DNA from: Pseudomonas phage BRkr
Sequence record: LC765218.1
Strand: one strand, 5' to 3'
Length of the DNA stretch: 64,000 nt
Below are positions 1 through 64,000 of this stretch, in pieces; positions within the stretch are counted from its first letter, which is position 1, and every line of letters begins with the position of its first letter. The notes beneath the pieces are model-generated. The model did not search any database, was not told the DNA's origin, and worked only from the letters and a program-made list of their open reading frames with translations. Both the position numbers and the translations under genes were made by a program.

Positions 1-2
1 CC

Positions 3-1031
3 ATGATCATTAATGCAAGTCTGAACCGCGCTATGTTTTCCACTCAGACCAACGAAGCTGCCGAGCTGCTTCTGTTGTCTTATCTGCGTACCTCACCCGA
101 TGCGGCAGCAACCGAGGATAATGCTACCAAACGTATCCTGGCAGCCAAAGATAATTTGGTTGCATTGTGGAAGAACGGCTGCCGTTTTGTGATCGACGAT
201 GACCATCGTTGGATCATCTCTGAATTTGGAAATGCCATTCGTATTGCATATCAGGGACGTATCCGTGGTAGCTGGACTACCTTTGGTATTAACCTTGTGG
301 ACATCAATAACGGTGAAGCTGTTCTGAACGTTATTCGTGCCCGGCTTCGTACTGGTTACCCGGCGGATGAACTGCAACCTGGTTCTAATATCAAAGGGCA
401 TCTGTATGAAGACTACAAGGTGAATGGAAGTGGGATGTGGGCCGTAGGTCGAATCATTCTCGGCTTGCAGCCCAATGGGGTATTCCTCTGGGCTACTCTC
501 GAACGTCTCTATGAGGTGGCTAAATATCACAAGCTGTACGCCGATATCGTTGATGACTTCGGGATCAATCACGACCGTGATTACCTGAACAACATCGTCG
601 ATGGGAAATGGGTAGTGAATGAAGCTAACGCTAAGGCAGTGCTGAATAGCTACTTCGTATCGATGCTGAAGTTTTTCTATGAACGTGGGTTCTACTACCA
701 AGACACCATCGATGGCGGGCGCATCGATATTCGTTCCAACGTAGGTTCCTACCACTTCGATGGAAAGAATGCGACTGCGCACACGATCAATATTACTTAC
801 CTCAGCGAGAACAGCTACGAAGTTCGTGATAATGAATGGGAATTCTGTTGGGATTGCAACAACACCGAATACTTCCCTCTGGAAGCTCCTGTTGAAGCAC
901 TGACTGCATTCCAAACTCGTGTCGACAAAGAGCATATCTACATGGCGACTGGTCGTGGTTATAAGCTGGGAGATATCCACAACATCCAGCGTACTAAACG
1001 TGAACCTACCGAGTGGGAACAAGGGAAGTGA
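3..1031 (+). CDS. hypothetical protein (5' partial, runs in from window edge)
   Basis: 342-aa open frame from the window start with codon usage like the neighbouring genes. The antisense ORF 93..1022 is judged a shadow ORF. Confidence 0.5.
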   Translation: MIINASLNRAMFSTQTNEAAELLLLSYLRTSPDAAATEDNATKRILAAKDNLVALWKNGCRFVIDDDHRWIISEFGNAIRIAYQGRIRGSWTTFGINLVDINNGEAVLNVIRARLRTGYPADELQPGSNIKGHLYEDYKVNGSGMWAVGRIILGLQPNGVFLWATLERLYEVAKYHKLYADIVDDFGINHDRDYLNNIVDGKWVVNEANAKAVLNSYFVSMLKFFYERGFYYQDTIDGGRIDIRSNVGSYHFDGKNATAHTINITYLSENSYEVRDNEWEFCWDCNNTEYFPLEAPVEALTAFQTRVDKEHIYMATGRGYKLGDIHNIQRTKREPTEWEQGK

Positions 1032-1318
1032 TTAACATTAATCACGATCTACCTATCTGGGTATTACTACTATTAAGTACAGCCACATCATTCATCTACG
1101 CTTTTGTAAAAACCTTTCAGCAAAGAAACATCTTTCATGGTTATAAAAAGGCTGCTTTCTTCACCTCGTGGGGTATCAGTACCCTTGAGTTGACCACCAT
1201 TGGTCTATTTGTGATAGTGGGTCTTCCCGCTATTATATCTAGTGGTCTAGGTGGTTCCATAGGTGTCGTGTTGGCAATGACATTTCATGATAAGATTTTT
1301 CGTAAATTAACAAAATAG
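1013..1318 (+). CDS. small membrane protein (2-3 predicted TM helices)
   Basis: 101-aa ORF with hydrophobic stretches LPIWVLLLLSTATSFIYAF and TIGLFVIVGLPAIISSGLGGSIGVVLA. Overlaps the upstream stop by 19 nt. Confidence 0.45.
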   Translation: MGTREVININHDLPIWVLLLLSTATSFIYAFVKTFQQRNIFHGYKKAAFFTSWGISTLELTTIGLFVIVGLPAIISSGLGGSIGVVLAMTFHDKIFRKLTK

Positions 1319-1326
1319 GAAAAACA

Positions 1327-1665
1327 ATGTCTCGTAAACTCGGAAAGAAACATCCTCGCAATCGTTACGAAGATGCTAAGGCATATGAACACAAGTTGCG
1401 CACTGAGAAAGCCCAACTGGCGAACTGCCGACTGGGGCAATTGTATTCGGTTCGTATCCTGAACGACAACTGCTTCTTGCGTGATCGCCTCATGTGCCAG
1501 GAACAGGATATGTTCGATCCTCATCGCCTGACCCGTGCTAAACGGGAACGTTATCTCAAAGGTGAGCGCTATTGGCTCAATGCTGGATCGGGTAAATTCA
1601 TTCGTTCTGGCTATGAAAAGAACTGGGCTAAAAATAAACGTAAGGAGATGGCAAATGAGCAGTAG
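1327..1665 (+). CDS. hypothetical basic protein
   Basis: 112 aa, K/R-rich. ATG at 1327 preceded by aggaaaaacaATG. Confidence 0.5.
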   Translation: MSRKLGKKHPRNRYEDAKAYEHKLRTEKAQLANCRLGQLYSVRILNDNCFLRDRLMCQEQDMFDPHRLTRAKRERYLKGERYWLNAGSGKFIRSGYEKNWAKNKRKEMANEQ

Positions 1666-1939
1666 TTATAACCCACCGGTGGACACTGTTGATGTCCTCC
1701 ATATCGACTGCGAGTACGAAACGTTCTCGTTCGGTAAGTTGTTTCAACGTATGGTCGATCACTTCGGCAGCGATATCAAGCTGGATGATTTCGAAATCGA
1801 AGCAACCAAGATCAAAGTACGTGGTTGCAGCTGTTGTTTGGATCTGGATGACTACACGGATTATATTCGTGTAACTCGTCTTACCCAACCCGCCGCCGAT
1901 ACCGAGACCCTATCGATCGAAGGTCTTATTGTCGGTTGA
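1655..1939 (+). CDS. hypothetical protein
   Basis: Internal ATG at 1655 with RBS taAGGAGatggcaaATG (overlaps the upstream gene by 11 nt). The ORF-track start at 1535 is rejected because it lies inside the upstream gene. Confidence 0.5.
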   Translation: MSSSYNPPVDTVDVLHIDCEYETFSFGKLFQRMVDHFGSDIKLDDFEIEATKIKVRGCSCCLDLDDYTDYIRVTRLTQPAADTETLSIEGLIVG

Positions 1940-1942
1940 CGG

Positions 1943-1990
1943 CATAAAGCCCCTACCGGAAGGTAGGGGCTAAATCCCATTTCTTTTCGC
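1943..1990 (+). terminator. rho-independent terminator hairpin (GCCCCTACC-GGAA-GGTAGGGGC), member of the conserved ACATAAAG-flanked hairpin family
   Basis: 9-bp GC stem at 1949-1970 followed by a T-rich tract. Stem nearly identical to the hairpin at 60454-60475. Confidence 0.6.
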
Positions 1991-2099
1991 CAAAGAGTTC
2001 GTCTCGGGCATTGCGCGTTTTGGGCACTAACCCAGCAGTAGGAATAAGAAGTAACGCGTAATCTCCTTACATACTATCAGCCAATAGGTATTATTTCAC

Positions 2100-2654
2100 A
2101 TGGACAAAAAACTGAAAGAATTCCAAACAGTGACTCCGGGTGTAGATCGTTTCGTTTATTACGAGAAAACTGACACCTGGCTCCCCAAAGATACTCGCCC
2201 AATGGACTGTTTCCGCAATAAGAAAGCAATAGAGGCATTCGATAAAGCCAACGAAGAAATTCAAGAACGTTGGTTCTATTGGTGCATCGCATGGGAGAAA
2301 GCTTCTGTTCGCCCTACAATGGAAACCGAACTCTGGAAGAACCCGTTCATCTCTGTTGAAGAACGACTGGAGATTGCAGAAGGCGCCATCGCGTTCCGTA
2401 ACGAGGTCATCAGAAATCTCCAGGGGCGTTTAGTTTCGCCAACGATTACCGAGTTCAAACTTAACGACGAAATGGTGGAAGCTATCTTGGATAGCAGTTA
2501 CACTGTAAAAGATTTCGATCGGAACTCGGAAACGGGCGAAGTAGAGCTTCAGTATCAGATTTCCAATAACTTCCACAATCGCGAGTTGGCACGTGATACT
2601 GTTCACCGTATCATCAATGCCCTCAAACAACTTACCCCGGTGCAACAGCAATGA
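2100..2654 (+). CDS. hypothetical protein
   Basis: 184-aa ORF with ATG start. No recognisable motifs. Confidence 0.5.
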   Translation: MDKKLKEFQTVTPGVDRFVYYEKTDTWLPKDTRPMDCFRNKKAIEAFDKANEEIQERWFYWCIAWEKASVRPTMETELWKNPFISVEERLEIAEGAIAFRNEVIRNLQGRLVSPTITEFKLNDEMVEAILDSSYTVKDFDRNSETGEVELQYQISNNFHNRELARDTVHRIINALKQLTPVQQQ

Positions 2655-2860
2655 TCTATCTTGGTTGGTTCACCATCATCTTCGTGGTGATGGGTCTTGG
2701 TTTATTCGGTGCTTTCTGTCATCGAATAGTTAATTCCACTAATCCTGGATTGGAAGAGAAGCGTACTACAATGAATACCGCTATCTGGACAGGTATTCTT
2801 CTAGTGCTCGCTTATCTCAATGAAATCAGTCGAGTCTTTATTGTAGGAGTAGTTACATGA
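2651..2860 (+). CDS. small membrane protein (2 TM)
   Basis: 69 aa. Hydrophobic segments WFTIIFVVMGLGLFGAF and IWTGILLVLAYL. Start overlaps the upstream stop (ATGA). Confidence 0.45.
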   Translation: MIYLGWFTIIFVVMGLGLFGAFCHRIVNSTNPGLEEKRTTMNTAIWTGILLVLAYLNEISRVFIVGVVT

Positions 2861-3099
2861 CATTACAAGAGCTGCGTGAACTTCTTTATAAAGAAGCTGG
2901 TATGGAATCAATCCATGCTAAAATTAAGCAACGGGCGCTCGCTGGTGATTCAGAGGTAAACTTCGATTACAGCAACGAGAACACGCCAGTTGAAGGGAAG
3001 ATGAATAATCGTCAAGCGGAAATCCTCCGTAAAGACGGTTACATTGTTGAATACAATAGTGCCTGTCTCTGGTACGAAGTAAAAGGATGGGATGAATAA
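2857..3099 (+). CDS. hypothetical protein
   Basis: 80 aa, translationally coupled to its neighbours (ATGA overlap). Confidence 0.45.
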   Translation: MTLQELRELLYKEAGMESIHAKIKQRALAGDSEVNFDYSNENTPVEGKMNNRQAEILRKDGYIVEYNSACLWYEVKGWDE

Positions 3100-3365
3100 T
3101 GGGACTCCGTTACATGGGTTATTCCGTTAAAGCAACTGTGACTGACCGTGAAGGCGAGTCGCATATCTTTGACGGCTTTGCCAAGCCTGGCGAGGGTAAT
3201 TCGGTTTATCCCGGAGCTAATGGAGAAGGTGATAAGCGTCTTGCAGCTCGCCGCGCACTGGAAGCCTTCATGGATAGTCCAGTCTTCGAGGAACTAACAT
3301 CAGATATGTACGATACGTTCGATGTTCGTTTCAATTCTCTTGTGCACACTGGAATGCCGGAGTAA
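3099..3365 (+). CDS. hypothetical protein
   Basis: 88 aa. Start overlaps the upstream stop (TAATG). Confidence 0.45.
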   Translation: MGLRYMGYSVKATVTDREGESHIFDGFAKPGEGNSVYPGANGEGDKRLAARRALEAFMDSPVFEELTSDMYDTFDVRFNSLVHTGMPE

Positions 3366-3370
3366 TAAAA

Positions 3371-3808
3371 ATGTCGATGTATACCAAAGACAACGCTGAA
3401 CTTTACACCCACAAAGAAGATGGTGGTATTTACTACTACCATGGCTTGGCTCATGGTACCGGTGATCAACGTGGAGAACTGTTGCACATCTACAGTGATT
3501 ACTTCACTGACATGATGTACTACCGTAACCACACCTGGTCTACTCGGATGGAACGCGTTTCTGCTCCAGGGCTTCGTCTGAGTCGTTCCTTGCATCCACG
3601 TCTGTGGATCACCACTCTGATCGGTTTGATGATCATTATCATTACTCAGGTTGTTTTCGGCACCGAGTTCAATGCAATCACTCCCCAAGAGATTGTCGGT
3701 ACAGCCGTCGCTGGTGTACTGGCACTGGGTCTTCCGAGTTTCATCCTGCACCAACTGTACAAGTGGAAGTACAAGAAACCTGTTAAACAGAAGTCCGAAG
3801 CGGCATAA
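3371..3808 (+). CDS. hypothetical membrane-anchored protein (C-terminal TM helices)
   Basis: 145 aa. C-terminal hydrophobic region LWITTLIGLMIIIITQVVFG ... VAGVLALGLPSFIL. Confidence 0.5.
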   Translation: MSMYTKDNAELYTHKEDGGIYYYHGLAHGTGDQRGELLHIYSDYFTDMMYYRNHTWSTRMERVSAPGLRLSRSLHPRLWITTLIGLMIIIITQVVFGTEFNAITPQEIVGTAVAGVLALGLPSFILHQLYKWKYKKPVKQKSEAA

Positions 3809-3816
3809 AAGGAAAT

Positions 3817-3842
3817 CCCCATTGGCCGCTAAACCAATGGGG
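3817..3842 (+). terminator. terminator hairpin CCCCATTGG-N8-CCAATGGGG
   Basis: 9-bp perfect stem directly after the stop of 3371..3808, preceded by GGCATAAAAG. Confidence 0.5.
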
Positions 3843-3971
3843 TTCCAAACAGTGCATTCGCGACTACACTGTCAGCAGGTGTCGTCCAAGAGAACTGCGG
3901 ATTAGCTACTTACCCCTCGTGGGCATTTTCGCTAGCAGTATTATAACAACACCGTACGTTCTGAAAAGATT

Positions 3972-4007
3972 AGCCCTCCTGTGCAACCAGGAGGGCTATA
4001 TGTCGTC
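3972..4007 (+). promoter_or_regulatory. hairpin AGCCCTCCTG-N5-CCAGGAGGGCT followed by TATATGTCGTC; candidate terminator/late-promoter unit
   Basis: Perfect 10-11 bp stem, then the conserved TATATGTCGTC found after many hairpins in this window, about 55 nt upstream of the ATG at 4063. Confidence 0.4.
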
Positions 4008-4062
4008 AAGTTTAAGCTTGACTTTTTGCCCAAATGGGCCCACTTGCAGAGGAGACTCCTAA

Positions 4063-4328
4063 TGGAAGTCTTTGAAACAAGTTCCAGACCAGATCCCCAC
4101 CACGGGTACTTGACTGGTCTAGAGGTAACAGCATTCAATGGTAAGCCGATCGTCTATGGGCGAAATGAGCAAATCAAAGTTGCTGTATACGATGGTAAGA
4201 TGTTCCTTGGTTACATTGGCAATGGTCAGCTTGTAAGCAAGCTTTCCGATGCTAAATGGATTAACGGATCATCGAACTATCATATCAAGTCTAACTCCAG
4301 TAATCTTTTGTTTACTAGAGCAGCTTAA
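4063..4328 (+). CDS. hypothetical protein
   Basis: ATG at 4063 with strong RBS GAGGAGactcctaATG. The ORF-track GTG start at 3981 lies inside the upstream hairpin and is rejected. Confidence 0.5.
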
Positions 4329-4336
4329 CCTCAATT

Positions 4337-4381
4337 GCCCTCTTCCTTGTGGAGAGGGCTTTACTTAGTTTATTTTTTTTG
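4337..4381 (+). terminator. rho-independent terminator
   Basis: Stem GCCCTCTTCC/GGAGAGGGC followed by TTTACTTAGTTTATTTTTTTT. Confidence 0.65.
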
Positions 4382-4711
4382 TTGATTTAGAAGTTTTACT
4401 TGGGTGTTTAATGAATCTGTAGAACGAGGAAAAGGTACCTCCGGAGGAGGGGGGTTTTATTTAGTAATAAACAATACCGAAGGTATTTCCTTATTCTAAT
4501 TATAAACTTCTTTAATCTTTATTCCTGCTTTTACCCGAAGGGGATCTAACGGAGGCGATGCCCAAACATCGCCATACCAAATGAATTAAGCTTTAAAAAC
4601 AACACAGTCGCCTTGCCTCTCAGGAGCCTCTACACGACATTTCTAATATTAAGTGTCACCATGTTAGGCTTTATCTCTAATATCTCTATAAACGCGTTGT
4701 AGAGCCTTTTA

Positions 4712-4742
4712 CGGCATAAAGCTCCCCGAAGGGAGCAGTATG
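4712..4742 (-). terminator. terminator hairpin for the minus-strand gene 4743..5144 (GCTCCC-CGAA-GGGAGC, flanked by GGCATAAAG)
   Basis: Stem-loop immediately after the stop codon on the minus strand, followed there by a U-rich tract. Confidence 0.5.
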
Positions 4743-5144
4743 TTAGGTCTTACGTTCTTCGAGATAGTTAGTCAACATCGCCTGGCCTTCCTGGCATGGA
4801 TCTGTATCAAAGAAATATTTAGAGTAGTTAGATACATCTACTGATATAAAATCACCATCTGGGCAAGGTGCAGCTTTCTGGAGAATGTCGATATGCAGAT
4901 GATGACTAAAGAACAGAGATGCTCTATACCTCTCTCCTTTCTCCATGATCTCGTTGGCCGACATGGTGAGGAAGTCTACATCCATTCCTTCTAATGCATT
5001 GATAAACAGTTTTGCTATCTCAAAGCGGACCTTATAAAGATTTTGGGATGCCACATGTACCAGAACAGAAGTACCGTGACGTTGTTGTAGATTGAAACGA
5101 AGGTAACCTTTTAGGTTATCGATAAGTGCGTCAATACAACTCAT
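4743..5144 (-). CDS. hypothetical protein
   Basis: 133-aa ORF on the minus strand. No confident motif. Confidence 0.5.
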   Translation of the reverse strand: MSCIDALIDNLKGYLRFNLQQRHGTSVLVHVASQNLYKVRFEIAKLFINALEGMDVDFLTMSANEIMEKGERYRASLFFSHHLHIDILQKAAPCPDGDFISVDVSNYSKYFFDTDPCQEGQAMLTNYLEERKT

Positions 5145-5169
5145 GATATTTACTCTTGTGAATTTGTGA

Positions 5170-5196
5170 ATAAAGCCTTCCCCGAAGGGAAGGCAT
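5170..5196 (-). terminator. terminator hairpin GCCTTCCC-CGAA-GGGAAGGC
   Basis: On the minus strand it follows the stop of 5205..6743 and precedes a TTTATTCACAAATTC U-rich tract. Confidence 0.55.
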
Positions 5197-5204
5197 TTAT
5201 GTCG

Positions 5205-6743
5205 TTAGATAGACCATGCGTCAGAATCGAGATCGCCGCCAATTACAGACCCAGGAACAACTTTCAGAGAATAATCTTCCTCTTTATCAATGTCCCATGG
5301 AATCGTACCGATATTACTAAATGGTAGAAGAACATATTGGTCTTCTTCTGCCGTTACAGTGTTACGGTGTTTACCACGTTGAATAGCGAGATACGCTTTT
5401 CCTTTATGGCGGATGATGTGGTGGAACAGCTCAAGGTCAGGTTCCTGACCCAGACGACGACAACCATCGTAATAACCTTTGTTCGCTACTACCTTAACGA
5501 AGTCCTCGGTATTTTCACGCATCAGTTGCAGTGCATCAGAACCAAGCTGATGAGGGCTGATGAAAGTGATACCACGAGGAGTAGTGTAGTTACGCATGCG
5601 ACGGAATAGAAGACGAATATCGTCACCTGCTACTTTAGCATCAAGTCCTGTCTTAGGTAGCATGTTCAGATAGTCAACTACCAGGAATTGAATCTCGTAT
5701 CCCTGTCCCTGAAGACCATCTAGATAGTTAGTGAAACCACCAATTGTAAATTCAGTGGGGTCGAACCGAACCATCTTAACTTTAAAGCCATTCTCTTCAA
5801 GGCGTGCGCAAACATAAGCAGCAGCTTCACGTTTATCGATATCTTTGACAATGACTTCTTCACCCGTTTCGTTTTCACGGATGTATTTGTAAATAGTCAG
5901 AAGGTTATCAGAGATTTCGTTTTCAAGGGTTGCAAATAGAAGAAGAGGCTTCTTCGATTTATCACGCATCCATGGCTTATTAAACAATGCGACATGTACA
6001 AACAGTAACATAACCAGATACGATTTAAAGTTATGTTGTAGAGCTGCGGTGGTAATAAACTCACCACGACGGAAAGCACCTAGGCTACCCAATACACGGT
6101 TGAAACCTTTCCAACCTAGTTTGAAAGCACCATCGGCAGACAAAGTAGTTTGTACAGCTTCGAAGAATTCTTCTACACCTTCCGGGTTGTCAAAATCAAG
6201 GCAACCCATTTCAGCGGGATGTCGACTTTCAGCACGAGCCTTTACATAAGGATCGAGCTTAGCTCCCATCTCGTTGATCATACCAGCGATATCATTACCG
6301 CCACCACGGTTAAACAGAAGCTTAGTGGAATACTCTTTCATGATCGCTTTAATAGTTTCATCATTGATGTATTCATTAAGCGAACGACGATAAGAGTTAA
6401 TCCGGTGCATGATAGCCATCCCATCTGGGAAGTTTTCATTAACACCATTTAGTACAGCTTCGTAAAGATAGTTCTCTTCACGGCAGCTCACTTGCACAGA
6501 TTGTAGTACTTCAGCGATACTTGGAAATTCGTGCTTAACTTTCTTATTGAGATCTTGAACAAGTTTACGAAGCTCAAGAAAAGTTTGTCGACCATGATCA
6601 TGATCAACAGTAGTCTCTTTAATTTCAAGTGAACCAACAATTTTATCAATTAGTTCAGTAGACGGAGAGGCCGGAGAATCTGGGCGGTGCTCCAAGCAAA
6701 GCAGGGTAACGCAACTGACAAGAAGCTGTTTTGGGGAGGACAT
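5205..6743 (-). CDS. RecA-fold ATPase, DnaB-like replicative helicase candidate
   Basis: GEFITTAALQHNFKS resembles a DnaB/RecA P-loop but with F in place of the canonical G before K. FLVVDYLNML matches the DnaB H3 (lvvIDYLqLm) motif. ITFISPHQL resembles the DnaB H4 (vIaLSQLnR) motif. Length is 512 aa. Confidence 0.45.
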   Translation of the reverse strand: MSSPKQLLVSCVTLLCLEHRPDSPASPSTELIDKIVGSLEIKETTVDHDHGRQTFLELRKLVQDLNKKVKHEFPSIAEVLQSVQVSCREENYLYEAVLNGVNENFPDGMAIMHRINSYRRSLNEYINDETIKAIMKEYSTKLLFNRGGGNDIAGMINEMGAKLDPYVKARAESRHPAEMGCLDFDNPEGVEEFFEAVQTTLSADGAFKLGWKGFNRVLGSLGAFRRGEFITTAALQHNFKSYLVMLLFVHVALFNKPWMRDKSKKPLLLFATLENEISDNLLTIYKYIRENETGEEVIVKDIDKREAAAYVCARLEENGFKVKMVRFDPTEFTIGGFTNYLDGLQGQGYEIQFLVVDYLNMLPKTGLDAKVAGDDIRLLFRRMRNYTTPRGITFISPHQLGSDALQLMRENTEDFVKVVANKGYYDGCRRLGQEPDLELFHHIIRHKGKAYLAIQRGKHRNTVTAEEDQYVLLPFSNIGTIPWDIDKEEDYSLKVVPGSVIGGDLDSDAWSI

Positions 6744-6880
6744 TTGAACCGCATCCTTTTAGTAAAATTAAAATGATGTACCGTGTATCATTTTTATCTT
6801 AAGTAATTTGTCACCAATTTAAGTATATATTCCTATGTAGACACTTAATAGCCTTGGTCCCACAATAGGTCAATACCCCG

Positions 6881-7417
6881 ATGATCAAGTTACTTGTAAT
6901 CCCCGAAGCAGTCTATGATCAGTACAAAGCTGATGGTGTGCAGTTTACTAAGCTACTCTGCCCCAACTATATAGCTTCCGTAAGCTCGGTAAATGACCTT
7001 GCGGAGATCGACGCTGCAATTAATGAATTCCCATTCCGGTTCTGTCAGGGAACTCAGATCGAGAAGGCTGACAGTCCGGTTGTTGGGATCGCCCTAAAGG
7101 CAACCTCCGACGACGATAATCAATTCAAGATGCAAGAATTGCACAATCGTGTAGAGGAACGTATTGCCAATATGGCTCTGCGTAAGGCAAATGATTCTGA
7201 TTATATCAGTGTTTATAGCCTTTATCCTGTAGATGAGTATCTTTGGGTTGCGGTGCAGAAGAGTCTGCACACTGGTTCAAGCGATCCTGACCGGCTCACA
7301 ATTAAGGCTAACCACACTTTCTTTGATAGTATGATTAGCGAGCTGACTAGAGCTTGCCCATTTGAGCAAGTAATGGCAACAAATCTCTTCACTTATTATC
7401 TGGAGTCACAAGGCTGA
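6881..7417 (+). CDS. hypothetical protein upstream of the major capsid gene
   Basis: 178-aa ORF. TATGTAG motif about 50 nt upstream. Confidence 0.5.
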   Translation: MIKLLVIPEAVYDQYKADGVQFTKLLCPNYIASVSSVNDLAEIDAAINEFPFRFCQGTQIEKADSPVVGIALKATSDDDNQFKMQELHNRVEERIANMALRKANDSDYISVYSLYPVDEYLWVAVQKSLHTGSSDPDRLTIKANHTFFDSMISELTRACPFEQVMATNLFTYYLESQG

Positions 7418-7488
7418 ATCCGGAAAATACCAGCTTTGATGACAAGATATTTGTAACATCCAAAACCCATCCTGCGTAGGAATAAAAC

Positions 7489-9714
7489 ATGAAAGACCTT
7501 AAATCTCTGTTCAAAGTGAACGGCGACCGCGACCTGACTCGTTTCTCCATGGAATCCTTCCTTGGTAAACTGGACCTGGAAAAAGACTACGGCGACAGCA
7601 TCCTGTCCGCTGGTAGCAAACTGATTAGTAAGATCGGTCTGGAAAACTTCGGCCAACTGAGCGACGAAGATGCTCAAAGTGCTGCTGGTATGTACGCTAG
7701 CCTGCAAAAAGTTGCCCGTCAGTGTGGCTTCGAATCCTTCGAAGGCGCTAACAGCCGTGTAGGCGAAAACCAACTGTCCGCTGCCACCATGGCTGCCCTG
7801 GCAATGTCCAACTCCACTGAGTACGTTAAGGCTCTGAAACAAGTTGGTAAGAAAATTGCTTCCACTGACAAGAACGTCATTTCGGTTGAACACCGTTTCG
7901 ACGGCCCGGCTGGTTCGATCCAAACTTTCGAAGCTGCTGCTGGCGTCGGTCTGGAAAACTACAACGAGAAATCCCAGCGTGACTTCCGCGTTGTGACCGT
8001 TGGTTATAACCTGGCCGCTTCCCGTCAGGATGAGTTCGCTGAGCGTATCTATCCGACCACCGTTATCAACCCGATTGAAGGTGGTGTTGTTCAGGTTCTT
8101 CCGTACATCGCGGTAATGAAAGACGTTTACCACGCTGTTTCCGGTCAGAAGCTCGACAACCAAGAAGTCAACATGGTTGAAGCCTATCGTGATCCGTCCA
8201 TCCTGGACGACGAGTGCACTGCACTGATCCCGGCTATCGATCCTGCTGGCACTAACCTGAAGTACTTCGCTGATCCGGCTCTGCTGCCTCCGGTAACCGT
8301 TATCAACGAACAAAACATGTCCATCGAAACTGCTCCGCTGAAGCCGGGCGTTAAACTGGACCTGATGGGTAACTCGAACGCCAACCTGCTGATCAACAAA
8401 GGCATGCTGGACATTTCGGATACCATCGATCCGTCGGGCCGCCTGAAGGCTCTGTACGTTAAGTTCCAAGGTAAAGTCATCAAGTTCCAAACTGAACGTC
8501 TGCCGCGCGCAGTGTTCCAGCCGGACCTGGTTGGTGATACCCGCGGTGCCAAGATCGACTTCTGGTCGGATGACCTGACTGTTTCGGCCGTAACCCGCAC
8601 TACTGACGCTGCACAAACTGCTGGCATGAAAGAACTGGAACAACGTAAGTGGGTTCTGCGTCTGAGCATGCAATTCAGTGGTCACATCAGCCTGAGCCGT
8701 GGCGATAGCCGTTTCACCATCGGTGAAGTAACTATCGATCGCATCCTGGACGAAGACAAGCGTCGCATCGACCTGGAAACTGGCGATGGTAAAGCTCTGG
8801 CCGACAGCATTGGCGAAATGGAAATCGTTGGTTTCGACCTCGACACCCGCTTCACCAACACTAACCGCCGTCAGCGTGGTCACCTGCTGCAAACTCGTGC
8901 CCTGCAATTCCGTCACCCGATTCCGATGCATGCTCCGGTTACCCTGCCGCTGAGCACCATGGACGAAGAAGGTCCGGGCGAAGTTGTTAAGGCTCTGACT
9001 GTCAACACCAACATCCGTAACAGCAACAACGCTGTTAAGCGCCTGCTGAACTACCTGGCTCAGCTGAAAGAAGTAACCGCTAACGGTTTCGACCGTCCGC
9101 AGTTCGGTGCTGTTGAAGGTGCTCTGTCCGCAGTAATGCGTCCGACCTACCGCTACAAGAAGCTGCACCTGCCTGACATGATCGACACCCTGAAGTCGCA
9201 AGACCGTTGGGAAGACGTCTGCTCGGCAATCCTGAACGCTGTTAAAGGTGTACTGTTCCCGGCTTACCGTGAATCCAACATCGAAGCAGCTTTCCGCGTG
9301 ATCTCCGGTAACCAAGACGAGCGTCCGATGTTCCTGTTCTGCTCGGACAAAGAGATCGCTAACTACCTGATGACCAAGGGCGACGATCGTACCCTGGGCG
9401 CTTACCTGGAATACGACCTGGTATCGACCAACAACGAACTGTTCGACGGCAAGCTGGTAGTGATTCCGACCCGTAAGACTCCGCAAGAGAACGACATCCT
9501 CAGCTTCGGTCAATTCTACTACGTATCGACCGTAATCGCCGACCTGCCGATCACCCGTGGTGGCCAGCAAGTTACTCGCGAAATCGCTGCGATTCCGTTC
9601 AACCTGCACGTTAACAACATCCCGTTCGCTCTCGAATTCGACGTTACTGGCTTCGAAGAAGTGATGGGTGAGTCTCAGTGGAACAAGCCCCTGGTTGAAG
9701 CCGTAAAAGGTTGA
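7489..9714 (+). CDS. major capsid protein, phiKZ gp120-like (jumbo-phage HK97-fold MCP)
   Basis: 741 aa, the size class of phiKZ-type MCPs. Very strong codon bias (CTG, CGT, GGT, AAC, TTC), typical of the most highly expressed phage gene. RBS AGGAAtaaaacATG. The bias leaves a near-full-length antisense shadow ORF (7396..9609). Confidence 0.6.
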   Translation: MKDLKSLFKVNGDRDLTRFSMESFLGKLDLEKDYGDSILSAGSKLISKIGLENFGQLSDEDAQSAAGMYASLQKVARQCGFESFEGANSRVGENQLSAATMAALAMSNSTEYVKALKQVGKKIASTDKNVISVEHRFDGPAGSIQTFEAAAGVGLENYNEKSQRDFRVVTVGYNLAASRQDEFAERIYPTTVINPIEGGVVQVLPYIAVMKDVYHAVSGQKLDNQEVNMVEAYRDPSILDDECTALIPAIDPAGTNLKYFADPALLPPVTVINEQNMSIETAPLKPGVKLDLMGNSNANLLINKGMLDISDTIDPSGRLKALYVKFQGKVIKFQTERLPRAVFQPDLVGDTRGAKIDFWSDDLTVSAVTRTTDAAQTAGMKELEQRKWVLRLSMQFSGHISLSRGDSRFTIGEVTIDRILDEDKRRIDLETGDGKALADSIGEMEIVGFDLDTRFTNTNRRQRGHLLQTRALQFRHPIPMHAPVTLPLSTMDEEGPGEVVKALTVNTNIRNSNNAVKRLLNYLAQLKEVTANGFDRPQFGAVEGALSAVMRPTYRYKKLHLPDMIDTLKSQDRWEDVCSAILNAVKGVLFPAYRESNIEAAFRVISGNQDERPMFLFCSDKEIANYLMTKGDDRTLGAYLEYDLVSTNNELFDGKLVVIPTRKTPQENDILSFGQFYYVSTVIADLPITRGGQQVTREIAAIPFNLHVNNIPFALEFDVTGFEEVMGESQWNKPLVEAVKG

Positions 9715-9823
9715 ACTGGAAAGGGTACCTTCCGTAAGCTTGAAAATGGTACTACCCGTTATCTTGAAGACGGAGTGGCCCGCCGCCTAGAGCGGTAAAG
9801 CGGAAGTGTTAAGCTGACTGCTG

Positions 9824-9870
9824 GCATAACAGCCTCTACCTTCGGGTAGAGGCTTTATGTCGTCATTAAA
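9824..9870 (+). terminator. terminator hairpin GCCTCTACC-TTCG-GGTAGAGGC followed by TTTATGTCGTCATTAAAAAATATTT
   Basis: 9-bp stem with UUCG-type loop, then a T/A-rich tract, downstream of the capsid gene. Confidence 0.65.
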
Positions 9871-9930
9871 AAATATTTCAAATCTATATTACGGTATTGA
9901 AGAATCATTCCCTAATTAGAGGATCAGACA

Positions 9931-10410
9931 ATGTTCTGGAATACACACGGGCATCATGTTGAGCAAGAGCTCACTGATTCCCAAATGAATCCTGGCGACA
10001 TTGTCGTCATGAAAGAAAATACTACGGTTAGTAATAATACGTCTAACCAAACCAATTCTCAAACCACCACTACTATTCATCCTACCCAGGATGAGAATAT
10101 GTTCCATTTTGCTAATCGCTTCGAGAAGCAAATAAGACATGTTAATATATCCAATGGCCGTTGTTATGAATCGGGAGGTACCCCTGAAGAAAAACAACGT
10201 TCGCGCAACACGCGGAAGGGTAAAGGTAAAACGCGTGTTGCGCATGGGAAACGTGGAGACAGAAATCATAGAGATTCGAAAGCATCCCAAACGAGTCGAT
10301 ATGAACCTAGTCAAGAACGGAGTAGGCCCAAAGGACGTAAAGTAGAAATGGTATTGGATAGGATTGTTTTAAATGGTAAAGATCAACCGTTCCCGTGCGG
10401 GTCATATTGA
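9931..10410 (+). CDS. hypothetical highly basic low-complexity protein
   Basis: RBS GAGGAtcagacaATG. 159 aa. C-terminal half is extremely K/R/S-rich (KQRSRNTRKGKGKTRVAHGKRGDRNHRDSK...). The opposite strand also carries a 132-aa ORF, so the coding status is uncertain. Confidence 0.35.
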   Translation: MFWNTHGHHVEQELTDSQMNPGDIVVMKENTTVSNNTSNQTNSQTTTTIHPTQDENMFHFANRFEKQIRHVNISNGRCYESGGTPEEKQRSRNTRKGKGKTRVAHGKRGDRNHRDSKASQTSRYEPSQERSRPKGRKVEMVLDRIVLNGKDQPFPCGSY

Positions 10411-11410
10411 GGACGATCCCGTACTGGAGTGTCCTCTTGACACATCGTACATGGACAGATGGCAGACATCTGTTTTCCAAAACATTTTCTTCGGTCAAGG
10501 TCTCGTCGATAAACGTGTACGTTACTTAAACCAATCGACGCATGAAATAAGTATTATCGATGGAACAGGTATTGTCCTGGATCTACCGGGTACTAACCGT
10601 ATTGAAAATAGACTTGTTATTTGTATCAACTTTACATGGGGTGGCGATGTAGAACTTAATATCGGGGCGATGATTAAACATTGGCCTAATCTCACTCAAG
10701 AATATCTGGAACAACTAGTAGGTTCTGTTAAGAACAAAGGAACCAACACGCCATGTGAACTGGATTTCTATTTCATTGTTGACCTTGACCACATCGATAC
10801 CGATCCTTATGGGCTTTGGATCGAAGCGCTCAACGTTCAAGTAGTTTCCACAGATCGAGCGAAGAAGACTACATTCTTCCCGCGCGATTGTTTCTTCTCG
10901 AAGAACGATGAACTCTACCGTCAGGAAGATATCATCTGGACTACTACTACAACTGTTGCTTATTTCGTAGACGATGAGCGTATAACCGAAAGTGTATTTA
11001 TGCCATTCGGCAGCGATCTACTTGAGGTAAAGCCTGTCTTCATGCCAGATATGCCTGTTGGTATTCATATTAACCTAAGGGGTAATGTGACATTTGCAGC
11101 ACGACGGGATAATGCGAAAGCGATTGTTATCAAACCTGGAGACTTTAAGAAGTATGGCATCTATTCCAGTTTACGTGAATGGAGAGAAGCTGTAAAGGAA
11201 AGTACAAAAGGAATGTCAAAGGAAGATGCTCAGAGACGTATGGATTGTTTTGATATGTTCCATCGACATCTATACGACGAAGAACTCGAACCTTTGGCTG
11301 TGAGAGATATCATCCTGTTTAGGGATATATCAGTTGGAACTGTCATGGACTTCTTAGCTGAAGTAGCCAAGGCAGATGCATTGCTCGAAAAGATATTCCG
11401 AAAGCGATAG
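10373..11410 (+). CDS. hypothetical protein
   Basis: 345-aa ORF. The start is uncertain because the RBS is weak. Confidence 0.45.
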   Translation: MVKINRSRAGHIEDDPVLECPLDTSYMDRWQTSVFQNIFFGQGLVDKRVRYLNQSTHEISIIDGTGIVLDLPGTNRIENRLVICINFTWGGDVELNIGAMIKHWPNLTQEYLEQLVGSVKNKGTNTPCELDFYFIVDLDHIDTDPYGLWIEALNVQVVSTDRAKKTTFFPRDCFFSKNDELYRQEDIIWTTTTTVAYFVDDERITESVFMPFGSDLLEVKPVFMPDMPVGIHINLRGNVTFAARRDNAKAIVIKPGDFKKYGIYSSLREWREAVKESTKGMSKEDAQRRMDCFDMFHRHLYDEELEPLAVRDIILFRDISVGTVMDFLAEVAKADALLEKIFRKR

Positions 11411-11415
11411 GAGGG

Positions 11416-13044
11416 GTGATGGACCCGTACGTAATCAGTAGGATTGATGGTGTCATACCCAAGCTAAATAAAGATTTAGCCAATGGGCTTGCAGTAAAGC
11501 ACATGATGGAGATCAACCCAGAAACAGGCATGAACGCAACTCGTGCATATGTTGATAAGTTGTTTGAAATCAACTCGGCGCTATTCCCTGCTGACTTCAA
11601 GTATCATGGAAACCGTCTGTGTAAACCCGAAGTTCATTTCGAAGAGATAACCCGTGAGTATGGCTCTAAGCGTGTAGCAAATATCGCCGAGAGTAATACG
11701 TACATGATCGAGCTGATCACTAGCTATAAAGGCGAAATGATGTTCCCACGAAGGGTACTATTGCCATATGTTCGTGATGGTGGTATCTGTACGCTCAATG
11801 GTGCAACCTATTCGATCTCTCCGGTGTTGACTGATGTCGGCTTCTCGGTATTGAATGGCAGTATCTTCATTCCATTCCGGCGTGCCAAACTGACGTTTAA
11901 GCAAGTTGACCACCACTACATGTGTAATGGTCAGCGTGAAGTGATGTATGTGATCTGGTCTCAGATTCACAACGAAATGTCTAAACGCACTAAACGTGAT
12001 TTGGATAACCGGCAGCACATCGAGTCGTGTCTTGCACATTACTTCTTCTGTGAGTTTGGTGTCGTTGAAACGTTCAAGCGTTGGGCTGGAGTAGATATCC
12101 AAATTGGATATCTGAAAGACTTTCCTGAGTCCCAGTATCCGCGTGATCAATGGAACGTTTATGAATCTGCGGTTCTGAAACGTCGTCATCCAACTGGAGA
12201 TATGGTTCTGGTTCTACCCAAAGACAAGGAGACAGACTTTGTCCGTCGACTCGTTGCAGGGTTCTGGTACGTCGTAGATGCATTCCCAAGCCGGTTCTAC
12301 GAGCCGAGCTACATGGATAATAAACAGCTATGGCGAATCATTCTCGGTCTGATGATCTTTGGTGACTTCGAGCATCAAGGTAAAATTGCTGAGAACATTG
12401 AATCTCACCTGGATAGCTTCAACAACTCTCTGGATGAGATGACCATTGAAGAACTTCGTTCAGTTGGAGTGAAAGTCAATACCATCTGGGAACTGCTATA
12501 TGCGATCATGACAGATATGGCACACCATCTGTATGCCACTGACATTGATGAAACTAGTATGTACGACAAACGCCTGAGTATTCTTAGGTATGTGATGGCA
12601 GAGTTTAACTATGCTGTCTCCATGTTTGCGTATACGTTCCAAGGTCGTAAAGATAAAGAGTGGACTGGACAGGAAATCAACGATGCCCTGAAACGTTCAT
12701 TCAAACTCAATACGTGCATTAAGAAACTTACCAGTGAACACGGTGAGCTCGACACACTGTCGTCTCCTGGTGATAGCAAGGTTATTAAAGTAACCTCGAT
12801 CCTTGTACCGCAGGATCGCGCGAAGACTTCTAAAGCACACAACAAATCACTAATCGGTGATAGCTCTCGTCTAATCCACGCTTCGATCGCGGAGGTGGGC
12901 CAATACAAAAACCAACCGAAAAACAACCCGGATGGTCGTGGCCGACTAAACCTCTTCGTCGGAGTTAGATACGACGGATTGGTTGAACGACGTGAAGAAG
13001 ATCGTGAACTTATTGACAAAGCTCAACAACGTTTTGTCTCTTAA
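11416..13044 (+). CDS. hypothetical protein
   Basis: 542-aa ORF with RBS tAGGAGGggtgATG. Confidence 0.55.
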   Translation: MMDPYVISRIDGVIPKLNKDLANGLAVKHMMEINPETGMNATRAYVDKLFEINSALFPADFKYHGNRLCKPEVHFEEITREYGSKRVANIAESNTYMIELITSYKGEMMFPRRVLLPYVRDGGICTLNGATYSISPVLTDVGFSVLNGSIFIPFRRAKLTFKQVDHHYMCNGQREVMYVIWSQIHNEMSKRTKRDLDNRQHIESCLAHYFFCEFGVVETFKRWAGVDIQIGYLKDFPESQYPRDQWNVYESAVLKRRHPTGDMVLVLPKDKETDFVRRLVAGFWYVVDAFPSRFYEPSYMDNKQLWRIILGLMIFGDFEHQGKIAENIESHLDSFNNSLDEMTIEELRSVGVKVNTIWELLYAIMTDMAHHLYATDIDETSMYDKRLSILRYVMAEFNYAVSMFAYTFQGRKDKEWTGQEINDALKRSFKLNTCIKKLTSEHGELDTLSSPGDSKVIKVTSILVPQDRAKTSKAHNKSLIGDSSRLIHASIAEVGQYKNQPKNNPDGRGRLNLFVGVRYDGLVERREEDRELIDKAQQRFVS

Positions 13045-13067
13045 ACTTCTCAAATAGGAAAAGTCAG

Positions 13068-15131
13068 ATGTACAACCAACAAGCTCAACTCCCGGTATCC
13101 TGCCAACAAGTCGATCAGAGTACCTTTAATGGTAATCTGCCTCATGGCAATGACCGGGTACCTCAACTCCAACTCAGCCAGAACCTGATGAATAACCAAC
13201 AGCTGGTGCTCATGGCTATTGGTCTGTTCCGTGGGCTTGCGCAATCGTCGGTTGGAAAAAGCAACCTTCATATTTTCGCGTACAACCTGCTGTCGTCGAA
13301 CTGGTTCCAAAACCAGATCTTCCAACAATGGTGTCAGCACCTGGTGGATTTCGTTGAGTTCCTGTGTGTCTGCAAGAACTACAGTCAGACGGATGCTCCG
13401 CCGAAAGCTGCACAGCGTATGTATGAAGCGTTCCTTGGTCAATGCGTTGCATCGTATCCTGCTCTCGTGCAAATGGGTGCAGTTCCGCAACATATGTTCC
13501 AAGGTCTGCAAACTGCTCAAGCCATGTATCAGCAGATCCTCCAAGAGATTCAAGCGTACAAATCTGGTAACTATCGTCCCCAACAACAGCAAATGGGAAT
13601 GATGGGTCAACCGCAAGGTATCCAGATGGCAGGTAATTTGCCTCCCATTAACCCAGGTAACATGGGACAGTTCGCAACAACCACCCAAGCTACTTTCTCT
13701 CAACCCGCTGGTACTTATGGCGCAGCGCCAAACACGGTATCGAGCACCACCAGTTCGTATTACGATGATACTCCGGCTGCATCTGCTCCCCTGATGCCGA
13801 AGGAAGAGATCAGTACTGATATTTACGGTGGCTACTCCCATCAACAGGAGCAACAACCGATGTACAGTCAACAACCGCAAGTGCAAAATACACCCGTTGT
13901 GGAAGATACTGATCTCCCTGTTCCGATCGACGTATCTCAGGTGATGATCGATCCGATGTATTACCAACCTACTGGTTTCCGTGTAAACATCGCTCGTCCT
14001 TACGATGAGATTCATAACCCTGGGGGAATTCTGATTAAACCGGCACAACTGGTTGATTGGGAACGGACCGTTGGTGATGAAGATCCGTACAGTCCTCTGG
14101 TTGATCCGGAACACTATTGCCGTTTCTTCGTCAAGTTCCCCGATGGTGTAGTAAAAGAGAAATTCATTGAATGGAACCCGCAAATGGAATACCTGAAACA
14201 CGAACTGAATGATGACCTGCGTCGTCGTGAATATCGTCCTAACGGTGTGGTATATGCTTCCACCACTCCCATCTCTACTATCGGTGGAGATGCAATGGGT
14301 ATTGAAGAAGTAGAAAGCCTCGTCAAGGATAATGAACTCGGTGAAGCGGCGGCAATGCGTCCGATCATTCTTGATAATAAGATGTTCATGGGTGCTAACG
14401 ATCTCGAAAACGAATCTGAAGCACGTGCTGCTGTTCGGGAACTCCTGAACATTGGTGACGACGAAGAATCGCAGTCGATCACACTGCCTGCACACGAATA
14501 TAAATCGATGAGCATCTATCACATGGATGTTAGCGATGAAACCTTCGAGCAGCTGAGTAATCTGCGTAACTATACCGATCTGATCGGGATTGCTACCGAA
14601 CTGAAAGAAATGGTAAATCGCGGTCAACTGAGCATCCGCTATTTCCGTTTCCTGAATGATCGTCTGACCGATTCCATCAATGACTTCATGGCAGATAGCC
14701 TGTCGATCCAAAATATCACCATCAGTGATTTCGCACATGACATCGGTGATCTGCTGGATTACATCAGTAACAAGAAAGGTGTGCAAGTACTGCAAATCAT
14801 CAAAGCGTGTGCAGCTCAAATTATCGCTCGTTCGGTAACGATGGCTGAGGTTGATGATATCCGTGGTGTTGCCGATCAGTACGTTAACTTCCAGGTAGGT
14901 TGGACTCTTGAACAGATGGCCACTCTGAACGTTCTGACCGAGAAAGCCGTCCTTGTTTCTGAAGGAACTCACCCTACTGTTCGTGAAGTGCTGAAAGGTA
15001 TGATCACTCGTGCTACGGCATCTGGCCTTGCTAATGTCCGTATGCGGTTGATCACCGTTGATGGCGTTTACATGGAAGTTATTCGTGGACGTCTGACCGA
15101 GAAAGCGGTTCTGTTGAAGCGCCTGAAGTAA
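13068..15131 (+). CDS. hypothetical protein with Q/N/P-rich low-complexity N-terminal region (about 280 aa) and structured C-terminal domain
   Basis: 687 aa. Residues 1-280 are rich in Q, N, P, G, M (QQQQMGMMGQPQGIQMAGNLPPINPGNMGQ...). Codon bias is like that of structural genes. The antisense 640-aa ORF is judged a shadow ORF. Confidence 0.5.
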   Translation: MYNQQAQLPVSCQQVDQSTFNGNLPHGNDRVPQLQLSQNLMNNQQLVLMAIGLFRGLAQSSVGKSNLHIFAYNLLSSNWFQNQIFQQWCQHLVDFVEFLCVCKNYSQTDAPPKAAQRMYEAFLGQCVASYPALVQMGAVPQHMFQGLQTAQAMYQQILQEIQAYKSGNYRPQQQQMGMMGQPQGIQMAGNLPPINPGNMGQFATTTQATFSQPAGTYGAAPNTVSSTTSSYYDDTPAASAPLMPKEEISTDIYGGYSHQQEQQPMYSQQPQVQNTPVVEDTDLPVPIDVSQVMIDPMYYQPTGFRVNIARPYDEIHNPGGILIKPAQLVDWERTVGDEDPYSPLVDPEHYCRFFVKFPDGVVKEKFIEWNPQMEYLKHELNDDLRRREYRPNGVVYASTTPISTIGGDAMGIEEVESLVKDNELGEAAAMRPIILDNKMFMGANDLENESEARAAVRELLNIGDDEESQSITLPAHEYKSMSIYHMDVSDETFEQLSNLRNYTDLIGIATELKEMVNRGQLSIRYFRFLNDRLTDSINDFMADSLSIQNITISDFAHDIGDLLDYISNKKGVQVLQIIKACAAQIIARSVTMAEVDDIRGVADQYVNFQVGWTLEQMATLNVLTEKAVLVSEGTHPTVREVLKGMITRATASGLANVRMRLITVDGVYMEVIRGRLTEKAVLLKRLK

Positions 15132-15132
15132 A

Positions 15133-15165
15133 CATAAGTGTCCCTCTTCGGAGGGACCTTTTCAT
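15133..15165 (+). terminator. terminator hairpin GTCCCTC-TTCG-GAGGGAC flanked by ACATAAG / CTTTTCAT
   Basis: 7-bp stem with a tetraloop, followed by a T-rich tract. Confidence 0.55.
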
Positions 15166-15176
15166 AGGAAAATGAG

Positions 15177-15587
15177 ATGTTATCATTTGAAAATGGAGTA
15201 GGCGTAGAATTCATTGCTTTAGATCGACTTCCAAAATACATGCATGTGAATTATGAAGTCAGTAAGTTTAGCAATGATATTCGTTCCGGCGTGATCGCTT
15301 GTGAGTTTGGTCATCCTAAGATGACAGGTAACATTGAAACAGACTACAAACGAGCAACATCCATCAACTGCAATAATGGTGCAGCTTTAGTACTCGGTAT
15401 CGACCCTGTACATGAGAAAGCTAAACTCATTGGCTTCAACGTATACATCCGTCCATTCGGGCCCAATCATGATCGGATGCATGCGATGATCAAGAACGAT
15501 ATTCCAATGCGACTTGGTGTACGCGGCCTCAAGAATGCGGCTGGTGTATTGAAAGAAATTATCACATTCGACATATTGTCAGATTGA
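15177..15587 (+). CDS. hypothetical protein
   Basis: 136-aa ORF with RBS AGGAaaatgagATG. Confidence 0.5.
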   Translation: MLSFENGVGVEFIALDRLPKYMHVNYEVSKFSNDIRSGVIACEFGHPKMTGNIETDYKRATSINCNNGAALVLGIDPVHEKAKLIGFNVYIRPFGPNHDRMHAMIKNDIPMRLGVRGLKNAAGVLKEIITFDILSD

Positions 15588-15591
15588 TAAC

Positions 15592-15613
15592 TAGCCCCTC
15601 ATTAGAGGGGCTA
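15592..15613 (+). terminator. hairpin TAGCCCCTC-ATTA-GAGGGGCTA followed by TATGTCC
   Basis: Perfect 9-bp stem between tandem genes. Confidence 0.5.
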
Positions 15614-15636
15614 TATGTCCCTCTAGGAGCAGAGTA

Positions 15637-16176
15637 ATGAAATTCGAAAAACTACCGAATGCCAAATATCGGGTAACCGTTTCCTTCGATGAAATGCGCC
15701 AACGTATGGTCGCTGGTATTCGCCGGGATCTTGCCGTACTCGGTGAAGAACGAGTAGAAGCAATCGTTGAAAATGCATTTGGTTTGAGTCAACTTCACCT
15801 GTGGGTGAATTCTTCTTTTGTTAAGAAGAATGAACTCCTGTTGACAGGAATCGAATTAGGTCATCCCCAAGTAAAAGTATCTTCACTTGAAAATATTATT
15901 CTTCGTTCTCTAGTAGTAGATGCAAATCGTGTATGTGCTACTATTGATAGTTGGTCCATTCAATATAGTAACACCATCAATACACCACATGTATTGATTT
16001 TGGATGTTACCGCAGCAGGTCCCTTGGCCCGTGATCTGAATGCCCTTTATAATCTGCTTCCTCTTACAGTTGGGTTTAGATATCAACTGAATGACAATGA
16101 GCAGGTGGTTGATATTGTAGGTATCGATATCCTCTATGAAGATGATTTCGATAATCCTGTATTTAAAGATAAATAA
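15637..16176 (+). CDS. hypothetical protein
   Basis: 179-aa ORF with RBS AGGAGcagagtaATG. Confidence 0.5.
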   Translation: MKFEKLPNAKYRVTVSFDEMRQRMVAGIRRDLAVLGEERVEAIVENAFGLSQLHLWVNSSFVKKNELLLTGIELGHPQVKVSSLENIILRSLVVDANRVCATIDSWSIQYSNTINTPHVLILDVTAAGPLARDLNALYNLLPLTVGFRYQLNDNEQVVDIVGIDILYEDDFDNPVFKDK

Positions 16177-16229
16177 CGCCTATATCACAGAGGTGATATA
16201 AATACACTCTATCAAAAGGAAATTGCAAA

Positions 16230-16934
16230 ATGAATCAGGTTTTCAACGCTGTAAAATCCATGTTCATTCCGTCTCATCGTGAAGTGTTCGGTAAGGCAAT
16301 TCGTGATGTAGAACATGATATGGATTTCTTTGAAACCATAATGGACGCTAGCAGTTATAGTCCAACTGAACTCCCTAAAGGCAAAGGAGAGAGTATGTCT
16401 ATTGATGTCCTTACTGTCGATGATCTTCCTTTGCGGGGTGATCCTGAGGCAACTTACAAAGTAACTTCTACTTTGGATTTGTATCGTTGGGTTAATGGGG
16501 AATATGTTGTACATAACCCTTACCTCGATCCAGTCGTGCAAAGTTCTGGTGAAAGAGCAGTGATTGTTGATCCAACCGCAACTCTGCCACATCTGACCGA
16601 GGAACATCTCCGTAAAGGTGGTGACATCAGACTGGCCATGGTTTATAATGTTCGGGCTCTGCGTGAAGATCTCCGTCGCATGGAACTTCTGAACATTTCC
16701 ATGGAGTCGCTGCTACCGCGTAATCTCCGTGTTAAAGACCTTGACGTACCAGGTATGTTCCTTTCCACTAACCACACCATCCTGACTCGTCAACTGAAGT
16801 CCATCATGCGTGGTAAAGGTAACTATGATAAATATGTCGTAGAAGGCCTGGCTCGCATGGGTGTTGATGTATGGTACGATGAAGCTAAACGTAAAGTTGG
16901 CTTTAAAGATGGCACTTTCGTGGCGCTGGTGTAA
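16230..16934 (+). CDS. hypothetical protein
   Basis: 234-aa ORF with RBS AAAAGGAAattgcaaaATG. Confidence 0.5.
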   Translation: MNQVFNAVKSMFIPSHREVFGKAIRDVEHDMDFFETIMDASSYSPTELPKGKGESMSIDVLTVDDLPLRGDPEATYKVTSTLDLYRWVNGEYVVHNPYLDPVVQSSGERAVIVDPTATLPHLTEEHLRKGGDIRLAMVYNVRALREDLRRMELLNISMESLLPRNLRVKDLDVPGMFLSTNHTILTRQLKSIMRGKGNYDKYVVEGLARMGVDVWYDEAKRKVGFKDGTFVALV

Positions 16935-17207
16935 ATGTCTGTCTTCGGTTATGTATTGACGTGGACTCAGGAATTTCACATGTGGTTCCTGATAGCTGTT
17001 CTCGCTGCTTTCTTTGCTCTTTATCTAAATCATCGGTTTAGGTATCTCATCTACGTGCCATTTGAAAAGATTGGCAAACGTGATTTCATTAAGATGTCCC
17101 TTACTTCAATTACAATGCTGTTGTGTATTGTCGTTGTATTTGGGGCTACTCTACGAATGATCGAGATGAAAGAGATCGATAGAGTATGGTCGATTGAACG
17201 GCGATGA
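16935..17207 (+). CDS. small membrane protein (2 TM)
   Basis: 90 aa. Hydrophobic segments FHMWFLIAVLAAFFALYL and SITMLLCIVVVFGATL. Start overlaps the upstream stop (TAAATG). Confidence 0.45.
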   Translation: MSVFGYVLTWTQEFHMWFLIAVLAAFFALYLNHRFRYLIYVPFEKIGKRDFIKMSLTSITMLLCIVVVFGATLRMIEMKEIDRVWSIERR

Positions 17208-17213
17208 GTAACA

Positions 17214-17268
17214 ACATAAAGCCCTCTCCTTCGGGAGAGGGCGATATGCTTTATTTTTTTTATTTCTC
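17214..17268. terminator. bidirectional terminator between convergent genes (ACATAAAG-CCCTCTCC-TTCG-GGAGAGGG-CGATATGCTTTATTTTTTTT)
   Basis: 9-bp GC stem with a tetraloop and a T-run on the plus strand. Its reverse complement reads the same way for the minus-strand gene. Confidence 0.7.
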
Positions 17269-17688
17269 GAAACTTAATTCAACTTGTGAAGTTGGAATGT
17301 AGGCTAGAGAACGAGTAGTGGGTTTTAAAATAACCGTATTACCAGTTAGAGGACCATCTAGGAATTCATCAGTATCGACGGGTACAGTCACTTTATCACG
17401 GAGTACTTTAATAACATCATGGATAGTTGAATAATCAATTCTCTTCCCTGGAATAACAACCCCATTGAGAGCTTCTTCAATTCGATATCGATTAAAGAAT
17501 ATTTGTTTCTGTCCTTTAAAATACTTGCTTGTCCCAACAGCCTGAATAGTAGCTCTTGAGTTATTACCGTTCTGCAACCATATTTCAATACCAGTCCAAA
17601 TAACATCCTCAGGACGAATAGCTGGATCCAACTTGTTCTGAATACTAAACTGTTGGAGTAGTTTAGATTTCATGTTTTTAACGTGCAT
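17260..17688 (-). CDS. hypothetical protein
   Basis: 142-aa minus-strand ORF. Confidence 0.5.
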   Translation of the reverse strand: MHVKNMKSKLLQQFSIQNKLDPAIRPEDVIWTGIEIWLQNGNNSRATIQAVGTSKYFKGQKQIFFNRYRIEEALNGVVIPGKRIDYSTIHDVIKVLRDKVTVPVDTDEFLDGPLTGNTVILKPTTRSLAYIPTSQVELSFEK

Positions 17689-17697
17689 CTCTACTCC

Positions 17698-18576
17698 TTA
17701 GTTATAATGAATTCTAATTTCGCCAACGACATCCTGACATAAAGTTTTATGTAACTCGATAACAAGTACATTTTGTATATCAGTACGCCCACTAAATCGA
17801 GGTAGTACAATGCCATTATAAATGATCCTGTACTTTAGAACCCCTATTTCTTCAGTATAAGCGATGTTGTGAGAAGCTGGTGTCTTTGATGCTGTCCAAG
17901 GTTTATTCGTCACCTCAGCGAGAATAGCGGCCATCTTCTTAGGATCTGGATGGGTACCAGCCTTTGTTAGATGACGAAGATACTCTCTATGTTCACTAAA
18001 GTCATATCCAGTGATGTAATAAGTACCATTGATCAGTGAAAGATCATTAGCTTTAACATTGTCAGGTTTACCTACGTCAGGGAATTCAACTTTACTGAAA
18101 GTAGATAATTCCTTTCGTAGCGTATTAATCAAACGAACCCGAAGAAAACCTACAAAACGAAGAGACTTTTTATTCGCATGGAGAATGAATTCTTGGTTGA
18201 ATACATTATACTCGGTATGTTCGAAATCATCTACATCAAAAACAATGTTATTTAACTCGGATAATTTTTCGACAACCTTTAAACTGGAATATGGAGTATC
18301 CACATTCGATAAATCAAGCACTTGGGTTTGTCTAAAAAATGTCGTCAAATCTAATCGATCGTACGTATAAGTATCGAGTTCGACTTCCGGTAGTAAGTTA
18401 CCGGAAGCCTTACTGCGATTTACACTTATAACAATACGAGTCTTGGTACCACCCAGTGATTCGAACTGTTCAAGCTTAGTACTACCCGGAAACAATTGGG
18501 TAAAACAAGCATCGTTGATCATGTCGATTATAGATGTCCAAGGAGTAGACTGTAAATAGTCTCTCGTAATGTACAT
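17698..18576 (-). CDS. hypothetical protein
   Basis: 292-aa minus-strand ORF, tightly packed with its neighbours. Confidence 0.5.
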   Translation of the reverse strand: MYITRDYLQSTPWTSIIDMINDACFTQLFPGSTKLEQFESLGGTKTRIVISVNRSKASGNLLPEVELDTYTYDRLDLTTFFRQTQVLDLSNVDTPYSSLKVVEKLSELNNIVFDVDDFEHTEYNVFNQEFILHANKKSLRFVGFLRVRLINTLRKELSTFSKVEFPDVGKPDNVKANDLSLINGTYYITGYDFSEHREYLRHLTKAGTHPDPKKMAAILAEVTNKPWTASKTPASHNIAYTEEIGVLKYRIIYNGIVLPRFSGRTDIQNVLVIELHKTLCQDVVGEIRIHYN

Positions 18577-18578
18577 GA

Positions 18579-20747
18579 TTACTCCTTAAGTTTCGGCCAG
18601 TTAGGGTCAGTGGAATTCTGATATTGATCCAAGTCGCCAGTTGTATTCGGCGAATTATTAGTTTCGATAACAACATTACTTACGTTAACACCATTTACTG
18701 GAATGTAATAATGGGCGTCAGCGTAACTAAGGTCTCTCACTTCTACAAATGGATTAATCCAGAACATATCCTGTTGACTATAAACGTAGTCGACGAATGG
18801 AGAAGTAGAATCATCAACAACACGATACGTATGCCCTGCCGACGTTCTATATGCTTTGACATTTTGAACAGCGACGTTGCAGATATAGTTACCAGCGGCA
18901 TCTACTGTAATATCCCCCACACGCGGCATTACCATACCAAGAATATGGAAATCGGTAAAGCTAACGTTACGAAGATATTGAAGAGGATAACTGGATAGAC
19001 GACCCATCAACCGTAGCAATTCACGTTGCACCTCACCTAGTGTAATAACACGAACCAAGTTGGAGCCAGTTGCAATATTGATGCAATCCATACACATCTG
19101 TTCTGCCTCAGTCTTATTTAGATTGAGGATATCGAAAGATGCTCTACGGAAATAATCTTCAAACTTGGTATTTGGTGGAGCCAGTTTACACATCCGATGC
19201 ATGTAATGGAACTTTACAAGTTGCTCACAATAAGCACGACCAGCAGGATGCTCCTGGAAAGAATACATTTCCCATTGCAGGAGATATTCTTTGTGTAAAC
19301 GGACACAGTCCAGATAGAACTGCTCAGTGGAGATATAGTTACCCATTGGGGTAACCATGTCTTGCACAGCAGTAATTAGACGGTCAGGGATAATACGTTT
19401 ATCAACAGCTGGTCGAAGTTCACCAAAGGTAGGTAACTTATCTCTTAGTACTTCATATGCTACAAGACTAGGGATGTTATCGGTTGGAATATCACGAGCC
19501 TTGGCATAGGTATACATCATCACAATGAAGGCATCTTTAACCGTCATGGTCATGAATTCGCCAGTCTTAGGATTAGGTATTTGAACATAAGCCCTATATT
19601 TATCACTTGAGGCCAAATGTAACCATTCGTTCAGCAATACGCTCATTAATGAACGTACAGAACTATTAGACCGGTCAATCACCTCAGAGTCAAGAACTTT
19701 AGTTCTAAGCCAACTGTATTGATCGGAACTCATCTTATCGGTGATATCTTGCTCAGCATCGAAACGAACAAGAGGGTTCTCTCTTGCAAGGTCATCTTCC
19801 CTTTCAAGAACGTCTGCCACAGATGTCGTTTCTTGGCCTTCTTGTACGACAGGGAAGTTAACGTCGTGTTTTATCATATCGACGGTTGGTCGATGCTGCT
19901 CAGGCATTTTAGAACTGTTTTGTTCAATAGTAAAACTGATCAACGGAATGCCACGAGGTGTAAGAATATTCTTAACAAGACGTTGCCAAATTTCCTTCTT
20001 ACCCGCATTGCGTTCTAGAAACGCAATGTTACGATATAACCATAAACGTTGCTCAAGAGAAAGATAGGGAATAAACTCATCCAACCCTTGGTGAGATGCG
20101 AGGTATTCCGTAACGTGATAACTATGCGCTTCGTTAGTCTTTGCATTCCGTAGACGAATAAGCATAATAGCAATAGGTAAACGGGTATATAAATGACCAA
20201 GGAAGTTTGCAAGGTATAGATCGTCAGTTAAATTAAACTGCGGGTTATACCAGCGAGTAATAAATACATTAACCCACGACTGAAGTTGATGGAAGAAAGA
20301 GTATTCATTATCTTCTACATACTTCGGATCAAAGTACAAAATATCCCCATCATTTGAATCTATTGCCGTTTGGATGTCAATTGGATATAAGATTCCAGTA
20401 ATCAAACCTGCTTGTTCTGGGAACTGTCTTACAAGGCTATTGTATAAAACGCTACCCGGAATATACTCTCGCGCAGTAGCGCGGTGAAGCGCCAGATTTT
20501 CTTTTGTGAAATCGATGATTTCAAGAGTATCCGCGGAACGAACTGTCATCATGACATCTGTTTCATGATACTCACCAGCAAGGTTCTGATAATATTTCCA
20601 AGTCTCCGGTCTTGCTGGATCAGCTTCATGTCCGACCTCTTTTAGGCGTTCATTAATCTGATTAGCTATTTCAGAAAACTTGATTACTACAGATCTTGCA
20701 AGTCTCATGACATCGTCACGGTAAACTCCAAAATACATGCTACTCAT
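18579..20747 (-). CDS. hypothetical large (722 aa), predominantly helical protein; possible virion component
   Basis: Long minus-strand ORF with no recognisable catalytic motif. Confidence 0.5.
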   Translation of the reverse strand: MSSMYFGVYRDDVMRLARSVVIKFSEIANQINERLKEVGHEADPARPETWKYYQNLAGEYHETDVMMTVRSADTLEIIDFTKENLALHRATAREYIPGSVLYNSLVRQFPEQAGLITGILYPIDIQTAIDSNDGDILYFDPKYVEDNEYSFFHQLQSWVNVFITRWYNPQFNLTDDLYLANFLGHLYTRLPIAIMLIRLRNAKTNEAHSYHVTEYLASHQGLDEFIPYLSLEQRLWLYRNIAFLERNAGKKEIWQRLVKNILTPRGIPLISFTIEQNSSKMPEQHRPTVDMIKHDVNFPVVQEGQETTSVADVLEREDDLARENPLVRFDAEQDITDKMSSDQYSWLRTKVLDSEVIDRSNSSVRSLMSVLLNEWLHLASSDKYRAYVQIPNPKTGEFMTMTVKDAFIVMMYTYAKARDIPTDNIPSLVAYEVLRDKLPTFGELRPAVDKRIIPDRLITAVQDMVTPMGNYISTEQFYLDCVRLHKEYLLQWEMYSFQEHPAGRAYCEQLVKFHYMHRMCKLAPPNTKFEDYFRRASFDILNLNKTEAEQMCMDCINIATGSNLVRVITLGEVQRELLRLMGRLSSYPLQYLRNVSFTDFHILGMVMPRVGDITVDAAGNYICNVAVQNVKAYRTSAGHTYRVVDDSTSPFVDYVYSQQDMFWINPFVEVRDLSYADAHYYIPVNGVNVSNVVIETNNSPNTTGDLDQYQNSTDPNWPKLKE

Positions 20748-20782
20748 GGTAATTTACTCACTTGTTAAACGAGGAGCTTCAA

Positions 20783-23479
20783 ATGGCTCGACAAACGAAT
20801 GAGGTAGCGTACCCAAAGTTGCAGACGCTCCGTTTAGGATCGAAAGCAACTCCGACTAACGCCCTCCTCAACCTGTTGCGTAAGGACCCGAACGCAATTG
20901 GCAGCGAAGCAGCAAAGCCTCGTGTGAACGTAAACCGTTTCACATTAGATAAGGTTTCGCGTGATACTTCGCAAGAGATCGTTGACTCCGACTCTATTAT
21001 GCAGTTGCTACCAGACCTAGAGTTGGTAGAAACAGTATACGTCGGTAGTATCATCGATCCTAAAGCACTTTCGGATACGGACCTCACATTCGCTATTGAT
21101 CCAGCTATCTTTGATAGCGAGATTGCAAAGCTTTTGCTTGAGCCAGTTGAAACGTACTTTAAACGAGACTATAAGATTGACGAGCGTCTGGACCTGATCC
21201 TTCGGGATTGCTTGTTCCGTAAGGGTGCTTCCATCTTAGCTGTTCTCCCTGAAAACGTTCTAGATAACCTTATTAATGGGCGTCGCCAGGTATCTATGGA
21301 AACTTTCTCCTCTATTAGAGATCGTGTCCAGAATACAACTAATGAAAACTTGGGTTTCCTTGGTCACCCAGATAAGAACAATATCTCTCTTGAGGGATAT
21401 CATGATAATGCTACAGCTAACCGTATTCGTGGAGATAAGCTCCTCACTGTAACGGATAACTTTAACATTCTCAAAGTTCCATCGATGTCACAACGTGTAC
21501 GCGAAATGAATATTGCGCGTAAGCTTCGCGGTAATCAGATCTCGATGGAAAACGCTGTTCATAAATTCGGTAACGCTGAAATCGAACAGCTTTATCAGAA
21601 TAGACTAGGCGGCACTGAACATACTCAGGTAATCACAGCTCCTAAGTACATGAATCGGCCTTCGGTTGGACATCCATTGACTCTCCCTCTTCCAATGGAA
21701 TCCATTGTACCCGTATTCGTACAGGGGCGCCCACATGAACACATCGGCTATTTCTTGTTGGTCGACCAACATGGTTACCCGCTCTCCAAAGACTCAACCC
21801 GAGATTTTTATGGTGAGCTTCAATCAGGTTGGAAAGGTGGTAAGAATAACGACAACAGTTCTGAAGTTCTACGCCTTACTCGGGAAGCGATGGGTGCTAA
21901 TACTTCTAAACAAGATTTCGAAGTGGATGAAATCCAGCAAACATACAACGCGATTATTGTGAATGATCTTAACAACCGTCTTCGTAACGGCATGTATGAT
22001 CAAGAAATTGAGATCGGTCTAACTGAAGAAATTCAGAGGATCATGTTGTATCGTTCTTGGAAAGCTAAACATACTCAACTGGTATTCATCCCGGCAGAGC
22101 TTTTAGTTTATATTGCATTCGACTATAACGAAAATGGCATTGGTGAAACTCTTCTGTCTCGCTCGAAGATTATCGCAACCATGCGTTCTACTCTTCTTAT
22201 GGCAGAAGCTATTGGGGGTATGCGTAATGCTGTTGGTCGTAAGCGTGTAAGTATTACTCTTGATCCCGACGATACAGATCCGGAACAAACAATCAGTAAT
22301 ATCCAATCGAATATCATGGAATCGGCGCACCGTAGTTTCCCTCTGGCTGCTCCTGACCCTACGCAAGCGATGGACCATCTGATTCGTTCTGGCTTTGACT
22401 TTGAAATCAACACCAATGGTGCTGACTACGCAGAGACAAAGGTGCAATACGACGATTACAATACCAACGTTAATGCTGGGAATCCTGATCTACAAGATCG
22501 CCTTCGCCGTATGCACATCTCGGGTATGGGTGTACCACCTGAGAAAGTAGACCCGATGTCTTCTCCAGACTTCGCTACTTCTGTGGTACAGAATGACCTT
22601 GTAATGTCTCGACGTGTTAAAGAGAAACAGAAAGCGTTCTGTCAACACTTGTCTAAATTCATTCGTGTATTTGTAACGCACAGTTCTATCCTGCGTAATC
22701 AAATGTACAAAATCATTCAAGACAACGTTGACATGTTGACATCGCCTGAACTTAAACAGTTGACAGTTGAAGAAGTAGTTGATGAGTTTATCACTGCCAT
22801 TGAGGTTTCTCTACCGGCACCCGATAATACTCAACATGAACGTCAAGCAGAATCGATGGATGCCTATGATCGACTTCTGACTATGGGCTTGGAAAACTAC
22901 ATCACCAGCGAACTCTTCCCTGATGAGTTTACTTCCATACCTGGTCTGTCTGACCAGATAATGGTTCAGTTGAAAGCTGTATTTAAACGTCAGTTTATGG
23001 CAACACACAACATCCTTCCAGAACTTAATGTTCTTACAGAAATGGATGGTGATAAACCTGCATTCAGCTTGCTGGATTGGCTGAACGTACAACAGGAAAC
23101 TGTTGGCTCTGCTATCCTTAGCTATGCTAAGCATCAACAAGAAGCTAAGAAGCGTCTTGAGGCTAAGTATAAATCTACTATCGATGGAGCTGATGATGTA
23201 GGTGGTGGTGACAGTTGGAACAATGACAATAATGACGAGTCTGGAGATGACTCCTTCTCTGATTTAGATGGTTCTGATACTGACCTTGGTGTTGATGGTG
23301 GTACAGGTGATACTCCAGCTGGTGATAGTGATATCACTGACATGGATGAATCGTCCAGTGAAAATACCGATGAAACTAATCCCGAAGATGAGCCGCAAGT
23401 TGAGGGTCTTGAAGATCCAATATCGGCTGCTGAACAGGATGAACTGGAAGACGAAGAAGATACATCTGACTTCCGTTAA
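20783..23479 (+). CDS. large virion protein with poly-acidic C-terminal tail; portal-protein candidate
   Basis: RBS GAGGAGcttcaaATG at 20783 (the ORF-track start 20762 lacks an RBS). 899 aa is about the size of jumbo-phage portals. The last 100 aa are D/E/S/G-rich (DDVGGGDSWNNDNNDESGDDSFSDLDGSDTDLGVDGG...EDEEDTSDFR). Confidence 0.3.
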   Translation: MARQTNEVAYPKLQTLRLGSKATPTNALLNLLRKDPNAIGSEAAKPRVNVNRFTLDKVSRDTSQEIVDSDSIMQLLPDLELVETVYVGSIIDPKALSDTDLTFAIDPAIFDSEIAKLLLEPVETYFKRDYKIDERLDLILRDCLFRKGASILAVLPENVLDNLINGRRQVSMETFSSIRDRVQNTTNENLGFLGHPDKNNISLEGYHDNATANRIRGDKLLTVTDNFNILKVPSMSQRVREMNIARKLRGNQISMENAVHKFGNAEIEQLYQNRLGGTEHTQVITAPKYMNRPSVGHPLTLPLPMESIVPVFVQGRPHEHIGYFLLVDQHGYPLSKDSTRDFYGELQSGWKGGKNNDNSSEVLRLTREAMGANTSKQDFEVDEIQQTYNAIIVNDLNNRLRNGMYDQEIEIGLTEEIQRIMLYRSWKAKHTQLVFIPAELLVYIAFDYNENGIGETLLSRSKIIATMRSTLLMAEAIGGMRNAVGRKRVSITLDPDDTDPEQTISNIQSNIMESAHRSFPLAAPDPTQAMDHLIRSGFDFEINTNGADYAETKVQYDDYNTNVNAGNPDLQDRLRRMHISGMGVPPEKVDPMSSPDFATSVVQNDLVMSRRVKEKQKAFCQHLSKFIRVFVTHSSILRNQMYKIIQDNVDMLTSPELKQLTVEEVVDEFITAIEVSLPAPDNTQHERQAESMDAYDRLLTMGLENYITSELFPDEFTSIPGLSDQIMVQLKAVFKRQFMATHNILPELNVLTEMDGDKPAFSLLDWLNVQQETVGSAILSYAKHQQEAKKRLEAKYKSTIDGADDVGGGDSWNNDNNDESGDDSFSDLDGSDTDLGVDGGTGDTPAGDSDITDMDESSSENTDETNPEDEPQVEGLEDPISAAEQDELEDEEDTSDFR

Positions 23480-23480
23480 C

Positions 23481-23516
23481 GACATAAAGCCCGGCTCAAG
23501 GCCGGGCAATATGTTG
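23481..23516. terminator. bidirectional terminator hairpin ACATAAAG-CCCGGC-TCAAG-GCCGGG-CAATATGT between convergent genes
   Basis: GC-rich 7-bp stem with conserved flanks. Confidence 0.55.
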
Positions 23517-23518
23517 CC

Positions 23519-24805
23519 TTAACCTTCAACCCCTAAAATTCGATAATATGCTGTCTCGTCTCTAAACGGATGAGCTGGATAACGTCCACCATCAACGATC
23601 TCTTGCTCAGGCCATGCTCGCGTATTAGCATCATAGGAATTCCTACGGTTTAATACAGCGCAGTAGACATACATATTTTCATGTTGAGGGATTATACCTT
23701 CATGGTGAGGTTCTTTGATTGTGTGATAATCTAGCATCCTACCATACGCACCAACGAGAGGCGATCTATCGTATTTGTTATCGAAGTAACGTCCAGGTAG
23801 ATTGAGATATTCTACAGCTTCGTATTCCTGGAAGAATGATTGGGAATCAACGATTACAAAGAAACTCTGACTAAGAGTTAAATACTTTCGGATAACATCA
23901 TTGTTTTTGAGTTCATCTACATTGAATAGAGTCGGGTTCTCTTTATCGAATGTTAATCCGAGAGAAGAGAGATCCATTGCGTGGTAAGACTCTAGATAAC
24001 GATCTAAAAACATCATGTTACCAAACTGAACTCTCCATGTTCTTTCGCCTACACGATTATAAACACTAGATAGAACGTTTAGATAACCGCCAGTAACAAG
24101 CAATACAGTTTTATTCTCGATGTCAACATTCTTAGGCATGGTTAGATAAGTACCATCCCACAAAGGGGCAGTGGGATTAAGTCCGCTAATCATATTGTCA
24201 ACAATAGGAACAAAAGTAAGCTTACCAATAGTTTCGAAACTGTAAACACCAATCTGATTATCGTTACATTTACGTAACGTCGTATTTCCATCAATAATCC
24301 TTACACCAGCACTGGTATAGTCACATAAATGGAAATAACCATTAACAGAGATCATGGAATAATCTCTGATCTTTGAAGGCTGATGTTTTGGATGAGTCAT
24401 AAGGAGATCTTCCTTATGGAAATCACTCCCTTGATCTAAAGGATGGCCTCCACGAGCAACTGGGGTAAAGTTATAACCACAGTGCCATGCTTGAGCATAC
24501 TTTACCAAACGAATTTTTTCGTTAGGTAGTTCTGCATCAAAAGGTAGAGCTTTATTACCTAAAGAGGTTAGCCACTCTTGAACAGTAACTGTTGGACCAA
24601 CATCGTTTAGCCAATTAGTAACATTAACCCAGTGCAGTGCTCTTGTTACAGGCTCACCTTGGCCAGGATATTGGATGTAGAGATAGATATCCCCATACTT
24701 CGCAGCTAGTGTAGTTACTAGCTCATTTGTAAAGTCCGCTTCCTGCCACCGACCACCTCGGCGACTAGGGCGATACCTAGAACGTACAAGCACGTACATT
24801 GTCAT
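23519..24805 (-). CDS. hypothetical protein
   Basis: 428-aa minus-strand ORF. Confidence 0.5.
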   Translation of the reverse strand: MTMYVLVRSRYRPSRRGGRWQEADFTNELVTTLAAKYGDIYLYIQYPGQGEPVTRALHWVNVTNWLNDVGPTVTVQEWLTSLGNKALPFDAELPNEKIRLVKYAQAWHCGYNFTPVARGGHPLDQGSDFHKEDLLMTHPKHQPSKIRDYSMISVNGYFHLCDYTSAGVRIIDGNTTLRKCNDNQIGVYSFETIGKLTFVPIVDNMISGLNPTAPLWDGTYLTMPKNVDIENKTVLLVTGGYLNVLSSVYNRVGERTWRVQFGNMMFLDRYLESYHAMDLSSLGLTFDKENPTLFNVDELKNNDVIRKYLTLSQSFFVIVDSQSFFQEYEAVEYLNLPGRYFDNKYDRSPLVGAYGRMLDYHTIKEPHHEGIIPQHENMYVYCAVLNRRNSYDANTRAWPEQEIVDGGRYPAHPFRDETAYYRILGVEG

Positions 24806-24834
24806 GTCTCCGTTAGAAAAGATCGGACAATCTT

Positions 24835-24849
24835 ATGTGAATTTCACAT
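24835..24849. promoter_or_regulatory. perfect palindrome ATGTGAA-T-TTCACAT in divergent intergenic region
   Basis: 7-bp inverted repeats. It overlaps a CTTATGTG motif and lies between the divergent genes 23519..24805 (minus) and 24894..27176 (plus). Confidence 0.35.
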
Positions 24850-24893
24850 CATTACGCTAACAACCGCGCGCTAGCGCTTTAAAGGAGGGCGCG

Positions 24894-27176
24894 ATGTCCA
24901 CCGTTAGTACAACCGGTCTATATGACGAGGATTTGCATGGCACTAACCCAGCTAACCTCATCACAGGGGAAATCCAAACCCTGCAAGTACCCGGCCCTAC
25001 CGATTATTATTTCATTATTCCGAAAGCGGCTCCTTTCTTTGTCGACTCTCTAAAAGTACGGAACAACCAGACCGGTGCTCTGTTTGTAGAAGGCGTCGAC
25101 TACATGATCGGTCACCGTTTCATCGAAGCAATGGATTCTATTGGTCGACCGATCGCTGGTTCTATCCGCTTCATGAAACGCTCTATCGCCGGTCAAGCTC
25201 GTCTTGATTATCGGACCATCGGTGGGCAGTGGGGCTTTAGCGACCAAGCCATTCTGGCGGAACTGTCTCGTCGACAGTACAACCCGCTGATTCGTGCATG
25301 GGGTAATATTGATGTACTCCCTGCCTCGTTCCCACCACTCGATCATGATCAACCGATCGATAGTCTTGTGGGTTCTGAAGAGATTAATGCTTCTCTTCAA
25401 CGTCTTGGTGATATCATGGAGGCTACCGCTTCCGGTACAACCGAGTCGCACTTAAGAGACTATGATAACCCGCACCGTGTTAACAAGGTGCAAATCCAGC
25501 TTGGTAATGTGCCCAACTTCTCTATGGCAACAGACCAACAGCACAAAGATGGTAATCGTAACGACATGTTTACGAACCCTCGTGGTGTACTGTTGTCCAT
25601 CCAAGAAAACGCACTCAAGCCTCTTAATGCACACATTGCCGCCACGGGTAACGTTCATGGAATGGTACCACGTGACATTGGTTTAGGTAACGTTCCTAAC
25701 TATCCGGCTGCAACACCACAACAGGCAGTTGACCCGACTAACAATAGTACCTTGATGACTCCGTATACGGTGTCTTTGCTTATCCAAGCAGTTCAAGGTG
25801 ACCCACGTCTGGATCAATTAATTATTGATTTCAATAAACACCTTACTGATACCAACCCGCACAATATCACCCCTGGTTTAATTGGTACATATACCAAACA
25901 GGAAATTGATCAGAAGATTGCGGCTGGTGGAAGTGGTGGTGATGCGACTACCTTTGGTGGGGAAACTCCTGAGGAATGGGAAGCTAAGTTCCCGCTCAAC
26001 AGCGATATTAATGGCATCATGGCAGAAGTGACTGAGAAGATCGGAGAAGGTATTGCTTCTTCGGCAGATATCAGTTTCAATGACCCGACTCCTCCAGACG
26101 AGCAAGATAAAGAACGTCTGAGTAAGATTCAAGGGGTTCTCGCCGGTGCAGCAGCATATGCGTTATTCAACGGTTCGGGCGATACAGTTTATCGCTCTGA
26201 ACCAGCGGGTGCCGATGCATATCCGATCACTTCAATCCGTGGTGCAGCTTGGTCTTGGTTAAGCCTACAGGATGCAGATTATCATCTAGTTCCAGCCATA
26301 CGTGACTTCCAGTCCGGTACTTGGTCACAGGGCGATGGTATCCGTTCAGCCGGTTCTGCTAAACTAGCAATTCCTGCTGGTTGGGCTGCTGGTGCTGGCT
26401 TCAACCAGGCAAATGCGATGGTTGCTATGTGGGGCTCTAAAACTGCTCTATATGTTCAACTAAAACCAAGTGACGGTGCAGATGAAGGTAAGATCATGAA
26501 GATCGCCGGAGGTACAGTAACTCAACTGTACGCCGAGTCTGACAATGTAACCGAAATGTGGGTAGCAACCGAAGAAGCGGATTCTCGTCAAATGGCAATT
26601 GTTGAAAAGTCCCCACCGTCTGGTGACCCGACTTATACAGCAATAGGTGCTAGTGATTGGGTTTCTGCTGCTACGCCTGTAATCGCTGCTCAATTGACTG
26701 GCGGCTGGGAAATCTCCGATATCCGGATTGGTTCCAAGTATCTAGTATTCCAAGGTGGTAATACCACTAATGGAAATGCTAGTCGAATCCGTGTGTATGA
26801 GATTACATATACGCCTACATTTAAATTGACTGAAGTCACTTCTACTCTCGATGTTTGGTCAGCGAAAGATAATCGTTTGGTCAAAGCAAACACCCTAACC
26901 GATGTGAGTTCTATCTCTGGCAACTATGGACACCACGCCGTTCAGATTCGACGTGATCCATCTAGCCTTGAGAATATGGATACAGACATCGCTATGTTCG
27001 GTTCCAACGAGAATGGACAGTTAGAAATTCCTTACGGGTCAGCACCTTTCTATAGTGCGGCTGCTGGTAAAGGTTTCACTGTTACAGTAAACAATCTTGG
27101 TTATACCGAATTCTGGGGTGATTCTCCGACCAATGCTCTCATCTGGAATGATGGGACGACTATTGTCGCGCCCTAA
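24894..27176 (+). CDS. tail fibre protein (paralog 1) with T4 gp12/gp34/gp37-type phage tail-fibre repeats
   Basis: 760 aa. RBS AAAGGAGGgcgcgATG. Repeats of the type NPH..K....LGNVPN...AT..Q and NVHGMVPRDIGLGNVPNYPAATPQQA. N-terminal domain shared with the three downstream fibre genes. Confidence 0.6.
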   Translation: MSTVSTTGLYDEDLHGTNPANLITGEIQTLQVPGPTDYYFIIPKAAPFFVDSLKVRNNQTGALFVEGVDYMIGHRFIEAMDSIGRPIAGSIRFMKRSIAGQARLDYRTIGGQWGFSDQAILAELSRRQYNPLIRAWGNIDVLPASFPPLDHDQPIDSLVGSEEINASLQRLGDIMEATASGTTESHLRDYDNPHRVNKVQIQLGNVPNFSMATDQQHKDGNRNDMFTNPRGVLLSIQENALKPLNAHIAATGNVHGMVPRDIGLGNVPNYPAATPQQAVDPTNNSTLMTPYTVSLLIQAVQGDPRLDQLIIDFNKHLTDTNPHNITPGLIGTYTKQEIDQKIAAGGSGGDATTFGGETPEEWEAKFPLNSDINGIMAEVTEKIGEGIASSADISFNDPTPPDEQDKERLSKIQGVLAGAAAYALFNGSGDTVYRSEPAGADAYPITSIRGAAWSWLSLQDADYHLVPAIRDFQSGTWSQGDGIRSAGSAKLAIPAGWAAGAGFNQANAMVAMWGSKTALYVQLKPSDGADEGKIMKIAGGTVTQLYAESDNVTEMWVATEEADSRQMAIVEKSPPSGDPTYTAIGASDWVSAATPVIAAQLTGGWEISDIRIGSKYLVFQGGNTTNGNASRIRVYEITYTPTFKLTEVTSTLDVWSAKDNRLVKANTLTDVSSISGNYGHHAVQIRRDPSSLENMDTDIAMFGSNENGQLEIPYGSAPFYSAAAGKGFTVTVNNLGYTEFWGDSPTNALIWNDGTTIVAP

Positions 27177-27187
27177 GGAGACTTAAG

Positions 27188-27511
27188 ATGGCTATGACAG
27201 TATTTCGTGTCGAACTCGATAAGCTGAAAGGCAATATCGGTCAGTTTAATAACATCATTCTCAACCTACTCCGTAGTGCTCGGGATCGTATGAACGCACA
27301 CATCCTTGAAAAAGGTAACGTTCATGGACTTGAGCCTAGAGATATTGGTTTAGGTAATGTCCCTGACTGGCTACCGGCACAGCAAGCACAAGCTAAAGGT
27401 GGAACGAATAACTCTTCGTTCATGACACCTAAACGGGTAGACAACTACGCTGAGGAGAATATCTTCAAAGCGATAGAGAAAGTGTTTAACGACGCTTACG
27501 ATCGTTTGTAA
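27188..27511 (+). CDS. small ORF carrying one isolated tail-fibre repeat (fibre-associated protein or recombination remnant)
   Basis: 107 aa. NAHILEKGNVHGLEPRDIGLGNVPDWLPAQQAQA is nearly identical to the repeat NAHIAATGNVHGMVPRDIGLGNVPNYPAATPQQA in the upstream fibre gene. Confidence 0.4.
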   Translation: MAMTVFRVELDKLKGNIGQFNNIILNLLRSARDRMNAHILEKGNVHGLEPRDIGLGNVPDWLPAQQAQAKGGTNNSSFMTPKRVDNYAEENIFKAIEKVFNDAYDRL

Positions 27512-27588
27512 CCTACCCTGGCAACGGATGGAATCACTGTGTGTAAAAGCACGGTGGTTCCGTCTTTTGTTCAATTTGGAGAATTTAA

Positions 27589-28956
27589 ATGTCCGATGTA
27601 ATCGTACAACTACCGTTAGATAAGACCGGACGTGATCCGAATAACCTGGTAGGTAGCGAAGAAGCAACTCTTACCCCTATCTCGGGGTTCCCTTTTAAAA
27701 TGGTAACCATGTATCACGGTGGTTTCTATGTTAATAGCCTCCGTGTATATGACTCTCGTTACGTTCCTTTAATTCGTGATAAAGATTATATCGTCACGTA
27801 TTACCATAAGCAAGCCAGCGAGTTCTATGGCCTTGATATTGCCAGTGGTATTGTTTTCTTGGATCGTACTCGTACCGGTAAGATTTACATGTCGGCGCAG
27901 ATGGTAGGCGGCGATGTTGCATTTAGTTTCACAGTCATCGACGATTATGTAAACTTCTGGAAAACTAAGCCTTCTGACTATATTCCTAAATGGCTTGATT
28001 ATAACGGCACTGAACCGATTTATGGTCCTGGCGAGTTAGCTGCCCTACGCTGGCGCTTGGATACATATCAGCCGTTTAACAACGAGATTGAGAATATCTC
28101 TCGGGCAATCACTGGCCAACTTGGTAATACAGAAGCAGAGTTCCGTGTTGATGTAAAAGCTGAATATGATCGTTTCTTACAACGTTTCAATAATCGCCTC
28201 GATCTACACATTCAAGATAAAGAAAACCCACACGTCGACACAAAAGAACATGTAGGTTTAGGTCTTGTAGAAAACTACCGCGTAGCGAGTCTTGCAGAGG
28301 CTACAGCAGGTATATCGAACGAACTCTATCTTACCCCACAGCTTTCGGCTGCGGAAATAAATAAGATCGGTGGAGATCCACTACAGGCCCACATCGATGC
28401 ACGTGGCAACGTTCATGGCGTCACTAATGCACAGTTGAATACCAATAGCAAGCAAGAAGTAAATACTCTGGCTAATACCAAGTATCTGAGAAATGAAGTT
28501 GTTGAAAACTCTAACCTCGGATTTTGGTTAAACCAGGATATGACGTATAACCAAATTCTACAGTTGTATCGTAAAGACATTCCTGCAAATGCTTTTACTA
28601 ACTATGATCAAGGCAAGCTTCCTCTTGGTCGATTAGGTCGTGGTGTTCTGAATAATCGTGCTGTTCTCGATAACAATCGGAACTGGACTAACATTGATGC
28701 CCTGCTATCTCTTCTTCCTCAAGGTGGCAGTGGAGATGTTGCATTCGCATCTTTCAGTGTCAATATCACTCAGGCGCAAGCCAACGCAATGGTTGCTACA
28801 ACACCGCCGTTCTCTAACATGCGTTTGAATAGTATTGTTTTCTATTACATTCGCGAGACTAAGGCATGGGGTTCTGGTAACGGTGCATGGAACGGTGTAT
28901 ATGACATTCTTTACGCTTCTATGAATATCCCAGGTCAAGGTTGGGTACCAATCTAA
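27589..28956 (+). CDS. tail fibre protein (paralog 2)
   Basis: 455 aa. N-terminus MSDVIVQLPLDKTGRDPNNLVGSEE...MYHGGFYVNSL homologous to the neighbouring fibres. Repeats DKENPHVDTKEHVGLGLVENYRVASLAEATAG and ARGNVHGVTNAQL. Confidence 0.55.
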   Translation: MSDVIVQLPLDKTGRDPNNLVGSEEATLTPISGFPFKMVTMYHGGFYVNSLRVYDSRYVPLIRDKDYIVTYYHKQASEFYGLDIASGIVFLDRTRTGKIYMSAQMVGGDVAFSFTVIDDYVNFWKTKPSDYIPKWLDYNGTEPIYGPGELAALRWRLDTYQPFNNEIENISRAITGQLGNTEAEFRVDVKAEYDRFLQRFNNRLDLHIQDKENPHVDTKEHVGLGLVENYRVASLAEATAGISNELYLTPQLSAAEINKIGGDPLQAHIDARGNVHGVTNAQLNTNSKQEVNTLANTKYLRNEVVENSNLGFWLNQDMTYNQILQLYRKDIPANAFTNYDQGKLPLGRLGRGVLNNRAVLDNNRNWTNIDALLSLLPQGGSGDVAFASFSVNITQAQANAMVATTPPFSNMRLNSIVFYYIRETKAWGSGNGAWNGVYDILYASMNIPGQGWVPI

Positions 28957-28966
28957 AGGAATCAAC

Positions 28967-30373
28967 ATGAACCCATTACTTCACGCTCTTCCCTACGATG
29001 GGACGGGCACTTGTTTCAATAACCGCACGCGTGGAGAATACCACAACTTGGCAGATCAAGCTGGTCTGCCATATCGGGTGATTGTTCTGGATAAAGGTTA
29101 CTTCTACAATAACAATCTGCACATGATTGATGGTCGTGGCTATGTGTTAAAAGAGAAGGACGATTTCCAATGCACTCAGATGCATCCAGAGATTACTAAG
29201 AAGACTGGCATTCCAGCTTTTGCAGTTATTGTCATTAAGAACCCACGGGTTCACCATGAGATCAGGGTTGATGCCCAGATGGTCGGTGGTGTTTACTGTA
29301 ATCTTGGTAAAGCAATCGCTAACCAAGCACTCGGGTTGATCAACAATACTCGGAAGATTCATTGGAACAATATTACTGGTAAACCGGATGATTACAAACC
29401 CAACGGTCACCTACATGCGTTGTGGGAACTTTACGGGTTTACGCTTCAAGTATTACTACTTAAGCGAATTACTGCCGCCGGTGAAAAGTTCGTAAAGAAA
29501 GACATGGATGCTTTGTTTGACCAATATAAAGCCGAGCTTGCTTTAGTTGGAGATGAACTTACTTCCATTGAGCAACGTCTTACTACCCACATTAACGATC
29601 GTAATAACCCGCACAAACTCACTGCCGCTAAAGTTCAGCTGGATAAAGTGAAGAATGCTGCTATTGCTACGAAAGATCAAGCTGAAGCAGCTAACGGGGA
29701 TATTCTGGATCGTTACGCTACGCCATTACGAGCTAAGCAAAGTATCGACAAGAACTTCTTACCGATTCTACAGGCGCACGTTGATGACCGTAATAACCCA
29801 CACAAAGAGACAGCTGCTAAACTTGGTACGTATACCGTTCAAGAACATCAGCAAGTTGCTGGGAACTATTACAACCGTGGTGAAACCGTTAACAGTACCG
29901 AACGTATTGGTGGCGTTAAAGATGCCAACAACAATACGACTAGCAATGGCATGACTTTCCAAGAGCTTTACGAGTTCACTCGTCAGGATGAAATCCTTGG
30001 ACAGCTGAAGACTGGTTTGCTGCCACCGCAAACTTTTGCAAGTGGGGCTATTCCACCTGCTAACAACTACGCTTTCCTTGTTCCTGCTTCTGCTGATGCA
30101 GCAAGCTGGCTTCATTGGATCGATATCCAAACAGCATGGATCGATAAACCAAAGAGCGTTATTTATGCGGCAGGGTCATTTGATCCTAACGGTGCAAACG
30201 CTGAAGCTCAGTTGAACAACGTGCTAGGTAGGAACCACCCTGCTGGTACAACGGCCATCTTCCGTTATCTTGGTGGCTGGGGTATCGGTACTGGTAACGG
30301 TGCAATCACAACGTATATTAACTCCGTTGGTTTCGCTGTATTTAATACATCGTTAAATTCCTGGAAGGTATAA
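28967..30373 (+). CDS. tail fibre protein (paralog 3)
   Basis: 468 aa. Repeats HINDRNNPHKLTAAKVQL...ATKDQAEAANG and HVDDRNNPHKETAAKLG. Shares the N-terminal module with the other fibres. Confidence 0.55.
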   Translation: MNPLLHALPYDGTGTCFNNRTRGEYHNLADQAGLPYRVIVLDKGYFYNNNLHMIDGRGYVLKEKDDFQCTQMHPEITKKTGIPAFAVIVIKNPRVHHEIRVDAQMVGGVYCNLGKAIANQALGLINNTRKIHWNNITGKPDDYKPNGHLHALWELYGFTLQVLLLKRITAAGEKFVKKDMDALFDQYKAELALVGDELTSIEQRLTTHINDRNNPHKLTAAKVQLDKVKNAAIATKDQAEAANGDILDRYATPLRAKQSIDKNFLPILQAHVDDRNNPHKETAAKLGTYTVQEHQQVAGNYYNRGETVNSTERIGGVKDANNNTTSNGMTFQELYEFTRQDEILGQLKTGLLPPQTFASGAIPPANNYAFLVPASADAASWLHWIDIQTAWIDKPKSVIYAAGSFDPNGANAEAQLNNVLGRNHPAGTTAIFRYLGGWGIGTGNGAITTYINSVGFAVFNTSLNSWKV

Positions 30374-31738
30374 ATGAACGATATTACTTTTCTTGAGCTT
30401 GACCTTACCGGTGAAGATCCAGATAACTGGATTAAAGGTGAGGAACACACTCTAATTCAAGTTCCTGGTAAGAAGCATCGCGTATTCGTTTGTACCCATG
30501 GCGGTTTCTATACGAATGGCTTTGTACTGAGGGACTCTACTGGTAAAGCTCTTGTGCGTGGTAAAGACTATGTTCTAACGTATCACTACGAAAAGCTTTC
30601 TGAAATGACTGGTCAAAATGTGATGGGTCTCGTTGTTATCATCAACGCCTCCGTCACACCAGTCGTTCGTGCGGAATATCATGCAGTAGGTGGATTCTTT
30701 AGTGTTTCTGTAAAAGAACTTAAAGCACTAATGGAGAAGATAGATGAGACTAATCTTAAGTTTACTTGGGAAGAAATCATCGGTAAACCAACTGCATATA
30801 CTCCATCAGAACACATGCACAAATATTGGCAGTTGTATGGTCTTGAATCCACGGTTGTCAATATTAACCGTTTAGGTGATGCATGGGCAGTGGGTCGAAC
30901 TGCAATTCTAGCGGCTGGTACGGATTATTACAAATATTACGTTCAGCTTGCGAAAGACGATGTGCAGAATTATATCAACCGTGTGAACGCTCACATAACC
31001 GATGAAAATAATCCGCACTCTTCGGATAAGGTAAAGATTAAGCTTGGGCAAATTAACAACTGGCCAATGGCTACAAAAGCTCAGACAACAGATACTAGCC
31101 TAACCAATGTGTATATGCCGATTGGTGGTATTTTCAATCTGATCCAATCCATTTTGATTCCAAAGATTACAGATCACATTCGTAATCAAAATAACCCTCA
31201 TGGGTTAACACTGGCGATCATGAACTTGTACAGTAAAGCTGAAATCGATGCTATTTATGCACAACGGCTTCACCGTACACAACGCGCATTTACATCTAAA
31301 CGGTTGGCTGGGGTTGGTTGGGAACAATTGTATTTCCCTGCACGAGTTGACCTAGATGCTAGTAACGTTTGGAATATCACTCGCTTTGAATTAAAGCAAT
31401 TCGTTACGACTTTCCCAACTCCATGGCCTCCTACTGGAACTGATCCTCAAGGTCGTCCAAATATCCCGTCTGACTACTGCATTATGGGTAATGGACAAAT
31501 CGTTCACTTCCGTGATCTATTTGCGACTTATAATGCCAATGCACGTGGGCACTATTATGCTGGTGGACGTTATGCTAGCGCTCAAGCTGCTATCAGTGCT
31601 CTCCAGGCAAATATCTCGCAGATTGCTGATGGTGGTTATGGATTTGCTCAATACTTGCTGGACTTCAACAATGGTCGCAAAATGCCAACAATGGTTGTAA
31701 TGCGCCGTAACGGTAGTAGTCTCACTCGAATCGTCTAA
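30374..31738 (+). CDS. tail fibre protein (paralog 4)
   Basis: 454 aa. N-terminus MNDITFLELDLTGEDPDNWIKGEE...THGGFYTNGF. Repeats HITDENNPHSSDKVKIKLGQINNWPMATKAQ and IRNQNNPHGLTLAIMNLYSKAEIDAIY. Start overlaps the upstream stop (TAAATG). Confidence 0.55.
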   Translation: MNDITFLELDLTGEDPDNWIKGEEHTLIQVPGKKHRVFVCTHGGFYTNGFVLRDSTGKALVRGKDYVLTYHYEKLSEMTGQNVMGLVVIINASVTPVVRAEYHAVGGFFSVSVKELKALMEKIDETNLKFTWEEIIGKPTAYTPSEHMHKYWQLYGLESTVVNINRLGDAWAVGRTAILAAGTDYYKYYVQLAKDDVQNYINRVNAHITDENNPHSSDKVKIKLGQINNWPMATKAQTTDTSLTNVYMPIGGIFNLIQSILIPKITDHIRNQNNPHGLTLAIMNLYSKAEIDAIYAQRLHRTQRAFTSKRLAGVGWEQLYFPARVDLDASNVWNITRFELKQFVTTFPTPWPPTGTDPQGRPNIPSDYCIMGNGQIVHFRDLFATYNANARGHYYAGGRYASAQAAISALQANISQIADGGYGFAQYLLDFNNGRKMPTMVVMRRNGSSLTRIV

Positions 31739-31750
31739 AGGAAATTACAC

Positions 31751-32347
31751 ATGTTCGATTTTCATAATGTACCAGAACCTGAAAAGGGTCGTAAACCTGT
31801 TGTCCTTTGTTTTAACCGTCTGAATGGTAAGTTCATCGTTGCTACTTCGATGACTATCGATCAATGCGATCCAGATAACCCAAACGTGATCTATGTTGAA
31901 GACAACATGGATCTGTTTAATGGTGACCGAGTTGTCGGTGACCTCACCATCAATGACGATGGAACCTGGGAAAAGAACTACTCTATTCTTGGAGAGAACG
32001 AAGGTCCTCGTCTGATCTATGAAGCACAGCTGGACAACCAGATGGCTTACAAGATCACTCAACGTTATCCTGTCGTAGAACAAGTAAACGTGCTTGGGCG
32101 TGCAATCGTGGCTCTTGCAGAGAAGACCGGTCTTGAACTTACTGAACTTAGTGAGATGCTAGACTATATCAAACTCTGTAAAGATACTAGTCGAAATCAC
32201 AAAGAGTTCTATCAGAATGATCCCAACTACGAATACATTACCAATGAGCAAGAAGCCGAAGATCGAGCTGCTACCTTCGAAGGCGGTCTCCATGAACTCA
32301 TTGGCCCAAGAAACATCGAAGGCGGTCGTGTTTTCGCAACCAGTTAG
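31751..32347 (+). CDS. hypothetical protein
   Basis: 198-aa ORF following the fibre array. Confidence 0.5.
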   Translation: MFDFHNVPEPEKGRKPVVLCFNRLNGKFIVATSMTIDQCDPDNPNVIYVEDNMDLFNGDRVVGDLTINDDGTWEKNYSILGENEGPRLIYEAQLDNQMAYKITQRYPVVEQVNVLGRAIVALAEKTGLELTELSEMLDYIKLCKDTSRNHKEFYQNDPNYEYITNEQEAEDRAATFEGGLHELIGPRNIEGGRVFATS

Positions 32348-32774
32348 TGAAAGACTGGTGGAGTACTTAAAAGCGCTACCTCGTGCAAGATGGTACAATC
32401 GCAAGAAGATAAATAGTATCCCTACCAAGGGTACAGTGGAAGCAAACTACTGGTTCCTTGGTAATGGTCAGATGCCAAAAGAACTTAGCGATTATCTGTT
32501 TGAAATTGCACCAACTATCAATGGGATAAAACCCAAAGAAGCATGTGTCAATATGTACGAGGTTGGTTTTGGTATGCCGGAGCATATCGACATTGCAATG
32601 TATAGATTTAATATGGTGATTGCATTGTGTGATAATGGAGATGGACTCGACCTAAATGGTGAGTTCATCCCAGATGTTCCTGGAAGAGCAGTAATCTTTC
32701 CAGCTAAAACACCACCGCATTCTGTACCACCCGTAAAACACCTACGCTTCGTTCTCATCTATCTCTACGAGTAG
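32292..32774 (+). CDS. 2OG-Fe(II) oxygenase-like small protein (start uncertain)
   Basis: The reading frame overlaps the upstream gene. The first in-frame ATG after the bulk of the upstream gene is at 32292 (an alternative is GTG at 32358). Contains HID ... (about 45 aa) ... PPHSV ... R, which fits the HxD...H...R facial-triad arrangement of 2OG-dependent dioxygenases. Confidence 0.35.
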   Translation: MNSLAQETSKAVVFSQPVSERLVEYLKALPRARWYNRKKINSIPTKGTVEANYWFLGNGQMPKELSDYLFEIAPTINGIKPKEACVNMYEVGFGMPEHIDIAMYRFNMVIALCDNGDGLDLNGEFIPDVPGRAVIFPAKTPPHSVPPVKHLRFVLIYLYE

Positions 32775-32781
32775 GACAGAT

Positions 32782-33270
32782 ATGTATAAACATTACGACC
32801 CCCTTACCGAAGAGGAAGTAACTACTTTAGTAGACCTCTCTCGTAAGGTTAAATATAAAGACTCGTATGGCTCTCGTTGCCGTATCGGTAAGAACAAAAC
32901 CAAAGCACTGAGTATTTACAACTATTCTAAGTGGTTTGATTGGACATCTAAACAACGAGATATCTTCAAGGTTGGTTTTAGTGAAGATATCCAAAATAAA
33001 GCTGTTCAAGGTTGGTTCCTAGATATTCCAGCTGGTCGTGGTTTCCTCGATCAGATGACAACGTGGGTCAATAAAACTGGTGCAGGTACCATCGTCGCAA
33101 CTGCATTAAAAGATAGACAAGCCATTCAACTTAATGGACGTTTGATCGAACTTCGTAAAGGTGAACAGATCGCCTTTAACCTTAGTACAGTTCACGCGAT
33201 TCCTAAATCCGACCATGGTCAGTTGTGGGCATGTGTAATGATACGTGGTGACTTCCAACAGTACACCTAA
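32782..33270 (+). CDS. hypothetical protein, possible degenerate paralog of the upstream oxygenase-like protein
   Basis: 162 aa with a similar overall layout (LxEEV..L at the N-terminus, beta-rich C-terminus with HAIPKSDHGQLW) but no clear HxD. Confidence 0.4.
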   Translation: MYKHYDPLTEEEVTTLVDLSRKVKYKDSYGSRCRIGKNKTKALSIYNYSKWFDWTSKQRDIFKVGFSEDIQNKAVQGWFLDIPAGRGFLDQMTTWVNKTGAGTIVATALKDRQAIQLNGRLIELRKGEQIAFNLSTVHAIPKSDHGQLWACVMIRGDFQQYT

Positions 33271-33300
33271 CGGCATAAACCTCCCTAACGGGAGGCAAGC
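33271..33300 (+). terminator. hairpin GGCATAAAC-CTCCC-TAAC-GGGAGG
   Basis: 6-bp stem with the conserved GGCATAAA flank. Only a weak T-tract follows. Confidence 0.4.
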
Positions 33301-33353
33301 CAAAAATTCTTACACAATGGTACAATGAACTTTCTAAGTCAAGGATTAAAAGA

Positions 33354-34250
33354 ATGGCTAGTAACCCTATCGATCAGCAGATTATCAACGTAGTACGTAC
33401 GTGCTATGCATCTTATCTGCAAACTACAAAATATCTCGGTCTATCTCCGTTCCGTGTGATTGCACATACAACTCTGAATGAGAAGTTCGGTGTACAAAAT
33501 GGCGTAACTCCAGCAGCGGGTGAAATTCCGAACGTGCGTTATATGGTAATTGGTAACATGGGTCACTACACAATCAAAGCCGCTGATGGCTCCGATGAAG
33601 TAGAAAACCGTATTCACCGTTCTAACCATGCTGCACTTTATAACCATATTCCGTTTGCACTGCGTGAAGTAACTGATGATCTTCCAGCCGCACAACGGGA
33701 TCGGTTCTGCTTACGTGTTCCGGAAAAACATAATGGTAAAAACTACGTTGCCTATTATGGAATGCGCATTAACGTTACAGGTGTACAACCACAGCTTCTG
33801 GAAATCGAAGTAATTAATGGTATTCCAACACCGAAACCGTACACACCAACTGTTGATGATCTTAACCCAGTACCGCCAGCTATTTCGAACAACGGTACAG
33901 TTATCGGTTCTAACGTTAATATCTCGGCCAGTGCTATCGTTAAGGTTAGCCTGTCTGCTGAAGATATCATCGAGATTACCAACGCGCATCGAATTCGTAC
34001 TGCATCGACTCGTTCTCCGATTATCTCTGAGATCGGCTTGTGTTCTGGTGTTGACCGTAAGGTCGATGCACCCGCCGGTACGGGTGGTTCGTTCCAATAT
34101 CTCGAAGTAATCGCTTGTCAAGTTAACGTACATATTGCCACTAACCATCCAATTGGTTATAACTCGAATGGTCTTAACCTAACCTTCGATATTGGTGGTG
34201 TAGAACCTACTCTTGGCGACAAGGCTGTAAACGTAGCTAAGTTCGTATAA
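33354..34250 (+). CDS. hypothetical structural (beta-rich) protein
   Basis: 298 aa, G/T/V/N-rich, with codon bias like the structural genes. RBS AAGGAttaaaagaATG. Preceded by a TGgTACAAT extended -10-like element. Confidence 0.5.
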
Positions 34251-34260
34251 GGACTTAGTT

Positions 34261-34827
34261 ATGTTGCAGATGCCTGAAAGTGATGAACCATTCCGTGTTG
34301 CTTCGTTCGACCCAGGTTCGTCTAACTTGGGTCAAGCGTTGTTGGAACATGGCTTTAAGAATGAAGGTGTGGCGGTGAAAACCGCCTATACCTCTGTTCT
34401 TAGAGATACTCATCCGGACTATTCAATGTTCGGGGAATTGCATGGTAGTCGGGTAGTCCGATTAATGATAATGCGAGATTTGATACTAGACTTCTTAAGG
34501 ACACATAGACCACATGCTGTTATTGTTGAATCTAACTATCTAGGTAGATTTGCCACAAGCTTTGCCGCATTGGTTGAATGTGTTGCCGTTATACGAAGTG
34601 CTCTTTTTGAGTATGACCCTTTTATACCGCTTTACATGGTTGACCCTACAACAGTTAAAACCAACGTGGGTATGAAGAAAATTAAGGGTACAGACAAAGA
34701 AGATGTGCGACGTGCATTGGTAAGTAGAACCGACGTTGTTTGGGGTGATGTTGATCATAGTCAACTAGATGAACACTCCATCGATGCAGTAGCAATCGGT
34801 TACTATTTCCTTACACAGTTGTTCTAG
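34261..34827 (+). CDS. RuvC-like Holliday junction resolvase
   Basis: ASFDPGSSNLGQALL resembles the RuvC motif I (GIDPGsr.tG). AVIVESNYLG supplies the catalytic Glu. DEHSIDAVAIGYYF resembles the RuvC C-terminal DhaADAlAIA motif. 188 aa. Confidence 0.55.
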   Translation: MLQMPESDEPFRVASFDPGSSNLGQALLEHGFKNEGVAVKTAYTSVLRDTHPDYSMFGELHGSRVVRLMIMRDLILDFLRTHRPHAVIVESNYLGRFATSFAALVECVAVIRSALFEYDPFIPLYMVDPTTVKTNVGMKKIKGTDKEDVRRALVSRTDVVWGDVDHSQLDEHSIDAVAIGYYFLTQLF

Positions 34828-34839
34828 ATGTGAGGTAGT

Positions 34840-35334
34840 ATGTTCAACTGGTTAAAAAACATCAAGTGGTTTAATTGGGTGTTTATCGGTATAGTTATTA
34901 CCGGTGGGCTTGGACTGTTGTTCTTCTATAACCAGTATACTGATCAGCTTGTACACAATGGCAGTTTAGTTGAGAAAAATGGTCAACTAGAAGTCAAAGT
35001 CGAAATGCAGGGTAAGTCAGCTGCCATCACTGATGAAACCGTTACTCAGTATACCACTCAAAAAGTCGATGAGCTGAGAGAGCTGGAACAATCACGAGCA
35101 GGAGTGATTGATGAGTACATTAACTTATCCGGACAATCTGGGGTCAGTTGGCCTACTACAGAAAATGTCCCTGTGGAAAAAACTAGGGATGAACCTATTC
35201 GGAAAAATCCCACCACCGCCATTAAAGATAATGGTAGTGTTACTGACGATGTTGCTCTTATCACCCTTGCTAATAGGATGTACGAGCACTACTGCAAAGC
35301 CAAGCGGCTGGACCCGCAGTGCGGTACCAAGTAG
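34840..35334 (+). CDS. i-spanin (Rz-like, N-terminal TM plus periplasmic helical domain)
   Basis: RBS GAGGTagtATG. N-terminal TM helix WVFIGIVITGGLGLLFF. Helical region VDELRELEQSRAGVIDEYI. Contains an overlapping lipoprotein ORF in the +1 frame. Confidence 0.5.
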   Translation: MFNWLKNIKWFNWVFIGIVITGGLGLLFFYNQYTDQLVHNGSLVEKNGQLEVKVEMQGKSAAITDETVTQYTTQKVDELRELEQSRAGVIDEYINLSGQSGVSWPTTENVPVEKTRDEPIRKNPTTAIKDNGSVTDDVALITLANRMYEHYCKAKRLDPQCGTK

Positions 35335-35581
35335 CTTTACTCAACTTTGCTATGTAGCTCCTCCACCGTCAGCTGACGATCTCATCAATGCACCTAGTCG
35401 GTATAAAGTAGCTGGGATCACTGATCCATGGGAAGCTCGTTTCCTATTGATGACAGATCACTGGTTATTACAGACTGACTATCTCGGTTCGTGTAATTTG
35501 CAAATCGAGAAGCTCCGTGACTGGGATAAAAAACAGTCAGAGATGGAGAGAAGCTATGACTCTGGAAAAAATATTAAGTGA
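35231..35581 (+). CDS. o-spanin (Rz1-like outer-membrane lipoprotein), overlapped architecture
   Basis: +1-frame ORF starting inside the i-spanin gene. Signal peptide MVVLLTMLLLSPLLIGC with a lipobox L-I-G-C. Pro-rich mature part (PPPSADD). Extends 247 nt beyond the i-spanin stop. Alternative start at 35189. Confidence 0.5.
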   Translation: MVVLLTMLLLSPLLIGCTSTTAKPSGWTRSAVPSSFTQLCYVAPPPSADDLINAPSRYKVAGITDPWEARFLLMTDHWLLQTDYLGSCNLQIEKLRDWDKKQSEMERSYDSGKNIK

Positions 35582-35960
35582 CCTTGGCGATAAGCCTTTG
35601 TCGAAAGCTCCTAACTATCGTCAAATCGTAGCATACTTGAACGGTATGTTACATGCAGATGGTAGTGCACGTGTTAATGGGAATACAACTGCCGATGAAG
35701 TATTAACTGAGATCTATTCTCTTTCTGATCTTGAAAAGCAGTCGAAGCTTCTCGAAAAAGAATACACTGGTGTTAGAGCTAGTGATACTTACCGCAGTTC
35801 TATTTTAACTGCAAGTGCCTTGTTAGCTATACTGTCCACTGGTGTAGTGATGAGTGTTATTAACACTGATGGTCCAATGACTTCAGAAGTAGCCGATATC
35901 TTTAAAACTTTAGGTATGGGTCTTATTGAAATCATTAAGATGGTAATTTCTACTCAGTAA
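35556..35960 (+). CDS. membrane protein, possible holin
   Basis: RBS GGAGAgaagctATG. 134 aa. TM segment ILTASALLAILSTGVVMSVI plus a C-terminal amphipathic stretch. Sits between the spanins and the endolysin. Confidence 0.3.
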   Translation: MTLEKILSDLGDKPLSKAPNYRQIVAYLNGMLHADGSARVNGNTTADEVLTEIYSLSDLEKQSKLLEKEYTGVRASDTYRSSILTASALLAILSTGVVMSVINTDGPMTSEVADIFKTLGMGLIEIIKMVISTQ

Positions 35961-35967
35961 CAATAAT

Positions 35968-36000
35968 ATTAGCCCCTCCTTAAGTGGAGGGGCTTTTATA
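35968..36000 (+). terminator. hairpin AGCCCCTCC-TTAAGT-GGAGGGGCT followed by TTTATAATG
   Basis: Perfect 9-bp stem. Confidence 0.5.
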
Positions 36001-36050
36001 ATGCTATGTGGGTTAAGTAAATTTTGTAAACCACAATTGAGGGTTTAACA

Positions 36051-36584
36051 ATGAGCGATCGTTTTCCTTATAACCTCCCGTCTCGTGCGGCACTCTGCCG
36101 TTTGATTCGGGAAACGTCTAAACACAAGAATATTCAGGACGAGTTTGTAAACTTCGAAGATATGTTCTTCAGTCCTACTTCTGGTGTTCCGGGGCGTACT
36201 TATATCGAGATGATCGATAACAAAGCTAGTCTAAAAGACTGGTTCGTTTATCGTCGTCTGGAATTGTCTCACCCTGATTGTCTTGGACCTAATCCGTCTA
36301 TTAAACTATCTGGTGTAGCTACACCTGCGGCCATCGCAGAAGAGATCAACCGTTCCCGTAAGATGACATTCGGTCCGGACGATCTATCCTTCTCTACCAC
36401 TGTCATTAATACCAAAGACGACGTATTCGAATATGAACTCGTTGCAATGACTGGTAGTTACGCCTACTTCGGTTCGACTATCGTTACGATCGAAATGGTT
36501 GAAGGTAACCAATATGCACGTCTACTTGAGGATGGTGGTTATCGTCTAATGGAAGACGGCTTGATTCGTGAGCTGGAACATTAA
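36051..36584 (+). CDS. hypothetical protein within the lysis cluster
   Basis: 177-aa ORF with RBS AGGGtttaacaATG. Confidence 0.5.
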   Translation: MSDRFPYNLPSRAALCRLIRETSKHKNIQDEFVNFEDMFFSPTSGVPGRTYIEMIDNKASLKDWFVYRRLELSHPDCLGPNPSIKLSGVATPAAIAEEINRSRKMTFGPDDLSFSTTVINTKDDVFEYELVAMTGSYAYFGSTIVTIEMVEGNQYARLLEDGGYRLMEDGLIRELEH

Positions 36585-36601
36585 TTACTGGAGACAGACA
36601 A

Positions 36602-37381
36602 ATGGGTACTGTACTCAAACGTGGCGACCGCGGCTCTGCTGTGGAAGATCTACAAATGAAACTTCGAGTCGCAGGATACGCAGTTAGCGCTGACGGAATC
36701 TTCGGTGGAGATACAGAGAAAGCTGTTCGTGATTTCCAAGCTTCTAAAGCTTTGGTGGTTGACGGAAAAGTTGGACCTGCTACTCTAGCTGAACTAGCCA
36801 AATCCGCTACTGTTCCTGCTAAATGGGAAGCTATCCCTTTCCCAACAGCTAATAAATCTCGGTCGGCTGCAATGCCCACACTGAATGCGGTTGGAGCAAT
36901 GACTGGTACCGATCCTCGGTTACTCGCTACATTCGCTTCCATTGAGTCTGCTTTTGATTACACTGTCAAAGCATCCACATCTTCGGCTACTGGTTGGTTC
37001 CAGTTCCTTGATGCTACATGGGATGACATGATCAAAGCACATGGTTCCAAATACGGGCTACCTAAAGATCCCACTAGGGCACTCCGTAAAGACCCACGTG
37101 CAAATGCATTAATGGGTGCAGAATTCCTTAAAGGAAATGCAGCTGTATTACGTCCAGTAATCAATCGCGAACCGAGTGATACAGACTTGTATTTGGCACA
37201 TTTCCTTGGTGCTGGCGGCGCTAAGAAATTCCTATCCGCAGATCAGAAAACTCTCGGTGAAGTTCTATTCCCGAAACCTGCTAAAGCAAACCCGTCGATC
37301 TTTAGCAATAAAGGTGTACCACGTACCCTTGCAGAGATCTACAAGCTGTTCGAAGATAAAGTTTCGAAACATCGGGCATAG
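36602..37381 (+). CDS. endolysin, phiKZ gp144-type (N-terminal peptidoglycan-binding domain plus C-terminal lytic transglycosylase)
   Basis: 259 aa (KZ144 is about 260 aa). N-terminal GDRGSAVEDLQMKLRVAGY...DGIFGGDTEKAVRDFQ...VDGKVGPATLAEL matches the PG_binding_1 signature. C-terminal IESAFDY has the family-1 lytic-transglycosylase catalytic E-S motif. No signal peptide. RBS GGAGAcagacaaATG. Confidence 0.8.
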   Translation: MGTVLKRGDRGSAVEDLQMKLRVAGYAVSADGIFGGDTEKAVRDFQASKALVVDGKVGPATLAELAKSATVPAKWEAIPFPTANKSRSAAMPTLNAVGAMTGTDPRLLATFASIESAFDYTVKASTSSATGWFQFLDATWDDMIKAHGSKYGLPKDPTRALRKDPRANALMGAEFLKGNAAVLRPVINREPSDTDLYLAHFLGAGGAKKFLSADQKTLGEVLFPKPAKANPSIFSNKGVPRTLAEIYKLFEDKVSKHRA

Positions 37382-37512
37382 CGTCCACCTGTTCTTTTAA
37401 CGGTGGTAACACTTAGAAAAGGATTTTGTTAACCTGATACTTCCCCAGGTTTGAAGGTGGTATTATCAGGTTAAAAGAATATGTGCAACGCAGCCAATCC
37501 TGAAGGACATCT

Positions 37513-38532
37513 ATGATGGCTGAAGAAAAGAAAAAGGTTTCTGAACTCGATTTTCTGTCTGGTCTAACCGGACAGGAATTCGTAGAGGTTGTTGCTCGCG
37601 ATACAGAAGGTTCTTATAAGAACTATCGTGTACTCGCAGATAAATTACGTGTAGGCGCTTCTGCTTTTGATGGCGCTGTCAAAGCTGGTTTTGTCGGTAC
37701 TGAAGAAGAATGGTTAGAAACACTCGTTGGAAAATCTGCGTATCAAATCGCAGTTGATCAGGGTTATGAAGGCACTGAAGAACAATGGGTTTCTGCAACC
37801 AATCCTCTATTTGAGATCCTTCCAGAAAATGCTGGTATGGTACTCACTGTAAATGAACTAGGTCTTCCAGAGTGGAAAGTAATTGACCTTTCGTTTGCAA
37901 ACTTAGATAAGGTCGATAATACAGCAGATGCTGATAAACCTATTTCTCGTCAGCAGAAGAAAGAACTTGATCGAAAGCTTTACATCAAAGATGCACCGAG
38001 TGCGGTTATGTCCACTCTACAACAAATCGGTGTAGTTGTTTCTGAAGATGGTAAAGAAGTATCGTTCGATGAAGGGCGTGCCACAGAAGTCAGTGAACTG
38101 CTTCTACAACATCGTCGCGGCTCTGCTCTAGAAGCGGCAGCTTGGACAGGCAAAGAAGGAACGTTCTTTGTAGATCTTGAGAATAAGAAGCTTTATGTTC
38201 ACGATGGCGTTACTGTCGGTGGTGCTCAGATCGGTGGTCTAACTGCCGCTGAAGTACAAGTCATCATCGATGCAGGTATTGCTATCGATAAAGTTACTGG
38301 ACTGGTTGATGCTCTTGCTAAGAAAGCAGATCTCGATGAGGACGGTAAACTGAAAATAGAACAGCTTCCTGAACTGGATATTCCGACTAAGGTTGATGAA
38401 GCTGCTGTCATTGCTGGTGAGGATGATACAGGCTTTGCTACTGCTAAAGGTATTCATGCACTTCTGGACGCCATTGGTTTTACCAAAGACGAGAATGGTT
38501 CTTGGAAACTCGATCCAGCCGTTGTGGCGTAA
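37513..38532 (+). CDS. tail fibre protein (short member of the second fibre cluster)
   Basis: 339 aa. N-terminus ELDFLSGLTGQEFVEVVARDTEGSYKNYRV is homologous to the N-terminus of 38699..41168. Three copies of the KSAYQIAVDQGYEGTEEQW-type repeat. Confidence 0.55.
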   Translation: MMAEEKKKVSELDFLSGLTGQEFVEVVARDTEGSYKNYRVLADKLRVGASAFDGAVKAGFVGTEEEWLETLVGKSAYQIAVDQGYEGTEEQWVSATNPLFEILPENAGMVLTVNELGLPEWKVIDLSFANLDKVDNTADADKPISRQQKKELDRKLYIKDAPSAVMSTLQQIGVVVSEDGKEVSFDEGRATEVSELLLQHRRGSALEAAAWTGKEGTFFVDLENKKLYVHDGVTVGGAQIGGLTAAEVQVIIDAGIAIDKVTGLVDALAKKADLDEDGKLKIEQLPELDIPTKVDEAAVIAGEDDTGFATAKGIHALLDAIGFTKDENGSWKLDPAVVA

Positions 38533-38574
38533 ATAAAATAGTCGCAACTCCAGATAGATGCTCTCCTGAAAAGG

Positions 38575-38610
38575 CATACTGGAGTCCCCTTTGGGACTCC
38601 TATATGTTGC
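38575..38610 (+). terminator. hairpin GGAGTCCC-CTTT-GGGACTCC followed by TATATGTTGC
   Basis: Perfect 8-bp stem. The TATATGT motif lies about 90 nt upstream of the next gene start. Confidence 0.5.
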
Positions 38611-38698
38611 TAAAATAATACACTACTCTATGAGTCTTATTTTCCTTTTAAGACGTGCACGAGTAGTTGCGAAGACTCTCTCCAACAAAGGAATACGT

Positions 38699-41168
38699 AA
38701 TGGCCATTAAATCCAGTCCGGGTATGATCTCCGGAATGCAGCCTCTTAACACCATCACAGGTGAAGAGTTTGTAGAAGTTATCCGTCTTGAGGCAGATGG
38801 TTCTTATAAGAACTTCCGTCTCATGGTTTCTAAAATCCGTAACAATGAAGGCCTATCGGCTTATGAAGTTGCGGTAAAGAATGGTTTCGTAGGCACTGAA
38901 ACTGAGTGGCTCGAAAGTCTAAAAGGTCAAGGTATTTATCAGCTGGCTCTTCAACAGGGCTTCGTAGGTACTGAAGACGAATTCCTCGCCTCTCTTAAAG
39001 GTGAAGACGGCGCAGATGGCGCTGTAGGTAAATCCATCTATGAAGTTGCCGTAGATAACGGCTTCACTGGCACTGAACAAGAATTCCTTGCAACTCTCGT
39101 CGGTAAGTCTGCCTATCAATCCGCTCTTGATACTGGTTTTACCGGTACCGAGGCCGAGTTCATCCAGTCCCTAAAAGGTGACAAAGGCGATGCCGGCGAG
39201 AAAGGTGATAAGGGCGATAAAGGCGACCAGGGTGATCAAGGTAAGTCCGCTTACGATCTAGCTGTCGAAGCTGGTTTCACTGGAACCGAAGCTGAGTACC
39301 TGGAATCTCTCCACGGTATCGACGGTACTAAAGGTGATGACGGTATCGATGGCGCTGACGGCAAATCTGCTTACGAGCTAGCCGTAGCAGCCGGTTTCGT
39401 TGGTACTGAAGAAGAATATCTCGAAAGCCTACACGGTGCTGATGGTAAGTCTGCTTATCAGATCGCTCGTGATAATGGTTTCGTTGGTACTGAAGAACAA
39501 TGGCTGGAAAGCCTAGAAGGCGCTAATGGTAAGTCCGCATACGAATCCGCTGTTGATGGTGGATACGTCGGTACTGAAGAAGAATTTAACCTGTCGCTTG
39601 CCGAACCGAAAGGTGTAAATGGTGGCGTATTCATCACTGATATCACTCCGGTTAATGCCGCTGATAACGTCGGTGAGAAGGTTAAGTCCGCGGATAGTTT
39701 CTCTCTGGTGCAATGTTCTTCGTCTACTCGTGACGTTAAAGTTAAAGTGGCTGCTATTACCGGTCATACTAACTATCGTCCTGTCGTTAAAGTTAACGGC
39801 GTAGATGTATCTCTCGTCGCTGGTGCAAATGCCCCGATGTGGACCGGTGAAGTAACTATTAATCTGCCTGAGCCGGTTGGTAGTGATCCCATTAAGGTCG
39901 AAGCTGTTCACGAAGATGGTGCTAAGGCATCTACTGATGTAATCATGGATACCGCGCCGGTTGTAACTGCGGCTACATTTACAGGTGAATATCCTGGTTC
40001 TCAAACCGAGCTGAAAGCAGGCGACACAATGTCGATCACTTTCACCACTGACCAAGATGTGGTAGGTTATGAGATTCGTGATGAAGGTGCATTCGTAGCA
40101 CGCAATGGTACACTGACCGCCGGTAAGACTCACAGTCTGACTGGTCTGGTTATTGCTGACCGTGGTAACACTGCTACTAACCAACCGTTCAGTATCCGCG
40201 TTAAGAAAGCCTCCGGTAGTTTCTCCGCGTGGTATAAGTCCGACGTAGCTGGTACTACTGAGAAAGTCAACGTTGTCAAGCTGAACAACCTGAAACCGAC
40301 GATTACATTCGGTGCTGTAACTTATCCGGCTGGTCAAACTGCCATTAAAGCTGGTGAAGATGCAACCGTTGCTAACACTGTAACTAACGCTACTAGCGCT
40401 ACTTACACCTCGGCTAATGGTCAGCTGACTGTAACTAACCCGACTCAGATTGAAGCAAACAAAACTGTTTCTTACCTGACTGGTAATTACAACGACCTGA
40501 CTAATAACCTGACAATCACTGCACAACGTGCTGCTAACGGTAGTTCGTCTACTGCATCGACAATCGTTAAGATTGCTAACGGTGCCCCTGAACTGACTGT
40601 TACCACTCCTGCCACTCGTCTGCGCTCCGGTGGTAATGCAGGTACTGTTGTACAGCGTCACACCATCACTATCACTTCGACTCAATCGCTGGCTGAAGCC
40701 CCTGTGATGACTGCTCCTGGCGGTAACTGGGATTCTGCTGGTTGGGTGGGTGATGCAGCTAAGAAAGTATGGACACGCACACTGCTCGTTCATGATGATG
40801 ATGCTAAAGGTATCTTCAACTTTACCGATGTTGTAGCCAAAGGTCTGGCTGGCGTTACAGTCAATACCCTTAAAGCTGGTGGCGAGTATACCCTTGGTGG
40901 CTTCGTTCTTCGTACCATGTCTATCGCTGCTTTCCCGAATCGTGAAGGTGCTATTGGTACAGATGTAGTTATGACTGGTAAACTTCGCTGCACTAACCTG
41001 TCTAAGGGTGCTAGCGGTTCTCTTAACTTCACCTATAAAGCTGACGATGCTGATGCTGTAAATACTTACACCATCAAGAATAGCAATAGTTGGTATAACT
41101 GCGACGCAGCTAACGCTGTATCTAACACATCCGGTCTGATGCGCGTCGAACTTGAGGAAGTTGTATAA
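38699..41168 (+). CDS. tail fibre protein with about 10 tandem 27-aa repeats and a short collagen-like tract
   Basis: RBS AAAGGAAtacgtaATG at 38699. Repeats of the form GKSAYELAVAAGFVGTEEEYLESLHG, a KGDAGEKGDKGDKGDQGDQGKS tract, and a large beta-rich C-terminal domain. Confidence 0.6.
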
Positions 41169-44100
41169 TGGCTGGTGAATCCGCATTTGAAGTTTTCGTT
41201 AACGGTGAGTTACCAAAACGTATCTCCACCGAAGACAATCCTCTTGAGGTAGTTGCAGGCAAGATCCCGGTTTCGACCGGGGCTGGCCTGGCTACAACTT
41301 TCAAAGACCCGACCGAAATCGAGGGAATGAAAGGTGAGGATGGCGCGGATGGTAAATCCGCTTATCAGCTGGCACTCGATGCTGGCTTTATTGGTACTGA
41401 AGCCGAGTGGCTCGAATCGCTGAAAGGCGAAGACGGCGCTAAAGGTGATACTGGTCTGCAAGGTAATCCTGGTGAACCGGGTCCCGTTACCAATATCAAA
41501 GGTACCGTAACTCTTGACGATTTCGAAACCAACATTGCTCCCATCGATAGTTGGGAATTTGGTGATGCTTGGTTCGTTCGTTCTTCCACTGCTACTGTAC
41601 TGAAAGTATGGTCTGCCCCAGAAACCGGTTCGCCGGATGCTGGCCAGTGGATCGACTCCGGTGACATGCGTGGTCCGGAAGGTACTGGTCTTGTTATTCG
41701 TGGTCAATGGCCTGATAACCAAGAACTTCCGCCCTTGGCTGCCAAAGGCGATACCTACGGTTGGAAAAATGCTCTTTACACTTTCATGCTTGTAGCTGGT
41801 GAAGAAGATATCTTCCCTGACAACTATGCATACATCCAGATCGTGCCGATGGGTCCTGAGGGTCCTAAAGGTGATACTGGTGCCAAAGGTGATAAAGGCG
41901 ACCGTGGTCTGAAAGGTGACACTGGTGCACCTGGTAAGGACGCTACTCCGTTCACTATTAAAGCTGACTTAGCTTCCGAAGATGATCTGCCTCTGGCTGG
42001 CGATGCCAAGCCTGAAGAAGCATATTCGGTTATGGTTGACGATGTACGCCATCTATTCGTCTTCTCCGTCGATGAAAACCGCTGGATGGATCTCGGTACT
42101 TGGCAGGGCCCGAAAGGTGAACCTGGTCAAGACGGTATCATCGGTGGCGACGGCCCGAAAGGGGACAAAGGCGATAAGGGTGATAAAGGCGATCCTGGTC
42201 AAGATGGTATCGATGGTCAAGACGGTGCTCCTGGTGAAAACCTGGAAATCCTCGGTACGTATCCGACCATGGCAGATCTTCTGGCCGCAGGTGCTACTCT
42301 TGTCATCAAGAAAGCTTACGCTGTTCGCGATGTTAACACCCTCTTCTACGTAGCTACTACTCCTGTTACCTCTGAAGGCGACCTGATTAACCTAGGTCAA
42401 TTCAAAGGTGAGAAGGGCGACAAAGGGGATAAAGGTGACAAAGGGGATACCGGTGCAAAAGGTGATAAGGGTGACACCGGTGACGGTGGTAAGAACCTGG
42501 TTGTCTCCGGTGTTCTTCCTGACCTTGCTGCCATTCAAGCCGTACCTGATCCGCAAGAACAGGAAGCTTGGGTAGCTGCCGATAACCGCCACCTCTACAT
42601 GTTCATTGATGGAACATGGGTTGACCTTGGTACTCATACTGGCGCCAAAGGCGATAAAGGGGACAAGGGCGATAAGGGTGATACTGGCGCCAAGGGTGAC
42701 ACTGGTGATAAAGGCGACAAAGGTGATCAGGGTGAAAACTTTGAAATCATCGCTGTTGTTGACACTGTAGGTGAAGTTCCTCCGGCCACTGCCGACAACA
42801 AAGGTAAAGCCGTTGTTGTTAAAGGCGGCGATGTTTATGTAAACATTAGTGGTACTCAGTTCGTATCTGTTGGTCCCATTGGCCAGAAAGGTGATCAGGG
42901 TGATCGTGGCGCCTCGATGCGCATCGTTGGTGAAGTAGGTTCTGTTGAAGCTCTACCTGAACTGGTAGCCGGTGAAACTGATCCCGCTGATGGCGAGGCG
43001 TACATTGTTACCGTTATCCAGGGTGATGACACCATTAAGGTAATCTACGTAGCTAACCGCTCTACGAATACCTACGATGGTCCGTTCAATATCCAGGGTC
43101 CGCAAGGTAACGATGGTCCGCAGGGTGAAGTAGGTCCTCGCGGTGAAATCGGCCAAGGTATCAAAATTGTTGGCGACTATCCGTCTGAAGCTGCTCTTAC
43201 AGCTGCTCATCCGACTAGTGCTATTGGTGATGCATATTCGGTTGGTCCTGAAAACAGTAAAGAACTGTTTGTTTGGGCTGTCGATGGTGCTGATGATACT
43301 GAGAAGTATCTGAACCTGGGTAGCTTCACCGTTGGCGCCAAAGGCGAAAAAGGTGATAAGGGTGACCAAGGTATTGTTGGTCCTCGCGGTATTCAAGGTG
43401 CAAAAGGTGATAAAGGTTCTCGTTGGGTAATTCTACCGAACGGTGTCGATATCCCGAATAACACTATTGGTACTCAAGATGACTGGTGCCTTGATAAGTC
43501 TGGTAAAGTTTGGTATCGTGACGCAACTGGCTGGAAAGAATTCATCCAACTTCTGGATGTTCCTGTAGCCGAAGTAGAAACTGCCGATCAGAACAAGAAG
43601 ATGGTTCGCTATCAACTTGGCTGGGCACCTCTACTGGTCGATGAAGTGGAAACCCCTGAAGAAGGTGAACAGTATATCCGTAAGGGTAAAGCTGATGGCA
43701 CCACCGAATGGGCTCCGCTTGAAGTAGATGCTGTACCAGACGTTCCTACTCCCAACATTGCTCTTGCAATGGTTCGTAAGGACGGTGAGTGGAAACAAGG
43801 TGCACCTATTGTCATTGCCAACGATGTTGATAAGCATTACGTTCTGAAGGGTAAGGCTAGCTGGGTCGAAACCGATGTCTTTAAAGACGCGGCTAGCGAT
43901 GGTAAGTCTTACGCTCGTAAGGATGGTGCTTGGGCTGCGGTAGTACCTGAAACTACCAATGATGATAAACTGTACGCTCGTAAAACTACTGTTGCTGGCG
44001 TGTCCAGCTGGGTAGAGGTACCGGCTGCAATTATCGCATCGGATGCTCCGGATGCCAAGAACTACACTCGTTCTAACGGTGAGTGGAAAGAACTGGTAAC

Positions 44101-44491
44101 CATTCCGGAACCAGGTATCGATGCTACTAAAGTTTGGGGTCGTCAGACAACTGCTGCTGGTACATCGGCGTGGGTAGAGATCAAGAAAGAATTTGATACC
44201 TACTCCCTGCTATCTGGTGCTGCTCCTGCTGGTAACTTCACCATCACTCCGGCTAACCAACAGTGCTATACTGTTCCATCTACTGCTGCTCGTACTATCA
44301 CTCTAGGTGATGGTCCGTCTGGCCGAATGATTACAGCTGTACTGGTTCTAACTGGTACGGTCATTCCGACCTTCAGCGGTAACTTCAAATGGAATGATAA
44401 CACGGCTCCTGAAGCTGCTGCAACCAAGACTGTCATCACCCTTCTGTGGGATGGTAGTGAATGGCTCGGCGCTAAAGGTGCTGGCTACTAA
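41168..44491 (+). CDS. large collagen-like tail fibre protein (1107 aa)
   Basis: Start overlaps the upstream stop (TAATG). One SAYQLALDAGFIGTEAEWLESLKG repeat, then multiple interrupted Gly-X-Y tracts (GDKGDKGDKGDTGAKGDKGDTGDGG, GPKGEPGQDGIIGGDGPKGDKGDKGDKGDPGQDGIDGQDGAPGE, and others), then a globular C-terminus. Strong codon bias. Confidence 0.6.
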   Translation: MAGESAFEVFVNGELPKRISTEDNPLEVVAGKIPVSTGAGLATTFKDPTEIEGMKGEDGADGKSAYQLALDAGFIGTEAEWLESLKGEDGAKGDTGLQGNPGEPGPVTNIKGTVTLDDFETNIAPIDSWEFGDAWFVRSSTATVLKVWSAPETGSPDAGQWIDSGDMRGPEGTGLVIRGQWPDNQELPPLAAKGDTYGWKNALYTFMLVAGEEDIFPDNYAYIQIVPMGPEGPKGDTGAKGDKGDRGLKGDTGAPGKDATPFTIKADLASEDDLPLAGDAKPEEAYSVMVDDVRHLFVFSVDENRWMDLGTWQGPKGEPGQDGIIGGDGPKGDKGDKGDKGDPGQDGIDGQDGAPGENLEILGTYPTMADLLAAGATLVIKKAYAVRDVNTLFYVATTPVTSEGDLINLGQFKGEKGDKGDKGDKGDTGAKGDKGDTGDGGKNLVVSGVLPDLAAIQAVPDPQEQEAWVAADNRHLYMFIDGTWVDLGTHTGAKGDKGDKGDKGDTGAKGDTGDKGDKGDQGENFEIIAVVDTVGEVPPATADNKGKAVVVKGGDVYVNISGTQFVSVGPIGQKGDQGDRGASMRIVGEVGSVEALPELVAGETDPADGEAYIVTVIQGDDTIKVIYVANRSTNTYDGPFNIQGPQGNDGPQGEVGPRGEIGQGIKIVGDYPSEAALTAAHPTSAIGDAYSVGPENSKELFVWAVDGADDTEKYLNLGSFTVGAKGEKGDKGDQGIVGPRGIQGAKGDKGSRWVILPNGVDIPNNTIGTQDDWCLDKSGKVWYRDATGWKEFIQLLDVPVAEVETADQNKKMVRYQLGWAPLLVDEVETPEEGEQYIRKGKADGTTEWAPLEVDAVPDVPTPNIALAMVRKDGEWKQGAPIVIANDVDKHYVLKGKASWVETDVFKDAASDGKSYARKDGAWAAVVPETTNDDKLYARKTTVAGVSSWVEVPAAIIASDAPDAKNYTRSNGEWKELVTIPEPGIDATKVWGRQTTAAGTSAWVEIKKEFDTYSLLSGAAPAGNFTITPANQQCYTVPSTAARTITLGDGPSGRMITAVLVLTGTVIPTFSGNFKWNDNTAPEAAATKTVITLLWDGSEWLGAKGAGY

Positions 44492-44497
44492 TAATAG

Positions 44498-44537
44498 CGG
44501 CATAAAGCCCAGGGTTAACCCTGGGCTTTTATGTCGT
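44498..44537. terminator. bidirectional terminator GGCATAAAG-CCCAGGGTT-AACCCTGGG-CTTTTATGTCGTC between convergent genes
   Basis: Perfect 10-bp stem. The extended arms make the whole element palindromic. Confidence 0.65.
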
Positions 44538-45276
44538 CTTTATCAACTTCGATACCGTTATCTCCAGGACGAATCATGGAGAAATATTTAGCATCTATAA
44601 ATTCAAAGTCCATGTGAATCAGCCGCTCGACCCTGAACTTAAATAGTTCAAACTTCTTCTCCTCGATAGTGAGTTTACTAACGTCACGTTCGAAGAGTTT
44701 AGGTCCAATAAAATTGAAGCATGGCATTTGAACTTTAGACAAAGCAAGATAATGAGTGTGCATCCATTCATGGAAATCGTAAGTGATATACATCGCATAG
44801 AGAGCATCCAAGAATTTAGGTGTGAGCTCTTCTAATGGATGACTAACTACTTCCACGGGCATTTCTTCGCCGTATATTTCTTGGATGATATTTTCAAGGT
44901 CATCGATAACTTCACCAGGTAACGTGTAAGGCCAGATGTTGATCGTAAGACCAATCTCGTCTTCAGGATTACCCATGTTATCCATTCTGTTTACATGATC
45001 TTCCGCGAGAATTCGCATCAAGAACGGACTGATACCTGTTAGGATAGAAGCGTTGATAGTATCAGCGGAATTATCTCCGCCTCTATTAGCATACGCTTCT
45101 TTGAATTGCTCCGTTGTAACAAGACCACCTGTTAGAGTGGTCCAGTCATCATTTTCACGAAGCCAATATTCCTTAGTGGAAACCAACCGTTCTGCTGCCT
45201 CCTTGTTAATTGTAGACATGACTCCAAGACGGGTGTCAAGTAATACATCAAGAGGTATCAGAATACGTTTGATCAT
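44515..45276 (-). CDS. hypothetical protein
   Basis: 253-aa minus-strand ORF. Confidence 0.5.
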   Translation of the reverse strand: MIKRILIPLDVLLDTRLGVMSTINKEAAERLVSTKEYWLRENDDWTTLTGGLVTTEQFKEAYANRGGDNSADTINASILTGISPFLMRILAEDHVNRMDNMGNPEDEIGLTINIWPYTLPGEVIDDLENIIQEIYGEEMPVEVVSHPLEELTPKFLDALYAMYITYDFHEWMHTHYLALSKVQMPCFNFIGPKLFERDVSKLTIEEKKFELFKFRVERLIHMDFEFIDAKYFSMIRPGDNGIEVDKDDIKAQG

Positions 45277-45749
45277 TTCATTTTCGCCTGTGCAATAATG
45301 TTATTTACATGGCGAAGTTGCGTAGATGCATATACAAGGAAGAACAACCAGTGATTTTGCTGTAGCGTACCATAGAGTTCATCTACATTAGCTGCTTTAC
45401 CCAGTAACTCCCTATCGACCATTGCTGAATCAGGTGTGAATGGAACCAAGCGTCTAGTGAGATACTCAATTGCTACATCAATGTTTTCAATTTCTAAAGT
45501 GAATGTAGTGGTGGTAGACAGAAGAGCACCCAATACATCCTGCTTAGAACGGATACCTGACCAAATCTGATTAATGATAACTCTATCATTAAAACTAGAA
45601 ATCATCATATTGTTTCTAAGTTCGTTAATATGCTCTAGAATTTGAGCAATAACGAGATCATCATCAACAGATACCAATTCACTAATTGCAACACCTAATG
45701 CATTCTGCAATACTTCGCTAATACCTTCTTCCGCATTCTTAATAGCCAT
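45273..45749 (-). CDS. hypothetical protein
   Basis: 158 aa. Translationally coupled to the downstream gene (4-nt overlap). Confidence 0.5.
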   Translation of the reverse strand: MAIKNAEEGISEVLQNALGVAISELVSVDDDLVIAQILEHINELRNNMMISSFNDRVIINQIWSGIRSKQDVLGALLSTTTTFTLEIENIDVAIEYLTRRLVPFTPDSAMVDRELLGKAANVDELYGTLQQNHWLFFLVYASTQLRHVNNIIAQAKMK

Positions 45750-45751
45750 GA

Positions 45752-46426
45752 TTACCCCACTAGGTTATTCTGTAAATGCATGGCCTTCAAATAGACGGAC
45801 ATGGTTTTGTTAGATTTAACTTGAGAAGGCGTCTCGGCCATAATGGAATCGAGAGAAGCTTCACCTGTTTCAATGATGGATCGATTCATAGCGTTATATG
45901 CCTTTTCATCACCACCACGAAACTTAATCAGTTCGAGAACCATGTTGTTAAGACCTTTAGAGGCGTTAACCTGAATCTCAGGGGCAGATAGACGTGCACC
46001 TTTACTATCACCAGTTGCCTGTCCAGAACGCTCGTCAACAACAGTATTAGAACCTGGGATAGAAGCTTTCTTAGCTAGCATCTGAACCTGCCGACGAAGC
46101 GGAACCATACCAACTAGGTGTTTATTCTGAGTCTTATAAACTTGACCAGTGCCCGGATCAGTTAAGATAAGGTGTTGGAATAGTTCAAAACCAAGAGCAT
46201 CAGCTACTTTATAATTCTGAGCGATACTTAGAGTTGGTTCTTCTAAGTTAGGAGCGTAGAGAGCCAGCACTTCACCTGCCTCTAGACGTTCCATCCATTC
46301 AAAAAACTCTTCGTCAGAATAACGGTCAAAAAGTTCTTGATAGATTTTAACGTTCTCGCTTCCTGGTCGGAACATGTCGATGAAGTATAGAATTTCTTTT
46401 TCAAGGACTTTACGATCGGGTTTCAT
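45752..46426 (-). CDS. hypothetical protein
   Basis: 224-aa minus-strand ORF. Confidence 0.5.
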   Translation of the reverse strand: MKPDRKVLEKEILYFIDMFRPGSENVKIYQELFDRYSDEEFFEWMERLEAGEVLALYAPNLEEPTLSIAQNYKVADALGFELFQHLILTDPGTGQVYKTQNKHLVGMVPLRRQVQMLAKKASIPGSNTVVDERSGQATGDSKGARLSAPEIQVNASKGLNNMVLELIKFRGGDEKAYNAMNRSIIETGEASLDSIMAETPSQVKSNKTMSVYLKAMHLQNNLVG

Positions 46427-46461
46427 AGTTACCTCTACAAATCAAATGAGCATACGATTAC

Positions 46462-46782
46462 TCAGATTGATTTAGACTCGCAGTGATACATTGGCTGTGC
46501 AGCAGCGTCTGTACATGGAGGTAACCGCTTTTTACGGAACAACGGAATGAAATTAGCAGCGAAGTTACGCCACCATGCTTCAAAATCATTCACTTCATTT
46601 AGGGTACAACGTAATTCCAGGGTGTTGATTTTGTATTGAGCCAACAACAGATGGAAGAATTGATTAAGAGTTGCAAGATCCTTGATTTCGGGCATGCGTC
46701 TATACAGATCTTCAGCAACCTCTACATCAAGAGCACGGGTACGCTGAAAAATAACAGCGCGATAATCGATGGTATTAGACAT
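46462..46782 (-). CDS. hypothetical protein
   Basis: 106 aa. Confidence 0.45.
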   Translation of the reverse strand: MSNTIDYRAVIFQRTRALDVEVAEDLYRRMPEIKDLATLNQFFHLLLAQYKINTLELRCTLNEVNDFEAWWRNFAANFIPLFRKKRLPPCTDAAAQPMYHCESKSI

Positions 46783-46804
46783 AATTTGTTTCCTGATCGG
46801 GTAA

Positions 46805-47152
46805 CTACTCTATTTCGCCTAGGTAGTTTACCTCAGTTATTTCTTTTAAAAATTTAACGAGAATGTGTCGATGGCAAAACTTACCAGCTGGACAGTAACA
46901 TCCTAGTGCAACCTTGTCCAACTCAGTCAGCCATTCGAAGTAATCTGGGAATGCAGCGTATCGTTCAGAGAGGATGTCCATATACGCATCCTCATATTGC
47001 TCATCTGTAATGGCACCGGCTTTATGTCCCATTACCATATTCCAGGTAGGGGCAAGTAATTCCTCACCACTTTTTATAGTTGTATCCAAAGGAAAGATAT
47101 GTTTCTGTCTAACCTTTCGCCATTTAGCGATTTGATAAGTATAGACGTTCAT
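46805..47152 (-). CDS. DUF488-like protein
   Basis: 115 aa. C-terminal GCYCPAGKFCHRHILVKFL matches the conserved C-x7-C-H-R motif spacing of the DUF488 family (mCSEavwwrCHRsLla). Confidence 0.4.
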   Translation of the reverse strand: MNVYTYQIAKWRKVRQKHIFPLDTTIKSGEELLAPTWNMVMGHKAGAITDEQYEDAYMDILSERYAAFPDYFEWLTELDKVALGCYCPAGKFCHRHILVKFLKEITEVNYLGEIE

Positions 47153-47167
47153 TGGAATACCTACTTG

Positions 47168-47198
47168 ACATAGAGGGAGCTAATGCTCCCGTCTATGA
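47168..47198 (-). terminator. hairpin GGGAGC-TAAT-GCTCCC flanked by ACATAGAG / TCTATG
   Basis: 6-bp stem between tandem minus-strand genes. The flanks follow the same family pattern. Confidence 0.4.
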
Positions 47199-47200
47199 TA

Positions 47201-47593
47201 TTAATCACAACAACTGCTATCGCTACTTGAACCACTATCGGTAGTATCGCTAGAAAGGGCCACAGCAGCTCCTACAGCGAAGATTGTGTTGGACAGGTCC
47301 ATATCCTCGGCTCCTCTACCAGAAGCGTAACCACGGCCTTCTGGGATCCTTAAAGGTTGAACCTGTTTTGATTCGTTTGCTCTATAGCGCTCGTACCATT
47401 CTTTTGCTGGGTCAGATAAAGTGGATCTATATTTTTCACTGCCCATTTCAACGGCTTCGCGTGCCAAAGAGATCTGTTCGCATTTACCCAAATCCCCGCG
47501 CTCGGCAGGGATAGGTTCAACGATCACAACTCCTTCTTTAGGCAGCTTTCGCTTTGGCCAGATCCAACGGAATAATCTTAGCACGTTCATCAT
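47201..47593 (-). CDS. hypothetical protein with Ser/Asp/Cys-rich C-terminus
   Basis: 130 aa. C-terminal SSDTTDSGSSSDSSCCD. Overlaps the 3' end of the upstream UvsX-like gene by 56 nt. Confidence 0.4.
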   Translation of the reverse strand: MMNVLRLFRWIWPKRKLPKEGVVIVEPIPAERGDLGKCEQISLAREAVEMGSEKYRSTLSDPAKEWYERYRANESKQVQPLRIPEGRGYASGRGAEDMDLSNTIFAVGAAVALSSDTTDSGSSSDSSCCD

Positions 47594-48977
47594 CAGTCAT
47601 CCAGTAAGGTTTATAGTCACCGGTACGCATACGAAGAAGATCGTAGGTCGAAAGGAATTTCTTATCGGTGAGAGCTTCGTCTTCTTCACACATCCAATAG
47701 CCACGAGTCGTATTCAGGATCATATCCCAATCATAACCCATCGCTTTCAGATCTTCGTACAGTGTCTTTGGATCACATACATCTTCAGCCGTCCAACGCT
47801 GGAACTGGATCAACTGAAGCATCTCAGATTGAATTTCAACAGCCCGACGAAGGGATTCGTTTTCCATAAGCTTCTTACGTACAGTGGTACGACTAAGCTT
47901 GATATCTGGGCAAAGTTCAATGTAGTAGTTCAGAAGGTTACCACCAATACCCCAACCATTTTCTTTGCAGTAATGGAACTCAGTGAGCGAAGGAAGTACA
48001 CCTTCAGTCTGAGAAACTACGATATGGAAAGGAAGGCCAGTAATACCACCTTTACCACGAAGGTTCATTACCTCCAGAATCTTAAGATCGGTATCCCCTT
48101 CCATTGCGGTCGAGTTATCGATCGGATACAGAGGCATCTTCTCTTTGTTAACAAGAGGTTTGTTAGACTCGATAGAGAATACGTTGTTAGGCAGCGAATA
48201 GAAGCCAGAACTAACGCCTTTAAGAACCGTATCCTTCTTCATGTGGGAAAGATTACGTTTATCAGTCGGGTACATCTCCATTTGGATGATGTCACCAGTG
48301 TGCGCAGTCAGTACGATATAAGTACCGGTCTTAGCACATACCTGAGGCAATTGGTTGAACAGCTGGTTCTTAGCCTTACCATTAGTCATGGCATCGGTGT
48401 TGTTACCAGATGCACCGATAGCATTCTTCTCGTACATATCCGATACGGCAGTAACGATAAACTTCGAGAAACTATCGATCAGGCCAGTTGTCGGGTACAT
48501 GCATTTCTTGTTGTTACCTTCAACATCAAGGAACGGAGTAGTGCGCTGATATTCTTTTTCTGCTTTCTCTTTCTCACCAAGTGCTGTACGGAAGAGTTTA
48601 AAGAACTCATCGCCGGTATATCGAGAAAGGTCAGTGAACATGAATTGTTCATCATGTTCCCAATCGATCTTTTGCAGATCACTGAATTGAGCTGCAAGAC
48701 TACTGAAACGTGCAACCGGGTTCAAGGTACCCTCGGTATCATAGATCATGCCATGGGAACCCGGCATAGCTCGACGAACCATCGCTAGCATATACACAGC
48801 GAGTGCAGTTTTAAAGTTGTTAGGTCGAGATGCGATACCGGTCATCGGACCGAGACCACCGTTACAGATCATCTCGCCGTGTTTACCTTGTTCATATTTA
48901 CCAGTGGATACATCCATCAGGCAGCCGATATTAACCGCCGGGCGGAAGGCCGGACGTTGGAAGTGTTTAGCGAACAT
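47538..48977 (-). CDS. UvsX/RecA-like recombinase
   Basis: GGLGPMTGIASRPNNFKTALAVYML...MIYDTEG aligns with T4 UvsX GLLILAGPSKSFKSNFGLTMV...LFYDSEFG (Walker A with FK[ST]). IVLTAHTGDI resembles UvsX IAINHTYETQ. 479 aa. Confidence 0.5.
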   Translation of the reverse strand: MFAKHFQRPAFRPAVNIGCLMDVSTGKYEQGKHGEMICNGGLGPMTGIASRPNNFKTALAVYMLAMVRRAMPGSHGMIYDTEGTLNPVARFSSLAAQFSDLQKIDWEHDEQFMFTDLSRYTGDEFFKLFRTALGEKEKAEKEYQRTTPFLDVEGNNKKCMYPTTGLIDSFSKFIVTAVSDMYEKNAIGASGNNTDAMTNGKAKNQLFNQLPQVCAKTGTYIVLTAHTGDIIQMEMYPTDKRNLSHMKKDTVLKGVSSGFYSLPNNVFSIESNKPLVNKEKMPLYPIDNSTAMEGDTDLKILEVMNLRGKGGITGLPFHIVVSQTEGVLPSLTEFHYCKENGWGIGGNLLNYYIELCPDIKLSRTTVRKKLMENESLRRAVEIQSEMLQLIQFQRWTAEDVCDPKTLYEDLKAMGYDWDMILNTTRGYWMCEEDEALTDKKFLSTYDLLRMRTGDYKPYWMTDDERAKIIPLDLAKAKAA

Positions 48978-48991
48978 TGATATTACCTTTT

Positions 48992-49009
48992 AGTGATTAG
49001 CCAATCACT
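48992..49009. promoter_or_regulatory. inverted repeat AGTGATT-AGCC-AATCACT flanked by TTGATATT direct repeats in divergent intergenic region
   Basis: 7-bp arms with a 4-nt spacer. TTGATATTA at 48977 and TTGATATTG at 49011. Between the UvsX-like gene start (minus strand) and 49076 (plus strand). Confidence 0.35.
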
Positions 49010-49075
49010 TTATTGATATTGAGAGTAATTTTATGTTTAGAGAATTCGCAACTCTTGTGCCATAGGAAAACAACC

Positions 49076-50044
49076 ATGATTAAAAATGTTCTTAATAAAT
49101 ACACTGAGAAGGTCTCCAATGAAAACGTCCAGACTGATGACGTTATCTTTGATAGTTCTCAGAATAAGTTCTTCACTGAGGGTGATCCTCAAGCAGCAGA
49201 GCAAACCCCTGAAACAGAAGTTCTTCCTGTAGATCAAACTCCTACAGACAAACTATTCGATGCTCTGGGTACAATTTCCACTGAAGCTGGTTTCATTGGT
49301 AATGTTTCTAATTGGTTTGCCCGTAAAGTATCCAATATGGGAGTTCATATTAAAGACGGTTTCCGTTATCTGACTACGTGGAACTATGATCCGCTTCTAC
49401 CTCTTAATCCTCTATCCATGAAAGGCTTTGTGGCTACTCTGGATTATTTCGAAGTTGAGAAAGAGATTGTTCCGCAACCAGCTGGCTTTAAAGGCGAAAT
49501 GCTTCCATATACCGCTGGTCTGGTATCGCGTGCACAGGTAATGGCGCAAGTAGTAGAGAAGGTTATTCGACCCGCGACATCTCGTTTTGGTCATTATCTG
49601 ACTACTCCAGAAGATCGTGCAGAACGTCGAGACTTCCAATACGGTATCGATATTGATAAATCGATTGACCAGCTTATTAAAGAAGACGCTCAGTTCTTTG
49701 CTAATAACCGCCAGTCAACTGTTGCATTTGGTAAGATTTACAGTTCGATGAATGACTTCTATGAATCTGAACAACATATGTTCGAGATTAATACCATTCT
49801 TAAAGGTGGTGAAACCTCTACCGTTAAAAGTGCAGTAGAAGCATTAAGTCAAACCGTAACTGCTTTGATGGAACGGATCGGTAAAGAAGGCGATATCAAA
49901 ACATCCAGCGAGTTCGCTAAGATGATGTCTGAGGAACTAACCCAAGTAGCTAAGTGGGTAGAGTGGTTCTCCATTCAAATGACACGAATTATTGAAACCA
50001 ATAATGTCTTAGCTGAAACAGAGAAACATCTTCGTTCTCTGTAA
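49076..50044 (+). CDS. hypothetical protein (acidic N-terminal region); possible virion protein
   Basis: RBS AGGAAAacaaccATG at 49076 (the ORF-track start 49013 lacks an RBS). 322 aa. Confidence 0.5.
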   Translation: MIKNVLNKYTEKVSNENVQTDDVIFDSSQNKFFTEGDPQAAEQTPETEVLPVDQTPTDKLFDALGTISTEAGFIGNVSNWFARKVSNMGVHIKDGFRYLTTWNYDPLLPLNPLSMKGFVATLDYFEVEKEIVPQPAGFKGEMLPYTAGLVSRAQVMAQVVEKVIRPATSRFGHYLTTPEDRAERRDFQYGIDIDKSIDQLIKEDAQFFANNRQSTVAFGKIYSSMNDFYESEQHMFEINTILKGGETSTVKSAVEALSQTVTALMERIGKEGDIKTSSEFAKMMSEELTQVAKWVEWFSIQMTRIIETNNVLAETEKHLRSL

Positions 50045-50047
50045 GAC

Positions 50048-50086
50048 AACATATTGCCCCACCTAATGGTGGGGCTTTATGCCGTT
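50048..50086. terminator. bidirectional terminator ACATATTG-CCCCACC-TAAT-GGTGGGG-CTTTATGCCG
   Basis: 8-bp GC stem between convergent genes. Confidence 0.6.
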
Positions 50087-50495
50087 AAGCTGTCGCCTGA
50101 CGTTCCTTCATGCAATGGTGTACTAATTGCTTAAGTTCTTTAACGAAAGTTTCCTTGTCTGTATATAGAAGCCAGCAGGGAGTCTTTCGAGCGATCCTTT
50201 CGAAGTACTTGTCAGATTCAAGATCAACCTTCTCGATAGGGAGGATACCTTTCCAAACGTAAGGTCCAAATAACGTTGGTAAGCGTAAGGCGCTTTCATC
50301 CCTCACGAGACGCATCACTGAATTAAGCGAAGATATCCGCTCGCATTCGTGATCGCGACACTGCACCAGTGCGGCATGCAATGACGCCATTACGCACATC
50401 CGTTTGAAGCCGTTATCCAGGTGATTCCAGATGAAAACCCAGAATGTCCTGAATGGATTTTCATCCAGCCTCAAGAATCTGCTAATAAGGCTCAT
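50085..50495 (-). CDS. hypothetical protein
   Basis: 136-aa minus-strand ORF. Confidence 0.5.
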   Translation of the reverse strand: MSLISRFLRLDENPFRTFWVFIWNHLDNGFKRMCVMASLHAALVQCRDHECERISSLNSVMRLVRDESALRLPTLFGPYVWKGILPIEKVDLESDKYFERIARKTPCWLLYTDKETFVKELKQLVHHCMKERQATA

Positions 50496-50505
50496 GAGTT
50501 ACCCA

Positions 50506-51951
50506 CTATTTTTTCAAAATGAACTGTGTGTACGGTGCTTCATAGATGGCAGAACCATCATCAGTTACAAACACAGTCGAGTATGAATAGGCTAACGGAC
50601 CCGTAGCTACAATCAGTACTTCCACTTTAACACCCTCGCAGCTGATTCGAGCGAGTTGGTTACGAGAAGGAATATCGATTGTCAATGCCAATCGGAGTGA
50701 TACCTTCTGTCCTTTATAATCGATAGGAATATCGAGATATGGTGTATTTTGAGTGATAGACTTCTTAAGTTGGGTTACCGTCTTCTTACCGCTCTGTACA
50801 GTTTCATACAGGTGATCGGTAATGTCGATTTTATAAACCGACTCTCCTATCGTTCCCGCCGTGTATTCCGCCAAACGACGTTCCAGCACGTTAAACATGC
50901 TTACCGCATCGTTAGCCATACGTGGTGGGTTGAGAGTCCTACTAATGAGACCCATATCTGGAGTTGCAAGAACAAAGATGTCATCAAAACGTACAAGAGC
51001 ATCAAGCCCAAGTGATTCGATTTGCTGGCGTTGCTTTGCTCCACAAGCATTACCCAGATTGAGAATACCGAGTTCTGGGAGGTCAGTCCCAAATGCTTTC
51101 GTATGTAGCTCAATTAGATTCTCTAAATACTCGTCAGGTTCCCGAGATTTATAGACTCCAAAGGTTGCTTCGGAAATCCTTCTCCCAAGTAGCAAATCTG
51201 CTTTGGCCAATTTATCTTTGGCAGTATCCCTAGGACGATGGCCCGCATTATGCATACTTCCGAGGTTGTACATGTAGTAGGTCCCATCCGAGGGTTTCCC
51301 ACTATTAATTCCAAAGAGCAGACGGGACTCCAGGATCAGTGGATTCATCTGAACTTTTTTCAGCTTGTTGATGGCATCGCCTTCAACCTTAACTGTTTTA
51401 GGTGTAACCGAAGCACCGCCTCCGCGTAGCGCATTGACGTCAGCCTTCTCGTTGCCTATATCTCCCGAATGGCCTTTAACCCATTTGAGTTCCAGTTTGC
51501 GGTCGTTCTTAAGCCAATCCATCTTTTGCTGGTTCAGAGCAATCCATAGATCTTTGTTGGCTACAGGATTACCATCTACCTTAACCCAATTGTTTTTTAT
51601 CCATTTTGGGAGATAAGATTCGAGACCTTTTCTGACATACTCACTATCCATAAGCATGGTTAGTTTAGTAGCCTTAGAGGCATCTGCAATCTTAAAGCCG
51701 TTAATCGCCGCACTAAGCTCAGCGGTGTTGTTCGTCGGATTATCGACTACCTTACCGAAGGAGTCGATATATTCAATAACCGTACAAGTATCCTCGGCAC
51801 CGACATCCTGATAACCCGATGCAGTTGGCTGCTGTTTTGTAGCAGCTTTAGACTTCATCGGTGTATTGGTGTAAGTGTAACCATGGACTCCCCAACCAGC
51901 TAGACCTTGACGGAATGATCCATCTGTGTATAGCACTATACCGTCGCACAT
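50506..51951 (-). CDS. RNase HI domain fused to a 290-aa C-terminal domain of unknown function
   Basis: N-terminal 190 aa carry all four RNase HI catalytic motifs: IVLYTDGS (D10), TNNTAELSAAI (E48), DSEYVRKG (D70), WVKGHSGDIGNEKAD (D134). Residues 190-481 have no recognisable motif. Confidence 0.8.
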   Translation of the reverse strand: MCDGIVLYTDGSFRQGLAGWGVHGYTYTNTPMKSKAATKQQPTASGYQDVGAEDTCTVIEYIDSFGKVVDNPTNNTAELSAAINGFKIADASKATKLTMLMDSEYVRKGLESYLPKWIKNNWVKVDGNPVANKDLWIALNQQKMDWLKNDRKLELKWVKGHSGDIGNEKADVNALRGGGASVTPKTVKVEGDAINKLKKVQMNPLILESRLLFGINSGKPSDGTYYMYNLGSMHNAGHRPRDTAKDKLAKADLLLGRRISEATFGVYKSREPDEYLENLIELHTKAFGTDLPELGILNLGNACGAKQRQQIESLGLDALVRFDDIFVLATPDMGLISRTLNPPRMANDAVSMFNVLERRLAEYTAGTIGESVYKIDITDHLYETVQSGKKTVTQLKKSITQNTPYLDIPIDYKGQKVSLRLALTIDIPSRNQLARISCEGVKVEVLIVATGPLAYSYSTVFVTDDGSAIYEAPYTQFILKK

Positions 51952-51993
51952 TGTTTTTTACCTCTGTCAACAGACTCTTAACTAAAGTATAAA

Positions 51994-52413
51994 TCAGTCG
52001 AGTTTTCTTTGACAGTGATCCAACCACTTTTGGTGGGCTTGCTCTATCTTGGATCGTTCGGCAACATTGTACGCACGAAGTTCGGCTACATACTCCGAGA
52101 GTTTCCGATCGATTTCTTCTGAAGACTGCGCACTCGCTAATTCTTCTTCGTTCGGTTTCTCGGGGAGTAAAGCAGCACGTGGGAGTACAAACGGTTCACA
52201 GCTTGCTAACGGACGCTTTTGTTCTGTGACAGGTGTTTGTATAACTCGTTCTTTCACTTCCGTTATTGTTTTAATTTGCGGCTGGCTAAATTCCCAGCTG
52301 GAAGTTGTCTCTTGCTGAACCACAGTCTGTGTGGTGTACCTCGGTGCATAAATAACGCAACCAGAAAGAGTCAAACAAAGTACTAGTAAATATTTTTTAG
52401 ACATGTGGTTCAC
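51994..52413 (-). CDS. lipoprotein (signal peptide plus lipobox LSGC)
   Basis: MNHMSKKYLLVLCLTLSGC has a signal peptide with a lipobox. The mature part is T/Q/P-rich with a C-terminal helical region. Confidence 0.5.
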   Translation of the reverse strand: MNHMSKKYLLVLCLTLSGCVIYAPRYTTQTVVQQETTSSWEFSQPQIKTITEVKERVIQTPVTEQKRPLASCEPFVLPRAALLPEKPNEEELASAQSSEEIDRKLSEYVAELRAYNVAERSKIEQAHQKWLDHCQRKLD

Positions 52414-52430
52414 CTACAGCCCATTAAAGG

Positions 52431-52718
52431 TTATTTCAGAATTTCACCCAGAAGCTTTCGCCTGGCTTGAAGCGATTCGACAGAGTCTACATCGCATACA
52501 CATTCCGGACGTTGTTTCAACTTCCAGTTCTCTGACTTAACATCATTCAACTCGCCGATAGTTAACATGAGCGACATGGCCAAGACCAGTACCATCGCAA
52601 ACATAAACGTAACGTGCTTGTTTTCCAGCATCACTTCACGGACAGTACGATCACCGAAGATCGCCCGTTTCAGGAAGGGCCACAACAGGAGCAAGGCTTT
52701 TGCAGTTAAACTGAGCAT
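52431..52718 (-). CDS. small membrane protein
   Basis: 95 aa. TM segment FMFAMVLVLAMSLMLTI. Immediately upstream of the lipoprotein gene on the same strand. Confidence 0.45.
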   Translation of the reverse strand: MLSLTAKALLLLWPFLKRAIFGDRTVREVMLENKHVTFMFAMVLVLAMSLMLTIGELNDVKSENWKLKQRPECVCDVDSVESLQARRKLLGEILK

Positions 52719-52907
52719 GATTTCCTCTGTTCAGTTAGACATTGCGCCTACCCATAAAAGCCGTGGATGGCTGAGATCAATAGACATTAAAGACAATATA
52801 CTAACCGTTTAAAAGCATTAGTATACCCGACGTTTTAAATAAGCACAAGCGGAGTGACTGATTTTATAGATGGAAGACCATCGATCTCTCGCTCATGAGG
52901 ATAGCAC

Positions 52908-54215
52908 ATGTACAATTTGAAAGGCTTTTACAGCTTCCCTGCACTCATTTCGAATGCACCTGAAACTGTAGCGAAGCTCGGCGAACTTTCGTCGAACAGC
53001 GCAACCTATGCAAAGGACAAGACTTTCCACACCGGTACGTCCGCACCAAACGTTGTTTTTATTTCTTTTCATAGCGTAAAGGATGGAAACGTTGTTGATG
53101 TTGCTGGTAACAACAAAGATCAAGTTCTTAAGCTAGGTGAATATATTTATCAACAGTCGATTTCTGGTACGATCGGTTCCGATCCTAACGTACTTCGTCA
53201 ACTGGTGATGGCAGAGTTTAATGGGGTTATCCAAAGTTTCCGTAGTGGTCAAATGATTTCTAACGGTAGCATTTGGATGCCAGAATGGGTTGAATTCGTA
53301 TTAGTTGGTTCTGAAGCTAACCAGATGAATATCTGGCTTGCAGATGAATCCTTTGCAGCTCAGTACGATGAATACATCATCGAGATCGTACATCCGATAA
53401 TTCCGTATGACGATTTCTTTAAAGATCCGCTTATTGTTAAGCAGCTACTGGACGATTATGATCTCGTTGAGAAGATCGAAGAAGTTCAGGCTAAGCGGGC
53501 ACAATATCCATATACACATCAACGGGCATTCATGTTTGAATACCATAATCCCCGTGATGATTCTATGCGTTTCCCCGCCTATTGGATTGCAATCGTCTAT
53601 GGCGAGGCTGGCAACAACCCTGACCTCATCAAAGACAAGATTGTAGAAGAACTACTGGCTGACTCTGCACATCCACGGACAGATTGGGAAGTTATTCTTC
53701 CAGACCTGTTCATGACAACTGAGTTCATCTTTACTCCATTCTGGAACCAGTATTCTATCGAACAAGCCGATTATCGAGCTGGTACCTACAGTCCTACTGT
53801 AGACCATCGTAAACGACTTCCTTTGATTCGTCGAACAGCACGTGGGCCAGGTTATACTCAAACCTACGTAGACAATAAATTCGAGCTGTCTTCGAACACA
53901 TACAAATCCATTGCCTTCTCCGTATTGGGTAACCCTCAAAACAGGAATGGTATTACACAGTTCTCGCAGAAATTTAAAGATTATCAGTTAGTAACTAACG
54001 ATACTGGGGATATCAATAAATCGTCGCCTGAAACAATTGAATGGATGATGTTGTTCTCGAAGCTACTGAAAGCAGCCGAAGGGATGACTCGCTATAGCTC
54101 TGTTCCACAAGGGGTGTCTCGCATGATTCGTGATAATGTGATTTATGCAAGCGCATACTTTAAGAACGTTAACTACATGGTTGTAGCTAAAGCTAGCGTA
54201 GAAGAATTATCCTAA
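52908..54215 (+). CDS. hypothetical structural protein (baseplate/tail region)
   Basis: 435-aa ORF with RBS GAGGAtagcacATG. Confidence 0.5.
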   Translation: MYNLKGFYSFPALISNAPETVAKLGELSSNSATYAKDKTFHTGTSAPNVVFISFHSVKDGNVVDVAGNNKDQVLKLGEYIYQQSISGTIGSDPNVLRQLVMAEFNGVIQSFRSGQMISNGSIWMPEWVEFVLVGSEANQMNIWLADESFAAQYDEYIIEIVHPIIPYDDFFKDPLIVKQLLDDYDLVEKIEEVQAKRAQYPYTHQRAFMFEYHNPRDDSMRFPAYWIAIVYGEAGNNPDLIKDKIVEELLADSAHPRTDWEVILPDLFMTTEFIFTPFWNQYSIEQADYRAGTYSPTVDHRKRLPLIRRTARGPGYTQTYVDNKFELSSNTYKSIAFSVLGNPQNRNGITQFSQKFKDYQLVTNDTGDINKSSPETIEWMMLFSKLLKAAEGMTRYSSVPQGVSRMIRDNVIYASAYFKNVNYMVVAKASVEELS

Positions 54216-54217
54216 AA

Positions 54218-54252
54218 ACATAAGGGAGAGGGGAAACCCTCTCCTTTTATTA
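54218..54252 (+). terminator. hairpin ACATAAG-GGAGAGGG-GAAA-CCCTCTCC-TTTTATTAGG
   Basis: 8-bp stem followed by a T-run, with the conserved ACATAAG flank. Confidence 0.6.
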
Positions 54253-54262
54253 GGGGATACAC

Positions 54263-55837
54263 ATGCGTCAAATTTCTATTTCACTTGCCGATAACCCTAT
54301 CGGTGCTAGTCCATTAGTTGGACTTTATAAAGCGATTAACGCTAAATATTCCAGCCTAGGTCTGACCCAAGCAAACTCTCGGGTTATTAGAGTACAACCA
54401 GCAGCAACTAAAGAAAGACCCAACCAGACAGTAGTGTTTATTCAGAAGGGAACTTCTTATGACACTATTTACGATTTTTATTACGATCGATTTAACCTAA
54501 ACGATTTTATTGAGAATCCATACTGGACGGCTTCTGAAGTTGAAGAACTCCAACAGATGGAGAACTCTACTGAAGTCCTTGGTGAAGTGGCTCGTAAATC
54601 GACTTTGAATTTAACAAAATCAGATATTTGGGTTAACGATACTTCTATCGATTATACCGGTGGACAAGTCGGACCTAACTGGTTATTAAAGTCTATTTAC
54701 AACTCACTGTATTTTACCGGCGAACTAGTTCTTTGGTTACATTCAGGTGGAGATGGTCCTGGTCCAGAGCCTGAACCTACAGATGGGTTCTATGAACATA
54801 TCTTCGAAGGTTCGATCTCTAATTACATTACTGGTACATTTGGTAACCCAGGTTACTATGTATCTCTTAGTGTACAACAGAATGGTAACCGTGTTTATGT
54901 ACTCGAACCAATTCCTGAGGGTGAGAAGGTACCTACACTGAACTGGCCTACCTACCATGAAAATGATCCAGCTACACTTGTACCTGGACATGAATGGATT
55001 ATTATCAATAACTCCGGACATGAGATCACATTTGATCCAGAGGGACTTAGTCATAATAAATTCCTCTTGCCTGCGTGGAATGTAATCGCAGTTAAACAGG
55101 GTGGGACTATTCGTGGTACTGCCATCGGTTGGGATAATAATACCAATCAATGGATTTGGGCAATTTCTGGGGATATTGTTCAAGGTAAAACTGTAGGTAG
55201 TTCTATCATGGATGACTTGATTAGTTGGTATGCCATGGAAGGGATTGCTACAGACTCACACGGCGGTCATAACTTCGGATTTAACTCTGAAAGTACGATA
55301 CCTGGTAAAGTTGGTCAAGCACTAAGTGGTATAAAAGCTTCCGGTGCTGAAGGTAACTTCGGTAGCTATAATAGCGGTACGGCAATGTTTGGTTGGTTTA
55401 AAGTAAATAACCCAACCGTAAGTCAGGAATATGTATTGACTCTTGGTAAGTTTGGCGAGTACTATGGCTGTAAGTACGGCTTATCGTACAGAGGTTCCAA
55501 CGGCTGGAGAGGATTCTCTCGCAATGCTGCTAACACAGAGACTACTGTATCTACTGGCGGTCAACACATGGGTAAAGGAGAATGGCAATTCATCGTTCTT
55601 CAAGTAAAAGATCGATTCCTTGAGATCTATGTTGACAATGGTAATCCGATACGTAAAGAAATTCCATTACCAAGTAGTGGTTCTTATGATGGTCTACAGT
55701 TCGGAGAAATCTTTAGTGATTCCAAGTTTGATGGTGCTGTAGATGAAGTTGGATTATGCTGGCGACCGCTAGAGAAAGAAGAGATCGCGTGGCTATACAA
55801 CAATGGTCAAGGTCGTACTTATGAAACTCTTGTTTAA
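54263..55837 (+). CDS. LamG/concanavalin-like domain protein (probable baseplate or fibre component)
   Basis: 524 aa. C-terminal LEIYVDNGNPIRKEIPLPSSGSYDGLQFGEI...FDGAVDEVGLCWRPLEKEEIAWLYNNGQG matches the Laminin_G_3-type jelly-roll signature (DEvriynraLs.eEI.). Confidence 0.5.
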   Translation: MRQISISLADNPIGASPLVGLYKAINAKYSSLGLTQANSRVIRVQPAATKERPNQTVVFIQKGTSYDTIYDFYYDRFNLNDFIENPYWTASEVEELQQMENSTEVLGEVARKSTLNLTKSDIWVNDTSIDYTGGQVGPNWLLKSIYNSLYFTGELVLWLHSGGDGPGPEPEPTDGFYEHIFEGSISNYITGTFGNPGYYVSLSVQQNGNRVYVLEPIPEGEKVPTLNWPTYHENDPATLVPGHEWIIINNSGHEITFDPEGLSHNKFLLPAWNVIAVKQGGTIRGTAIGWDNNTNQWIWAISGDIVQGKTVGSSIMDDLISWYAMEGIATDSHGGHNFGFNSESTIPGKVGQALSGIKASGAEGNFGSYNSGTAMFGWFKVNNPTVSQEYVLTLGKFGEYYGCKYGLSYRGSNGWRGFSRNAANTETTVSTGGQHMGKGEWQFIVLQVKDRFLEIYVDNGNPIRKEIPLPSSGSYDGLQFGEIFSDSKFDGAVDEVGLCWRPLEKEEIAWLYNNGQGRTYETLV

Positions 55838-55843
55838 GGAGGA

Positions 55844-56266
55844 ATGATGGCTACGATGTGTGTTAGTTGGCCAGAGATCATCACCATGGATCTTTCTGGT
55901 GCCGGCGCAGGTGGAGAGACTGTAAGCAATAGAAAGGATATTTTGAGTAGTACACTGATTTTAACCGGTGGTACTTTCGATGGTAAAGATAAAGCAAATG
56001 GAAATTATAATGACGCGTTTATCTTCTACCTGGATACTCCAGATATGCCTGCTGACCAGCGTGTCCGATTTAAAGTTTTCAACCATAGCGAACGTTCGAT
56101 CATATTCAACGTCCCAGAGAGATGGCTTGGTAAACGGAATGGTATTCAACTAGTTATCCAACCTGGTAACGGAGTTGAGATTCTACGTGTAGTCTGGATT
56201 GATGAAGATACACCGATTATTCGATGGATCATGCGTGGGCCACATTACGAATTCAACAACATGTAG
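55844..56266 (+). CDS. hypothetical protein
   Basis: 140-aa ORF with RBS AAGGAGGaatgATG. Confidence 0.5.
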   Translation: MMATMCVSWPEIITMDLSGAGAGGETVSNRKDILSSTLILTGGTFDGKDKANGNYNDAFIFYLDTPDMPADQRVRFKVFNHSERSIIFNVPERWLGKRNGIQLVIQPGNGVEILRVVWIDEDTPIIRWIMRGPHYEFNNM

Positions 56267-56273
56267 GTGTTAT

Positions 56274-56729
56274 ATGGACATTAATCCAATTAATTGCTGG
56301 AACTTTGTTGAATCACCAAACCAGCTTCTGATCACTGATTACCCTGAGCAGTTTAGTTATGACGGTTACACAATGGCCGTTAACAAGATCGATGTTTCTA
56401 AATACGTCGATACTATTCTTATACTTGGTAATCCCTCAGATGAAGGTAGGGAATATGACATCGGTATTGTTTTAAAATACGATAGCGATTATGTTTCTGG
56501 TACTGCATGTGATATCGTCTTTCCGACAGGTATCATAAGTGGAGGTTGTGTACTCTACGAAGACAGTAATGGTGATTATCATCGTCTACGTTCTAATTAT
56601 CCAAGTCTCACTCCAGATGGCACCTATTATTTTGAATCAGGTGAAGCCATCAGAGTGACATTGTTTATTGATAAGTGGACTAACAAATATTACTGGCAAT
56701 TATCAGAACTGATAGAGCGTCAATACTAA
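56274..56729 (+). CDS. hypothetical protein
   Basis: ATG at 56274 with RBS tAGGTGttatATG (the ORF-track start 56199 overlaps the upstream gene). 151 aa. Confidence 0.5.
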   Translation: MDINPINCWNFVESPNQLLITDYPEQFSYDGYTMAVNKIDVSKYVDTILILGNPSDEGREYDIGIVLKYDSDYVSGTACDIVFPTGIISGGCVLYEDSNGDYHRLRSNYPSLTPDGTYYFESGEAIRVTLFIDKWTNKYYWQLSELIERQY

Positions 56730-56731
56730 GA

Positions 56732-56766
56732 ATGTGGCTCGGTTAACCGAGCCACTCTTTACTTTC
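56732..56766 (+). terminator. terminator hairpin GTGGCTCGG-TTAA-CCGAGCCAC followed by TCTTTACTTTC
   Basis: Perfect 9-bp stem followed by a T-rich tract. Confidence 0.6.
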
Positions 56767-56805
56767 ATTACCAATTACATGACAATTCAATAGTGAGTAT
56801 GATAC

Positions 56806-57435
56806 ATGGCCACTAACAATTTAATGGTCCCTCCAATTGGTACAAAGGGACTATATGTTCTTCTACCTCCGTTTGATAAAGTATTGGAAGCAGCTGAACT
56901 TTACGAATGCGGTGCTATCCGCTACTTCGAGGATGTAGAAAATAATGGTCGTTCAGTTTATGACCTTTATTACAAGCCTTGGAAAATCGACGAGTCACGC
57001 GTCGCGACAGATCGACAGCAAGGTCATGTAATCGTAACGTTGCTGTCACCTAAATTCCCACCTGTTTATGTACCATCGAGCTACATCAAATCTTATCCTG
57101 ATCTTAGCTCTAAGCCATACAACCAAGTCATCATGACTCTGTCGCTTGGTGCATTGCCAGATGACGTAATTCTAGATACAGCCGCTAATGCTGCTGCGAA
57201 TGCAGTTAGTGATACGATCGGTGTTAATCCAGAAGTCCACTTTGGCATTATGCCGTTGTCAGATTCTGTAACACCAGCCGTCCACGAAACACGTGAGGCA
57301 GCACGACAAGGTAAGATCAAGAATCGTACGACGGATTATGCTCGTCTACTTGAACTGGAAAATGCCAACTCTATTTTAAAGCAACAGAACCTTATTCTTG
57401 AGAAAATCATCAAGGATAACAACCTGCTGCCTTAA
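56806..57435 (+). CDS. hypothetical protein
   Basis: 209-aa ORF. Confidence 0.5.
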   Translation: MATNNLMVPPIGTKGLYVLLPPFDKVLEAAELYECGAIRYFEDVENNGRSVYDLYYKPWKIDESRVATDRQQGHVIVTLLSPKFPPVYVPSSYIKSYPDLSSKPYNQVIMTLSLGALPDDVILDTAANAAANAVSDTIGVNPEVHFGIMPLSDSVTPAVHETREAARQGKIKNRTTDYARLLELENANSILKQQNLILEKIIKDNNLLP

Positions 57436-57488
57436 CAACCTTATGTAGTTTAAACTCACGAAATCCCCCGCAATTGTGGAGTATATAA

Positions 57489-59249
57489 ATGGCCCGCGCT
57501 AACCTTTTCGATCTGTGCCGTAGCATCTCTAACGAATCCATTACTGAAGAAGTAGAGAACAAAGCTGCTGGTACTGTCACTGAAGCCTCCGATCAGAACG
57601 TGGATCTGGAAGGCAAGAAAGATCTCGAACCTCAACTGAAGAGTGATGAGGGCGAAAAGCCTGATGCTGATGATGTTGATGCTTCGGTCACTAACACACA
57701 GACTAGTGAACCAGGTCCCACTGAAGGTGGTGGCGATGGTACTGCCGAAACTGTAGATGTGACCAATGTTCATACTTCGGACACCGTTGAGAATCACGTA
57801 ACCGCCGTTGACCAAACTGGTCTTGGGGATGTTGGTTCTGCACATGACGAAGTATCGGCTGACGATGATAACGTCGCTACCACTACTTCTGTAGAAGAAC
57901 ACACTGATGGTCTCGATACCATCGAATCTGGTGAAACTGAATCCGTTGGCGAAGCTGACGACATGGTGCAGGACATCGATGAAGCTGTTGAAGCTCTTAC
58001 TGCCGATGGCCTTACATCCGCTACTGATGCCAAAGGTGCCGTTGTAAACGAGATTGCTTCGGATATGGGCGACATTGAAAACGCCAAAGCTTCCGTTGAG
58101 CGTTATCTTGGTATCCTGCGTGGCATGCGTGAAAACGGCTATGAAGTTACTAACGAGCTGGCTGAGTCGATGCGTGTCGGTCTGGAAATGATTGATCCTG
58201 ATTTCTTCTCTGATACCGTGGTATCCGTTGAAGAACTTGACGACAGCGATAAGCATACTTCTGCTCGTGATGCTACTGAAAGCAAACTCACTGCTAAGAT
58301 GAAGTCTTTGCTGGAAGCAGCCCGTAATGTTCTGATGCGTATCTTCAACGCATTGATGGACTTCTGGCGCTCCTTTACTCAAGATGCTACCAAACTGAAA
58401 GAACGTCTGCGTACTCTTCGTAGTAAAGTAGGTACTCTTGATGGTGGTAAGCAGATTAAGATTGGTGGTCTGCAACGTCTGTCCATTGGTAAAGAATTCG
58501 TTGGCGATAGTCCTGAAGCTATTAAGCGTGTTGAGAATACCGCTGATATCGTTCTCATCAACTGGCCGAGCAAACTTGCTGAAATTCTGAAGAAGTTTGA
58601 TGATAAATCTACTTACTACTTCGGCGTTCAAAGCGGTCTCGCTCCTGAAATGCTCGATGCGATCGATGACATTCTGTCTAACTCCTTCCGTGGATTCAAG
58701 AACGTTAATTCCAACGAGAAAGATAAAGTTCCGAGTGGTATGTTGAATAGCACCTCGGTTCATATGTCCGAAGTTCTTCCGGGTAACCGTGCAATGTTCG
58801 TTGGTGTGAACACCGATTACGCAGCCGATAAGACTTTCAACTTCAACAACGCTATTAATATCAACTTCTCGGTTATTCCGGGTGGCGATAGCTATGGTGG
58901 TGCCGATACCATCAAAACGATGTCTGCTGGTGAAGCAGTTTCTGTTATTCGCGCTACCGAGCAACTGATCAATAAAGTTGAAGCAGCTGTTGAAGGTCGT
59001 AGCAAGCTGAATGAACTCGCCCAACGGGTTAACCAGAAAGGATCTAGCTTCCTGTTTGGTGCACTGATGACCGGTGATGAGAACTCGGCTATTTCCAGTC
59101 TGCTTGCCATTACTCTGGCTCGTCAAACTGCTAATGCTAACCATCTGTTTACAGGTTATTGCCTGAACCTGGTTAAAGCTGAAATCGCTGTTATTGAAGC
59201 CATGCTGAAAGCTGAACATGGTGATGTTATCGAAGGCGAGAAAGCCTAA
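57489..59249 (+). CDS. abundant acidic virion protein (head/inner-body-like), paralog A
   Basis: 586 aa. Very strong codon bias. N-terminal 170 aa extremely acidic (D/E/T/V-rich). C-terminal region homologous to 59260..60444. Full-length antisense shadow ORF (57456..59261). Confidence 0.5.
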   Translation: MARANLFDLCRSISNESITEEVENKAAGTVTEASDQNVDLEGKKDLEPQLKSDEGEKPDADDVDASVTNTQTSEPGPTEGGGDGTAETVDVTNVHTSDTVENHVTAVDQTGLGDVGSAHDEVSADDDNVATTTSVEEHTDGLDTIESGETESVGEADDMVQDIDEAVEALTADGLTSATDAKGAVVNEIASDMGDIENAKASVERYLGILRGMRENGYEVTNELAESMRVGLEMIDPDFFSDTVVSVEELDDSDKHTSARDATESKLTAKMKSLLEAARNVLMRIFNALMDFWRSFTQDATKLKERLRTLRSKVGTLDGGKQIKIGGLQRLSIGKEFVGDSPEAIKRVENTADIVLINWPSKLAEILKKFDDKSTYYFGVQSGLAPEMLDAIDDILSNSFRGFKNVNSNEKDKVPSGMLNSTSVHMSEVLPGNRAMFVGVNTDYAADKTFNFNNAININFSVIPGGDSYGGADTIKTMSAGEAVSVIRATEQLINKVEAAVEGRSKLNELAQRVNQKGSSFLFGALMTGDENSAISSLLAITLARQTANANHLFTGYCLNLVKAEIAVIEAMLKAEHGDVIEGEKA

Positions 59250-59259
59250 GGGTGAAAGC

Positions 59260-60444
59260 ATGTCCTATCTGGCACAATGGAATGAAGTATCTGAAGACCT
59301 GAGTAAGATTCAGCGTCTTGGTTCTTCTCTAGAGCGCTACCGCGATCTGCTAGCTGGACGTGACGTTGTAACAGGGGCTACTGCTGATGTTATCTCGGTA
59401 GCCCTTGAGAGTATTGACCCTGACTTTGATATCAAAGAAGGTTCTAAAATTACTCTGAGAGCAATCAAAGAAGGCATTATCGCGGCGGCGAAAGCCACCC
59501 GCGATATTGTCCGCTACATCTGGGAATTGCTTAACTCTTTCTACGTCAAATTCACCGGTAGCATTCGTCGTGTTCGTCGCACACAAGAAAGCATTAGTCG
59601 ACGCTTAGGTAAACTAGGCTCGGCAACTACTTACCAGAAAATGTCTGTAGCTGGTGTACAACGTCTATCTATTGATGGTAACTTCGTGGGGTTAGACCTT
59701 AACCACTTGAACGACATCAAAGATCTAACCAACTACATTCTCAACCATTATCCTAAATCGGTTGCAAAGATTGCACGGAACAGTTCTCGACAGTTCCTGA
59801 ATATCTTGGATAAATCTAAGGATGCTAGCTCTAATGAAGTAGCTGGTGAGGTTGTAGAAGCATTTGCAAATATCCTCCAACGTGATTTTACCCCTCCGCC
59901 TGGTCATGCCCCTCTCCAACAGAGAGAACTGACTACTGCGGAAAAAGGTGTCCATCGTTCGGTTGTCCTACCTGGCAACGTAGCGTTCATCTATACACCA
60001 CCTGACGTTATCAGTCAGATGTTGAATAATAGTAAAGTCGCTAATGAGGATGTTGTAAGACGTTCGTTTACAATGCAGTTCGCTGAGCTACAGCTAAATG
60101 TAGCTGACCGTTCTGAACGTGAGATTGATGTACCTTCTGTCCGTACTCTTAGTGAGATCACTCAGTTGATCTCCAGCATCCTTTCTCTAGCAGAGAAAGC
60201 TGAAACGGGTCAGCGGGACTTCTCCACGGTCAAAGTAGTTGTAGACGACGCTATTCGACAGATCGCTGAAGCGGGTGAAGAGGCAGGTAAATCCTATAAT
60301 TCTGTTCTCTCTATTATCGGCGAGATTTCGAAGAAGTTAGCTGAACCAATGGGTTTCTATACTCACTGGCTGGCTGTATCGCTTAATGTGTATTTGACTT
60401 TCATTAGTCATTGCATCAAGCATTACGAAGCTGAAGGCGTATAA
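59260..60444 (+). CDS. virion protein, paralog B of 57489..59249
   Basis: RBS AAGGGTGaaagcATG at 59260. Shared motifs with paralog A: LSIDGNFVG vs LSIGKEFVG, VLPGNVAFIY vs VLPGNRAMFV, and a C-terminal ISSILSLAEKAE-type helix. Confidence 0.5.
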   Translation: MSYLAQWNEVSEDLSKIQRLGSSLERYRDLLAGRDVVTGATADVISVALESIDPDFDIKEGSKITLRAIKEGIIAAAKATRDIVRYIWELLNSFYVKFTGSIRRVRRTQESISRRLGKLGSATTYQKMSVAGVQRLSIDGNFVGLDLNHLNDIKDLTNYILNHYPKSVAKIARNSSRQFLNILDKSKDASSNEVAGEVVEAFANILQRDFTPPPGHAPLQQRELTTAEKGVHRSVVLPGNVAFIYTPPDVISQMLNNSKVANEDVVRRSFTMQFAELQLNVADRSEREIDVPSVRTLSEITQLISSILSLAEKAETGQRDFSTVKVVVDDAIRQIAEAGEEAGKSYNSVLSIIGEISKKLAEPMGFYTHWLAVSLNVYLTFISHCIKHYEAEGV

Positions 60445-60486
60445 CGGCATAAAGCCCCTACCGAATGGTAGGGGCTTTATGTTGTC
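60444..60486. terminator. bidirectional terminator GGCATAAAG-CCCCTACC-GAAT-GGTAGGGG-CTTTATGTTGTC
   Basis: 9-bp stem nearly identical to the hairpin at 1949-1970. Sits between convergent genes. Confidence 0.65.
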
Positions 60487-60766
60487 AACCGCTACTAGTC
60501 GCATCGGGTCTACCGGTTGCAGTATGACCACAGCTAGCGGACATTCCTTGCAGAACAATTGGCACGCCTTTAATAAAAGCTTTCGTTGAAGCTTGTACCA
60601 TGTTTGCGCTGTTATGTGGGGATCGCCCATGTCCATCTACGGGATCACCTAATACAGCAATTGGATTACCTTTATAGAAGCCAGTTGAATTACCACTTGG
60701 TCTTATTGTTCCACCAGCAGAATCTATATTACAAACAGCTATACCAGGCATTAGACAATATCCCAT
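60485..60766 (-). CDS. PAAR-repeat protein (spike tip)
   Basis: 93 aa. [10 protein letters not shown] and [10 protein letters not shown] are PAAR-like Gly/Cys-rich motifs. Start overlaps the upstream spike gene by 16 nt. Confidence 0.45.
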
Positions 60767-61560
60767 CTTCCAGTTTGTTCGATAATGTGACCCGCCACAG
60801 TTGTATGTGTCCCACTACTCGTTAGTGTAGTATTAGACGTATTACTGTTAATCGAATCTGGTCGCAGCTCAAGAGTTGTTCCGCCCACGGTCATTTTGAT
60901 ATGATCATCCGCAGACATTTCGATCCATTGCCGTTCTACCTTAACAAAAGAGTTGTCCGAGTTTATTAATTGTACACGTCGTTCAGTTGAATCAAGTTCT
61001 ATAAGCTGACCAACATCGTCTTTAATATAGACTGCGCCATAATCAGTATTGATTTGGAATGTGTATGCGAAAGGTTCTCCATTTGCTTTAGATGTACCGA
61101 TTGTCCAGTGTTTGTCATGTGCTGATATAGCCATGAAATAACACGTGCTAAAATCGATACCACCACCACCAGGTTTGGGCGAAGCATTCCATGCAAATAC
61201 AACGGATTCTAATGTACGAAGATTGTTACGAAGACCCATACACCGCCAATAGTACTGATCGGTGTCTCCCATTCGCCAAATCTCTACGATCTCGTTACGA
61301 CGTACATCTGGTGGAGTAACACGGTTGTCTTCGTTCGGTAGCCATTCACAGTTAGTCGTTCTAGTTGTAGTAGCTTTAACATTATACTGATTACCCTCGG
61401 CATCGAAACCTTGTAGTGTTTCCTGCAATGGGTCAAACGTTACTTCACCATCAGTACCAGTGGCAAGCTCTACAGGTAAAACGTCCACATGCCTTGAAGA
61501 ACGTTCTTTGTTTGCAGCTACTCTACCAATACTTACTAATTTGAAAATTGAAGCTTCCAT
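60751..61560 (-). CDS. baseplate central spike/hub protein (gp5/VgrG-like, OB-fold plus beta-rich C-terminus)
   Basis: 269 aa. Beta-rich. Immediately followed by the PAAR gene, which is the usual spike-PAAR arrangement. Confidence 0.4.
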
Positions 61561-61628
61561 ATGTTCCTCTGAATAATTACTGATAACCTTAGTTCTATAG
61601 GGTAACGTACGATTTTAAGGGCTTACCA

Positions 61629-64000
61629 ATGCAAATCACTCTACTGCGTTTGAAAAAATTCAAACGACTTATGACGGCAAATATCCAATTCTTCGAATGG
61701 ACCCCCACTAAGAACATGATGATTATACTCGGTTCTAATGGTTCGGGTAAATCGTCAGTTATGGATGAACTAACTCCATTGCCATCTCGACATACAAACT
61801 TTGATAAAGATGGTTTTAAAGAATTCCATTGCTACCATAATGGAAGCCTTTATGTACTTCATTCGGTATATGGTCATGGTACTGGTCGTCACTCTTTCAA
61901 ACGGGATAATGAAGAGTTGAATAGCGGCGGTACATATAAAATCCAAGAAGAACTCTGTCTACAAGAGTTTGGACTTACGCGTGAAATCCATGAGATTGCA
62001 ACTGGTCGAGTTAAATTTACCGCTATGTCTACAGCAAAGCGCCGCGAGATTCTTACGCGGATGTCAACTGTTGATTTGACTTATGCGTTAGATGTATACA
62101 GAGACATTAAACAGGAACATCGCAGTCAGAAAGGTGTCATCGATCTAATCACAAAACGCCTAGTCACTGAAAATCACGATATCTTTAGTGATAGTGAAAT
62201 GACACTGATGCGCGAAGAGACCTCTCGTCTTACTAAGCGTTTGAATAAACTCTTCCAAGAAAAGCAAAATGATGTTCGACCTGCTTTCCAGAATGTGCAA
62301 CAAGCTGAAAACGAACTCGAATCTATTCTGAATGATGCACGCGCTTGCCTACGTGATTATCCAATGTTACCGGCCGCTATTCGTGTAGCTAACCATGGAG
62401 AATTCCAGGTAGAATTCAATCGGGTATCGGAGCAATACTCTTCGATCAATGCAGTGATTAATCGTCTTGCAGAAGAACTAGAAAAGCTTCGTACTAACTC
62501 TCCATCGGCGATTGAAATATCGGAAGATGATGTTAATGCATTGAAACAACAGCATGCTGCGAATCTGGCGAATGTTGAATCGTGTATTAACTCGATGAAA
62601 ACTTATACTGGTCAATTTCCAATTATTAAGTTTAATACAGCCGGTGCTGATCCTATTTGTAAGTTGGATGGAATGTTCGACCGATGGTTTGATCTGTTAA
62701 CTAGTTTCCCTGATAACGGTGACGGTTGGATGAATCGGGAAGAAGCAACCAAACGACAGAACCGTCAGAAAGAGCTTAGGAATATTTACGCACAAGTCTC
62801 AGATAAAATCGAGCAGGCTAATTCCAGGTTGTCGCGTTTGAAAGGTTGTGAATCTGTGGTATGTCCATCTTGTACCCATGAATTTAAACCTGGCGTAGAT
62901 CCATCTGAAACGGATATGCTTGAAGCTTCTAAAGTTAAACTCCACGAAGCTATTGATCGTATCGAAGCAGAACAAAAAGAGAACGAAGAATATCTTGAGA
63001 AATTCCAGGACTATTCAAGTTATGTTTTCCAGTACATGTCTTTGACAAAAGACTACCCAGAGTTTAATGAACTGTGGGATTACTGTGCAACTAACATGAC
63101 AATGTATCGGACTCCTGCATTGCATAAGACTGATGCTTTGCAATGGCATACAGCCATGCGGAGTTATGTCAAATCCCGTACTGAACTAGAGCTTGCTACT
63201 AATATCGAGAAACGTCTTAAAGTTATCGCTGAGATAGACCAAGATGCAATCGGTTATATGAAACGCCGCGCCGAAGAATTGGAAACTGAAATTAACATCA
63301 TGTATGTTAAAGCTTCAGATATCAATCAGTACATGCAAGATCTACGGTCTGGTGAACAATCTATTCTACGTAACAATAAACGTATCCATGATGTCCTGGA
63401 CCGTTATGAAATGTGGAAAGATAAAGTAGAGCGTCATTCGGAGTATTTGCTTGATAGAGCCTATACTGAAGAGATAGGAACCATCCAGGTAAAACTCGCT
63501 GAAACAACGCGACAGCTCACACAGATGGAACAACGTGAAACGACCATACGTACGCTTGAAAACGAAGTAACAAATGCTACTGAAGTACATAGCGATCTTG
63601 GTATTCTAATTAAGTCGTTATCTCCAAACGGTGGATTGTTGGGTCGATATATGCTTGGCTTCTTGCAGGGTGTTACTTACATTGTCAATGCATTCATTGA
63701 CGAGGTGTGGACATACCCAATGGAAGTACTACCTTCTAAAGTTGAAAAGGAGGAGTTAGACTACAACTTCCCTCTCAAAGTAGCAGGCGGTCAAGTAATG
63801 GCACCTGACATTTCGTATGGTTCCGATAGTCAATTGGAAATCGTTAACTTTGCATTCAAGATGGCTATTCTGAAGTTCCTCGGTCTTGAAGACATGCCAT
63901 TGTATCTTGATGAATTTGGTCGTACGTTTGATGAACAACACCGCGCAAACTTAATCCCGTTTATCTCTCGTCTTATCGAGAACGGTCAATTTAAACAAGT
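61629..64000 (+). CDS. Rad50/SbcC-like recombination ATPase (T4 gp46-like), 3' partial
   Basis: RBS tAAGGGcttaccaATG. Walker A ILGSNGSGKSS. Long coiled-coil region with a CxxC zinc hook (VVCPSCTH). A degenerate signature ISYGSDSQLE and Walker B/D-loop PLYLDEFG near the window end. Open frame to the last base. Confidence 0.6.
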   Translation, partial: MQITLLRLKKFKRLMTANIQFFEWTPTKNMMIILGSNGSGKSSVMDELTPLPSRHTNFDKDGFKEFHCYHNGSLYVLHSVYGHGTGRHSFKRDNEELNSGGTYKIQEELCLQEFGLTREIHEIATGRVKFTAMSTAKRREILTRMSTVDLTYALDVYRDIKQEHRSQKGVIDLITKRLVTENHDIFSDSEMTLMREETSRLTKRLNKLFQEKQNDVRPAFQNVQQAENELESILNDARACLRDYPMLPAAIRVANHGEFQVEFNRVSEQYSSINAVINRLAEELEKLRTNSPSAIEISEDDVNALKQQHAANLANVESCINSMKTYTGQFPIIKFNTAGADPICKLDGMFDRWFDLLTSFPDNGDGWMNREEATKRQNRQKELRNIYAQVSDKIEQANSRLSRLKGCESVVCPSCTHEFKPGVDPSETDMLEASKVKLHEAIDRIEAEQKENEEYLEKFQDYSSYVFQYMSLTKDYPEFNELWDYCATNMTMYRTPALHKTDALQWHTAMRSYVKSRTELELATNIEKRLKVIAEIDQDAIGYMKRRAEELETEINIMYVKASDINQYMQDLRSGEQSILRNNKRIHDVLDRYEMWKDKVERHSEYLLDRAYTEEIGTIQVKLAETTRQLTQMEQRETTIRTLENEVTNATEVHSDLGILIKSLSPNGGLLGRYMLGFLQGVTYIVNAFIDEVWTYPMEVLPSKVEKEELDYNFPLKVAGGQVMAPDISYGSDSQLEIVNFAFKMAILKFLGLEDMPLYLDEFGRTFDEQHRANLIPFISRLIENGQFKQ

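Follow-up and report, generated by a model that had tools for sequence, protein, structure and literature searches.

Intergenic hairpins with conserved TATG tails in a PA1C-like Pseudomonas phage are probably phiKZ-type terminators

The stretch analyzed here (the window) comprises 64,000 nucleotides of Pseudomonas phage BRkr (LC765218.1) and is 99.5% identical to PA1C, a Pseudomonas jumbo phage related to phiKZ and phiPA3 which has genes for non-virion RNA polymerase subunits. It contains 20 strong intergenic hairpins. Among them are all 17 positions listed in the first-pass annotation, each of which is a real GC-rich stem-loop, while those at 4337, 35971 and 56734 were absent from that list. 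RNA folding of the listed sites in 51-nt windows gave -14.5 to -33.3 kcal/mol (z-scores -2.8 to -8.4). The elements are given below together with a comparison to the related phage HPP-Temi (82-87% identical); fractions in brackets are matches to the 9-mer TTATGYYGT, and elements without a single strand are called unstranded.

1940-1971, minus: hairpin 1948-1971 (10 bp stem, GGAA loop) between same-direction plus-strand genes, stop codon 8 nt upstream; tail perfect on the minus strand only (TTATGCCGT), plus tail CTAAATCCC; kept in HPP-Temi with a changed loop
3802-3842, minus: hairpin 3817-3842, minus tail ATTTCCTTTTATGCC with the motif displaced by about 10 nt; its CATAA includes the stop codon of gene 3371-3808
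3971-4007, unstranded: hairpin 3971-3998 (11 bp stem), plus tail TATATGTCGTC, minus tail AATCTTTTCAG
4337-4380, plus: imperfect hairpin 4337-4359 followed by the T-rich tail TTTACTTAGTTTATTTTTTTT, no TATG; looks like a conventional-type terminator for gene 4062-4328
4707-4747, unstranded: hairpin 4721-4736 at a convergent junction, minus tail TTTATGCCGT (9/9) downstream of minus-strand gene 4743-5144, plus side AGTATGTTAGG
5166-5207, unstranded: hairpin 5175-5194 between two minus-strand genes; sense (minus) loop UUCG and tail TTTATTCAC, antisense (plus) tail perfect, TTTATGTCGT
9821-9864, unstranded: putative terminator 3' of the major capsid gene, hairpin 9831-9854 with UUCG loop, plus tail TTTATGTCGTC (9/9), minus tail GTTATGCCAG (7/9); resembles in position and layout phiKZ T057, which is located 3' of the capsid gene with an early promoter after it
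9886-9893, plus: TATATTAC of the early-promoter type, preceded by AT-rich sequence and 30 nt past the capsid terminator, in the layout of phiKZ early promoters P012, P017 and P028; likely the promoter of genes 9931-15131, including a non-virion RNA polymerase subunit
15129-15168, unstranded: hairpin 15140-15157 with UUCG loop, sense tail CTTTTCATAGG without TATG, antisense tail CTTATGTTTAC; compensatory stem change T>C / A>G in HPP-Temi
15588-15622, plus: hairpin 15592-15613, plus tail TATATGTCC, which is TTTATGTCC in HPP-Temi
17208-17259, unstranded: putative terminator at a convergent junction, hairpin 17221-17242, minus tail TTTATGTTGT (9/9), plus tail GATATGCTTTATTTTTTTT
23480-23518, unstranded: putative terminator at a convergent junction, hairpin 23489-23507, minus tail TTTATGTCGT (9/9), plus tail AATATGTTGC; the loop is the exact reverse complement in HPP-Temi
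33271-33295, minus: hairpin 33280-33295 between same-direction plus-strand genes, minus tail TTTATGCCGT (9/9), sense tail CAAGCCAAAAA
35971-36008, plus: hairpin 35971-35994, then TTTTATAATGCTATG
38571-38630, unstranded: hairpin 38581-38600, plus tail TATATGTTGC, minus tail AGTATGCCTT
44495-44539, unstranded: putative terminator at a convergent junction, hairpin 44504-44529, plus tail TTTTATGTCGT (9/9), minus tail TTTATGCCGC (8/9); the loop holds the stop codon of minus-strand gene 44515-45276
47165-47200, unstranded: hairpin 47175-47190 between minus-strand genes, flanked on either side by CTATG, a weak form of the motif
50046-50086, unstranded: putative terminator at a convergent junction, hairpin 50056-50075, plus tail TTTATGCCGT (9/9), minus tail AATATGTTGT (8/9)
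54216-54253, unstranded: hairpin 54225-54244 with GAAA loop, sense tail TTTTATTAG, antisense tail TTATGTTTT (8/9)
56734-56770, plus: hairpin 56734-56755 with a T-rich tail, TATG-less on both sides; compensatory stem changes in HPP-Temi
60438-60491, unstranded: the best palindrome, at a convergent junction, ACGGCATAAAG-CCCCTACC-GAAT-GGTAGGGG-CTTTATGTTGT, with an extended stem of 19 bp (-33.3 kcal/mol); in HPP-Temi the stem is swapped (GCCCTCCC..GGGAGGGC) and both flanks are kept

The repeated hairpins with matching flanks described earlier were confirmed, as was the near-identity of the stems at 1948 and 60448. Flanks that extend the palindrome on both sides are present at many sites but are one-sided at 1948, 3971, 15140, 15592, 33280 and 54225, with the displaced motif at 3817 and the weak variant at 47175 as further exceptions. 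Searched literally, the palindrome CATAAAG-N10-40-CTTTATG has a single match in the window (60448-60481, expected 0.03), and CTTTATG alone is not over-represented there (14 found, 9.6 expected). The degenerate flank is strongly non-random: 12 of the 18 matches to TTATGYYG fall in non-coding DNA, which makes up 5.8% of the window, a density about 30-fold higher than in coding sequence. Of the 40 hairpin sides, 25 have TATG at most 12 nt from the stem where about 1.7 would be expected (background 4.3%; p=1.6e-24), and 15 match TTATGYYGT in at least eight of nine positions (background 0.7%). The (T)ATATG which had been noted after several hairpins, 50-90 nt before the next ATG, is there, but as an interchangeable variant of TTTATG (HPP-Temi has TTTATG at 15592 and 38581), and at 15614 the distance is in fact 23 nt. 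Across the HPP-Temi comparison loops are variable, stems are compensated (15140, 56734) or, in one case, replaced in full (60448), and flanks are kept. The view that flank conservation goes beyond what hairpin formation alone needs is supported.

It was also proposed that many copies lie between convergent genes. Only six of the 17 do, although these occupy all six convergent junctions of the window; the remaining 11 lie between same-direction genes, and none of the six divergent junctions has a hairpin. The same pattern is seen genome-wide in PA1C, where hairpins are present at 18 of 19 convergent and one of 18 divergent junctions, and at 18 of 19 convergent hairpins both sides have the motif. 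The non-coding 7% of that genome holds 103 intergenic and 6 edge hairpins, while the 91 found in coding sequence are weaker. Tails matching TTATGYYGT in at least eight of nine positions follow 73 of 206 intergenic hairpin sides and none of 182 coding sides (null 0.7%). Within 14 nt 3' of intergenic hairpins no 4-mer is more enriched than TATG (14.4x), and in a logo conditioned on TATG alone the following positions are +2 Y 96%, +3 Y 97%, +4 G 51% and +5 T 62%. At same-direction junctions the 9-mer is found on the sense side in 54 of 89 cases and on the other side in 28 of 89. Tetraloops account for 77 of 109 hairpin loops, and on the sense strand 36 loops read UUCG against three with CGAA (p=4e-8), which indicates that the element acts as RNA. 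Antisense-side TATG is nevertheless present at 35 of 89 same-direction hairpins, 12 of them antisense-only, so that a bidirectional need deduced from annotated genes does not fully explain the palindrome; such hairpins are not closer to opposite-strand operons (median 9.6 kb vs 5.8 kb, p=0.10). The tail is not an obligatory part of the element, since TATG is missing altogether from 39 of the 89 hairpins at same-direction junctions. The exact palindrome, its YYGT extensions conserved, also occurs in 40 viral contig stretches, mostly on contigs of 188-317 kb.

These features are in accordance with what is known of phiKZ-like phages. The published phiKZ terminator motif is a hairpin followed by YTTATKYYGT (Putzeys 2024); the common consensus of phiKZ intrinsic terminators is BCCYCCCCHWWDGGGRRGGBYTTATKYYGT (61 sites), and the same motif recurs in 201phi2-1 as motif A (n=59), along with a motif B which elongates the hairpin. 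The palindromic flanks are the phiKZ-type tail present on both strands. Published 3'-end mapping in phiKZ places transcript ends at such hairpins, including two loci closely related to the window: T003 (97% identity to window 3804-3872) and T004 (94% identity to 3930-4027) both have mapped minus-strand 3' ends. The positional equivalent of 33280-33295, T063, has a mapped plus-strand 3' end although it is without a sense tail. Most mapped phiKZ ends lie 5-9 nt past the stem (mode 8), i.e. 1-3 nt past the G of TATG.

We consider it very probable that the hairpins are phiKZ-type intrinsic, hairpin-dependent terminators which serve the multisubunit RNA polymerases of the phage, and the earlier reading of the elements as terminators, many of them bidirectional, is supported. 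The unit would consist of a GC-rich stem, usually with a UUCG tetraloop on the transcribed strand, and the conserved tail (C)T-TTATG-YY-G-T. The hairpin would form in the transcript and the polymerase would let the RNA go about 6-9 nt past the stem, 1-3 nt beyond the G of TATG. At sites reached by transcription from both directions the unit would carry its tail on both strands, which would read on one strand as ACRRCATAAAG-stem-loop-stem-CTTTATGYYGT, and the A-rich upstream flank could pair with the U-rich tail into a longer stem, which may raise termination efficiency. The sequence family, its intergenic restriction, the orientation logic, the RNA-strand asymmetry and the conservation with compensatory stem changes are direct observations, while termination at the window hairpins is presumed from homology with phiKZ, and 3' ends would arise by release rather than processing. 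A canonical U-tract is lacking, the tail having only a short run of U and an A that does not vary, which counts against this explanation.

The elements were also suggested to be compact terminator-promoter units in which the TATG after the hairpin is a late start for the non-virion polymerase. The phage is indeed phiKZ-like and phiKZ late promoters are centred on T(-3)ATG(+1); moreover, TATG tops the 4-mer enrichment after hairpins, a start codon follows some tails at 20-100 nt, and the phiKZ late starts P049 and P075 fall 5-12 nt past a hairpin tail. Both, however, start from a second TATG, and none of the approximately 125 mapped phiKZ starts (P001-P126) lies at the G of a hairpin-adjacent TTATGYYGT, a position occupied by mapped 3' ends and not 5' ends; for the site corresponding to window 3998, the phiKZ start-site tables list no plus-strand start. 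Conservation of the motif is highest at convergent junctions, and a promoter there would direct antisense transcription into the facing gene, while divergent, promoter-only junctions are essentially hairpin-free. The tail also has the conserved YYGT, whereas no conservation is reported downstream of TATG in phiKZ late promoters, and an early-type promoter, at 9886-9893, precedes the gene after 9856. A dual function of the same TATG is therefore highly improbable. What holds of the proposed architecture is that separate promoters very often lie 10-40 nt past a terminator (9886, 36005). The evidence supports 35971-36008 being a terminator followed at once by a late promoter with predicted start G36008 at the second TATG, matching phiKZ T064 (3' end 145649) and P075 (start 145659). 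Similarly, the second TATG at 38627-38630, and not that at 38603, is likely the late start for the sheath gene, judging by the layout of phiKZ T065 (TCTTATGTTGT) and the sheath-gene late promoter P078, 42 nt downstream; no window sequence match to the T065/P078 locus was recovered, and the likeness is positional only.

Processing or protection of RNA 3' ends, with hairpins blocking 3' exonucleases or marking cleavage, would suit the very stable stems and UUCG loops, as well as the phiKZ T003/T004 ends just 1-5 nt past the stem, and 3'-end mapping does not tell termination apart from RNA trimmed back as far as a stable hairpin. It is improbable given that conservation reaches 9-11 nt past the stem, sequence which a trimmed RNA would lose, that most phiKZ ends lie 6-9 nt past the stem as in intrinsic termination, and that eight 201phi2-1 terminators are reported as tested with a two-reporter terminator trap in host cells without phage. 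A function at the DNA level (dimeric protein sites, cruciforms in replication, packaging or recombination, or a mobile REP/MITE-like repeat) is hardly credible: the sequence is palindromic overall, the phage encodes an SbcCD-type palindrome nuclease and the loop at 23489 is exactly inverted in HPP-Temi, but a DNA-symmetric function could not produce the loop strand asymmetry, stems differ and change by compensation at orthologous positions, and placement goes with gene orientation. Rather unlikely, although it adds to intrinsic termination and does not replace it, is a promoter-like pause, in which the promoter pocket of gp123 would read the tail TATG and stall the enzyme past the hairpin until release. 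gp123, the beta-like subunit of the non-virion polymerase, binds single-stranded non-template TATG in the open bubble at promoters; after hairpins the enrichment of TATG exceeds that of TTTT or TTTA, TAT is nearly invariant and the U-run short, and phiKZ ends 1-3 nt past the G have the geometry of an early transcribing complex. The pause consensus of bacterial polymerase is G(-10)Y(-1)G(+1), and the tail's YY followed by G would fit this rule of a pyrimidine 3' end with G next. There is a weak trend to fewer TATG tails in early regions or units (PA1C, 8/30 vs 30/59, p=0.04), but the link to promoter class is not significant in PA1C early units (8/20 vs 63/107, p=0.14) or in phiKZ (1/6 vs 19/38, p=0.20), TATG is missing from many terminators, and the idea is not discussed in the publications consulted.

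From all these results we conclude that the hairpin family is largely ordinary in kind: it corresponds to the sequence-specific stop signals that earlier work has described in giant phages like phiKZ, and in this PA1C-like Pseudomonas phage many of the elements are built for both strands.

The window matches Pseudomonas jumbo phage PA1C (MK599315.1, approximately 107.5-171.5 kb, plus strand) at 99.4-99.7% identity (99.5% overall, megablast), and by the same search PS119XW, phiHQ and HHBS36_1 match it as well as PA1C does. Identity to HPP-Temi, of the genus Pawinskivirus, is 82-87%, and window 198-4383 is approximately 89% identical to phiKZ-like phages. The annotated genes include those for the major capsid protein, the tail sheath, many virion proteins and a non-virion RNA polymerase subunit; genes for both virion and non-virion polymerase subunits are annotated, in keeping with a phiKZ-like phage that has its own multisubunit RNA polymerases. 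The first-pass annotation had guessed at a phiKZ-like phage, which is correct in view of the relatives matched and the annotated genes.

A scan for perfect stems of at least 5 bp with at least 4 GC pairs and loops of 3-8 nt found 50 hairpins in the window, 21 of which lie outside coding sequence although non-coding DNA makes up just 5.8% of the window. The intergenic hairpins are longer than the others and mostly have tetraloops, with stems of 6-15 bp, and the predicted RNA folds of 20 of them range from -14.5 to -33.3 kcal/mol (z-scores -2.8 to -8.4). GC-rich stem-loops are present at all 17 coordinates listed in the first-pass annotation; three further hairpins, starting at 4337, 35971 and 56734, had been overlooked. 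The conserved flanks CATAAAG...CTTTATG which had been ascribed to the listed copies are found on one side only in several of them, but the degenerate flank is clearly non-random. Similarly, the literal pair has just one match (60448-60481), and CTTTATG by itself is not enriched in the window, but degenerate scoring anchored on hairpins succeeds. The 20 strong intergenic hairpins have 40 sides; TATG lies at most 12 nt from the stem on 25 of these, against a background of 4.3% (p=1.6e-24), and the 9-mer TTATGYYGT directly 3' of the stem (the tail) reaches at least 8/9 on 15 of 40 sides against a background of 0.7%. The shorter TTATGYYG is intergenic in 12 of its 18 matches in the window, approximately 30-fold denser than in coding sequence. 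Because the motif is not equally frequent in coding sequence, being far denser in intergenic DNA, the observation stands; it is real and highly significant. An Rfam scan of the window at gathering threshold returned no matches and a tRNA scan of the window found none.

For greater statistical power the analysis was extended to the complete annotated genome of PA1C, which we assembled. PA1C has 200 perfect hairpins with stems of at least 6 bp, of which the non-coding 7% of the genome holds 103 intergenic ones and 6 at gene edges; the other 91 are in coding sequence. Tails scoring at least 8/9 follow 73 of 206 intergenic sides as against 0 of 182 coding sides. Conditioned on TATG alone, the bases after hairpin-adjacent TATG are Y (96%), Y (97%), G (51%) and T (62%), and those before it read GGGC-T-T; from these preceding and following preferences the unit is therefore GGGC-TT-TATG-YY-G-T. 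In the 14 nt that follow intergenic hairpins of PA1C, no tetramer is as enriched as TATG, at 14.4-fold where the side is sense or convergent and 10.9-fold where it is antisense, while TTTT is enriched just 5.2-fold.

The placement of the hairpins follows gene orientation. They are present at 18 of 19 convergent junctions in PA1C and at 1 of 18 divergent ones, while same-direction junctions have them in 71 of 311 (plus strand) and 13 of 64 (minus strand) cases; in the window, convergent junctions have them in 6/6 and divergent in 0/6. TATG is on both sides of all six convergent-junction hairpins of the window, and the motif reaches at least 7/9 on both sides of 18 of the 19 PA1C convergent hairpins. 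Of the 89 hairpins at same-direction junctions of PA1C, 54 have the 9-mer on the sense-downstream side and 28 have it on the antisense side. TATG at these 89 hairpins is on both sides in 23, on the sense side only in 15, on the antisense side only in 12 and on neither in 39, so that sense and antisense TATG co-occur above independence (odds ratio 5, p=5e-4), which fits a palindromic module. In PA1C the sense strand has the loop UUCG in 36 cases and the complement, CGAA, in three (p=4e-8). A DNA-symmetric function cannot give such strand asymmetry of the loop, and the element therefore functions as RNA read in the direction of the gene. The hairpins lie at a median of 7-9 nt from the stop codon. 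One hairpin of the window (44504-44529) has within its TTAA loop the stop codon of a minus-strand gene, 44515-45276, and one arm and the tail of this terminator are therefore coding sequence.

Comparison of HPP-Temi with the window shows that hairpin loops vary freely, that stem substitutions compensate each other at 15140 (T>C with A>G) and 56734, and that the entire stem of the hairpin at 60448 is swapped with both flanks retained. Because stems are changed or replaced while flanks stay, the flanks are under selection separately from it. TATATG at 15592 and 38581 reads TTTATG in HPP-Temi, so that (T)ATATG is just a variant of the tail. The loop at 23496-23500 is an exact reverse complement between the two phages (TCAAG versus CTTGA in HPP-Temi) with the same arms and flanks, which suggests a template-switch inversion inside the palindrome. 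In IMG/VR contigs, mostly of 188-317 kb, 40 stretches contain the exact pattern CATAAAGCCC-N8-24-GGGCTTTATG, and their flanks likewise extend as YYGT; the two-sided form is therefore common in phiKZ-like jumbo phages.

Elements of this kind are already known. In phiKZ, 133 termination sites were mapped by ONT-cappable-seq (Putzeys et al. 2024, microLife, PMC10914365; bioRxiv 10.1101/2023.10.13.562163). Its intrinsic terminators are a stem-loop followed by 5'-TTAT-3', with the consensus BCCYCCCCHWWDGGGRRGGBYTTATKYYGT at 61 sites, and six overlapping bidirectional regions between convergent genes are described without mention of TATG (PMC10914365). In 201phi2-1 the same motif, named A, was found at 59 sites, with 15 bidirectional sites; in 21 terminators A is accompanied by a motif B, which makes the hairpin longer, and the authors understood the long stems as resistance to antitermination (PMC11512511). 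The elements described here share with the phiKZ terminators the GC-rich stem-loop with YTTATKYYGT, the mostly intergenic location and the bidirectional pairs at convergent genes. They differ in belonging to another genus, Pawinskivirus (PA1C-like), and in that the two-sided form is quantified (18/19 convergent junctions; antisense TATG at 35/89 same-direction junctions). The downstream flank of the first-pass annotation is the published tail, and the upstream flank is its reverse complement. Since motif B lengthens the hairpin as the upstream CATAAAG flank does here, the two are probably the same. The elements are thus a new instance, in a Pawinskivirus genome, of the terminator class known from phiKZ and 201phi2-1. 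Intrinsic termination by phage polymerases is the best-supported reading, in which the hairpin would form and release would take place inside the short U-rich TTTAUGYY segment. The A-rich upstream flank can base-pair with the tail, lengthening the stem by as much as 7 bp (the extended stem at 60448 is 19 bp, -33.3 kcal/mol), and the same tail on the opposite strand would give a two-way function. Bacterial bidirectional intrinsic terminators, in which an A-tract, a hairpin and a U-tract lie between convergent genes, are known, for example, from SMRT-Cappable-seq studies in E. coli. They similarly use one hairpin for both strands with an A-rich upstream flank complementary to the U-rich tail, but here the tail is the specific word TTATGYYGT and not a plain U-run, and the polymerases are phage-encoded and sigma-less.

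Transcript ends mapped in phiKZ, taken from the bioRxiv supplement (start sites with 50-bp upstream sequence, termination sites with -60/+40 sequence), allow these readings to be compared. Rows covered were promoters P001-P126 and terminators up to T118, and the sequences extracted from the PDF are 97-101 nt long, which puts approximately 2 nt of noise on 3'-end offsets. The 3' ends at 43 hairpin-type sites are mostly 5-9 nt (mode 8) beyond the stem, which places them 1-3 nt past the G of TATG within the same noise of approximately 2 nt. Both strands end at one hairpin in the pairs T012/T013, T018/T019, T051/T052, T059/T060, T070/T071 and T092/T093. Window 3804-3872, with hairpin 3817, has 97% identity to the minus-strand 3' end T003, and window 3930-4027, with hairpin 3971, has 94% identity to T004, also a minus-strand end. 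Together with the hairpins at 18/19 convergent junctions and the sense-side tails, 3' ends at matching hairpins indicate that the proposal of terminators, many of them bidirectional, is probably right.

The same proposal had suggested that TATG after a hairpin could be a late promoter. The phiKZ late promoter, T(-3)ATG(+1), does share its tetranucleotide with the tail, but it reportedly has no conservation downstream of TATG (PMC4666361; PMC12809450), while the tail carries the YYGT extension. AR9 has another late-promoter word, AACA-N6-TA/G. The comparison with phiKZ maps speaks against the suggestion, as no start among P001-P126 is at the G of a hairpin-adjacent TTATGYYGT; moreover, the best copies face the 3' end of the opposing gene at convergent junctions, and hairpins are missing from 17 of 18 divergent junctions. 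A purely processing origin of the 3' ends was rejected: conservation runs beyond the stem and the ends lie at the distance of intrinsic termination; 201phi2-1 terminators were also reportedly tested in a reporter trap without phage. A DNA-level palindrome or mobile repeat of REP/BIME or MITE type would likewise be a short GC-rich intergenic palindrome in many copies. Here, however, the copies differ in stem sequence and are placed at orthologous positions in accordance with gene orientation, and the strand asymmetry of the loop and the compensatory changes also argue against it.

Intrinsic termination leaves the antisense flanks at same-direction junctions to be accounted for. Hairpins with antisense TATG (35/89 in PA1C) are not nearer to opposite-strand operons (median 9.6 kb versus 5.8 kb, p=0.10), and because of this read-through from annotated convergent genes fails to explain them; a backstop to such operons was rejected as a general explanation. 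Candidate explanations are antisense transcription from internal starts, such as phiKZ P004 and P005, or stem extension. Antisense use is shown at one locus in phiKZ: T003 and T004 are ends on the strand antisense to annotated genes, and the minus-strand starts P004 and P005 feed their transcripts. At phiKZ 12168-12482 these starts and ends delimit a transcript of 220-470 nt that runs antisense to the ORF024 homologue. The equivalent region of the window (approximately 3970-4290, minus strand) is 94-97% identical, so that it may have an antisense RNA, or a gene called in the wrong orientation. The form of the tail may also vary with transcription class. TATG tails are found at 8 of 20 first hairpins after a PA1C early promoter versus 63 of 107 (p=0.14), at 8 of 30 in the early-rich block of PA1C (216-285 kb) versus 30 of 59 (p=0.04), and, by nearest promoter in phiKZ, at 1 of 6 early versus 19 of 38 (p=0.20); the three trends have the same direction, TTATG tails with middle or late units and TTATT with early ones, but they are weak.

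In phiKZ, promoters are often found close behind terminators. Early promoters (…TATATTAC) are approximately 25-35 nt after the tail at P001, P012, P017, P028 and P099, late promoters P049 and P075 use a second TATG that follows the tail by 5-12 nt, and P078 is 42 nt after T065. PA1C has 22 intergenic early-promoter sites of TATATTAC type, many directly after terminator tails. From the phiKZ arrangement we therefore read two sites of the window as follows:

Putative promoters placed after terminators
9886-9893, plus strand: early-type promoter TATATTAC, AT-rich upstream, 30 nt after the capsid-gene terminator
35971-36008, plus strand: terminator with an immediate late promoter, matching T064 plus P075 (35995-36009 to P075)

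By its position, the late start of the sheath gene is probably the TATG at 38627 and not that at 38603. Stand-alone intergenic words resembling late promoters (yTATGTrg), without an adjacent hairpin, are at 6834, 24834, 35351, 36005, 37480, 38627, 49032 and 57442. Window 49012-49035 matches the phiKZ late promoter P083.

A few other features of the window were noted. The stretch 4329-4742 is 414 nt without genes and holds three hairpins (4337, 4438, 4554), while its equivalent in HPP-Temi has approximately 1.3 kb of extra DNA including a 1017-nt gene; it may be a small RNA gene or a deletion scar. Very long ORFs (455-737 aa) lie antisense to long genes, those for capsid and sheath included. 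The one that was checked, opposite the capsid gene, shares its codon register with that gene, and these ORFs are most likely a consequence of avoidance of TTA, CTA and TCA codons and not real genes.

Open reading frames noted in the window
7396-9609, minus strand: long antisense ORF opposite a long gene
13050-14972, minus strand: long antisense ORF opposite a long gene
39513-41186, minus strand: long antisense ORF opposite a long gene
57456-59261, minus strand: long antisense ORF opposite a long gene
47421-48788, plus strand: long antisense ORF opposite a long gene
50085-50495 and 51994-52413, minus strand: ORFs of 136-139 aa, unannotated in PA1C and annotated in HPP-Temi
52908-54215, plus strand: 435-aa ORF, two genes in the PA1C record

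With these results the likely ends of transcription units in PA1C-like therapeutic phages can be mapped (20 sites for the window, approximately 109 for PA1C), compact two-way insulator parts become available for engineering, and the tempting view of post-hairpin TATG as a late promoter is corrected. The interest that remains is modest and concerns the unexplained antisense flanks and the coincidence of the terminator tail with the promoter word of the polymerase, a link not found in the cited phiKZ and 201phi2-1 literature. The four nucleotides TATG are necessary but not sufficient for promoter use. At promoters, single-stranded non-template TATG is bound by the non-virion polymerase in a pocket of the beta-like subunit gp123. 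It is conceivable, though we think it improbable, that the tail TATG engages this pocket during elongation and stalls the enzyme at the release site, making termination sequence-specific; YY followed by G after TATG fits the general pause rule of bacterial polymerases. The same word is the most enriched tetramer right behind terminator hairpins, whichever strand is read, and a connection of termination by the non-virion polymerase to its recognition of promoters can therefore be tested directly in vitro. If the pocket does act in this way, the palindrome would be a self-contained module which stops the non-virion polymerase from either direction, and it would also stop pervasive antisense transcription from chance TATG sites.
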